Shown: positions 1 through 64,000 of the stretch, piece by piece
How positions within the stretch are numbered: the first letter of the stretch is position 1
Layout: the number at the start of each line of letters is the position of its first letter
Assembly (NCBI RefSeq): GCF_009914755.1
Contig: NC_060928.1
Origin: the human T2T-CHM13v2.0 reference genome, Homo sapiens
Length of the DNA: 64,000 bases
Strand: one strand, 5' to 3'
Program-made: the position numbers and the translations under genes
The notes under the pieces: model-generated
Databases searched by the model: none
The model's input: only the letters and a program-made list of their open reading frames with translations
What the model was told of the DNA's origin: nothing

Positions 1-279
1 TTGAAAATAGTTTTCCCATCAAATTGCCATTTTGGTCTTAAAAGGTTTTCATTGTGTTATGAGGTTTGCGCTAGAATTCAGACATCTTGATAATGAAAAC
101 TCTGTGTTGATATTGGTGAACCGAAGTGACTAAACTGCTACTCCCAGGGCAGAATTTGGTGTGCAAAGCACACGACAAAGACAATATAAAAATTATTTTA
201 TTTCTTTTTTGGGTTTTGGTTGACATGGATTTTGTTTATTGCCTCCACATAATTCTATCCAATGGGACATATTATAATC

Positions 280-795
280 ATCACCTATTTATGGCAAGGC
301 ATTGTTCTAGGCACGGAGGATACAAGCAAATGCAAAACCAAGTCCCTGCACTCAGGACTTTGATATTCTATGAATATTCTACAAGATTCTGCAGAGGTTA
401 TACCAGTTATTACATATAACATCTCAGGTAGGTGCTATGTGACATGAGAACAATGAAACCAAATAAGGGGGTAGAAACTAGCAAAGGGTGCATTTCAGTT
501 AGAGTGGCCAGGAGGAGGAGGTGCCACTTTCACAGAGATCTGAGAGAAGCCTGTGGTTATCCAGAGAAAGAGACTCCAGTGCACAGGGAACACCAAACTC
601 AAGGCCCTGAGACAGGAGTGGGTTTGGCAGAAATAGCAGAGGCCTGTGTAGAAGGATAAAGGGAGCAAAGGGGTGAATGGAAGGAGATGGGGTCAGAAAA
701 AATAGCCGAGATCCCTAATGAGCTCTGCAGGTCAAAATAAAAACTTTGGACATTGGGAAGCCATGAAAAGGTTTTGAGCAGATGAGTAACATAAT
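280..795 (-). mobile_element. L2 LINE 3' fragment (resumes ~1460-1550)
   Basis: Reverse-complement L2 3'-end motifs ('ggcattgttctaggcac...aagtccctgcactcagga', 'ttgggaagccatgaaaaggttttgagcagatgag'). Confidence 0.65.
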
Positions 796-835
796 CTGAT
801 TTAGATTTTTGAATTTTTAAAATTTATTTTTTTTA

Positions 836-1445
<610 letters not shown>

Positions 1446-1550
1446 TGATTTACATTTTTAAATGACATCTTGGAATCTATAATTATCTCAAAATAAAAGT
1501 TTTTTAAAAGATATCTCTGGCTACTGAGTGGAGAGATGACTGTAGGGGTT

Positions 1551-1920
1551 ATGGTAGATAGACTCTCAGATGGCCACAGTGATCCCCACCTTCCGGTGCT
1601 CCTACCCTTTAGCATGAGTACACACTCGATTTGTTAACTCACTAATGAGGAATTGAATATGACAGAAGCAATAGGATGTCACTTCTGAGATTAGACTAAA
1701 AAAAGACTGTGGCTTCCATCTTGAACATCGTCTCCCATATTCTCTCCATCCCCCACCCCCTTCCCTGCCATCTTGCTCATTCTGGGTGAAGGCAGTTGCC
1801 ACATTGTGAGCTGCCCTGAGGTCTACACGATAAGAAGCTGAAGCCTGTGACAGCACATGAGTGGTCCTGGAAGTAGACCCCCCAACCCTAGTCAGAAGTC
1901 TGAGGAAAAGACCTAGCCTG
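1551..1920 (+). mobile_element. MLT1F-like MaLR LTR fragment
   Basis: 'ctctcagatggccacagtgatccccacc...ggatgtcacttctgagattagactaaaaaaagactgtggcttccatcttg' resembles MLT1E/F LTRs. Confidence 0.6.
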
Positions 1921-1994
1921 AGCCTAGTCCAGGACTATGTGACAGAGATTAAGCTGATTCCAGAAGGCCAGGAAAGTGGAGGTGACAATGGTAA

Positions 1995-2222
1995 AGACCA
2001 TGGGTTTTCACGTCAGGAAGGTCAGGGTAGGAATTCCAGCTCTCTATTGTTAACTGTGTGACCTCAGTGAACTTATTTAATCTCTTCAAGCCTCAGTGTT
2101 CTTGACTGCAAAATAAGGATAATAAAAGTACTTACCTTTAGCGCAACACTGGCTGGTTGAAAGAGTTTGCTAATATGTATTTTCCTTAACACAGTGCCCA
2201 GCACATAGTAAGTTCTCAACTG
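1995..2222 (+). mobile_element. MIR SINE
   Basis: Core 'ctgtgtgacctcagtgaacttatttaatctcttcaagcctcagtgtt...aaaataaggataataa' and 3' 'cccagcacatagtaag'. Confidence 0.8.
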
Positions 2223-3110
2223 ATGAGCCTGGAGCGGCCACGATGTGAACTGTCACCGGCCACTGCTGCTCCGACTCCCTGGAAGCACACAGGGTGATTA
2301 AAGGAGGCGGCAGTGCCCTTTATCTCAAAGCAAAGTTGCACTGCTGTGTCAGAGATTACAAACAGTGAGGTGCACATAATCCCTGCGCAGCTATTCTTCT
2401 AGGAAAAGCTGTGATCAAAAGCCTGCTTTAGCCCATCAGTGAACACAGCTGTAGGTTCCCTCAGCTCTCTTCCCACCCTTGATAAGGGAACCTTTAAAAT
2501 GCCTTAAAGGTAAGCCCTGCTGCTGAGCTGAAAGAGGTCCAAGTGGGGACAGGGCTGATTCATTGGAGAAACAATGCTCCACAGAGTGTCAGTCCTTCCA
2601 GCCACTCTGTGCACACTGTGTCACCACATCTGCTTCTTGGCAGCTACTGTCTGCTTTGTGACCCACAGATATACAAAGAGACAATGCAGAGAAAGGCAGG
2701 TCAAGATGCTGGTGGATCAGTGGAGGACCAAGTGCACACCAAGGCACCCACAAAGTGCTAGTTAAGCCCAGGGGCTGACTGTCATGCCACGGCTGTGAGA
2801 CACACGCCTGCTTGGATGGCACACCCCTGTCTGGCATTTGGGGCCTTGTCATTAAGAGCTAATGCATAGCATCAAAAGGGAAGACTGGCTCAGCAGCAGG
2901 TAAGTTCAGGGACAATCATCACAAAGTAAAGCCACCAGCACAACCCTGCTAGAAAGAATGGTCATCTTCATGGATTATGACACCACAAGCCAACAGCACA
3001 TGAAAACAAGGAACAATGATATCGATGGGCCAAACAAATATATGCAAGCATATGTATGTATTATATATAAAATATATATATATATATAGAATTAGCATAT
3101 GTTATCATAA

Positions 3111-3464
<354 letters not shown>

Positions 3465-4304
3465 TAGTGTTTATAGCAGAAAATAACATCTGGAAAGAAC
3501 AAAATGTTTGTCTCATGTGTACATCTAATCTTCAGGTTCACCATTTAGTTAAAGATATCCACCTGAATCCAAGAAGATGTCATCAGGCTTGTATTTCTGT
3601 TCTAAAATGGAAGATTTCAGAAATTCAAATGTACTTGTAAATCTCAATATGCTTCATTTTGGCCTATAACTGAGCCATAACCTCTGCTAACACCCATAAA
3701 CAATTATATTTGGAAATAGAAGTATTGAAAGTTACACAATTTGCAAATTTTCTTAATATTCCTCCTCTCTGTGGATCTTTGCCAGCATTCTGTCATTTCT
3801 AATCTATGGTGTCAGCTTGACAGTTAAACCAAACAAAAGCTAATGTTTTTGGCAGGAGAAAATAATCAGCACATCCATTCATTAGCATCCTCCTCACACA
3901 TTCTTTGTCAATTATAAATATTTGCTTGAGCTAAACTCTGTCACCATCATTGAAGCCATTACTGCCTGTAACTTAGTGATATATTTGAAGAGTCAAGCTT
4001 CTGGCATTTTGCAGCTGGGGCTCCAGCATAATCAAAATATTCATAAACTAACACTTGGGTCCCAGCAGAGTATCTTACTCGAGATAACAAATGATGATCC
4101 TAGACAATGGAACTACAAGTCAAACTCTGAGTCATGAGTTTCATAATGGTGTTTCTGGGCTATATCCATTAGCTTCTGATAAAAGCCTTTTCAATTGCTA
4201 TTTGGGGACATTTTTAGGGGACATTCAATTACACGGTTGGACTTGTACATTGGCAGATGCTGCAGCATTCTTGGGGGAGCTCCAGATCCTACTAAATGTA
4301 ATGA

Positions 4305-4751
4305 AAGTTGTTGGTGCCCCATCTAGATTCCCTTTAAAAGCAGGTGCTCCTGTCCTCAGCTGCTGTGAGCAGTGGCTGCTAACAATTCACAGCTGCCCCC
4401 TTCTCCAGACACCTGCCCTTGGCCAAGTGGGAACAGTCTTGATCTGGGAGCTCTGCCCTCTACACTCATCCCCTGACCTCAGCCAATGACTTAGTGACAT
4501 GAAGGGGCGTGAAGGGAAGTCTCCCTTCTCTCAAGGGAGCGACCAACTCTGTGGTGCAATTCATGCCTCAGAACCTCCCCATGGGAACAGGCTGAAGCTG
4601 GTCTTCCAGGGAGACAACATTTTTGCTTTGCCTTTTTCCTATGACCTATCCTGATTCTCTCATTCATTTCTCCTGTGAATAATCAGAAAAAAAAACACTT
4701 CTAAGAGAATCCCCATCTCAAGGTCTGCTTTTAGGGAGACCTACTTGAGGC
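4305..4751 (+). mobile_element. LTR16-like ERVL solo LTR
   Basis: 'cagccaatgact...aactctgtggtgcaattcatgcctcagaacctcccc...gaatccccatctcaaggtctgcttttagggagacc' typical of LTR16. Confidence 0.6.
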
Positions 4752-5799
4752 ACTAAGAACTTCTCTTTGCCCGGGACGGGACTTTGCCCCTGCCTGGGCC
4801 CACCAGGAACCCTGGGCCCCAACAGGTGAACTGGTGGCTACTTCAAGACTCAACACAGATGTGTCTTTTCTGGTGTGATCTGGAGGTTTTCCCTACAGAC
4901 CGCGAGATACCCAGCCTAACGACAGTGTCTCATTCGCTCCCAGCACCTAGCACAGTTCTGGCAGAATTTCTTATCTCTGCCCTGACTGACAAAATCTTTC
5001 TCAATCTTTCTGGACATCAATTAGAAAAAAGACGGAAACCCCAACAGATAAATAGGCATAGAATATGAACAAAGACAGCTCACTTAAATGGAAACATAAG
5101 ACCAGCTCATTCTCACTCATAACAAGTGAAATGTGTATTAAAACTACACAGAGATACCATTTTTCAATTCTCAGACTGGGAAACATCCAAAATATGATTT
5201 TTATTCTATCCCTAGATCCAGCCCAGTGATAGTGGGTTCTTTTTTTCCCTGTTACAAATGAATTGTTATTCCAAGAAATGCCCCTGTGGGAGTTCACTGT
5301 GGGGAAATAAATCTGATAAAATTCTATAAAGCCCTTCTGAGCTGTGGGTGAAGTGAGAGTGCAAACCCTAATCATTAGCCTGAACATCCACCTCCTCAGG
5401 AATATTATATATTATGTTTCTTCTCTAGGTCATGGAAACATACTGCTTTCCTTATTTCCTCTGTCCTACCCAAGTAAGAGTTCTTATTGTCACTTTTATC
5501 TGTTTCTCACTTTTGCCTGAGATCTCTCTCTTCAAGACCACAAAATGTCTTGCGAGCCTGAGTCATACCTTCAATTTATCGTATTTTCCCCACTCATCTT
5601 ACTGCAAGGTGGGATTAGTGGAGTATGTATTTTCCTCTATCATACAGTGTCTGCTAGTTAAGTGTATATATGTCTGTTTCCTCCACAGATCTATGTCATT
5701 TATGGCATTATTGTTACCAAAATTTTGCTTCCTCTCTCTGTAGAAGAAGACTTCTTTGCTTCAATGGTGTCCCAGTTCGGTCTTGAAATTTTCTCTGCT

Positions 5800-6075
5800 C
5801 AGTAAAATTGAGCAGAAGCGATACAAGCAGCTTCCAATCAGAAGCTTTGAGACCCATCATGTGGTTCCATCATCACATTCTTTCCTCTACTGCAAGACCA
5901 TCCCCAAGACTAGCATATCCCAGAAAAAGTGTATTCCCTTAGCCTGGCTCCTGGAACAAAAACAACATAGAGCAGAGACATGAAGGACACAAATGTGAGT
6001 GAGAAATAAACCTCAGTGGTCTTCAGCCTCTGAGATTTGGGAGTCATTTGTTACTGCAGTAGAACCTGGTCAGAT
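5800..6075 (+). mobile_element. Old MLT1 LTR 3' fragment
   Basis: 'gtgagaaataaacctc...agcctctgagatttgggagtcatttgttactgcag' MLT1 3' end. Confidence 0.5.
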
Positions 6076-6181
6076 GTCTTCTACACTCTGTAATCTCCAG
6101 TGCATCTTATTTTCCTTTCTACTCAAAACAGCATCTCATATAATTCTTTGCCTGTGGTACACATTCAATAAAAACTGGCTA

Positions 6182-6625
<444 letters not shown>

Positions 6626-6727
6626 TCAGGCAGGTGGCCAGAGCCTGAGCAGGGTGAGGAGACTTGATCACATAAATACAGACTATGTGTCATGGGAGCC
6701 AAGTTTCTCACTATCAGAGAAAGGTGC

Positions 6728-8052
6728 TGATCTTTGACAAACCTGACAAAAAACAAGAAATGGGGAAAGGATTCCTTATTTAACAAATGGTGCTGGGAAA
6801 ACTGGCAAGCCATATGTAGAAAGCTGAAACTGGATCCCTTCCTTACACCTTACACAAAAATTAATTCAAGATGGATTAAAGACTTACATGTTAGACCTAA
6901 AACCATAAAAACCCTAGAAGAAAACCTAGGCAATACCGTTCAGGACATAGGCATGGGCAAGGACTTCATGTCTACAACACCAAAAGCAATGACAGCAAAA
7001 GCCAAATTTGACAAATGGGATCTAATTAAACTAAAGAACTTCAGCACAGCAAAAGAAACTACCATCAGAATGAACAGGCAACCTACAGAATGGGAGAAAA
7101 TTTTTGCAATCTACTCATCTCACAAAGGGCTAATATCCAGAATCTACAATGAACTCAAACAAATTTACAAGAAAAAAACAAGCAAACCCATCAACAAGTG
7201 GGTGAAGGATATGAACAGACACTTCTCAAAAGAAGACATTTATGCAGCCAACAGACACATGAAAAAATGCTCATCATCACTGGCCATCAGAGAAATGTAA
7301 ATCAAAACCACAATGAGATACCACCTCACACCAGTTAGAATGGTGATCATTAAAAAGTCAGGAAACAACAGGTGCTGGAGAGGATGTGGAGAAATAGGAA
7401 AACTTCTACACTGTTGGTGGGACTGTAAACTAGTTCAACCATTGTGGAAGACAGTGTGGTGATTCCTCAGGGATCTAGAACCAGAAATACCATTTGACCC
7501 AGCCATCTCACTACTGGGTATATACCCAAAGGATTATAAATCGTGCTGCTATAAAGACACATGCACACGTGTGTTTATTGTGGCACTATTCACAATAGCA
7601 AAGACTTGGAACCAACCCAAATGTCCAACAATGATAGACTGGATTAAGAAAATGTGGCACATACACACCACGGAATACTGTGCAGCCATAAAAAATGATG
7701 AGTTCATGTCCTTTGTAGGGACATGGATGAAGCTGGAAACCATCATTCTCAGCAAACTATTGCAAGAACAAAAAACCAAACACCGCATGTTCTCACTCAT
7801 AGGTGGGAATTGAACAATGAGAAAACTTGGACACAGGAAGGGGAACATCACACACCAGGGCCTGTTGAGGGGTGTGGGGAGGGGGGAGGGATAGCATTAG
7901 GAGATATACCTAATGTAAATGACGAGTTAATGGGTGCAGCACACCAACATGGCACACGTATACATATGTAACAAACCTGCATGTTGTGCACATGTACCCT
8001 AGAACTTAAAGTATAATAAAAAAATAAAAAGAAAAGAAAAATAAACAAAAAA
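6728..8052 (+). mobile_element. 5'-truncated L1PA (L1PA4/5-like): ORF2 C-terminal remnant, 3'UTR and polyA
   Basis: ORF 6734-7300 ([16 protein letters not shown]...[20 protein letters not shown]) is L1 ORF2p with a premature TAA at 7298-7300; 3'UTR 'cctaatgtaaatgacgagttaatggg...ccctagaacttaaagtataat' plus A-tail. Confidence 0.95.
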
Positions 8053-8221
8053 CAAATACAGGAAGCAAGAAAATTATAATGAACCCTGTTTTGTTGGATT
8101 GGAAGTGATGACAATGTGATGGTGGCTTACCAAAAATAGATGTTGCCTTATCTGGCTTACTCTCCATTACCAATTAATCAAATCAACATTGATGATATTT
8201 AACATTTCCCATACCACTATG

Positions 8222-8597
8222 CACTATGTTCTGAATATTTGCATCCCTCCCAATTCACATGTTGAAATTCTAACCCCAAGTGAACCCCATTCATATGTTG
8301 AAATTCTAACCATAATAATAGGAGGTAGGAACTTTTGGGAGATGATTAGGTCATGAGGCCAGAGTCCTCATGAAGGAATAAATAGGCCCAAAGGTGCTCC
8401 TTCACCCCTTCCACCATGTAAGGATTCAGCAAGAAGATACTGTCTATAAGGAACAGGGCCCTTACCAGACACCAAGTCTGCCAGCACCGTGGTCTTGGAC
8501 TTGTCAGCCTCCAGAACTGTGATTAATACATGTCTGTTGTTTATAAGCTGCCCAGTTTATGGTATTTTATTATAGCACCCTGAATGGACTAAGTCAC
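8222..8597 (+). mobile_element. MLT1A/MLT1A0 solo LTR
   Basis: 'atgttgaaattctaacccc...ttggacttgtcagcctccagaactgtga...tatagcaccctgaatggactaag'; internal ~23 bp duplication; possible TSD ctatg/ccatg. Confidence 0.8.
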
Positions 8598-8671
8598 CAT
8601 GCTTGAAGGTTCAAGGAAAACCTCATATCTAATACTGTTACAGTGGTGTGCACCTGACTTAAAAAATGTTA

Positions 8672-9166
<495 letters not shown>

Positions 9167-9274
9167 TTATTTTTAATCTGGGACAAATAGGTGACAGCAA
9201 TAAAAAATAATAATGAAATAAAAATTTAAAAAGTGTCTGCATCTTCAAAAAGAAGGTTAACAACATAATTCTTG

Positions 9275-9606
9275 TTTTTTTTTTGTTTTGTTTTTTTTGA
9301 GACAGGGTCTCACTCTATCATGGTTACTTTTGATTCAGTTCACTGTCCCACTGGGTGGAGTGCAGTGGCACAATCATAGCTCACTGCAACGTGGAATTCT
9401 TGGGTTCAAGTCATCCTCCTGCCTCAGCCTCCTGAGTAGCTGGAACTACAGGCATGCACCACCATACGCAGCTAATTTTTTTTTATTTTTGTAGAGATGG
9501 AGTCTTGCTCTGATGCCCAAGCTGGTCTTGAATTCCCAGCCTCAAGCAACCCTGCCTCGACCTCCCAAAGAGGTGAGATTATAGGCATAAGCCATGGGAC
9601 CCAGCC
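9275..9606 (-). mobile_element. AluJ carrying a ~30-38 bp foreign insertion
   Basis: Antisense Alu; TSD acataat(t/a)ctt; non-Alu segment 9316-9353. Confidence 0.88.
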
Positions 9607-10469
9607 ACATAATACTTAATATTGCTGAGGAGGTAGATGTCCTTGTTAATAATTGTTAATTAATTAACAATTAAGGATTATACTCTCCTTTCATTCACAG
9701 CTCAAAAGAGCTTTATATAGCTTTATAAAATTGATTTCCCAATAGTAGGATGCCACAGGGGCATCTCTTGATCTAGCAATTCAGCTGCAGCAGAGAGAAA
9801 AAGAAACCACTGTCACTGGGCTGGATAGATGGGTAGAATAAGAGCCCATCTATTTATTTGAATTCAAGCTCATTCATTCTGATGTGTCATTTAGTGATGT
9901 TTATATTTTTATCTCATGGTTTTTTAACCTGATTTTTTTTTTCCAGAAGGAAAAGCAGCTTTAAGCATCATCAAAGTTCAGGGCCCATTATGCTACAACA
10001 ACTAATGCATTTTGTAACTACCTCATTAGGATAAAGACCCATGGGCAAGTTTCGTTCTAGTTGTTTATAGAGCAAGAAATCCAGGCCCATCTGCTCTTAC
10101 AGACCTGTATCAAGAAATGCTTCTCTCAGGACCAGATTTTGAGGAAGGTATGAGGATCTTTTCGCCTAAGTTTTCACCTGAGTTGATGTAGAACCATCTA
10201 ATCCACTCACTATAGAAGAGAAAGATGAGAGTTCAGAGGTGGCAGAAACACAAACAACTCATTCTGTTTCAGGAGATGACACTATTTCTTGTCCCAGGGA
10301 CATAACGCTCTCATTGTTGGACCTGGCTTCTCGATGGGGCTGAGAAATATCTGCTCTCATGGCTTCCTACTTCTCTGGTTTCCCAGGAATATCAGCTGTG
10401 AAAAGGTATGTATCTCAAGCAGGGAATCAGGGGGACAGTGAACTGAACCAAAAATAACCATGATAATCA

Positions 10470-11155
<686 letters not shown>

Positions 11156-11194
11156 TAAAGTAAGAAATATTCACTTTAAAAATATGGAAAGCAA

Positions 11195-11500
11195 GGCCAG
11201 GTGTGGTGGTTCACGCCTGTAATCCCAGCACTTTGGGAGGCCAAGGTGGGCTGATCACCTGAGGTCACGAGTTCAAGACCAGCCTGGCCAACATGGCAAA
11301 ACCCTGTCTGTACTAAAAATACAAAAGTTAGCTGGGTGTGGTGGTGCACACCTGTAGTCCCAGTTACTCGGGAGGCTGAGGTGGGAGGATCCCTTGAACC
11401 CAGGAGGAGGAGGTTGCAGTGAATGGAGATCATATCACTGCACTCCAGCCTGGGTGACAGAGTGAGACTTTTTCTCAAAAAAAAAAAAAAACAACAACAA
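11195..11500 (+). mobile_element. AluS
   Basis: Full dimer plus A-tail. Confidence 0.9.
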
Positions 11501-12404
11501 GGAAAGGAACCCCCCAAAAGAAAAAGCAATGACCCCCAGAAAGTGGTCCATGTCTCCAATATCTAGGGGATAATATTATAGCAATAATTAACTTTTTGCC
11601 ATAATTCCTTGTTTTCTTTTTCTATGAATTTTAATATAGAATTGCATTTATACTATATTTATAACTTTGCATATTATTTATAGTCAAAACATATTCTATC
11701 ATTGAAGAACTTGGTAGATCAATATTTTATAGTTTCTTAATTTATCGTCAAAACAGATTTAACATATGTAAGCATTAATTTATTGTGGATTTTTTTCTGG
11801 CTCTAAGTTTTCAGTTATATAAAGGATGTCTGTGTGTAAAATTGTGTCATATTTTAGAAGTTGAAATCCTGAGTTAAAGTATATGAATATGATTAATGCT
11901 CTTGAAAACTGTCCATATTGCTTTCTACAGAGGTTGCACAATTTAAATTATCTCTAGCAGTATCTTTCCTACCAAACCTTTACCAACACTGCACAGAATT
12001 TTTAAAAATGGGTTTTATTAAAATGTACTAATCTTAAATGTACAGCTCACTGGAATAGTATCATTTAAAAAAAACAGTTAATATTTTAATAGGTAAAATT
12101 TTGCACCTCTATTATTACTGGTAAAGACAAATGTCTTCTTATGCTTATTAAATTCTCGAGCTTGCTCTTTTGTGAATTGTCAGTTTATGCCATTTATCTA
12201 TTGAGGTCTAAGTGGTTTTAAAAAGTCTGTATGTTTTATTTATACTTGTCATATTTACTGTAAATATTTTTCCCAGCTTGTTGTTTCTTTTCAGTTTCTT
12301 TGTGATGTGTTTTGACAATCAAACCTTTCACTGTTTTTGTGATCAGTTTTTTCAGTCTTGTCCTCTGTGACTTTTTAAAAGTGGGATTCAAAATATTTTC
12401 AGAG

Positions 12405-13115
12405 TTCTTTGAGATGTCTTTGACTATTTGGAAGTATATTTTTTAATTTCCAATTTTCTGAGGATTTTCCAGATATCTTTCTGTTATTGACTTCTAGTTT
12501 AATTCCATTGTGGTTGGAGAACATCATATGTATGATTTCTGTACTGTTACATTTGTCAAAGTGTGTTTAATGACCTAGAATGTGGTCTATCTTGGTAAAT
12601 AGTCCACATAAGTTTGAGAGAAATGTGTATTCTGCTGTTATTGACTAGAGATCCAAGATCCGGTTGGTTGATGGTGCTAGTTACATTATCTATATCCTTA
12701 CTGATTACTGCCTGCTGATCTGTCAATTACTGACAGAGGGATGTTGAACTCTCCAACATAATAATGGATTTGCCCATTGCTCCCTTCAGTTCCATCAGTT
12801 TTTGACTTATGTATTTTGTTAGGTGCATATGTGTTTAGGGTTGTTATCTTTTCTTGGAGAATGAGCCCCTTTATCATTATGTAATGCTCCAATTTATTCC
12901 TGATAATCTTTCTCTTCAGAAGTGGCTTTGTCTGAAATTAATATACTCTTTTGATTAATGTTAGCATAGAATATCTTTCTCTATCCTTTACTTATAATGT
13001 ATCTGAGTCTTTATATAAAAAATGGGTCTTTGCAGGCAACATATAGTTAGGTATTATTTTTAATCTGTGCTGACAATCTCTGTCTTTTATTGGTGTATTT
13101 GGACCATTTACATTC
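12405..13115 (-). mobile_element. Old L1M fragment covering the ORF2 endonuclease region
   Basis: ORF 12698-12892 HYIMIKG..QEKITTLNTYAPN...GEFNIPLSVIDR matches L1 EN motifs. Confidence 0.85.
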
Positions 13116-15889
13116 AGATCTTTACCGTGAAAACTGGGTAGGGCTCCTGGAGTTAAAGACCACAAAAATGCAACGACTCCCTCAAGACTGCAGCCCTCGG
13201 GAATTTCTCACTCTCACACTAGTCCACACTCAGCCTCCAAAATTTAGTTCAAAATTACCATTTAATGTACAATTCTTAATTGACTAATGTCAGTGGAAAT
13301 CTATGCCAAGGAGGTAATGATCAACACATCTAAAAGACTATTTGTTTTCAGATATACAACCATGGCATAAGCATTTGTCTAGAAAGTTTCTGTGAAGCAT
13401 CCCTTTAAAATGAATTTGTTTCTATGGACACCAAAAGCATGTGGCCACTTTACACCTACAGAAGATCTCAGAGCCAAGTCTTGGTAGCAGAGAGCCAAGG
13501 AGGAGTGACATGGGAGTCAGAGTGGCTGAAAGAGTGACCTTTCCTGGGGGCCCCTTGGGCTATGCTTCTGGAGGATGCAGCTCTAAGAGCTTCTCAGAAA
13601 CAACATACCAAGCAGGGATTTTATGTCTTACCCAAAGCACCTCCCTTTATCCTGCTGGTTGACTTTGTATCTATCCAGAGCTACTCAGTTTACACATCTG
13701 GCCAATGTCACACCATGTTGCCATGCCCTAAAATAATTTCACAGCCCCTATATACCTCCTACCTTCCTATTGTGGTGAGAGAATAAAGGTTCCAGTGTAC
13801 ATTTAGAGCAAAATAAAAATCTGGACGGAGTCGGGTGAAGTCACCTGGACAACTCTTGCAGATCACCAAAAAGACTTAATAAAAACAGCATGTTAAGGCT
13901 GCTCTGCCTGTGGAGTGAGTAGCCATACTTTTATTCCTTTACTTTCTTAATAAACTTGTCTTCACTTTATTCTATGGATTCGTTTCGAATTCTTTCTTGC
14001 ACGAGATCCAGTAACCCTCCCTTGGGGTCTGGATCGGGACCCCTTTTCAGTAACATCTTTTTGGCTAACCACAAAGGAACTATACTGAGGAGACCCCCGA
14101 TCCAAAGGAAATAAATTGCAGCACCGACTGGCCAACTTTGGGTAAGTGAGGTGTATTTACCCAGGTAAAGGATGGGATTGGGCTAGAGGCCCAACTTAGG
14201 AGAATGAGTCTCTCCTAAGACAGAGAGGGTAAAGGCCCCTCTTAATAAAAGGCAAGGATGCTTGACCTAACCCAGATTTGAGTCCCAACTTAGGAAGGTT
14301 AGAGTCCTTCCTAAGATTTAGGGGGTTGGAGACCCCTCTCAGTAAAGACCCTCTCAGCTAAGAATGGGTTTGGCACTACAGGGTGTTAACTGCTATTCTC
14401 TTTGGATTAATCTGCTTCTCACTCTTTGCTGATGGCTGTGGGTGACAGGATTAGGCATGTACAGGATCATGGGACATGGGGAGCTTTTTCCTCCCTAAAG
14501 GGGAATACTTAAGAGCTGATGGGACTGCTGGAACAGGTCCCTTCGAGACTGACAAGCAGCCGCCTGAACTTTTGATTCAGCAACGCTGTAACGGGTGGGT
14601 CTTTCTCTGGCCTCCCTGAGCATTTCACCTTCCCCACCCTGCTGCAGGCCATCCTTTTCTCTCTCTTCCTCTCCTTTCTCTTTTCTAACTTTTCTGTTAC
14701 TCAGGGGAACTGTCCACTCTTTCATCCTGCCCAGAAACCACGTGTTGAAAAATGTTCTTGGGAGCTTGACCTTATAACCGTGTGGCAGTACTTTCTCTTG
14801 GTCTCTGCCTTGGAGGAGGCTCATGTCATAGTTTGCCCTAAAAATTATCTTGAGCAGCTAAAAGCCTTTGCAAGTTCAAAATAAGCTGCTCTAGACTCCT
14901 TCTTGGAAGAGTAATAGAAACTGTCTAATGTTGTAGCACAGTAGCTAAGGTTTTGCCATTTTACAATTGCGGTTCAGATTCAATTCCTGGCTTAGGGAAT
15001 AAGTCTTTTTCTGGTTTGATATCTGTGTAACTTTGGCCACTTGTTAATTCTTGGTGCTTCCATGAATAACTCCTGGCTTCCCTTCTTAAATTTTCCTTTC
15101 TCTGAGCACAGAAATATTGACCTTTTGGCCTGGTTAAAGTTGGGTAATAAAAATTAAAAGGACTTTTTTTTTAAAGAGCACTGTGGTTAAAAGTCAGCTT
15201 AATTAAAAGTGGATATTTCAAGCTTTAATAGCCTAGAACTCCTTGGGAAAAACAGAGGAGGTGCTACAGACTCTGCTTTGGGAAAAATCTGTTTTCCTCA
15301 TGAAACCCCAGGAACTGAAAGTGGATAGATCGCTCTCAAAATCTAAGGCTCTTTTCTGTTTTGTATTGCATTATCTGATGTTTTTAACTTTTAGGGGTTT
15401 CAGAAAGTACTTCGCATTATGAGAGAGCATTGGTGTGTCATAACAAGGTAGGAAATATAGTTTTATGGATGGCTAATGGCAGTTATGGGGGGATACTCGG
15501 CTTTTTGCGCATTTAGATCAGAGAAGCATGCTCTTGGCTACCTAGAAAGTATGGCGAAGTCCCCACCCCCCACTGAAAGTTAAGACTCCTATGGGGATGG
15601 GCTGATCCCCTCTTTTGGGGATCCAGGATCTGGTATAAAAATAGGACCCTTAATTTTGGGGACCTGTTTTTACCTTCCAGCTGAGCCTACTTATTCAGGG
15701 GTAAAAAGTGCATACCTTCCTGGACCTGTTCCTCCAAGGGCTCCACCCTGAAGCCAGTAATTCAATTAAGAAACTGGGAAATGAAAAATTTTACAAGTAC
15801 TAGATCTTCTTCTGTCTGTGTATTTATATGTGTTGTGTGTGATGTTTATATATGAAAAAGCTTTAATTGGTTTAAAAATAATAAGTGCT

Positions 15890-16191
15890 GGCCAGGCACG
15901 GTGGCTCACACCTGTAATCCCAGCACTTTGGGAGGCTGAGACAGGTGGATCACGAGGTCAGGAGATCAAGACCATCCTGGCTAACATGATGAAACCCCGT
16001 CTCTACTAAAAATACAAAAAATTAGCCGGGCGTGGTTGCGGGCGCCTGTAGTCCCAGCTACTCAGGAGGCTGAGGCAGGAGAATGGCGTGAACCCAGGAG
16101 GTGGAGCTTGCAGTGAGCCAAGATCCCACCACTGCACTCCAGCCTAGGCAACAGAGCGAGACTCTGTCTCAAAAAAATAAAAAAATAAAAA
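15890..16191 (+). mobile_element. AluY inside MER41 internal sequence
   Basis: Y diagnostics 'gagatcaagaccatcctggctaaca', 'gaatggcgtgaacc', 'ggagcttgcag'; TSD aataagtgct. Confidence 0.92.
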
Positions 16192-16436
16192 TAAGTGCTT
16201 AAATCAAATATTTTCTCAGAAAAGTAAAAACTGCAATGCCTTTAATTCATGTGACTTAAGTAATCTTTGGGAAATAGAAACAGTTCTACATGCAAGGCAT
16301 GTAAGAAAAGTGAAATGTGTTTTTGGTAAAAGATTGTAGGAAGTCATGGGAATGTGTTTCTGTGTTTGTTTGTTTGTTTGTTTGTTTGTTTGCCTAAAGA
16401 GTTAAAGGATTATTTTAACTTAAATAGGATAAAGCC

Positions 16437-16740
16437 GGCCCAGGCACAGTGGCTCATGCCGGTAATGCTAGCACTTTGGGAGGCTGAGGCAGGCAGATCA
16501 CGAGGTCAGGAGTTCAGGACCAGCCTGACCAACATGGTAAAACCTCATCTCTACTAAAAATATAAAAATTAGCTGAGGGTGGTGGTGCATGCCTGTAATC
16601 CCAGCTACTCAGGAGGCTGAGGCAGGAGAATCACTTGAACCCAGGAGGCAGAGGTTGCAGTGAGCCAAGATCACACCACTGCACTCCAGCCTGGGCGACA
16701 GAGTGAAACTCTGTCTCAAATAAATAAATAAATAATAACA
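16437..16740 (+). mobile_element. AluSg-like inside MER41 internal sequence
   Basis: 'gatcacgaggtcaggagttc'; TSD taaataggataaagc at 16421-16435 and 16741-16755. Confidence 0.9.
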
Positions 16741-18122
16741 TAAATAGGATAAAGCTAAAAGTTTAAGTGTTTGTGAAAAATTAATCTTGTAAAAGAGATT
16801 CTGTGTGTGAACATATTGGCTAAAGTTAAATAGGTATTGTTCAATTTTTCCATAAACTGAACATTAAAATAAAAGCACAACAGGTTTTTCTTAGACTACT
16901 GATCTGCTCTTTTACAAAAATTGTAAAGGGTTACAAAAGGTTTATGAGAATCTTACCTTATGGTCAAACTGATTAAGATACAATACATTTGTCTATAAGG
17001 TTTTATTAAGAATTGGGTTTAACATCAATAATGCACTAATGCAATGATGAAATTTGGCTTATTTGGTATAAAAATCATACAGGAAGCATTCTCAAATATG
17101 AAATGGTGCTTGGCTTTCTTTGGGCTTTATTCGTATAAATGTGTTATTGGTACGTGTTCCAAAATTATGGGAAACTCTTATAATTCTGATATTACTTAGT
17201 GTATGCTATTAATAGTTATAATTGTTACATTACATTGATGTATGCCACAGAATTAACAAAATTCCTAGTCAATGGTGGCTTTAATAGAGGCTGCCCTAAG
17301 GCATTTTTTTCATCCACAGACAATCATCTTGTTTTGATCCTCTTTAGAAGGTGGTTTTATAATCAACTATAGAACTCTAACAGGCATTCTTAAATGCAGG
17401 TTTCTGATAACTTTGGAGATTATTAAATTAGAATAGAGGAAAAAACTTTCAGGACACTCATGGAGAGCTGAAATGTTCATGAATATCAAGCAGAACAGGA
17501 GTTAACTGCATGGACTAAACTAATAGAAGTCTGAAGTAATCTTTTTGACTTTTTGCTTAAAACATTGCTAATCCTTTGTTTTTGTTTTTCAGAGTCAAGG
17601 AAACTTTTCTTTTGAGATATTGACAGCTTTTACCAATTGAGTAATGTATATGCCTATGAACAAACTTTGGAGCATACATGTTTTTCTCTACTTGATTTCT
17701 CCAGAATATGGAAACTATTTGTTTTCTTAACTTATGGCAATATAGTTATTTGTATAAGCACAATAAGAATCTGTTTTCATTTGTAACAGGACACAATTGG
17801 AGAAACGGGTTATTTTACCAAGGATTTGACTGGAATGGTGTGCTTTCCTTTAAGGAATCAAACTCAACTTACAGAGCCAAGAAAAGCCCCTTGGGAAAAC
17901 TGGCCTCATACCTTGTCTACACAGTCCCTGTGTAGGTTCCTGACCTGTGGTGAGTGAAGAATGTCACTTTGTGACAAACCCAGGAGGCTTAAGTTATCTT
18001 GGGACATCAAGAGGAGAGGAATTTACCCAACTCATAGGTATTTGAGTATACAAAGCCATGGCTGGGCTCAGATTTTTTTTAAAAATCTTATCTGAGATTC
18101 CTTATGGAACAGAGTTCCATCA

Positions 18123-18455
<333 letters not shown>

Positions 18456-19694
18456 AAAAGAGCTTATGTGAAAAATAATCATTCTTGCTGAACTTTATAC
18501 AAATAATCAGGCCAAGTATAATAATGCAAATCAGTCTTACCATGATTTCTCATTAGTAAAAATGGGAAACTGGAGATAGAAAAATTATATTTCAAAAACT
18601 ATGGTACACTTGTTATTAAATTCTGGTCTCATCGGTTGTTTTTACGTTTTACGCTTTTGTCTATAATTTAGACTAACTAACTCTGCTTATTCCTGCACAC
18701 CAACCAGTGATCTCTAACTGCAGCTCAGAAAAAACAAGAGGAATGGGTAATGTAAAAATTCAGATCAGTATTCTAATTCTGGGCAGATACTGGAATCAGC
18801 TAGCAACCTCATATTAGCTTGGTTCCAGCAGTTGCCCAGTTCATGAAAAGCCTACCTATTTAGTTTATTTGGGATAATTTTCCTTTACTGTTGTGGAATA
18901 TATTGTTGTTGTACTCTTTGTGTAGGAATGCAGGATAAGCTTACTCAATGTTTTCTTAAATTGAACACTTATTAATCTTCCAGATATCACCTTTTATGAG
19001 AACTCAGAGTTACGAATTGCCCTCACCACACTGATGCTTTCTGACTGAGTTCCACTCTACCCTGAATACAAGAGGCAGGAATATCATTGCCCCTGTTCAG
19101 CCTGAAGAAGTTACAGAATATGGATCTTTATCCCTTTACAACCCTTAAGATTAAGGATTCTCTTATAAAAGGGAAGGGGGAAATGTCAGAGGTGTTTGAA
19201 CCAGAACAACCCCATTTTGAATAGGGGCTGGGTAAAATAAGGCTGCGACCTGCTGGGCTGCATTCCCAGATGGTTAGGTATTTTAAGTCACCAGATGAGA
19301 TAGGAGGTCAGCACAAGATACAGCTTATCAGGTCATAAAGACCTTGCTGATAAAACAGGTTGCAGTAAAGAAGCTGGCTAAAACCCACCAAAACCAAGAG
19401 AGTGACCTCTGGTCATCCTCCCTGCTACACTCCCACCAGCACCATGACAGTTTACAAATGCCATGGCAACATCAGGAAGTCACCCTATATGGTCTAAGAA
19501 GGGGAGGCATGAATAACCCACCCCCTTTTTTTTAGCATATCATCAAGAAATAACCATAAAAATGGGCAACCAGCACCCTCCAGGGCTGCTCTGCCTATGG
19601 AATAGCCATCCTTTTATTCCTTTACTTTCTTAATAAATTTGCTTTCACTTTCAAGAAAAAAAACCCAGCACGTTAATTTTATTATTGCAAGAAT

Positions 19695-20220
19695 CAAGCC
19701 ACAACAAAACCATGGTAATCAAGACAGTGAGGTGCTGGCTTAAAGATAGACATATAGATCAATGGAATAGAATTGAAAATCCAGAAATAAACCCTTACAT
19801 TTTTGACAAGCTTATAAAGACAATTCAATGGGGAAATAATAGTCTTTTCAATAGATGGTGCTGGGACAACTGGACATCCATATGCAAAAGAATGAAGTTG
19901 GACCATTACCTCACATCGTGCAAAAACTAACACAAAATGGATCAGAGACCTAAATGTAAAAGCTAAAGCTATAAAACACTTAGAAGAAATCATAGACATA
20001 AATCTTTGTCACCTTTAATTAGGCAATGATCTCTTAGCTATGATACCAAAAGCACAAGTGACAAAAGAAAAAAATAGATAGTTGGACTTCATCAAAATAT
20101 GAAACTTTTGTGCTTAAGGCCACACAAAGAATGGAAGAAAATACTTTTAAATCATATCTATGATGAAGGACTTGTGTCTTGAATAAAGAAGTCTTACAGT
20201 TCAGCAATAAAATAAAAATA
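19695..20220 (+). mobile_element. L1M ORF2 fragment
   Basis: [30 protein letters not shown]...[11 protein letters not shown] is ORF2p C-terminal region. Confidence 0.85.
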
Positions 20221-21385
20221 ACCCTGGAACCCAAATCTTGGTTTCTAATACCATTCTGCAATGGTATCAGTTAAAGGAAAGGGCTCCTGGAGAAATGGCT
20301 GATTCTAGGACTAATGCAAGAATATACAAGATAAGCATAGAACATTTTGTAGCTCCACAAAGTAAGAAAGTACTCAAACACCTCCCTGACAAGCACACAC
20401 ACATAATGATGGAGATACCAAGAACACAGGAGCCAACTGAAAGGACTCCCAATGACAAAAGCTGGAATAATTTGAGCAACAAGACAAATAAAGTAGTACT
20501 CAATTATAAACCAAAATATAAAATAAATATTCATTTGTCCATATGGATATAAATAAAGAAATGAGGGAAAAGAGACAAATCTCACATGCAGAAGAATTCT
20601 GCCATGGTTTGAATGCATCCCGAAGTTTATGTGTTGGATACTTAATCCCCAGTGCAACAGTGTTGAGAGGTAGAGCCTTTAAGATGTGATTAGGTCATGA
20701 GGGCTCTGCCTTCATGAATGGATGAGTGCCATTACATGGGAGTAAGATAGTTATTGTGGAAGTGGGTTAGTCATCACAGGAGTGGGTTCCTAATAAAAGG
20801 GTTAGTCTGGACTGCTTCCTCGTGCTCTCTTGTTTTATTACCTTTCACCATGGGATGACACATTAAGAAGACCCTGACCAGATGTGCCTCTTGATCTTGG
20901 ATTTCCCAGTCTCGAGCACTGTAAGAAATAAATCTCTGTTCTTTATAAAATATTCAGTCTATTGTATTCTGTTATAACAGCAGAAAATAGACTAAGACAA
21001 ATTTCAAATAATTTATGTAGAGATTCTGCCCTCAAAAGGCAGGTCATAACTCCTTAGACCTTAGAGGCAAGCTGTGCATAGTAACTTCCTTGCAAAGAGT
21101 ACGATATGGAAAGGGGTTGTGGAAGAAACTGGACAAATACTGCCTCAGCTAGATGATTCAGGTCAATATCAATGATAGGCCATGTCAATAGTATATGACG
21201 AAAATGGCACTTTTTATGGGTTTCCTCCCCAAACTCACAACCTCAATCTAATCATGAGAAAAACATCAGAAAATCCCAAAAGAAGAACATTCTGCAAAAT
21301 ACCTGACCTGTGCTCCCCAAAACCATGGAGGTCACCAAAAACAAGGAAGGTCTAAGAAACTGTCATAGACGAGAGGAGCCTGACA
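20221..21385 (+). mobile_element. L1MC-type 3'UTR interrupted by MSTD
   Basis: 'cccaaatcttggtttctaataccattct...gggctcctggagaaatggctgattctaggact', 'ctaatcatgagaaaaacatcaga'. Confidence 0.7.
20600..20999 (+). mobile_element. MSTD-like MaLR solo LTR
   Basis: TG...CA ends, 'taggtcatgagggctctgcc', AATAAA, 3' 'gactaagaca'; 5 bp TSD aattc/aattt. Confidence 0.85.
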
Positions 21386-22736
21386 GGTAATTTGGTATAG
21401 ACACCTCCAGCATACAAAATGGACCTTGTCAAAGCCTGTTGAATGACCTCTAACCAACTAGAGAAGGCAATGAAACCCAAGGAAATGACAAACAAGTTAA
21501 GCTCTAGAAATACCCCCATAAAGAAGAAGAAATTTTTGTCTTTCTGAATTTATCAAATAACAGGGATTATAATAGTAATATAGTAAATAAAAGGTTAATT
21601 AATTGTTAAATTATTAACCTTTTTTATTTTTATTATTTTAAAAGTTAGCATTTTAGAACCAATTATTATGTTCTGGTATTGAGTAAATTTCTTTTGTATT
21701 CATAATCTCACCTAAATCTCACCTTAGTAGAGGAACTATTACTATTTCCACTTTACACATGAAAGAATTGGGGCTGGCACAGTCTCAGCCCCTGCCAGAA
21801 TACTTTGCAAGGTGCTACCTTATAAAACAAATGATAAGACCCAACTCTGCTGTCAGGAAGCTATAATCCAGTTAGAACTAGAAATAAAAGGCAATGCCAT
21901 ATGTGATTAAATGCCAAATTAATTGTATAAACTATAAATGTTATAGGATTTCAGCGGAGAAAAAGATTGCCTTGGGCTGAAATGATCAGAGAAGACCATT
22001 GAAGAGGCAAGTTTTGGTCAAGACCCCAAAGGAGAAGATGGAAGATGGGAAGGAAGCCGATTCCAGGAAGGAGGGGAAGGCACCAAAGTGGGAGGAGAAA
22101 GAGCAGTCTGGCTATGTTGAAGTAGCTGAGTTTTTTTGCTAGGATAATGTGGGCGATAAGCAGAGATCAATTAGGCAAGTCCTTAGATTCCAAGTTAAGG
22201 AATTTGAATTCAACTCTATCTTGTACTGAAGGAGCAAGAAACTTTGAGCTTTAAGGGACCAGGTCAAGATAATACTGTGTTAATGAGACATCTTGAAAAT
22301 AATTTTCACTGTACAGGGCTGTTCAGGATTGAACTTTAAAGAGTTAAGGATTATAGCAGTTATTGAAATATGTATGAGGACTAACCATATAAGCAGCATT
22401 TTAGGACCATAAAGAACCTATGTAGAAGACAGGAGACTTCCCAAAAAAGGAAAGAGTGGTGTAAGCTGTTATCAATGACTCAAAAGAAAATCAAGTGCTT
22501 GTCTAATTTTCTTTCCCTGTGTCCCTTTTTTTTTCTGTTTTGCTGTTTTCCCATCTCTGTATTTTCTCCTCCTTTGCTATGACTCATTTCCATTTGCTCT
22601 CTCAATCTCTCTTTCACTCTCATAAATACTGAGCCCTCACTGTCTCTCCTCTGCACTTCCATTTCAATCCCTTTTTCTTTAAGCTCTCTTCCTCTACTCA
22701 TCTCTCAAAATGTTGATTTATATCCCACGTTCTCCC

Positions 22737-22748
22737 TGTGTGTGTGTG

Positions 22749-22794
<46 letters not shown>
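22737..22794. repeat. (TG)n microsatellite
   Basis: Directly visible. Confidence 0.95.
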
Positions 22795-22796
<2 letters not shown>

Positions 22797-23393
22797 GAAA
22801 GAAAGGTGAAAGTAGATGCTATTTCTACATGACTCTCTGTGTTGGCTGGGGGCAACAGAAGCTATAGGTGTTATTTAAATATTAGTCTCTTCTCCATCCC
22901 AAAATAAAGCAGAGGTGATTTGGATAAATTAGGGGAAAACTATAAGGAGTTACTACAGTATTCTGTAACAGAAAAGGAAAATCTCCTTTGTCCATATTAT
23001 TAGTTCAGGACAGAGTTATTCTCTATGAATTGGGATTAGTTATATCTCCTATAACTAAATTAATTTTTTAAGAATGGGGAAAATTATAGATTGAGCCTCT
23101 GATTAAAATATTTCAAGAACAGACAAGAAAAACCAACAAATAAATGTACTATAGGTGTCTCCTAGCTTTGGAAAAGAAAAGTGTGTATGCTTTTCAAAAC
23201 GTAACAACACACACTTGGGTGTAGCAACATTACTTGTGCGTACAGCTCTTCTGCTTCATGTCTTCTCTCAGTGTCCCCGACAGGGCAAGGCCCTCAAAGG
23301 CAAGAGTGCCCTAGACCGCAGAGAACACTGCACCAAGCTTGATAAGCACTCCTCCCTTTCAAATGTGGTTGGTATTGCAAGATTTTTTTTCTT

Positions 23394-23749
23394 TCTTTCC
23401 TTTTAATTTTCAATTTTTGTGGGTGCAGGGTAGGTATATATATTTAAGAGGTACATGAGATATTTTGATACAGGCAAACAATGCATAAAAATTATATCAG
23501 GGTAAATGGGGTATCTATCATCTCAAGCATTTATCCTTTCTGTTACAAACAATACAATTATGTACTTTTAGTTATTTTTAAATGTACAATTAAATTATTA
23601 TTGATTATAGTCACCCTTCTATGCTAACAAATACTAGATCTTATTCACTCTTTCTAAGTATTTTTTTGTAAGCACTAACCATCCCCACTTCCCCCAACCC
23701 ACCCCCAGCTGCCCTTTCCAGCTTCTGGTAACCATTATTCTACTCTCTA
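23394..23749 (-). mobile_element. L1MA2/3-like 3' end
   Basis: 'gtacatgagatattttgatacaggc...aaatggggtatctatcatctcaagcatttatc'; TSD caa(g/t)attttttttctt. Confidence 0.85.
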
Positions 23750-24114
23750 CAATATTTTTTTCTTAATTCAAAAGTATGCTGTTTAGAAAAAAAGAGAATA
23801 GATTCAGAAAGGACAGTTACTGGTGCAAAAGCAGGACAGAAATGCTTTTAAGCAAAGCAGAAACATAGACCAGGAGCTCTCTGTGAGCTGCTATGAGGGA
23901 GTCAATTTCTAAAACATTGTAACTGTTTGGCTTTAAAATACTAGGAAATTTTAAAATACCCTGTATCTCCAAGCATAGTCACGTAACAATGTTAACTTTC
24001 TTCTTATAACCTCAATACCTTTGGGAGTAACATGCAAATAAAATTTATTTAACAGATTATAAATAGATTTAATCTAAAGCAACATTCTCTGATGAATTTG
24101 TTAAGAAGTTCTGG

Positions 24115-24320
24115 AGGGTTTGCTATGTGCTGGGCACTGTGCTAAGCACTTGTCCACATCTAATCTTCATAATGGCTCCATAAGGCAAGGAACATTATGG
24201 CCACCTTATAAATGAGAACTGAGATGCAAAATGATTAAATAATTTGTCCAAGATTACACTGGTATGGAGCTGAGATTCAAACCTAGGCCAGACTCCATCA
24301 TACCCACTCTCTACTATTTC
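24115..24320 (-). mobile_element. MIR
   Basis: 'tgtgctgggcactgtgctaagcactt...ttaaataatttgtccaagattacac...gagctgagattcaaaccta'. Confidence 0.75.
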
Positions 24321-24751
24321 ATTGATGAGGGATTAAAAAAAGGTGAATCCACCTGACCAAAGTTGTGTTTGTAATCAATGATTCAACTAATGTAGTAGAA
24401 AGTCCTGAACTGAGTTCTGAGTTATGGCTTTGGTTCTGTCCCATCTTAGCTGTAGGAGGATGCTTGTCTGCCATCCACCTTGTATTGTCAAGGTCGACAT
24501 TATCAAAATGATTTTGCCAACATTCATTAAATTAATGCATGAGATGTCACCTCAGATCATTTTTTCAATCCATATGATTTTTCCCTGATTGAACTTCGGT
24601 GCATTAAGCTCTTTCCACCACTCAAGGCCTTAATGAAATGCCTTTGCCTGGAAGGCTCATCACACAACTGGAAATTTCTCACCCTCCATGTGTCTGTGTA
24701 GTGTCACCTCTTCAGAGGCTTCTCCCAGTCATTCTTAGTAAATTTGGTGCC

Positions 24752-25213
24752 TATCTGAAGGTATCTTTAGCCAGTAAGTAAATCTCTTATTGGCAGCAGA
24801 TGGTTGGGTCTTCTTTTTTAATCCAATTTTCCATAAAAAGGAATGAAATATGTCCTTTGCAGCAACATGGATAAAGCTGGAGGCCATTATCCTAAGTGAA
24901 CTAGCTCAGAAACAGAAAATCAAATATTGCATGTTTTCACTTATAAATAGGAGTACCATGGGTACACATGGATATAGAGTAGACTAAACAATGGGTACAT
25001 ACAGACAGAAAGGTGGAAACAATAGACACTGGGGATTCCAAACTGGGGGAAGGAGGGAATGGGATGAGGGTTGAAAGATTACCAATTGGATATAATGTTA
25101 AATATTTGGGAGACACGTACACTAGAAGCCCAATCCCCACCATTACAAAATATACCTATGTATCGAACATGCACACGTACCCCTTGAATCTAAAATAATA
25201 AAAATAAAAATAA
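24752..25213 (+). mobile_element. L1PB3/4-like 3' end with an inverted 5' segment (24752-24830)
   Basis: Sense 3' end 'ccataaaaaggaatgaaa...agaagcccaatccccaccattac...gaatctaaaataataaaa'; preceded by antisense L1 'ggcagcagatggttgggtctt...atccaattt'. Confidence 0.8.
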
Positions 25214-25319
25214 ATTAGTTGAATCATTGATTACAAACACAACTTTGGTCAGGTGGATTCACCTTTTTTTAATCCCTCTTCAATGAAATAGTAGAGAGTG
25301 GGTATGATGGAGTCTGGCC
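25214..25319 (-). repeat. Inverted copy of 24286-24391 (105/106 identical)
   Basis: Base-by-base reverse-complement comparison; one mismatch (cctcatc/cctcttc). Confidence 0.97.
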
Positions 25320-25851
25320 CTGTGACACTCTTTTGCAGCTCTCTTTTTATCAACTTCATATATTTTAACCTGATCGATATTTATTTGATATGTTTACTTG
25401 TGTATTGCTTGTGTCCCTTATTAGAATATAAAGACTACATCTGTCCTGTTCACCATTGTACCTTCCTTGAACCAGGCATAGCAGATAGCACATAGCAAGT
25501 ATGTGACCATCATCTGCTGAATAACAGAATACAGCTCATTCATTGTTCAGTGAAGATCTTGGCTGTCTTGGAAGTATTTTTCTGAATAAAAACAAATCAA
25601 CAAAAAAAAACAACAAGCACAAAAATATACATATTGGCATAGAAAGATTTAGAAGCAATTTACAACAATCCCATTTTTGTTAAAAAAAAAGTATACTTAC
25701 AAATATGTGAACATAAGAGGTTAAAAATGGATGCTTCTAATGGTGTGGGACTAAGAGTTTTTTCTTTTTCCTTACCTAATTTTCCTGTAATGAGCGTATA
25801 TATTGCTTTTGTAATGAGAAAACACAAAATAAATTTGGAGATTGGGTGTTA

Positions 25852-26319
<468 letters not shown>

Positions 26320-27564
26320 TCAAAATCTTGTAAGGTGAAAAAAAAAAAGGCAACTTCAATCCCCTGTTTCCATCTAGTTTCCTCACTTAAGATTCTCTTG
26401 GTAGAAAATCTGGAAGCACTCATCGCAAATGCCTTTACAACACTATGTTGAAAAATAAAGCTAGGTGGAGACGATAGACCTCCAAAGGGCAGATTTTCAT
26501 AGCACAATTGAGTATCTCTGAGCCTCAGTTTCCCCAACTATGATACAGAATAAACTAGACTGGAGCATTTCTAAGGTACTATCAGTTCTTATGATCTTAT
26601 CACTATATTGATTATATAATGGGTATAAGAGTTTATAAGCTTAAAATATCATAGATGGTAGAATAGAGAGAGAGAGAGAGAGATCGGACAGATAGATATT
26701 TCCATATACTGAATCTCTTTTGTACAGATGTATAAGTAGATTTTACTATATTTAACAATGCTAATGGATGCTAAAATCCACAGCATTTCCATAAAAAGCA
26801 ACACAAATACTAAAATAACCAACATACCCTTACCAAAAATGTTTAAAAGTGAAAAAAAAATCAAAAGTTCTGTCTGACAATTTCAAACATTCTCTTTACT
26901 AGAAATTGTTTTTAACAAAAGCTTAGGGAAAATTTATTCCATATAGGTTTAGAGAATTGGACATAATGTACAGAACTTGAGAGCACAAATTTCTGGTTAA
27001 GCACAGTTACCAATAAGTTCAAGCTTGGAATTTTTAAGAGCAAAAAGTAGGTAGACACTGGTAATTTCTCTTAAATTATAGAAAAAATTGTCTGGCACAT
27101 TGCAAATACCCAAAACTTTTTTTTGTTGGATTAATAAAGGAAAGAATACAATATAGTGAATACAAGGGCTCCAAACACACAAAATAATTCATTGCAATCA
27201 CACATTAGAAGAGACAGTTCCAAGTTTAGAGAATTACCCTCCTTGCCTCACTTTCAGCTCCTCTCTACTTTTTGTCAGCATATTTCTGCTGAGGATGGTC
27301 ATTTTACCTCATAAAGGTGTCCTCTCACTACCCTTGAAATAACTTACTCATAATATAGGAAGAGACAATAGACAGGGAAAATAAGTCAAACATTAAATCA
27401 GCAGTGTCAATATAACACATATTGTAAAGTTAGGAGTTTGGTCCCAGACCTCACAAACCCAGTTTAAGTACTGGCTCTAGCAGTGGACTTTAAGCAAATC
27501 ATTGACTCTCTTTGAATCTCAATTTTCTCAGATGTCTTACTCAGCTACTGATTATTTAAAGATT

Positions 27565-27984
27565 TTTTTTAAATAATAGGTTTGAGATATAACTCACATA
27601 TCACACAGTTCACCTATTGAAAGTATACAATTAAATGGTTTCTAGTGTAGTCATAGAGTTATGCAACTACCACCACAATTTTAGAATGTTTTCATTACCC
27701 CTATACCTATTAGCAATCACTCCACATTTCTCTCCATCCTCCCTCCCTCAGCCCTAGGAAATCACCAATCTATATTGTCTCTATAGATTTGCCTATTCTG
27801 GACATTGCATATAAACGGAGTTATACAATATATGGTCTTTCATAACAGGCATCTTTTACTTAGCATAGTGTTTTCAAGGTTCATCTATGTTGTAGCATGT
27901 ATCAATATTCCATTTTATTGATAAAATATACTCTGTTTTATGGATGTACAATGTTCTACTTATCCATTTATCTGTTGATAGATC
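27565..27984 (-). mobile_element. L1MB 3' end
   Basis: 'tgagatataactcacatatcacacagttcacc...ctatagatttgcctattctggacatt'; TSD-like ttta(a/g)agatttt. Confidence 0.8.
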
Positions 27985-28199
27985 TTTAGAGATTTTGTTA
28001 AATGGCTTCTGTTCCTTGGAGTAACATTAACTTAGGTGGGTTGCTTTTTTCCCTTTAGTTATCTACAACCAGTTTATAAATGAAATTCCTCATTAAAATA
28101 GGTAGTTAGCCAACACCAAGCAAATGTTCTTAAAATGCCATTATTGTCCTTTGCTCAAGCAGTTGTAGGATCCTGCCACATTTGTCATCTTGACCTCAT

Positions 28200-29150
28200 T
28201 TATGGCCATATATAGACACTGCCCACTACCAACAACTGCAACACCATCTAATCCTTGATTTCAATGGCTCTGCTCTGGTACCTTCTATGTTTTCAGTTGA
28301 CTTCCTCAACTACTGTCACTCCAGCAACTCTTTGCCCTCACCAGAATATCCAGTCCATCCACCCTCCAATCTTTTCACTGTCCAGCAATCCCTTCATGTT
28401 CCCTCTCTCTCTCTCTCTCTCTTTTTTTCTTTCCGACACACCAAGGTCCATGCAGGAAACTGCATGTTCTCATTTCCTTCCTTACCCAGCTTAGAAGCCA
28501 TGATCCATCATCATCATCATGATCATCATCATTCTCCTGCAGGAAAACTCCACTCCTAGTCCCTCTGCCCTCTGTTGTCCTTGCCCAGCAACGTTATAGC
28601 CCTGGTCTAATGCCCTGCCTACTCTGTCCCCAAATTTGAGAAACTGAACATGACTGGATAAAACCACCCAATATGCTGAGGGTCATTACTTTAAATGAGT
28701 GATCACAAATCTCAAGAGGGCTTCCAGTATGCCTGAAAAATCCTATTTCATTTCCTGTGTTTATTTACTCAGTTTCCTCTACAGCTGTTTCACACTTTCT
28801 TCCCTCTTCTTAAATTTCGAGCCTCTTGCCCTTTCTCACTCTCACTGATGAACTCGCTTTTTATTTCACTCAGAAAACAGCTGCAATCATAAAATAACTT
28901 TTTTGGCATTCCTTCAACAAATCTACCTTCATCTATATGCATATACTCTGCCAGAATCTTTCCAATTACAGCAGATGAACCAAGTTTGTCAGAGCGAGAG
29001 TATACATAACCACTGATGAAAGTTCTGAAAAAAAGATTTAGATAATCATGGAGATTTTAGAGTTAAATTAGTGTAAAGTATATAGAAAACTAATTTTAGG
29101 GCCATATTCTCCACTTGTATACTGGATCCCAACCCCTCTGGCATTCTGCA
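28200..29150 (+). mobile_element. L2 internal fragments
   Basis: 'aactcgctttttatttcactcagaaaacagctgcaatca', 'ctggatcccaacccctct'. Confidence 0.55.
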
Positions 29151-29479
29151 AAAAATTGCACAGCAAAAAAAAAAAAAAAAAAAAAAAGTAATCCTAGTTT
29201 ACTACCTGGCTTATCTATGGATAAGGTTTAATAGTCATAATAAAATAAACCTGAATATGGACCTAACAAAAATTATGGGGTTAGGCATCATCTATTAATT
29301 TCCCACCATGGAAGATGAAAATTTAGCTTTCTGTCCTTCCCCTCAGCCTCTCTGATAAATAAGAACTTAAGAAAGTAATTATCTCTACTCTGTCATCCCT
29401 TTCTCACTGTTCATAGGAGAGCCACATCAGAGCATTTTTGAGCATTTTCCTTCATGGGGAAGGCTCCAGGGTGGTTCTT

Positions 29480-29597
29480 AAAAAAATAAAGAAAGAAGAA
29501 AGAAGGAAAGAAAGAAAAAGGAAGAAAGAAGGAAAGAAAGAAAAGAAAGAAAGAAAAGAAAAGAAAAGAAAAGAAAAGAAAAGAAAAGAAAAAGAAA
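29480..29597. repeat. GA-rich (GAAA)n/(GAAAA)n microsatellite
   Basis: Directly visible. Confidence 0.95.
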
Positions 29598-30727
29598 TAT
29601 TAATGTCCCTCTCTTCCCCATACCACTAGGATCTAGGGTGTTCCCTCTGCAGGTGCTAAGGTTTTTGCTCCCTCTTCCATTGCTACAAAATCCAGTCCAG
29701 TGGCTATGTCTTCACCTTCTTTTCCAGTCATATCCCTGCTTTTACTCATCATTTTGTTGAAAAGGTCAAGTGCAAGATGGACAAAACTTACAGAGGCCTA
29801 TTACATCACAAACTCTGGCCAACCTGGGCCACTATATGGGGACTTGGCAAGCAGTGTGCTTAACTTAGTGGTCATTATCTTTATGATCTAGGATCATGTC
29901 AATACAAAAAGAGAATCCCAGTGCCTGAGTCAGAATTAAGTTTGACTCTTCTGTGCCCCCTTTTGGCTAGTTGTCGCTCGGAGGGTGTGCCAAACAGGCT
30001 GGCCCTGGTTGCTCTTAGAAGAAAGAAAGAAGCGTGCCCAAGAATGGTCAGGACAGAATCCCACTAAGTCTACATAGCCCTTCACCTCTGGTCATCACCC
30101 AGGGAGTGACTGAGAGGAAATGACTCCTTTTGGGAAATAGCTGCGTTAATTGATCAGATTGCCTCACTAAGGTGTGTTGAGTGGTAGGAGGTGAAGGAAG
30201 GAGAATTAGAAATCTTTTTGAGTGGGTTTTTTAGGAGGCCATTCTAACACTCAATGATACCAGATGCCTGTGAATGGTAGAGAACATGGAAGGTCCATTG
30301 AATTTCTTCACAATCAGCCTATTGTTGAGTGGCTAATTTTGTGACAGTCACTTTTATGATAAAAAGTATACTAATATCAGACTACAAGTGATTCAAAAGT
30401 CCAAGTACCTAACACAGGTGACTTTCAAGGACCACAATTCTGGACAGTAAATGAACTTTTCCCCTGCTTGAGAGGAAGGGACTATCTCTATCTTCCTTGA
30501 CTGTTCACTACAACAACGTGAAAAAAGTGTCTGGACCCAGGCAGGCAGAGCCTCTGCTTGCAAGATGTACAGAAACGTGAGAGACCCATTTCTTTAAACA
30601 AATAGTTGGATACAGAATTAATATCAGAAGGAATGACAGAAAGATATATATTTACATATTTATATGTACATGTATAAACATATACACACACACATACACA
30701 CATGCATATATATATCACAACGAATTA

Positions 30728-31057
<330 letters not shown>

Positions 31058-31104
31058 TTAATTATTAAAATTAATATTGCTAAAATAAGAAATAAATAAG
31101 CCTG

Positions 31105-32640
31105 TGAATATGATACCCCAAGAACACAATAGCATTCATATTGTTTTCCAGCCAAAAGTTCATACCTGAATCTGACTATGAGAAACCATCAGACAAACCC
31201 AAACTGAAAAAATTCTATAAAACAACTGACCTGCCTTCTCCAAAATGTCTTATGAAAGTCAAAGACATTCTTATGAAAGACAAAGAGAGACTGAGGAACG
31301 TCCTCTAAAGAGAGTGAAGAGTCATGATAACCAATGATCCGCGACTGATCCTGTCCCAAGAAAGAATGAAATTGCTACAGATGACATTATTGTGACAATT
31401 AATGAGATTGGAATATGGGCTGCAGATTAAATAATAGCATATAGCAATTTTAAATTTCCTGAGTTTGATTACTGTATTATTACAACATAAGAAATATTTT
31501 TGTCTGTAGGAAATACACATGGAAGAATTAACAGGTAAAGGGGCATGATAAAAGTAACATACTCTCCAATGGGTCAGAAAAAAATGTATCTATACTGAGA
31601 AAGAGATAATAAAATAAATATGGCAACATGTTAAAACTTGGTGAATCTGAGCAAGAGGAGTATGGGAGTTCTTTGTACTATTTTTGCAACTTTCTGGTAA
31701 GCTTGAATTTTTTAATAAGAAGGAAAAATAAAAAATTTAAAATAACAAATACTTGGGGGTAAAGTATTAAGAAGAATTATTCAAGATCTCTATGAAGAAA
31801 ACTTTAAAACTCTACTAAGAGACACAAAAGGAGCCTTGAATAACTAAAAAGGCATCATAATGAAGAAATAGCTTCATTAAGATGTCAATTCTCCTTAACT
31901 AGGTGCATAAATTTTATACAATTTTGATTGACTTAAACAGCAAGAAATAGCACAAAGTCATTTAAAAAATACTACAGTAGATATTAAAATGTACTATAAA
32001 GCCAGTTGAATAATGTTATATGGTAAGGTAGACTGCTCAGTGGACTAATTACAAAGGCAGAAATGCATCCAAATACACATGCACATTTTTGACCCAGCAA
32101 TTCTTTTTTTTCTTTTTATTTTATTCATTCATTCATTCATTCATTCATTCATTCATTCATTTTTAGATACAGGGTCTTGCTGTGTCACCCAGGCTGGAAT
32201 GCAGTGATGCAATCATGGCTCACTGCAGCCTTGAACTCCTGGGCTCAAGCAATCCACCCACCTCGGCCTCCCAAAGTGCTGGGATTACAGGCATGTGCCA
32301 CTGTGCCCAGCCTGACCCAGTAATTCTAATTATTGTATTTTGTCAGGTAGGTAATATTTGCATGTATGGAAAATGACATCTGTACAAAGTCATTCATTAC
32401 AGCACATTAGTAATACCAAAACATTGAAAATAGCCTTACTGTTCATTAATATGGGACTGATTAAATAATGATCTTCCCACACAAGGGAATTCCATGCATC
32501 CAGAAAGGAAAATGAGAATATACTCTATGTACTGATAACAAATGATCTCCTAGATGGAGAGCAAGATATTTAGTACACCATCACTTAATTTTTTAAAGGA
32601 AAGGAGGGGAAAATTACAAGTGTCTATATCTCTGTGTCTA
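31105..32640 (+). mobile_element. Old L1ME/L1MC fragments
   Basis: 'catcagacaaacccaaactga', 'gagttctttgtactatttttgcaactttct', 'tttgacccagcaatt'. Confidence 0.7.
32105..32312 (-). mobile_element. Monomeric Alu (FRAM/FAM-like) with (TCAT)n tail
   Basis: Single arm flanked by TSD tgacccag(c/t)aattct. Confidence 0.85.
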
Positions 32641-33491
32641 TATACATTGTGGTTGATAGAAAACAAAGAATGGCAATGGGAATTCAAAATATTACTTTTA
32701 TTATTGATAAAGCTCATGTCAGAGAACACAACTCAGGTATGCGCCAACAGTAGATTCCCCAGTACTAAACCCAAGAACTAGGCAGTCTCATTCACTTGGG
32801 CTGGGCCCCCACAACCCTCCCCATGTGAGGGCCACTCTTGTCCATGCTTAAACATGATTGGAGAGCAAAAAGTCTGTTTGCTGGAGTCACCTTGCTCCAA
32901 AAAGGAAGGGCAGGAACGAAATAACTAAGCTTCGTGCACCAATTTTTCTGCCACCCTCATCAATCATATAACTCATTATTTTCTGAGGAGAGGAGAAAGG
33001 GATGGGGGCCGAGGCCAGGAGAGTTAGGGAAAAAACACTTTTCAGGTAAACCTTGTGGATGAACAAAAGAAGTCCTTCCCCAGCCCCTTCCCCAAGAGAA
33101 TAGACAAGAAACTGGAAACTCTGAAGGCCTCTGGCAACAGGCACTAGATGACTGGGGGCGTGGACAGAAGGAGGCCATTTACTGGGTTGCCTTTTCCATT
33201 TTTGAAATTTTGAACCAGAGGACTCTATTTATATTGAAATATAAATAAAAATATTTCCAAATGATTATGTGCAGATAATTAAGAGCTGTAAGGAAAGAAT
33301 AAAGGAAAAATATTGAATTCATGTATCATTTGCTTCATGATGAAATGAATGGAATTTTACCTAACTTGATATAATTGGAAAATGTTTCCAAAACACAGGT
33401 AACCTACCCAGAAAGTATAGTTGATCCAGCCATGTTTTTGCTCCTTCTGCATGAAATGTATTGTCTGCCCATCAAGAGACCACAGATGGGG

Positions 33492-33790
33492 GAGCCAGGT
33501 GCAATGGCTCATACCTGTAATCCCAACACTTTGGGAAGCCAAGGTGGGAGGATCACTTGAAGACAGGAGTTAGAAACCAGCGTGGACAACATAGGAGATC
33601 TTGTCTCCACAAAATATTTTAAAATCAGCTGGGCATGGTGGCACGCACCTGTAGTCCCAACTACTCAGGAGGCTGAGGCAGGAAGATTGCTTGGGCTGAG
33701 GAGTTTGAGGCTGCAATGAGGTATGATTACGCCACTGCACTCTAGCCTGGGTGACAAAGTGAGACTCTGTTTCAAAACAAAAAGAAAGAG
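33492..33790 (+). mobile_element. AluJ
   Basis: J-type 'ggagtttgaggctgcaatgaggtatgatt'. Confidence 0.88.
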
Positions 33791-34194
33791 AGCATAAATG
33801 AGGTTGAAGAAAGTAGCTACAGGCTGGATCTGTGAAAAACCCAGAATCTAGAAGAGAAGGCAATATGATCAGTAAAATGCCTTCTCAGCACGGGGGACTC
33901 ATAACATGTGGGCAAGGGTGCTCTGGGTTGAGAGCTCATGTTGACCAACATTGATAATGTTAAAGAATGTCTTCTCCATACTCTGAGAGTCGCTTCTCCT
34001 TCAGGGCTGGAGTTGGTCATATAGGTGTGTTTGCTCACGCAGAAGGGGCAAAATGAACTTGTGTGGGTCCCCATTTTGTGCCTCTTCAGACTGACTTCTT
34101 CTTTGCCTCTTGGACATTGACAAATGGAGAAACTGAGATATAGCTCAGTAGCTCTCACCTTGACTCTGCTATTGAAGACCAGAGAAATCTAGAC

Positions 34195-34319
34195 TTTTAT
34201 GACTACTCCCAGATTTTACATATATATATATACATATATATATACACACACACACACAAATAATCTATTATATATATATATATACACACAAACAAATAAT
34301 CTAGGAGTAGTCATAAAAC

Positions 34320-34366
<47 letters not shown>
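34195..34366. repeat. Compound (TA)n/(CA)n/(TG)n microsatellite with a 21 bp inverted repeat
   Basis: Arms 34195-34215 and 34298-34318; (TG)n 34322-34365. Confidence 0.9.
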
Positions 34367-34368
<2 letters not shown>

Positions 34369-35114
34369 GGTTTGTTTATTTTTTGCTAATTTTCATACCC
34401 TTTTTTATTCATGTTCCCATACTTCTGATAGACTCTGAAGTGTCAAACCAGGCATATTTTTAAAACAGGTACTATAAATAGGTCATGAGAGGCAGCCAAG
34501 GAAAATGTCACCAACTCACAGTGGCACTGAAAGAAACATTTCAAAGAATAATTGACTCAAAGTGCTTCCTTGCTGAGCATGCAAAGGCTGAGGCAATGGT
34601 GAAAGAATGTAATGTGCCAAATTCAAAAAGGGCATTTAGGACAACCATTCTACCTTGTTCTATCCCTCGTCCCCTGACTTCCTCCCATGGAGAAATCAGC
34701 TTCTCCCTGACTGGCTCTGCTGGATTTAAAAAAGTGTTGTGTAATTTTTATTCTGAGTTTTCCAATTAAGGTAATGGATTCAGGAGAATAGATTGTGTAA
34801 CAATGAAGGAAAAATGAGAAAGAAAAGGGTGTTAAGAGAAAGAAACAACATAAAAGAAATAGCAAGCAATATTGAAAACAGAACCAACCAATCAACAAAC
34901 ATAACCCAACTTTTCTCCCAAACACTGCAGCTTAGAGGTGGCCTCAGGAGATCTATTGCCTAGGGCGGGACATTTGTCTCCCAGGACCTCGGCCTTCCAG
35001 GCAAGGAGGCTCTTCACACCTGATTGAAACAGTGGCTGGTCCCTGGACCAGAGGAGTTGTGTGGTGAAGCTTTCCCTAATCTACGTGAAACTGATGAAAA
35101 AGGGAGCAATGTAG

Positions 35115-35444
<330 letters not shown>

Positions 35445-35649
35445 TAAATAACTATCCTTTTTTATTCTGATGTTGTCTTTCCTAAATTTATGGTGCTAAA
35501 ATGTTATGTTTTTATCTTATGGAAATAGTAGATGCTAGTTGCTTTTTTTTTTTTTTTCAGTTGCTTTTAAATATACCCTACCTGGCCTAAATAAAAAAAG
35601 GTTGGGAACTCCCACATTCTCCAATGTTTTTAGAAATATATATCTTAGT

Positions 35650-36067
35650 GGAGGGGCACAGTGGCTCAGGCCTTTAATCCCAGCATTTGGGGAGGCCAAG
35701 GCAGGCAGATCAGCTAAGGTCCAGAGTGATCCAGACCAGCCTGACCAACACGATGAAACTCCATTTCTACTAAAAATACAAAATTAGCCAGGTGTGGTAG
35801 TGCATGCCCAGCTACTCAGGAGGCTGAGGCAGGAGAATTGATTGAAACTGGTAGGCGGAGGTTGCAGTGAGCCGAGATCGGTCCACTGCACTCCAACCTG
35901 GGTGACAGAGCAAGGGTCTGTCTCAAGAAAAAAAAAAAAAGAAAGAGAGAAAGAAAGAAAGAGAGACAGAGAGAAAGGAAGGAAGGAAGGAAGGAAGGAA
36001 GGAAGGAAGGAAGGAAGAAGGAAGGAAGGAAGGAAAGAAAAAGAAAAGAAAGAGAAAGAAAGAGAAA

Positions 36068-36123
<56 letters not shown>

Positions 36124-36126
36124 AAA
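35650..36126 (+). mobile_element. Degenerate AluS with tail expanded into (GGAA)n/(GAAA)n
   Basis: Dimer to ~35925; purine tract 35925-36126; TSD-like agaaatatatat. Confidence 0.85.
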
Positions 36127-36162
36127 TATATATTTTACTGATCCATGAAGTATAATATCTTA

Positions 36163-36470
<308 letters not shown>

Positions 36471-37080
36471 ACCCAAAAAACAGATATCATTATGGTTAAT
36501 TTGGTGAATTTACTTCAAATGAATATCAAAAATCACAATGTGGCAGGTTAGCAAGTACACATATAATTTTTTGAATTGCAAATAATGGGTAAACATATCA
36601 CTCTTCAAAAATTAGAAGGAAGAGTTAATTTAAAATTCTATTTGTCTTTAAAGACTTGCTTTCTTTATAAATCACTTTCTCATTGTAATAGCTTTAACAA
36701 TTATCCTTTAAAAAATAGAAATTTACTCTTATTTTAATATCTTTAGTAAAGTCAGAGCAAAATATTAATGTAAAATCTAGAACTTTTCATTCCTGTGATC
36801 CAAAAAATTGTATCTTACTAAAAAATGATAATCATGTAATGGCATGTCTGTATTTCCCTTCTGAAATATTTTAGGATACAAGTTTGCATTACTGAACATA
36901 TTTTAGACCCATTTACTTGCATCTCTGGCTTCCTGGACAAATTTTCAGGACAGTAGACCTAAAGTCTCATACCAAGATGTGAGTGTAGTCCCTAAAGGAT
37001 TAGAACAATGGCCTGGAAATCATGATAGAATCATGGTATTGGACAGTAATTCAGCGATCTCTGGGTTCAGCAATTCTTGA

Positions 37081-37287
37081 CAGTGCTTCTATTAAGTGCT
37101 TTTCAGTAAAAGAGTTCTTTAGTCAGGCAAATTTAGGAGATCCTGCATAATGCATTTCTACTTTGAAAATCCACAATACACATTGGCATGTTAAAACTTC
37201 TGAGAAATCCTACATTAAAGAAAATCTTTAACTTGGCTTAATCCAATATTCCCAAACTTTCTTTAGCATTTAATACTCATGAATGAA
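37081..37287. mobile_element. hAT-Charlie-like non-autonomous DNA transposon remnant
   Basis: Ends cagtgcttct... and ...cacactttgggaaacaatg resemble MER103/Charlie TIRs. Confidence 0.4.
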
Positions 37288-37609
37288 GCACACTTTGGGA
37301 AACAATGATCGAATACAACCTGTCTTACTGGTTGAAAAAGGGGGATCAGTAAAAGTTTAAGAGACTTGTCCAGTAGGTAGTAGCAGAGTACAGTCAGGAC
37401 CAGAACCCAGGCCCCCTGGATCCTAACCCAGGGCACTTTCTACTATGACATGCTACTTTTCTTTTACCTCATAAATAATTTAGAAGTGATGATGAAAACC
37501 CTGTTATCAAAATAAAGTAAACCCAAATGGATACAAAGTGCATTCTTAACTATTTCCATGCTTTTCCAGTTGATGTTGTTAAAACAACATTTTAAAAAAC
37601 TTGAAAGAT

Positions 37610-38329
<720 letters not shown>

Positions 38330-38806
38330 TTACGTTTGCATGTATGAAAAGTTGAGACAAAGATGTGAGCTTCTAAATAACACACTGAAGCCCTCTCTGA
38401 GAATCAAGTTTTACAAATTAGACAGTATGAACTTGGATACCTTGTGTCAGAGATTATTTTGGGCATGTGTCTGACAACTGATATTTGGAGTACAAAATAA
38501 TACACTGTACAACATAAGTTCTCCACAAAATATGTTCATTCTTATTTAGTAATCTCTAACACCTTTAAAGGAATTTTTCATCTAGAATTTTAAAAGGTAA
38601 TTTTAAAAACATTAATTTTAAAAAATACTCCTTTTAAAATTTTTGAAATAATTTTTATGTAGCATTGGTGTCCCATATCAGAATAGAATTAGTCATGCAT
38701 TTCCCATTAGTTTGGAATATTGTGAGGTGGTTAATTTTAGTGTTCCCGGATGACTTCCATTACTCCCTTAAAACAGGCCTTAGTGATCCATGTCATACAA
38801 TGAGTT

Positions 38807-38808
<2 letters not shown>

Positions 38809-38838
<30 letters not shown>
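38809..38838. repeat. (CA)n microsatellite
   Basis: Directly visible. Confidence 0.95.
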
Positions 38839-38840
<2 letters not shown>

Positions 38841-39020
38841 CTAATTTAATAGCTCTTTATCTTGAAAAAAAATTAAAGAAATCCATCTCCAAATTATCCC
38901 ACATAGAAATCCTGTGATGATTAGAGAACAGAATTTTCGAGTGGTCTTCATTTAAATAATGACAGAAATGGTTGGGGACAGTGGCTGTGTGCTCAGCACT
39001 GTGCTGAAATTAAAATAATA

Positions 39021-39911
39021 CTAGGTGAGTGCAAAAGTAATTGTGGTTTTTGCATTGTTAAAATTTGCCATTTGATATTGGAATACATTCTTAAATAAAT
39101 GTGGTTATGTTATACATCATTTTAATGGGTATTTCTCACTTTTTTGGCTAATAACATTACTTTCTGTTTATGTTTATTTTAGACTACAGAAATGATGTTA
39201 GACAAAAAGCAATTTTCTTCGTTGAGTTCAAAATGGGTCGTAAAGCAGAGGAGACAACTTGCAACATCAACAGTGCATCTGGCCCAGAACTGCTAATGAA
39301 CGTACAGTGCAGTGGTGGTTCCAGAAGTTTATGCAACAACAATGAACCATTTCTCGATTGGATTGTGACATGTGACAAAAAGTGGATTTTATACAACAAC
39401 CAGCAATGACCAGCTCAGTGGCTGGACCAAGAAAAAGCTCCAAAGCACTTCCCAAAGCCAAAATTGCACCAAAAAAAGGTCATGGTCACTGTTTGGTGGT
39501 CTGCTGCCAGTCTGATCCACTACAGCTTTCTGAAACCCAGTGAAACCATTACATCTGAGAAGTATGCTCAGCAAATCGGTGAGGTGCACTGAAAACTGCA
39601 AAGCCTGCAGCCAGCATTGGTCAATAGAAAGGGCCTAATTCTTCTTCACAACAATGCCTGACTGCACATTGCACAACCAACGCTTCAAAAGTTGGACGAA
39701 TTATGCTACGAAATTTGGCCTCATCTGCCAACCAAGCATTTGTCAAATCTTGAAGCAAGGATCTTTATACTACAGGAATAAACAAACATTTCTCACTGAC
39801 AAAAATGTGTTGATTGTAATGGTTCCCATTTTCATTAATAAAGATGTTTAAGCCTAGTTATAATGATTTAAAATTCAGTCTGAAACCACAATTACTTTTG
39901 CACCAACCTAG
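39021..39911 (+). mobile_element. Hsmar1 mariner transposon, internally deleted, both TIRs present
   Basis: TIRs ctaggtgagtgcaaaagtaattgtggtttt and aaaccacaattacttttgcaccaacctag; transposase remnants FKMGRKAEETTCNIN and NNEPFLDWIVTCDKKWILYNN. Confidence 0.95.
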
Positions 39912-40111
39912 TTTATTCAAAAAATTTGCAATTTAATATATGACCCTTTTGTCTTTTACCTTTTTATGAGAGTATTTTTTCTCAATTTAAGATTATTTTT
40001 AAGTTACAGAGAAAAAAATCACATGTTAAATTTTTACAGCCTAAGGCTATTTCTCTCTATTCATGGCGTACACCACACCTTCATAATCCTGTCCTTGTTT
40101 CTCTAAGCTTC

Positions 40112-40585
40112 TGTTGTAGGCACAATTCTAAGATGGTCACCATGGTCTCTGCCCCCTGGTGTTTCTCCCATGATTATATTAGTTACATGGCAAAAGTATT
40201 TTGCAGATGTAATTAAGGTTACTAATCATGTGATCTTAAAATAGAGAGATAGAGAACTTTGGTTGGTGTAATTTAATCATATGAGCCCTATAAAAACAGA
40301 TTTTTCTCTAGCTGGTAGTAGAGCTGGAAGTCAGAGAGATTCCAAGTGTCAGAAACATTTGACATGTCATTGCTGGCTTTGGAAGTGCAGGAAACCACGT
40401 GGTGAGAAATATTAACAGCTTCCAGGAGCTGAGAGCAGTCCCTGCCGGACAGCAAGCAAGGAAACAGGAAGTGCGATCCTTCAACCACGAAGAGCTAAGC
40501 ACTGCCAACAACCTAAAGGAGCTTGGAAAAGGATTGTCCCCTACTCCCCCTAGGTAAAAGCCCAGTCCAGCCTATACATGACTTT
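40112..40585 (+). mobile_element. MLT1D/E-type LTR, 3'-truncated
   Basis: 'ttacatggcaaaag...ttttgcagatgtaattaaggttactaatca...cattgctggctttg'. Confidence 0.75.
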
Positions 40586-40799
40586 AAAAATGTGTTAAGA
40601 AAAGTTCTAATTCTTATTATTTTTTTAAAAATCAAAAAGAGATATTGAAATTTTTTAAATGCTTGTATGCATCAACAGAGATAATCCTGTCATTCTCATT
40701 TCTTATCTATTAACCTGGTTAGCTGTTATTGTTTTCTTTGTGACTGTTCTTGTATTTCTGATATGATTCCAACTAGAGTATAGGCTATTACTGCATTAA

Positions 40800-41102
<303 letters not shown>

Positions 41103-41918
41103 CGTGCTACTAGATTCTAATTGTTAATATTTTAAAGTTTGTGCACTGATATGTGTACAATTACCCTGTAGCCTTGCTTTGTGATACTAGTTTTGTCAGG
41201 TATATTAACTGACACTTATATGCCCATCCCAACATGCTGATGCTTATCATTTGCATGGTATATCTCTTTCCATCCTTTTGTTTTTAATATATCTTTCATA
41301 TTTAAAGTTCGTTTCTTGTGGATAGAATACATTGGAGTCAGTCTTGCTTTTTTAATCCATTCGATAATCTCTACCTTTTAATAGTTTAGTCCATTTATAT
41401 TTATGCAGTTATTAATATGGTAGGATTTTGATCTACCAATGTAATTTTTAAAATATTTGACCCTTCCACTTTTTGTTGGGCTTTTCAATTTTTGCAGGAC
41501 TTTTTTTGCCTATGTGGTGGGTGTGGGGTACTATCTTGTGGTTTTACTTTATATTTTCCTAAATACTGATAAGATTTAGCACCTTTTCACATGTTTGTGA
41601 ACTATATGGGTATCTTCCTTGTAAAGTTGATTAGGTTTTTTGGCAATTTTTCTGTGAGTTTTCTTAACTTTTTCCTTCTTGATGCTGTAGAAGTGCTTTA
41701 TATATTCTGGTTGGCTATATATGTTGCAATTTCCTTCTCCCACTCTATTGCTTGCCTTTTTACTATCTTAATGGTCTTTTTTTGAGAAATACAGGCTCAT
41801 AATTTTAATGTAATCAAATTAATTTTTTCTTATTATTAATGCATTTTGTGCCATGGCCAAAGGCCACGAAGATGTTATCTTCTAAATATTTCATTGTTTG
41901 GCCTTTTATTTAGGTCTT

Positions 41919-44184
41919 TGATATGGTTTGGCTGTGTCCCCACCCAAATCTCAACTTGAATTGTATCTCCCAAAATTCCCATGTTGTAGGAGGAACCCAG
42001 GGGGAGGTAATTGAATCATGGGGGCTGGTCTTTCCTGTGTTATTCTCATGGTAGTTAATAAGTCTCATGAGATCCGATGGATTTATGAGGGGTTTCCACT
42101 TTTGCTTCTTCCTCATTTTCTCTTGCCACTGCCATATAAGAAGCACCTTTTGCCTCCCGCCATGATTCTGAGGCCTCCCCCGCCATGTGGAACTGTAAGT
42201 CCAATTAAACCTCTTTTTCTTCCCAGTCTCAGGTATGTCTTTATCAGCAGTGTGAAAATGGACTAATACAGTAAACTGGTACCAGTAGAGCGGGGTGTTG
42301 CTGAAAAGATACCCGAAAACATGGAAGCGACTTTGGAACTGGGTAACAGGCAGAGGTTGGAACAGTTTCGAGGACTCAGAAGAAGACAGGAAAATGTGGG
42401 AAAGTTTAGAACCTCCTAGAGACTTGTTGAATGGCTTTGACAAAAATGCTGATAGTGATATCAACAATAGGACCAGGCTGAGGTGGTTTCAGATGGAGAT
42501 GAGGAACTTGTTGGGAAATGGAGTAAAGGTGACTCTTGTTATCTTTTAGTAAAGAGACTGGCAGCATTTTGCCCCTACCATAGAGATTTGTGGAACTTCG
42601 AACTTGAGAGAGATGATTTAGGGTATCCAGCAGAAGAAATTTCTAAGCACCACAGCTTTCAAGAGATGACTTGGATGCTGTTAAAAGCATTCCATTTTAA
42701 AAGGAAAACAGAAGATAAAAGTTTGGAAAATTTGCAGTCTGATGATGCAGTAGAAAAGAAAAATCCATTTTGGGGGGAGAAATTCAAGCCAGCTGCAGGA
42801 ATTTGCATAAATAGCAAGGAGCCTAATGTTAATCCCCAAGATCATAGGGAAAATGTCTCCAGGCCATGTCAGAGACCTTCACAGCAGCCCCTCCCATCAC
42901 AGGCCTGGAGGCTCAGGAGGAAAAACTGGGCCCAGGGTCCCTGTGCTGTGTGCAGCCTAGGGACTTGGTGTCCTGTGCCCCAGCCACTCCAGCCATGGCT
43001 GAAAGGGGCCAACATACAGCTCGGGCAGTGGCTTCAGAGGGTGGAAGTTCCAGGCCTTGGCAGCTTCCATGTGGTGTTGAGCCTGCAGGTGCACAGAAGC
43101 CAAGAATTGAGGTTTGGTAACCTCTGCCTAGATTTCAGAAGATGTGTGGAAACGCCTGGATGCCCAGGCAAAAGCTTGCTGCAGGGCGGGGCCCTCATAA
43201 AAAACCTCTGATAGTGCAGTGTGGAAGGGAAATGTGGGGTCAGAGCCCCCACACAGAGTCCCTCCTGGGGCACTACCTAGTGGAGCTGTGAGAAGAGGGC
43301 CATCGTCCTCCAGACCCCAGAATGGTAGATCCAACAACAGCTTGCACTGTGTGCATGGAAAAGCCACAGACATTCAATACCAGCCCGTGAAAGCAGCTGG
43401 GAGGGAGGCTGTACCCTGCAAAGCCACAGGGGCAGAGCTGCCCAAGACCAAGGGAACTCACATCTTGCATCAGCGTGACCTGGATGTGAGACCTGGAGTC
43501 AAAGAGATCATTTTTAAGCTTTAAGATTTGACTACCCCGCTGGATTTCAGGCTTGCATGGGTCCTGTAACCCCTTTGTTTTGGCCAATTTCTCCCATTTG
43601 GAAAGGCTGTATTTACCCAATACCTGTATCCTCATTGTACCTAGAAAGTAACTAGCTTGTTTTTGATTTTACAGGCTCATAGGCAGAAGGGATTTGCCTT
43701 GAGACCTTGGACTGGGGACTTTTGGGTTAATGCTGAAATGAGTTAAGACTTTGGGGGACTGTTGGGGAAGGCATGATTGGTTTTGAAATGTGCAGACATG
43801 AGATTTGGAGCATCCAGGGGCGGAATGATATGGTTGGGCTCTGTCTTCACCCAAATCTCAACTTGAATTGTATCTCCCAGAATTCCCACGTGTTGTGGGA
43901 GAGACCTAGGGGGAAGTAATTGAATCACGCGGGACGGTCTTTGGTATGCTATTCTCGTGACAGTGAATAAGTCTCACGAGATCTGATGGGTTTATCAGGG
44001 GTTTTCGCTTTTGCTTCTTCCTCATTTTCTCTTGCCGCTGCCATGTAAGAAGTGCCTTTTTCCCCCCGCCCCCACCATGATTCTGAGGCGTCCCCAGCCA
44101 TGTGGAACTGTAAGTCCAATTAAACCTCTCTTTCTTTCCAGTCTAGGTATGTCTTTATCAGCAGTGTGAAAATGGACTAATACA
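41919..44184 (+). mobile_element. Full-length THE1A MaLR provirus (LTR 41919-42270, internal, LTR 43826-44184)
   Basis: Two homologous LTRs tgatatgg...gactaataca; THE1-int start gtaaactggtaccagtagag; exact 5 bp TSD gtctt at 41914-41918 and 44185-44189. Confidence 0.95.
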
Positions 44185-44189
44185 GTCTT

Positions 44190-45336
44190 TATCTCAGCTG
44201 GAATTACTCTGTGTGTTTGTGATATGAGTTCGGGCTGAAGCTTCTTTTCTTCCACAGCAATGTCTAATTTTTCGTGCATCATTTGTTGGAAAGGCCATCT
44301 TTTCCCCCCACTGATAGTGTCATCTTTGTCATGAGTCAGGTGTTCATATATACATGAGTCTATTTCTGGGTTTTCTATTTTATTCCATTGTCTTATTTTC
44401 TGATCTTTGCACCAAAAGACTGTATTTTTAAAATTCCTAATACTTAAAAATAAGTCTTGACACTTGGTAGGGCAAGTTCCCTGAAAACTGTTCTTTTTTA
44501 TTGAGTGTCTTATCTATTCTTAGCCTTTTATTTCCACATAAGTTTAAATCACTGTTAATTTATACACAAAATTTCCATTGCCATTCTGATTAATATTACA
44601 TTAAATCTATAGCTCTATGGGCAATTTGAGTGAATTGACAGCTTACAGTATTGGATTTTTCATTCCATGAACATGACATATAGCTCCCCTTATTTAAATC
44701 TGTTAAAATTTCTTTCAGTAATCTATTTAGCTTCCTGCATAAAGGTCTTTAACATTTTTTTTCATTAGATCTGTTCATTAGACATTTTTTATGCTAATGC
44801 TAATATTGCTTATTTTAAATTTTATTTTCTAACTGCTTGTTAATGATATATAAAAATATGATTTATATATTGCTTATGAACCCAGAAACCCTGCTAAATT
44901 CTAAGTTCACAATCCTATTATCTGCAAATAATGACAATTTTATTTTTTATCTCATACTCCTGTGCATTGCTATTTTCAGTTTCGTGATCTCTCTAGGACC
45001 TCCCATAGAATGTTGAATAGAAGTGGGCAAATTTATCTTTCTCCCATTCTTAAAGGGAAACCTTTTTACTTTCCCTGGTTAAATATAACTTCTGCTGTAA
45101 ATTTTGGTAGATGCTGTCTGTAAGATTAAGGAAGTTCCCTGCTATTCTTAATTTACTAGCAGTATTTTTAAAATCATGGATGTTGGATTTAGTATAATCC
45201 TTTTTCTGCATATATTGAGAAATATTATAATTTTTCTCCACTAATCTATTAATTGGTGAGTTATGTTGGTAAGTTTTCTGATGTTAAGCCAACTTGAAAT
45301 CCTTACATAAATCCAATTTGGTCATGATATATCATC
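44190..45336 (-). mobile_element. Old L1M host element (also ~41500-41918 and 50301-51440)
   Basis: Antisense ORF2-derived sequence ('attaaggaagttccctgctattct', 'aatccaatttggtcatgatat') continuing across the THE1A and MER41 insertions. Confidence 0.8.
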
Positions 45337-45489
45337 TTTTTTTTAAGTGAAAGCAAGATTATTAAGAAAGTAAAGGAATAAAAAAATGTCTACTCCATAG
45401 GCAGAGCAGTGTCTTGGGGTGCTCAACTGCCTGTACTTATTGTTACTTCTTGATTATATGTTAAACAAGTGGTGGATTATTCTTGAATT

Positions 45490-45519
45490 TTCCGAGAAAG
45501 AGGTAGGTAATTCTGGGAA
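45490..45519. promoter_or_regulatory. Tandem GAS (STAT1) motifs in MER41B U3
   Basis: TTCCGAGAA 45490-45498 and TTCTGGGAA 45511-45519 both fit TTCNNNGAA. Confidence 0.75.
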
Positions 45520-48500
45520 CTGGGGGTTCCTCCCCTTTTTAGACAATATAGGGTAACTTCCTGATGTTGCCATGGCATTTATAAACAGTCATGGTGCTGC
45601 TGGGAGTGTCTTTTAGCATGTTAATGCATTATAATTAGCATATAATAAGCAGTGAGAGGGGTCAGAGGTCACTCTCATCACCATCTTGGTTTTGATGGGT
45701 TTTAGCTGGCTTCTTTACCACAGCCTGTTTTATCAGCAAGGTCTTTATGACCTGTATCTTGTGCCAACCCCCTATCTCATCCTGTAACTAAGAATGCCTG
45801 ACCTCCTGGGTGTGCAGCCCAGCAGGTCTCAGCCTTATTTTACCCGGCCCCTATTCAAGATGGAGTTGCTCTGGTTCAAACACCTGTGACATATTTCCCC
45901 CTCCCTTTTACAAAACAACCTGTAATCCTAATGGTTGTAGAGGAATGAATACCCATCTTCTGTAACTTCTTCAGGCTGAATGGGGGCAATGATATTCTTG
46001 CCTATTAGGGTCTCTCATATTCAGGATAGAGAGGAGCTCGGTCACAAGATATCTGTATGCTGAGGGTCATTCATAACTCTGAGTTCTGACAAAAGGTGGT
46101 ATCTGGAAGATTAATAAGTGTTCAATTTAAGAAAACATTCAGTAAACTTATCCTGCATTCCTAAACAGAGTACAACAGCAATATTTTCCACAACAGTAAA
46201 ACAAAATCAGTAAAATTATCCCAAGTAAACTAAATAAGAAGGATTTCCATGAACTGCGCAATTATTGAAACCAAGCTGATATGGGTTTGCTAGCTGATTC
46301 CAATATGTGGTCAGAATTAGAATATTGATCCAAATTTTTACATTACCCGTCCTTGTTTCTTCTGAGCTGCAGCCAGAGATCACTTGTCGGTTCACAGGAA
46401 TAGGCAGTCAGTCTATTGCTGCAAAAAAAAAAAAAGAAACAACTCAAAAACAACTGATGGCATTAGAATCTAATAACAGATATATCATAGTTCTTGAAAT
46501 AATTTTTTTCTTTTTCCAGTTTCCCATTTTTACTAAAGACAAATTATGGCAAGACTGATTTGCTTTATTATATTTGGCCTGGTTATTCGTATAAAGTGCA
46601 GCAAAAATAATTATTTTTTACATAGGCTTTTAAAATGGGCTTTGATGGAACTTTGTTCCATAAAAGGAATCTCAGATAAGACTTTTTCTGAAGTCAAGCC
46701 CAGGCCAGGGTTTGTACCCTCAAATACCTAGGAATTGGGCAAATTCCTCTCCTCTTGTTGTCCTAAGATAACTTGGGGCTCCTGTGCCTGTCAGAAAGTA
46801 ACATTCCTTACTTACTACAGTTAGGAACCCTGTACAGGGACTGTGTAGACAAGATATGGGGCCAGTTTTCAGCTTTTATTGGATCTACAAGTCAAATTTG
46901 ATTCCTTAAAGGAAAACATACTATTCCAGCCAAAGCCTTGGTAAAATAACTAACTTCTCCAACTGTGAACTGTTGCAAAAGAAAACATTCTTACTGCATT
47001 TATGCAAATAACTATATTGCCATAAATTAAGAATACTCACAAATAGTTTCCAAATTCTGGAGAAATCAGTTAGAGAGAAACAAATATACTCCAAAGTTTG
47101 TTCACAGGAGTATACTTTGCTCAATTGTTAAAAGCTGTAAATAGTTCAAGAGAAAAGTTTTCTTGGCTCTGATAAACAAAACAAAGGATCAGCAACATTT
47201 TAAGCAAAAAGCCAAAAACATTACTTCAGTCTTCTATTAGTTCAGTCCCTGCAGTTAACTCCTGTTCTGCTTGATATTCATGAACATTCCAGCTCTCCAG
47301 GAGAGCCCTGAAAGTTTTTTCCTCTATTCTAATGTCACAATCTCCAAAGTTATTAGAAACCTACATTCAAGAGCGCTTGTTTGTTAGAGTTCTATAGTTG
47401 ATTATAAAACCACCTTTTGAAGAGGATAAAAACAAGACAACAATTATCTGTAGATGACAAAAAGTCTTAGGGCAGCCACTATTAAAGCCACAATTAAATA
47501 GGACTTTTGGTTATGTCTGTGTCATACAATAATTGTACATAACAATATAACTGTTATACACTAAGTTATATCAGAATTATAAGTTTCCCATAATTTTAGA
47601 ACACATACCAATAACATATTTATACAAATACAGCCCAAAGAAAGCCAAACACCATTTCATATTTGATAACACTTCCTGTATGATTTTAATATTCCAAATA
47701 AGCCAAATACATCATTTTTGGACTTTAGGGGACTTAATATATAAAAGATTAACTACATAAGAAAAAGACATAATTTATAATTTGATTTTGGAAAGTTTGT
47801 CAAATATTAAAGGTTTAAGTACTTGATATTTTAAAATAGAATATGAGGTTACTATAAGCCATTCATTTAGACAAAATGATAACTCAAAATTTTCAAAAAG
47901 GAAAACCTTTACTTATTAATAGAGAGAAGACTTAGCTTTCCAAACAGTCTGTCTCTTTTCTTCCCCTTCTTTTTCCTGTAGTTTATTCAAAAGGCAAACA
48001 AAAAATTTTCATTTTTTTAATATACCATGAAAATCTTGTTCAAGAGAAAGCCTAAATTTTACCTCTGCATTAAAGCATTATTGATGTCAAACCCAATTCT
48101 TAATAAAACCTTATGGACAAATCTATCAAATTTTAATCAGTTTGATCATAAGGTAAGATTCTCATAAACATTTTATAACCCCTTACAATTTTTTTGTTAA
48201 AGAGCAGATCATTGCTCTCAGGAAACCCTGTTGTGCTTTTATTCCAATGCTCAATTTATGGAAAAAGTGAATAATGCCTCTGTAACTTTTAGCTAATATG
48301 TTCACACACAATTTTTTTACAAGAGTAATTGTTCATAAACCTTTCACAACTTGTTCAAACCTTCAGCTTTTTCCTATCTAACTTGAAACAATCCTTTAAC
48401 ACTTTAGGCAAAAAAGATCCACATTCTCATGATTTCTTATAATCTTTTACCAAAAACACATTTCACTTTCCTTATACACCTAGCGTGTAAAACTGTTTCT

Positions 48501-48751
48501 TCAATAGCCTCAATTATATGTTATAATGTTAACTCTTAGAAACAATTATTTTTGGACGAAAAAAAAACCTGAGAACTAAGGAATTTTAATTATTTACTAG
48601 ATGTGGAGCCTAGGACATCAGACAGAAGTGCAGATAAGGTCTGCCTCTTTCCAGCATAGCTAGGGGCATGGCTGACTCCAGATGTGCCCATGCCTTATCT
48701 AGAATCTAATGCTCCAAAGTAGTTAAACGGAAAATTTTCAAGAGTCAAAGA

Positions 48752-48811
48752 AGTTGGTCATGGTGGCTCAGACCTGTAATCCCAGCACTTTGGGAGGCTG
48801 AGGCGGGTGGA
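48752..48811 (+). mobile_element. Alu 5' stub at a deletion junction in MER41 internal sequence
   Basis: 'tggtggctcagacctgtaatcccagcactttgggaggctgaggcgggtgga' joined directly to MER41-int. Confidence 0.85.
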
Positions 48812-50358
48812 ACAGAACAGAACCTTAGATTTTGAGAGGGATCTATCCACTTTCAATTCCTGGGGTTCCGTGAGGAAAATTTTCCCCAAAACAGGTTTTT
48901 CCCAAAACATGATCTTGTGCCTCCTCAGTTCTTCCCAAGAAGTCTCAGGCTATAAGAGCTTGAATATCTGCTTTTAATCAAGCTGACTTTTAACCATAGC
49001 GCTCTTATAAAAAAAAAAAAAAAAAAGGTCGTTTTAAATCTCTTATTACCTGACTTTAGCCATGCCAAACCACCAATATTTCTGACTTTTGAACTTTACC
49101 AAAGGTACCTCCCAGGTGCTCAAAGAAAATTCAAGATGGTTCATGGAGGGGAAGAGAATAAAAAAATGTCAAACGTCACTCAAATATCAACCAGAAAGTA
49201 CGCATACCCTAAATCAGGATTGAACCTGCCACTGTAAAATGGCAAAGCCTTAGCTGCTGAGCTACAACATTGGGCAGTTTCCATTGCCCGACCCAGAAGG
49301 AGTCCAGAGCAGCCAATTATGAGCTTGCAAAGGCTTTTAACTGTTCAAAATAATTTTTAGGGCTAACTATGACAGGAGCCCCAAAATCCCTGTTCTATGG
49401 AAGCCAGAGACCAAGAGGAAGTACTGCCACGTGGTTACAAGGTCAAGCTCCCAAGAACACTTTTCAACATGTGGTCTCTGGGCAGGATGAAACAGTGGAC
49501 AATTGCCCTGAATAACAGAAAAGATAGAAAAGAGAAAGGAAAGGAAGGGAGAAAAGCATTGCCTGCAGCAGAGTGGGGAAGGCAAGGAGTTCAGGGAAGC
49601 CAGAGAAAGACACACCCATTACAGTGACACTGAATCAAAAGTTCAGGCAGCTGCTTGTTGGTAGTGAAGGAATCTTTTCCAGCAGTCCCATCAGCTCTTG
49701 AGATTCCCTCTTTGGGGAGAAAAAAAGTTCCCCATGTCCCATGATCCTGTACATGCCTAATCCTGTCACCCACAGCCATCAGCAAAGAGTGCAAGGCAGA
49801 TTAATCCAAAAAGAATAGCAATTAACATCCTGTAGTGCCAAATCCGTTCTTAGCTGAGGTACTTTACTGAGAGGGATCTCTAACCCTCTAAATCTTAGGA
49901 AGGACTCTAACCTTCCTAAGTCAGGCCTTGAAGGCAAGTGCAGTCAAGTGTCCTGCCTTTTAAGAGGCACCTTTAACCTACTCTGTCTTAGGAGAGACTT
50001 TAACTCTCCTAAGTTGGGCCTCTAACCCAATCCCATCCTTTACCGGGATACCCTACCACTTACCCAAAGTCAGCCAATCAGTGTTGTAGTCTATTTCCTT
50101 TGGGTTGGGGGTCTCCTCAGTATAGTCCCTTTGGGGTTTGCAAGGAAAATGTTATTGGAAAGGGGTCCCAATCCAGACCCCAAGAGAGGGTTCTTGGATC
50201 TCATGTAAGAAAGAATTTGAGGCAAATCAGTAGAGTAAATTGAAAGCAAGTTTATTAAGAAAGTAAATTAAAGAATGGCTACTCCACAGGCAGAGCAGCC
50301 AGTCATGATACATTATTTTTTAATGTATTGCTGAATTTGTTTTGAAATTATTTTATTT

Positions 50359-50668
<310 letters not shown>

Positions 50669-51489
50669 TTAGCATGTTTGCATCCATGTTCACAAATAAA
50701 ATCGGCCTTTATTTTTCTTTTCTCATTTTGTCCTTGTTGGATTTTTGTATCAGGATTTTGCTAGACTTATAAAATGATGTGGGAAGTTTTCCTCTTATCT
50801 ATTCTCTGGAAGAGTTTACAAGATTGAGATAATTTCTGCCTAAATGTTTGGCAGAACTTGTAGTTGATGCCATCTGGGCCTGGATACTTTTGTATGTGTG
50901 TGATAGGTTTTTAATTATTAATTCAGTTGCTTTAATAGTAATATGATTTTATTCCTCTTTCTTTCATAGGTTTAGTGAGTTGCATTTTTGTTGAAATTTG
51001 TCCCTTTAAATCAAACTTTCAAATGTATTGGCATAAAGTTATAAAAAAAAAAGTTTGTTATCTTTTGAGTGTTTGTAGAATCTGAAGTGACATTTTTCTT
51101 TAAATTCCTGATCTTGGGTATTTCGTTTTGCTTTCTTTCTTGATCAGACTGAACAACTTAATCAAATGTATTAATGTTTACAAGGAACCCACTTTTAGTT
51201 TGGTTGGTCCTTGCTTTTGTAGATTTGTTTTCTGTTTCATTCATTCTCCTATCTTTTTACCATGCTTTTCCTGAGCTGTAAATTTGTTTTAATTCTCTTA
51301 TCTTTAACACTCCTTTCTTTTTACTTCTTTTCTAACTTTAAGCATTAAAATGAATGCTTAGCTTATTAGCTTTCAGCCTTTTTATTTTCTAATGTAAAGT
51401 TTCCTCTAAATAGTGTTTTAATTGCATCTCACAAGTTGAGGAGCCACTGACAATTTATTCTTCTACTTAAAAAAAAAATATGATTTCCT

Positions 51490-51635
51490 TATTATGTTGA
51501 TTTGTCTCCCTCCTCTGGAATATAAACTCAGTGAAGGCAGATATTTTTGTCTATTTTGTTCACTGATTTATCCCCAGAAACTAGTACTATGCCTGGCACA
51601 CAGTAGGTAATCAAAAAATATTGAAGGAATGAACA
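51490..51635 (+). mobile_element. L2 3' end
   Basis: 'ttttgttcactgatttatccccag...tgcctggcacacagtagg...gaatgaa'. Confidence 0.8.
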
Positions 51636-51647
51636 ACTTAGAAGTTG

Positions 51648-51785
51648 AGGGCACCTGTAGTTCTAGCTACCTGGGAGGCTGAGGTCAGAGGATCACTTGA
51701 GCCCAGGAGTTCCAGACTGCAGTGAGCCATGATTGTGCTATTGCACTCCAGCCTGGGTGACAGAGTGGGACCCTTCTCAAAAAAG
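51648..51785 (+). mobile_element. AluJ right monomer
   Basis: 'gcacctgtagttctagctac...gatcacttgagcccaggagtt'. Confidence 0.85.
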
Positions 51786-52143
51786 AAAGAAGGAGGGAAG
51801 GAGGGAGGGACGGAGGGAGGAAGGCAGGAAGGAAGGAAGGAAGGAAGGAAGGAAGGAAGGAAGGAAGGAAGGAAGGAAGGAAGGAAAGAAGGGAGGAAGG
51901 AAAGAAGGGAGGAAGGAAGGAAGGAAAGAAGAAAGGAAGGAAGGGAGGGAAGGGAGAGGAGGGGAGGGAGGAAGGAAGGAAGGAGGGGAGGGAGGAAGGA
52001 TAAAGAAAGAAAGAGAAAGAAAGAGAAAGAGAGAAAGAGAAAGAAGAACAAGAAAAAGAAAGAAAGAGAGAAAGAAAGAACAAGAAAAAGAAAGAAAGAA
52101 AGAAAGAAAAGAAAGAAAGAAAGAAGAAAAGAAAAGAAAAGAA
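51779..52143. repeat. ~360 bp polypurine tract including 15 consecutive GGAA (51827-51886)
   Basis: Directly visible. Confidence 0.95.
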
Positions 52144-52249
52144 GTGGATGATTGTTGTGAAGAAAACAGAACTGGGTGAGGAAGACTGGGAAACAACATG
52201 GAGTTTTTACAATTTGAGGAGTTAGAGTCAAGGTAGAGCTTGATGAGCA

Positions 52250-52625
52250 ATGACTTGAGGAGGAGTGGGAATATGCCATATGGATATCTGGAGGAAAGAG
52301 GCTCTAAGCAGAGGAAAAAATGGAAAAGCCTTGAGACTGGACTACTCTAGAAACGTCAAGGAGAACAGAATGGCTGGTGTGGAATGACCAAGGAGGAGAT
52401 TACTAGGTGATAGGGAAAAAAAGAGGTAAAGAGTGTCAGAGCACATAGAGTCTTTGGGATATGAAAAACTTTGGCTTTTATTATGCGAAATGAGGAGCTA
52501 TTACAGCGTTTTGAGCATGCATATTGCGTTTTTAAAGGATCATTTTAAAGGATCATTCTGGCTGTGCTGAGAATATAACAGAGAAGGAAGGATAGAAGTA
52601 GGAAGACTAGTTAGAAGGTAAGCTA
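52250..52625 (-). mobile_element. L2 fragment
   Basis: 'actttggctttta...tttaaaggatcattctggctg...ggaagactagttagaagg'. Confidence 0.65.
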
Positions 52626-53362
52626 AGACTTATTGAAGTGACTTCAGGCAAAAATTGGAAGAATTAAATTGGATACAACAAGGAAACACAACCTTTTTAA
52701 GTTTTGCAGAAAAAAAAAACAGAAATGATTTAAGGAAAGGTTTTATTTTTTAAGACGGTAGCGATAAACAAATATTTGTATACTAATAGAAATGACCCAA
52801 TAGAGAGCAAAGCATGAGTGGTTCCCAAAACCCAGGATTCTAAACTCTGGGAGAGGAAAAGAATCAGTACAAGAGGGTGAAGGGAGAAGAGCAAGAAAGA
52901 TACTAGGGCCTGATGGAGAGTGGTCACTGAGACTTTTATGTAAACACTAGCTTCAAATTACAGCTACCGGAAATACCATTCCCCCGGGAAAGTTTCAGAG
53001 TAGGGTGGCATATCTCCTCCCCTTCCACATAACCAATGCTACAATTGCAAATCAGGAAAGAATGGTTTCACATAGAAGTGAGAGTGGGTTTGTCAGCCTT
53101 TTCTCCAACCTCCATGGGAGAGCTGCTGTTGACCCCAGAGTTCACATTACCACCATTTCTTCCTTGCATTCTTGATTTTATTTTCTGGTAAACTGCATGT
53201 GGTTTATCTTAATATTTAAATCCTACCTCCCCACTCCTGCACCATATTCCCTCATCAAGACACGTGCTGTCTGTTCTCTTTATTTTGCAAATCCCATAGC
53301 AGAATTAAGTGGGTGGGTTATTTGCCAGCAGATCATTTAGAGAAAGATGTAATCATCTAGAT

Positions 53363-53634
53363 CGGGGTTTCTTGACTTCAGCACTATGACATTTGAGGCT
53401 GGATAATTCTTGGTGGTGAGGGGTGCTGTTTGGTGCATTGTGGGATGGTTAGCAGCATTCTTGGCCTCTCCCTACAAGATGCTAGTCACACCTTCCTCCC
53501 CACTTTCCCCTCATCCCAATTGTGACCAAAAAAACAAAACAAACAACAACAATAACAACAAAAAAACAGAAGTACTCCAGACATTGCCAAATGTCCCCTA
53601 GGGTTCAAAAATTGCTCCCAGTTGAGAACCACTG
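53363..53634 (+). mobile_element. MER20 (hAT-Charlie) DNA transposon
   Basis: 'ctccagacattgccaaatgtcccct...gttgagaaccactg'; 8 bp TSD at(c/t)tagat. Confidence 0.88.
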
Positions 53635-53662
53635 ATTTAGATGTAAATTTTCTCAATTCATT

Positions 53663-53955
53663 AGCCAGGAGCAGTGGCTCATGCCTGTAATCCCAACACT
53701 TTGGGAGGCTGAGGCAGGTGGATCACCTGAGGTCAGGAGTTTGAGACCAGCCTGGCCAACGTGGTGAAACCCCACCTCTACTAAAAACACAAAAATTAGC
53801 TGGGCATGGTAACGGGCGCCTGTAGTCCCAGCTACTCGGGCGTCTGAGGCAGGAGGATCACTTGAAGGAGGTGGAGGTTGCAGTGAGCCAAGATTACGCC
53901 ACTGCACTCCAGCCTGGACAACAGAGTGAGACTCATCTCAATAAGTAAATAAATA
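53663..53955 (+). mobile_element. AluSx-like
   Basis: Full dimer; TSD ttt(t)ctcaattcatt. Confidence 0.9.
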
Positions 53956-54804
53956 AAATTTCTCAATTCATTATCAATAGATCCTGGTGGTGTCAATAAT
54001 ATACGGAAAGAAGCTGAGGATTTATTAACTATATCTTTATTCTCTGATTTATTTATGTCAAGGATATCAGTGTTAACCTTCCACTTCTTACCACCATTCC
54101 AAAATGAATATTATGGACCCTCATTTTAGCAACTGGTACCTTTCTGCACATGATTGGCCTGGGAGAATAAAGAAATGAGTAAAGTCGGACTATGGAAATT
54201 TAAAACATCATTGGTGAGATTTTACCATCAGAGGCTCTTCAAAATATTTGCCTCAAGCATTATGGAAGAGACTTTTTTTTCTATCAACTAATTGCTGATA
54301 ACCTAAAATTGATGTTATCTGCATTGGACCCATTAACATGTATTACTTCGTGAGGTATCAAAAAAAACCACACAGCATCAGAAAAGCTCAATCAAGATTG
54401 AAAAAAGATAAATTTGAAGAATTTATGCTACCAGAATTCAAGACTTAGTGCAGAGTTGCAGTAGTTAAGATAGTGTGGGATTGCCACAAGAATATACAAA
54501 TAGACCAGTGGAAGAGAATAGTCAGAAAAAGACCTGATTTGTGACAGATATCAGTGCAACTCTGTAAGGGAATGAATAGCTTTTTAATAATTGGTATTGG
54601 AACAATTGAATTTATAGGACAAAATGAAACTTGACCCCTCCCAATCATACTTTGCCCAAAATTAATTTGAGATGTATCACAGTATCAAGTGTATAAAATA
54701 CAACAATAAAGCATTTAAAACAAGAGAACATCTTCAAGACAGTCCTAAATAGAACACTAACCATAAAAGACTAGCTTCATTAAAATTAAAATTAAAATTC
54801 ATCA

Positions 54805-55119
<315 letters not shown>

Positions 55120-55196
55120 TCAGGTAGCCAACAAGAATATGCAAAGGTGTTGAATATAATTATTTTTCATAGAAATAATAATTGAAACTACAATGA

Positions 55197-55487
<291 letters not shown>

Positions 55488-55597
55488 CTACAATGAGATA
55501 ACTCACCTACCATATGGTTAAAATTAAAAAGACTGCCAATATAAGATATTAATGTTGCTATGAAGCAACAATTGGAACCTTCGTTTATTGCTGATAA

Positions 55598-55783
55598 AAT
55601 AAAAAATTAGCCAGGCGTGGTGGCGCATGTCTGTAATCCCAGCTACTCAGGAGGCTGAGGCAGGAGAATCGCTTGAACCCGGGAGGCAGAGGTTGCGGTT
55701 AGCCGAGATTGCGCATTGCACTCCAGCCTGGGCAACAAGAGCAAAACTCCGTCCCAACAAAAAAAAAAAAAAAAAAAAAAAAG
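55598..55783 (+). mobile_element. AluSp right arm (5'-truncated)
   Basis: 'aaaaattagccaggcgtggtggcgcatg...gggcaacaagagcaaaactccgtc' plus A-tail. Confidence 0.85.
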
Positions 55784-58451
55784 ATAACTTTGTTCAACCA
55801 CTTTGGAAAATGGTTTGGCAATAAAAAAATTGATGGCACTATGTGCTAAAACAAAACAGTTCTATTTCTAGACACATACCCAAGAGATGAATGCACATGT
55901 CCACCAAAATATATCTTTAAGAATGTTCACAGCAGCGTAATTCATAATACTAAAAAACTAGAAGCCACTCAAATGTCCCTCTGTAGAATGAATCAGTTAT
56001 GTTATGGTCTTACAATGGAATAGTACAGAGTAATTTTAAAAAATCAAAAACCTTGATGCTTGCAACAAAATAGATTAATACTATAGACACTGTATTAAGT
56101 GAAAGAGGTCACAACAGTGCATACTGGATGATGCATTTATATGAAGTTTGAGATCAGGCAAAACTAATGAATAATGACAGAAGTCAGAATAGTGATTATT
56201 AAGGGTGGTATTGACTAGGATGGAACATGAGGAAACCTGAGGAGACAGAAATGTTCTATAGATGTACATGGATGATAGTTTCATGGATCCTCTAGAAAGT
56301 GCAGATCACTCTTCTGAGGCATTTTGCTGTAAAGCAGAGAATGAAGGCAGTGGCTGGCAGAGCAAACAACAATAAGAAAAACAAAAACAGGTTCTATAGG
56401 AGCAGAGGTGAGACCAGGATACCTGTGAGTCATTGTCTACGTGAGCAGATGAAATGGGAGCCTAGGGAGTTTTCTTCCGATTGCCTCCATTTTCTCAGAG
56501 AATTAGGAAGCAAAAATCATCAGAGTGAGGACAAAGGAAGTGACTTGGAAGTATGGGGAAAGAGCAGCAGGAGATAATTAGAACAGGAACGCAGTGAATG
56601 GACCAGGGATATATACGACACTCATGAGGTAGGTTCAGGGCAGGGAAGTTCATGTGGGTGGGTTTCTCTCCAGTTATGTTCTGCTGCACAGAGCACAGGC
56701 ACTTCTTTGAGAGGAGACTTGGATTTAACCAGCCTTGCAGTTTTACTATAGGGTAAACATAAATTTTGTGCGTGAGATAATATATACCTAGGAACCTTAT
56801 TTTTACCAATTGGGGCATCATCAGATCTAGGTTCTTTCAGTGCACAAAACTAGGAAATTATTTAAATATATTTGAAGAAGTTCATGTTGACATTTATAAT
56901 TCATATTTAAGACTACAGTGATCTTTCTGAACTTTTGATGTGATATTTGCAGCTCTTTTCTCTGGCAGTGAAAATCTTGGTTGATAATTACAATACTGAT
57001 ATTACTATCAGCAATAAAACTACCTAGCAAAGTTTAAGTTGAGTTCCTTTTTTTCTTAGAATATATCCTATTAAGGATGTACAAGTGGAGTACTATATTC
57101 AACAGTCACTTGGAATCATTACTTTCTCTGTATGGATCATAACAATATGAAATAAAAACAGGTTCTTTAATTGTTTGAATTAAATTTGGATGTTTGCTTT
57201 TTACACTTCTAAATTAATTTTTAAAACATTTAAAACACACTGGTAAGAAGAAAATCAAAACTATAGAAAAGGTTATATTCAGAGAAGTCTTGCTTCTATC
57301 CTTGTCCTCTCCTCATCCCCTCTTCATTCCTTATAGGTGAACATTTCTTACTCTGAAAGCTGGTAGTTTAAAGAGAGGAATTAAACTCTGAGGACAAACC
57401 AAAATTTATCTGCAGCTGATGAGTGAAAATTATTCTTTCTGACTGAGAAAAAAATGTGTTAATAAATGAAGAGGAATTTACTTGGAAAATCTTTCTGCAA
57501 ATCTCAGTAAAGTAATTCAGACAAGGATGCTAAGACCATTAGATATAACATTGTTGGAGAAGAAAATATTGGCGCAGAACCAAAGTATCACCCCATTCTG
57601 AAGCTGAGTTCAAAACAAACAAACAAAAACAAAGTACCACCCCACAGATTACTTGCTTGTTGCAAAGGAAAAACATATCACTACAATGGAGAGATCTCAT
57701 ATTATCATCCTAGCCAGGTGATCAAGCTTGACATTATGTGCTTACTGATGGGAAGCAATATGCCATACACAGCACCAGCCATGAAAATAAATATTTTCAA
57801 AAATATTTAACATGATTCTAGTCAAGCAACTAGGCTGAACTTCCAGTTTAGAACTGGGAGAGGATAGAGGAATAAGTTTAAAAATCTGGAGTGTGGATCA
57901 TCCCACAAAACAACTGATCTTGTTTCTTCAAATAGGCAGTGTCATGGGGAAAAAATAGCAGAGCTGTCTAAATAAGACTAGATTTTTAAAAGACACAATG
58001 ATACAAATAACAAAATATTCATACCTGGTACCCAAAGTGCAACACTGTGCAATATTAACCAACTCTTAAATGTATGTATAAATAGTTGTAGAAGTAATAT
58101 GTGAAATGTGCTACTGATTTTTTACACTGGCAACAAGGTGGACATTAAACATTAGAATTGCAGAGGTTTATTTATATAAACCATTTAATAACATTTTATT
58201 AAATTTTCAAAAATTAAAGTTTTATTTAAATTTTTATTTAAAATTGAGACAATTATATTTATATTTGTTTTTAAAAATAATTTTGAATATTTTAAAAGAC
58301 AACTTTTTTGAAAACATGAAAATAATTTTTAATATTTACTTAACTTTTCATTTTCAATGAAATGTATGTACATATTATACATTTGAAATACATTTTTTAT
58401 ATTTTATATTACTGCCAACAGAACACAAATAATGAGAAAATTCATTTACAG

Positions 58452-58557
58452 GCAGAGGCAGGAAGACTGCTTGAGCCCAGGAATTAGAGGCTGTAGTGAG
58501 CTATGATTGCACCACTGCACTCCAGCCTGGTCACAGAGCAAGACCCTGTCTCTAAAA

Positions 58558-58608
<51 letters not shown>
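58452..58608 (+). mobile_element. AluJ/FRAM fragment with (CA)n tail
   Basis: 'ctgcttgagcccagg...gtgagctatgattgcaccactgcac'; (CA)n 58560-58608. Confidence 0.85.
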
Positions 58609-58611
<3 letters not shown>

Positions 58612-58696
58612 TTAAATTAATGATTTTGCTAGGATGAAAGCAAGACAAAACTGAGAAAGTTTCTTGGAATGAAGATTTGAAAAGACAAGAAGAGAT

Positions 58697-58990
<294 letters not shown>

Positions 58991-59304
58991 AAAGACAAGA
59001 AGAGATAAAAACAATGGAAGAATAGCCAAATATATAGATAACAGAATCAAAATAAGCAGAGTTCCTGAAAAAGATATCTGAACAAAATGAATATTAACCA
59101 AAGATACGTTTTCATCACTCACTCAAACATTGCTGCTAAACACCTGAATAAGTGCAATAATTGTCATCTTTGATATTTTGTACTGTGTCATATACAAACC
59201 ACAATGTTACATATCTTTCTTAATATCATTATAATGAAAAGTTATTTGCCGAAGTAAGAAGATGGAATATATTTGAAGTTTGCTAGCTTGATTCAAATAT
59301 TATA

Positions 59305-59612
59305 TTTTATTTTTTATTTTCTCTTTGTTTTTCTTTGAGACAGTGTCTCACTCAGTCACCCAGGCTGGAGTGCAGTGGCACAATCACATCTCACTGCAGC
59401 CTCAACCTACCAGGGCTCATGTGATCCTCCCACGTCAGCCTCCTTTGCAGCTGGGACTAGAGGACTGTGCCACCACACCCGACTGATTTTTTTGTAAAGA
59501 CAGGGCCTCACTTTGTTGCCCAAGCTGGTCTCAAACTCCTGGGCTCAAGTGATCCTCCCGCCTCAGCCTCCTAAAGTGCTAGGATTATAGGTATGAGCCA
59601 CTGTGCTCAGCC
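59305..59612 (-). mobile_element. AluJ
   Basis: Antisense dimer; TSD attcaa(a/g)tatt. Confidence 0.88.
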
Positions 59613-60190
59613 AATTCAAGTATTTTAAATAGTTAGACATATTATATGTGGATCTTCATTTGAACTCTTGCCTTGGGGCCTACAGCTGCAAACATTAGGG
59701 GGTGGGCCTGAATGCAATTTTTAAATGCCAAGAATAATTAAGCAATATCTATAAAGTTTTCAAAGAAAAACATTGCAACCAAAGGATTTTAAATTATTTA
59801 TACCTATTCAAGTTTCCTTTAACATGTAAGAGAAATGAAAGAATATTTCAGATATTCAAAGGCTGAAAAATATACCATCTATGAATCCTTCTTGGAAAAA
59901 TTATATAAAGACCAAACATCCCAAAATACAGAGCTCAAGATTAGGAGATTTCAGAGAAGATGGCCATATGAATGTGTTCCTGCCATTCGACACTCTTTAC
60001 TCCAGCCCAGCAACAACTGCTTCCCCAAGTAGGTAGGTATGGACTATGTGAGCTAACCCTCAGGTCTGCTTAGATCATTTCAGATAGAGTGAACTTAGGA
60101 CTTTCCCTTCCAGGCCAGATGAAGTCATGGGGACCTGTAAAAAGAACAAGAGCCTTAGGATGAGAATTGAAAAGTCACCCATATATGCTT

Positions 60191-60496
60191 GGCTGGCTCA
60201 CGCCTGCAATCCCACTACGTTGGGAGGCTGAGGAGGGCAGATCACCTGAGATCAGGAGTTCAAGACGAGCCTGGCCAACCTAGTGAAACCCCTGTCTCTA
60301 CCAAAAATACAAAAATGAGCCAGGCGTGGTGGTGGGCGCCTGTAATCCCAGCTACTCAGGCTGTTGAGGCATGAGAATCACTTGAACCTGGGAGGCGGAG
60401 GTTGCAGTGAGTTAAGATTGCACCACTGCACTCCTGCCTGGGCAACAGAGGGAGACTCCATCTCAAAAAAAAAAGAAAAAGAAAAAGAAAAAAAAA
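60191..60496 (+). mobile_element. AluSx-like
   Basis: Dimer with small 5' deletion; A-tail. Confidence 0.88.
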
Positions 60497-60929
60497 TGTC
60501 ACTGATGTAAGATCATACCAGATCTCATGAACATTTCTTTTTGAATCTCTGGCCCTTGGGGACCTGTGGAAAACTGACAGGTAGATTGGATCCCTGCTGC
60601 CCAGAATCTGAGAAGTCAAGGGAATAGAGCATTGTCAGCAGTGAATAAACACCTTCTGGCTTAGGTGCCAGTGGGCTGCAAGATAGAAAACGACAGTGCC
60701 TCTCAGAACTAGTGGAGTTGCACTAGAGGGACACCAGCATCAGGACTTTAGCTCTGAGCAAGGGTGTAGCCATGAAGAGTAAAAGGAAAATAACAAGACC
60801 CCTAACCTAGCAGCCAGAGTGAGGAGGCGGGCAGAACCGCTATTACCTCCCAAAACAGAATTACTGGAGGACAAAGAAGCCATCTTGAACAAACCAAAAA
60901 AAGTGCTTAAGAAAACCTGATTACAAATC

Positions 60930-61340
60930 ACAAACCATGGGTTTTAAACTTAGAAAATAAGTAGATGAATTGAAGCAGAGAAAGGTCACTATTTAGATTT
61001 CAAATGGTGAAATGTAAAGGTCAGGTTGAAGGCCTAGCTCAAAGCATTCAGCAAACATGCAAAAAATTGGGACTCATGAGAGAAAAAATAAAGACTACCA
61101 GGACAGATCCAGAGCATCTCTCATAAAAAATGACAGGAGTGCCAAGAGAAGTTAAAGAAGTATAGATGAAGGAAAGGCAATAATTAAACAAATTAATAAA
61201 AGAAAACTGAAGTCTGCAAATTAAAGGGGTCCACTAAGTCCCAGTTAGGATTGTCAGAAAAAACATACACACCTACACATGACTTCATAAAACTCTGTAC
61301 TCCAAGGATAAAATCATACAAACTTCCAAATTGAAAGAAA
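60930..61340 (+). mobile_element. Ancient L1/HAL1 ORF1-like fragment
   Basis: 'ggacagatccagagcatct...caggagtgccaagagaag', 'agtctgcaaattaaaggggtccactaagtccc'. Confidence 0.45.
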
Positions 61341-61529
61341 AAGAGAGCATAAGAGAGAGAAAAAGAGTCATTTTCTTACCCCTCCAAAAAAAAGATTTCT
61401 TTCTTAATCAAGTTTGAGTCCTTTCTTGAACATTTGGCTAAAATGCTGTAGGTGGTTTGTATGGTCTCTGAATATTTACATATCTGGAAATTATTTTTCA
61501 TTCAGCAAGTAAAGGATATCTTAGCTGTG

Positions 61530-61708
61530 TAACAGACATTTATATAATACTTACAATGTGCCAGGCCCTCTTCTCAGCACTTTAGAAATATTAACCCTCC
61601 TAATTCTCATAACAATCCCATGAGATTGTTATAATCCCCATTTTAACAGAATGGAAGTACAGAGGTTAAGAAACTTACCCAAGGTCACAAGCTAGTAAGT
61701 GGCAAAAC
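61530..61708 (-). mobile_element. MIR
   Basis: 'ccccattttaacaga...agaggttaagaaacttacccaaggtcacaagctagtaagtggc'. Confidence 0.85.
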
Positions 61709-62174
61709 CTTTTCTCTTTGTTACTGTCAGTCCATGTGCATCTAATATTAAAAGCCATACACTGAATAAAGAGAGGCATCATATAAAGTAGCAATTCATG
61801 TGGATATAATGGTCATTAACTTGTATGAACTAACATACATACATAGATTTGTATCACAGTTTTTGGATGAGAAAAAGTACTATAACTAAAGTCAATAAAC
61901 AATATGCTTGCAAAAGTATTTATAATGCAAAACAAATAGTTAAATAGCTCTTAGAAAACAGTAGTAAAAAAGCAACTTGACAGAAAAATGTCCTAAGAAA
62001 GTAAATATGCAGAAAAGTAAATACAAATACATACATGAAAAGATGTTCAAAATACCACTATGCAGAGAAATATAAAGTAACAATGACAAATTACTTTACA
62101 TCCATTAGATTATCAAGAACGAAGAGCTTTAGTTAACATGTTACCAAAGTTGTTACTGTAGCTTATAGAGGCTA

Positions 62175-62650
62175 ATGTAATCCAAACCCAGACCATCCCT
62201 TCTGACCTCATTTCTTTCTACTTCTCCCTTATCACTCCACCCCAGCCACACTATCCAGCTAGTGACCTTCACACAAAGCACGGCTCCCTTTTCCTGAAAC
62301 ACTCATTCCTTAGATACAACTCTGGCTTGCTCCTTAATTCAGGTCTTTGGCCAAAAGTCAACTGCTCAGAAATTTGCCCTGATCACTCAACAATCTTATA
62401 TATAATGCTCCTTCCATACTGCTCCATGTGCTGACCCTACTTTATTTGCCTCACAACACTTATCAGTTACCTACCATAACTGACTTGCTTATTGCATTTG
62501 TATAATACTTATTTTATTGTATTCATTTGTTTATTGCCTGTCTCCCTTAGTAGGAGACAGGAACTTTTTCACTCTAGCACCTAGAACAGTGCCAGGAACA
62601 TGGCAGACACTCAGTAGACACTGACAGAATGAACAAACATGCAATGAACA
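62175..62650 (+). mobile_element. L2a 3' end
   Basis: 'cacctagaacagtgccaggaacatggcagacactcagtaga...gaatgaa'. Confidence 0.75.
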
Positions 62651-63255
62651 AACACTGACCACTAGAACAGATGCTAATAAAATGGAACTCTTCTATACTC
62701 ATGGAGAATATGCGGATTTATAACAGCATTTCTGAGTTTCTGTAAAATGATGCATATGTATGATAATATTCCCCTTAACTGAGCAGTAGGTCACCATCTG
62801 CATAATCTAAATAAACTTCCAAATATAAGGACAAATGTAAAAGAAGAATATCTATAACAACACTACTTATAGTGGAAAAAACTAGAAACAAGAGTGAATC
62901 CTCAGCAATAAGGATATAATTAAGTAAAATGTGTTACATACACAGCGTAGTTTATGCAGGCTTTAAAAGAACTGAAATTAGATCTATGCCTGTTTTCTTA
63001 GAAGGATCTGTACTACATATTAAGCAAGAAAAGCAAGATTCAGGTGTTTATACTATGAACCCATTTTATGAAACAATGACTAAACCTCCACTCTATACAT
63101 ATACATATATTAGCCTAGTGAAAGGGAGGTACCAGTGTTGATAATGCTCATGTGGAGCTTGGGCAAGGTAAGGAAAAACATAATGCTCTTTTGAAAAATG
63201 TCCACACCAAAATCAACACAAATGATACAGTCCCCATTATGTACAATTATACATG

Positions 63256-63752
63256 TGTGGCAGATACCATAGGTTGTCTGTCCAACAGCCACTCCTGATC
63301 ATTCTTCCTTGCTATCAAAGCTTACCTCTCAATATAGTAGCAGAAAATGCCAGAAACACTTGTTCCCTTTCTCCCTTGTAGTTGAAGGATGACCATGTAA
63401 CCTGACCAATGGGAACTAAAAATCTGCTAGAGTCTCCTAGGAAGCATATTGTTTCCCCTTGAAAAGAGAGACGTGAAGAGAAGCAGCTCATTTCCTTGCT
63501 TCAAGCTTTTGAACATAGTTATCTGAGGAAGTTATGACTGAAGCTGGTAGAGCCATCCTGTGACTATGCCGGGAAGGCAAGATCAAGAGAAGTCAATCCA
63601 AAGCCCTGACTCTGCTAAACTGCTGTCAATCCTAGAACTGTCATCTCCAGCCTTCTTATTACATGTTATATATTTAATGAATACATTTCTATTGTTGACG
63701 TTACTTTCAGTCAAGTATTTGGGTCAACTGCAGCCCAACATCTTAACTAACC
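63256..63752 (+). mobile_element. MLT1J-like LTR
   Basis: 'tgtggcagataccataggttgtctgtccaacagccactcc...ctgcagcccaacatcttaactaa'. Confidence 0.6.
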
Positions 63753-63797
63753 CTGTATCTATGTGAATTTTATGAGTCCATAAAAATTTGACCACGA

Positions 63798-64000
63798 GGC
63801 CAGGCGCAGTGGTTCATGACTATAATCCCAGTACTTTGGAAGGCCAAGACCAGTGGATAACTTGAGCCTATGAGTTCAAGACCAGCCTGGGCAACATGGT
63901 AAAACCCTACCTGTAGAAAAATATATATACATACAAAAATTACCTGGGACTGGTGATGCAGGCCTGTAGCCCCAGCTACCTGGGAGGCTGAGGTGGGAGG
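63798..64000 (+). mobile_element. AluJ (cut by window end)
   Basis: Left arm, linker and start of right arm. Confidence 0.88.

What the first reader, a model, noticed from the sequence alone, without database searches (positions are those of the whole stretch)
13881..50317. Two independent MER41 retrocopies within ~36 kb share the same start and polyA site
Seen: both MER41 elements lack the 5' U3 and the 3' U5. Both begin at GGCTGCTCTGCC (13897 +; 50300 -) and both end at ...TTGCTTTCACTT followed by an A-run (19651; 45345). Each has its own long TSD, and their LTRs differ in subtype (A-like and B-like), so one is not a duplicate of the other. Established: integrase-made proviruses have two complete LTRs and 4-6 bp TSDs; R-U5...U3-R-polyA with long TSDs is the structure of LINE-1-retroposed HERV-W processed pseudogenes. 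Inference: MER41 RNA was repeatedly mobilised in trans by L1, which would be a second route for spreading MER41 U3 enhancers. I know this mode as established for HERV-W but not for MER41. Two cases this close suggest it is common or that the locus was a hotspot.
Basis: partly seen in the sequence, partly recalled or inferred. Interest (0 to 1): 0.85.

Follow-up and report, generated by a model that had tools for sequence, protein, structure and literature searches.

The report
L1-made retrocopies of MER41 retrovirus RNA
Both MER41 elements are copies of the retrovirus's RNA that the LINE-1 machinery pasted into the genome, and this route, which reviews describe as unique to HERV-W, turns out to be common for MER41 across the human genome.

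Summary
Element e1 (13897-19651, +) and e2 (45345-50300, -) each have the layout R-U5...U3-R followed by an A-run. Their only terminal repeat is the 65-72 nt R region, and each has its own A-initial target-site duplication (TSD) of about 19-20 bp. They are 76-83% alike and carry different LTR types, A-like and B-like.

Genome-wide, 18 of the 40 best 5' ends of this family start at R within 3 nt. Nine of 9 such elements with an intact 3' end stop at the R poly(A) site. Five of 5 elements with a 5' U3 keep U5 and have TG...CA LTRs with 4-bp TSDs. For e2, three paralogous copies of the repeat it inserted into show an uninterrupted site with one TSD copy.

A further class appeared: R-only copies of about 65 bp plus poly(A), with 10-15 bp TSDs (10 of 12 sampled loci).

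The mechanism is LINE-1 retroposition of LTR-driven RNA. The papers I could read call HERV-W the sole HERV group mobilised this way, and none I found describes this for MER41. I rate it a new member of a known kind. A local hotspot is not needed to explain the pair and was not tested. No orthologue or Dfam check was possible.

The parts
13897..19651 (+). e1: retrocopy with layout R-U5-internal-U3-R (5755 bp, including three inserted ~300-bp repeats)
13897..13968 (+). e1 5' R, which starts at the inferred transcription start
   Evidence: 72-nt repeat with 19584-19651
13969..14055 (+). e1 U5, ending ...GTAACA like the proviral LTR ends
19184..19583 (+). e1 3' U3, A-like, no GAS motif; an ATAAAAA box lies about 28 nt before R
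19584..19651 (+). e1 3' R with AATAAA, ending at the poly(A) site
13878..13896 (+). e1 TSD, 5' copy
19656..19676 (+). e1 A-run plus TSD, 3' copy
45345..50300 (-). e2: retrocopy with layout R-U5-internal-U3-R (4956 bp)
50237..50300 (-). e2 5' R
50150..50236 (-). e2 U5, ending ...AATAACA
45410..45891 (-). e2 3' U3, B-like
45345..45409 (-). e2 3' R; its poly(A) signal has decayed to AATAAT
45490..45519 (-). tandem GAS motifs TTCCCAGAA and TTCTCGGAA, with starts 21 nt apart
   Evidence: the published MER41B feature was read
45451..45476 (-). match to the published MER41B-derived 26-mer (2 mismatches; 0 matches expected by chance)
50302..50321 (-). e2 TSD, 5' copy, preceded by TT
45321..45344 (-). 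e2 A-run plus TSD, 3' copy

Best explanation
e1 and e2 are two independent LINE-1-made retrocopies (processed pseudogenes) of LTR-driven MER41 genomic-length RNA.

The proposed steps are as follows. A source provirus was transcribed from the U3/R border of its 5' LTR, about 28 nt downstream of a TATA-like box. The RNA was cleaved and polyadenylated about 13 nt after the AATAAA in the R of the 3' LTR. LINE-1 endonuclease nicked an A/T-rich target of the TT|AAAA type. The poly(A) tail primed reverse transcription at the nick, and the cDNA was copied to the RNA cap.

This leaves R-U5...U3-R-A(n) between 10-21 bp duplications. Such a copy has no upstream promoter and cannot form a solo LTR.

What is shown: the structure, the TSDs, the A-tails and the genome-wide recurrence. 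What is inferred: that LINE-1 was the enzyme, and when the insertions happened.

The same machinery also appears to have copied a short RNA of about 65-70 nt that starts and ends within a single LTR, giving the R-only copies.
For: 1. Anatomy of e1 and e2.
2. 5' ends: of the 40 best genomic matches to R-U5-leader, 18 lack U3 and start within 3 nt of the same base (one of them is truncated at R position 39). 20 have U3. 2 are an X/Y pair with a partial U3.
3. Start histograms using proviral queries that include 120 nt of U3: 10 of 39 and 12 of 39 hits start at positions 118-123. None start between 60 and 117 except the X/Y pair.
4. 3' ends: 7 of 39 (A-type query) and 10 of 24 internal-bearing hits (B-type query) end at the R end, against 0 of 15 solo-like LTRs. 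Of the 16 such ends fetched, 12 are followed at once by a run of 5 or more A.
5. Clean split between two classes: 9 of 9 U3-less elements with an intact 3' R stop at R. 5 of 5 U3-bearing elements run on into U5 and have TG...CA LTRs, with 4-bp TSDs perfect in 4 of 5 and 3 of 4 bases matching in the fifth.
6. TSDs: 7 of 10 two-ended retrocopies have junction-abutting TSDs of 10-21 bp, and all 7 begin with AA.
7. Surrogate empty site for e2: three paralogous copies of the host repeat are uninterrupted and hold a single copy of the 17-18 nt duplicated stretch.
Against: No orthologous empty site could be examined, because no primate genomes are held.

The surrogate test for e1 was inconclusive.

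Three of 10 two-ended copies show no clear TSD (L012, L040/74, L038/76).

The e2 tail is short: about 4 of its 8 A's are target-derived. The e1 A-run sits 4 nt after the common R end.

Each genome search scored only 40 of 2070-4347 candidates, so the fractions describe samples of best matches and not a census.

The family name rests on two literature features, not on a Dfam or Repbase alignment.
Confidence: 0.93

Rival explanations
1. e1 and e2 are integrase-made proviruses that later lost the 5' U3 and the 3' U5 by deletion.
For: Old proviruses often have damaged LTRs. The X/Y pair L022/L023 does have a partly deleted 5' LTR together with a full 3' LTR.
Against: The borders are identical within 3 nt in 18 of 40 sampled 5' ends and in 17 sampled 3' ends. 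A-tails are present. TSDs are 10-21 bp, against 4 bp in true proviruses. The 3' state follows the 5' state in all 14 elements tested, 9 of 9 and 5 of 5.
Confidence: 0.02
2. One element is an inverted duplicate of the other, that is, a segmental duplication.
For: They share the same family and the same truncation points, lie 36 kb apart and face opposite ways.
Against: They are only 76-83% identical. Their U3 types differ. Their TSDs and flanks differ.
Confidence: 0.01
3. The closeness of the two copies reflects a specific insertion hotspot at this locus, not the general abundance of such copies.
For: There are two copies within 36 kb. A third U3-less copy lies about 1 Mb upstream on the same chromosome (L027). 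The window is A/T-rich at 39% GC.
Against: About 50 such loci were seen on many chromosomes from capped samples alone. Both copies sit in ordinary high-copy repeat DNA. My own rough estimate, not a tool result, is that with 100 or more copies that prefer A/T-rich DNA, one pair this close somewhere in the genome is not unlikely.
Confidence: 0.1
4. This rival concerns the R-only class only. These copies are not copies of a short RNA. They are 'solo-R' remnants, formed when the two R repeats of a full-length retrocopy recombined and deleted everything between them, as happens in solo-LTR formation.
For: The product would look the same: one R, the original poly(A) and the original TSD. Full-length retrocopies with two R repeats do exist.
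Against: R is only 65-72 nt long. From recalled general knowledge, not tested here, homologous recombination in mammalian cells falls off steeply below about 200 bp. Yet R-only copies are the majority of sampled poly(A)-ended loci, 10 of 12. A solo LTR, or a leaky 5' LTR poly(A) site, would by default produce exactly this RNA.
Confidence: 0.25

Closest known systems
HERV-W (HERV17/LTR17) processed pseudogenes made by LINE-1
   Same: The 5' LTR lacks U3, the 3' LTR lacks U5, a poly(A) tail follows, and TSDs are long. These are the hallmarks as worded in PMC6995185 (passages) and PMC11359688 (figure legend). Retrocopies and proviruses occur in comparable numbers. MER41 is placed with HERV-W in the HERVW9 supergroup (PMC4724089 and PMC5753468, passages).
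   Different: It is a different and, by recall, older family with different LTRs. The internal part shows no Pfam domain. Two LTR subtypes were both retroposed. An abundant R-only class exists that the HERV-W papers I read do not describe. Those papers call HERV-W the sole or unique group.
Processed pseudogenes of cellular mRNAs
   Same: Same machinery and same marks: start at the transcript 5' end, poly(A), 7-20 bp TSD, TT|AAAA-type target.
   Different: The template is a retroviral LTR-to-LTR transcript, so the copy has a short terminal repeat (R) and carries a U3 enhancer/promoter block at its 3' end.
SINEs and other short RNAs mobilised by LINE-1 (Alu, SVA)
   Same: The R-only copies are short, poly(A)-tailed, TSD-flanked and present at many loci.
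   Different: They carry no internal promoter, so each copy is a dead end. Their number reflects the output of many LTR promoters rather than master copies. This last point is inferred.
Solo LTRs
   Same: A single repeat unit is left at the locus. This is the model for the 'solo-R' rival.
   Different: Solo LTRs are complete U3-R-U5 units with 4-bp TSDs. None of the 15 sampled solo-like LTRs ends at R.

Membership tests
LINE-1-made processed pseudogene of ERV RNA (HERV-W type) | The 5' LTR lacks U3 and the copy starts at R | tested here: met
   recurs in 18 of 40 sampled 5' ends and peaks
LINE-1-made processed pseudogene of ERV RNA (HERV-W type) | The 3' LTR lacks U5 and the copy ends at the R poly(A) site | tested here: met
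   9 of 9 U3-less elements with an intact 3' end
LINE-1-made processed pseudogene of ERV RNA (HERV-W type) | Poly(A) tail after the 3' R | tested here: met
   e1 and e2 each have a run of 8 A, short and in e2 partly target-derived. Elsewhere 12 of 16 ends have a run of 5 or more A, up to 20.
LINE-1-made processed pseudogene of ERV RNA (HERV-W type) | Long TSD (over 7 bp) abutting both ends | tested here: met
   e1 about 19 bp, e2 about 20 bp; 7 of 10 two-ended copies have 10-21 bp
LINE-1-made processed pseudogene of ERV RNA (HERV-W type) | Target resembling the L1 endonuclease site TT|AAAA | tested here: met
   e2 has TT|AAAAAA and e1 has TT|AATAAAAA. All 7 clear TSDs start with AA. The sample is small and no background model was run.
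LINE-1-made processed pseudogene of ERV RNA (HERV-W type) | Empty pre-insertion site holding one TSD copy | tested here: inconclusive
   No orthologues are held. The surrogate test with paralogous repeat copies was met for e2 and was inconclusive for e1.
MER41 (ERV1) with MER41A/B-type LTRs | MER41B has two GAS motifs in tandem, 21 bp apart; MER41A has no such tandem | tested here: met
   e2 U3 has TTCCCAGAA and TTCTCGGAA 21 nt apart; e1 U3 has none. The feature is from PMC2897888 (passages).
MER41 (ERV1) with MER41A/B-type LTRs | Sequence match to a published MER41B-derived motif | tested here: met
   The 26-mer from Table 1 of PMC2897888 matches 45451-45476 (-) with 2 mismatches; 0 of 100 shuffles match.
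MER41 (ERV1) with MER41A/B-type LTRs | Alignment to the Dfam/Repbase consensus of MER41-int and the MER41A/B LTRs | not testable with these tools
   No repeat library is held. The LTR lengths measured here, about 560 and 640 bp, agree with what I recall for MER41A and MER41B.
Integrase-made provirus | Two complete LTRs (TG...CA) and a 4-6 bp TSD | tested here: not met
   Not met by e1 or e2. Met by family members L013, L016, L018, L020 and L030.

The most novel reading that the evidence does not exclude
MER41 LTRs, probably including solo LTRs, produced a short RNA of about 65-70 nt that starts at the LTR cap site and is polyadenylated at the R/U5 site of the same LTR. LINE-1 copied this RNA many times. 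That would create a class of R-only mini-retrocopies I found described in no paper, numbering tens to hundreds of loci and now hidden among 'MER41 LTR fragments'. Together with the full-length retrocopies, about one in six R ends of this family that keep the exact 18-mer would be L1-made rather than integrase-made. The R-only copies would be a fossil record of the exact transcript ends of an ancient enhancer-donor LTR.
Probability: 0.6. Interest if true: 0.7.

Novelty: new member of a known kind. Interest (0 to 1): 0.6.

Why it matters
Reviews of HERV-W state that it is the only HERV group mobilised by LINE-1, and they build arguments about special properties of the HERV-W LTR on that point. 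A second family of the same supergroup that does the same thing at comparable frequency would remove the uniqueness claim. It points instead to more general causes, such as germline LTR activity during a period of high L1 activity.

There are practical consequences.
- Many loci annotated as MER41 provirus or LTR fragment would be promoterless retrocopies.
- LTR-LTR divergence dating does not apply to them.
- They cannot yield solo LTRs.
- Catalogues of MER41 STAT1 enhancers mix two insertion mechanisms that prefer different targets.
- The retrocopies pin down the MER41 transcription start and poly(A) site to the base.

Tried and rejected
- Pfam scans of 37 stop-to-stop ORFs and of read-through frames with X at stops, for e1, e2 and two true proviruses, found 0 families. 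The internal gene content therefore could not be described.
- The surrogate empty-site test for e1 with three paralogous repeat copies gave only weak, ambiguous alignments.
- The TSD search gave nothing clear for L012, L040/74 and L038/76. L021, L015 and L011 were left out of the TSD count, because their 3' ends are followed by another repeat, disrupted or truncated.
- 3' ends were not found in the fetched stretches for L017, L027, L075, L077, L078 and L079. They were incomplete for L080 and L081.
- Pavlicek 2002 (PMC155283) and Chuong 2016 (PMC4887275) are not held.
The motif-count estimate stands in for it.
- Rejected readings: deletion-damaged proviruses, and duplication of one element. See the rival explanations.
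Full report
**Observation**

On the + strand, GGCTGCTCTGCC begins at 13897. The element ends with ...TTGCTTTCACTT at 19651, followed by CAAG and eight A's. On the - strand, the same 12-mer begins at 50300. The element ends ...CTTGCTTTCACTT at 45345, followed directly by eight A's.

Self-comparison shows that the only terminal direct repeat is 72 nt long in e1 (86% identity) and 65 nt in e2 (85%). Neither element has two LTRs. The two elements are colinear but only 76-83% identical, so neither is a recent copy of the other. No further copy of this family lies in the window.

**Anatomy**

I compared both elements with full LTRs of the same family elsewhere in the genome to set the borders.

| Part | e1 (+) | e2 (-) |
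|---|---|---|
| 5' R | 13897-13968 | 50300-50237 |
| U5 | 13969-14055 | 50236-50150 |
| 3' U3 | 19184-19583 | 45891-45410 |
| 3' R | 19584-19651 | 45409-45345 |

- In e1's 3' U3, an ATAAAAA box lies about 28 nt before the first base of R.
- AATAAA lies inside R, about 13 nt before the end of R.
- R therefore runs from a plausible cap site to a plausible cleavage site.
- The e1 flanks repeat AATAAAAACAGCATGTTAA / AAAAAAAACCCAGCACGTTAA.
- The e2 flanks repeat AAAAAATAATGTATCATGAC / AAAAGATGATATATCATGAC.
- Both repeats abut the element and both are preceded by TT.

**Family**

No repeat library is available here, so I tested two published MER41B features.

- Schmid and Bucher 2010 (PMC2897888, passages read) report that the MER41B consensus has two GAS motifs 21 bp apart. 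Their Table 2 lists no 21-bp spacing for MER41A.
- They also give a 26-nt motif derived from MER41B.
- The e2 U3 has TTCCCAGAA and TTCTCGGAA with starts 21 nt apart. The e1 U3 has no TTCNNNGAA at all.
- The 26-mer matches e2 at 45451-45476 with 2 mismatches, where none is expected by chance.
- Proviral members have LTRs of about 560 bp (A-like) or 640 bp (B-like) that start TGTCAG and end AACA.

**Is it recurrent? 5' ends**

The window's own assembly can be searched. A query of R-U5-leader from e1 returned 40 scored matches out of 2070 candidates. I fetched the flanks of all 38 matches outside the window and classified them.

- 16 of the 38 have no U3 upstream and start within 3 nt of the same G. 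One of these is truncated at R position 39. With e1 and e2 that makes 18 of 40.
- 20 have a full U3. Two of these look like one inverted duplicate pair.
- 2 are an X/Y pair with about 47 nt of U3.

I then used queries from true proviruses that include the last 120 nt of U3. With the B-type query, 10 of 39 hits start at positions 120-122, 29 start at 1-48, and none start in between. With the A-type query, 12 of 39 start at 118-123. These searches added three more loci, for 21 U3-less 5' ends in all.

**3' ends**

Queries made of internal sequence plus a full 3' LTR gave the following.

- A-type query: 7 of 39 hits end at the R end (positions 755-762). 29 reach U5.
- B-type query: of 24 hits that include internal sequence, 10 end at R (834-838), 7 end at the U5 end, and 7 end elsewhere.
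- None of the 15 solo-like LTRs ends at R.

I fetched 16 of these 17 R-ended junctions; the seventeenth is L019, already in hand. The result:

- 12 are followed at once by a run of 5 or more A, up to 20.
- 2 have only four A's.
- 1 is in fact a diverged U5, so it is a provirus.
- 1 is followed by the T-run of another repeat.

None of these loci lies within 10 kb of the 21 5' ends.

**The two classes do not mix**

- All 9 U3-less elements whose 3' R is intact stop at the R end (L012, L019, L021, L024, L026, L028, and L032, L040, L038 with their 3' pieces).
- All 5 U3-bearing elements with a visible 3' LTR run on into U5 (L013, L016, L018, L020, L030).
- Those five have 4-bp TSDs, four perfect and one with 3 of 4 bases. 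That is the integrase signature.
- Of 10 retrocopies with both junctions readable, 7 have abutting TSDs of 10-21 bp, all starting with AA. Three have no clear TSD. All 10 have an A-rich run after R.

**Surrogate empty site**

The 3' flank of e2 belongs to an old dispersed repeat. From recall this is L1 ORF2-like; I did not test that. Three paralogous copies of the repeat are uninterrupted. e2's 5' flank aligns up to ...TATCATGAC, and its 3' flank aligns from AAAAGAT... onward, so one stretch of 17-18 nt is covered by both flanks. This is what a true TSD predicts. It also shows that about four of e2's eight A's come from the target. The same test for e1 was inconclusive.

**A further class: R-only copies**

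Exact pattern counts in the assembly were as follows. All reversed-pattern controls gave 0.

| Pattern | Count |
|---|---|
| 18-mer at the R end | 1304 sites |
| 18-mer plus the first 7 bases of U5 | 410 sites |
| 18-mer plus 0-4 nt plus A7 | 46 forward rows and 75 partly redundant reverse rows |

The last pattern gives 64 distinct loci among the 100 rows that were listed, so roughly 76 in all by my estimate.

I fetched the first 12 distinct loci in list order.

- 10 of the 12 consist of R alone. They run about 60-70 bp from the usual start to the poly(A) site, with no U3 before and no U5 after. One of them starts 18 nt upstream of the usual start.
- The other two carry U3.
- 7 of the 10 R-only copies have clean abutting TSDs of 10-15 bp.

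A count-based cross-check gives a lower figure. A 10-nt U3 motif is present at the right distance in 173 U5-ended LTRs, about 42% when set against the 410 of the one-base-stricter pattern. Among the 64 listed poly(A)-ended loci, only 13 (20%) have it. This suggests that roughly half of the poly(A)-ended loci lack U3. My estimate for the R-only share is therefore between about half and four fifths.

One search also lists 21 distinct U3-bearing poly(A)-ended loci, 19 of them new. In total, about 50 loci show the U3-less 5' end or the U3-R-poly(A) 3' end, in addition to the R-only copies.

**Mechanism**

The simplest reading is LINE-1 target-primed reverse transcription of polyadenylated, LTR-initiated RNA. 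This is the mechanism accepted for HERV-W processed pseudogenes. For the R-only copies, the template would be the RNA that an LTR makes when its own R poly(A) site is used. A solo LTR would make this RNA by default. The alternative, recombination between the two short R repeats of a full-length retrocopy, gives the same product and is not excluded. I give it about one chance in four.

**Literature**

- Grandi 2018 and 2020 (PMC5775608 and PMC6995185, passages) repeat this and list the hallmarks used here.
- Vargiu 2016 (PMC4724089, passages) notes that processed pseudogenes were not separated from proviruses, and places MER41 in the same supergroup as HERV-W.
- Full-text searches combining MER41 with processed pseudogene, retrocopy, L1-mediated, poly A tail or TSD terms found no paper that links them. 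In the two such hits that I opened (PMC5753468 and PMC9963469), 'processed pseudogenes' appears only in general passages on L1 and non-LTR elements, away from MER41.
- Pavlicek 2002, Costas 2002 and the Repbase/Dfam notes could not be read. An earlier mention remains possible.

**Limits**

- Each similarity search scores only its 40 best candidates. Fractions are for those samples.
- The R-only class rests on 12 sequenced loci plus counts.
- No orthologues, no repeat library and no expression data were available.
- Internal regions gave no Pfam hit even in true proviruses. The coding content of the template RNA is therefore unknown.
- The hotspot idea was not tested. Given the number of copies and the A/T-rich setting (39% GC), it is not needed.

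Noticed in passing
window 46347-46418 (-): The annotated exon of lncRNA LOC105377343 lies inside e2, on the element's strand. It has a pyrimidine tract and AG before it and GTAATG after it. Part of the retrocopy has therefore been taken up as an exon.
   Followed up: partly
window 15892-16191, 16440-16738, 18150-18460 (+): Three ~300-bp copies of one repeat, 82-86% alike, interrupt e1. From recall they are Alu-like. They account for e1 being longer than e2.
   Followed up: no
G000 contig C23 (154 Mb, about 5% of the assembly): 11 of the 40 best 5'-end matches lie on this contig, as do 5-6 of 40. Both retrocopies and proviruses are among them. This is a several-fold excess that I did not test statistically.
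   Followed up: no
e1, e2, L013:3384-9071, L020:960-8373: No Pfam family was found at E of 0.01-0.1 or better in any forward frame read through stops. This includes the two true proviruses with 5.7- and 7.4-kb interiors. The family's internal sequence seems to lack recognisable gag, pol or env.
   Followed up: partly
L022 / L023 (C23:87.97 Mb and C24:2.87 Mb); L030 / L031 (C23:61.56 and 61.67 Mb): Near-identical pairs of MER41 elements. One is an X/Y pair with about 47 nt of 5' U3 and a full 3' LTR. The other is an inverted pair on C23. A further pair lies at C23:61.605 / 61.623 Mb. These are probably later segmental duplications.
   Followed up: no
L088 (C1:202862620-202863350): An R-only copy lies next to inverted R and R-U5 fragments of the same family on both sides. 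It was apparently inserted into an older LTR.
   Followed up: no
window 19700-20000 (+) and 45000-45344 (-): Both retrocopies sit in old high-copy repeats. Their 3' flanks have 8450 and 269 first-look candidates in the genome, at 68-79% identity. From recall these are L1 ORF2-derived.
   Followed up: partly
L090 (C2:108081675-108082405), inside the element that starts at L040: A second U3-R-poly(A) end lies 3.9 kb into a U3-less element, whose own 3' end lies 1 kb further on. It is followed by internal sequence again. This may be a nested or rearranged retrocopy.
   Followed up: no
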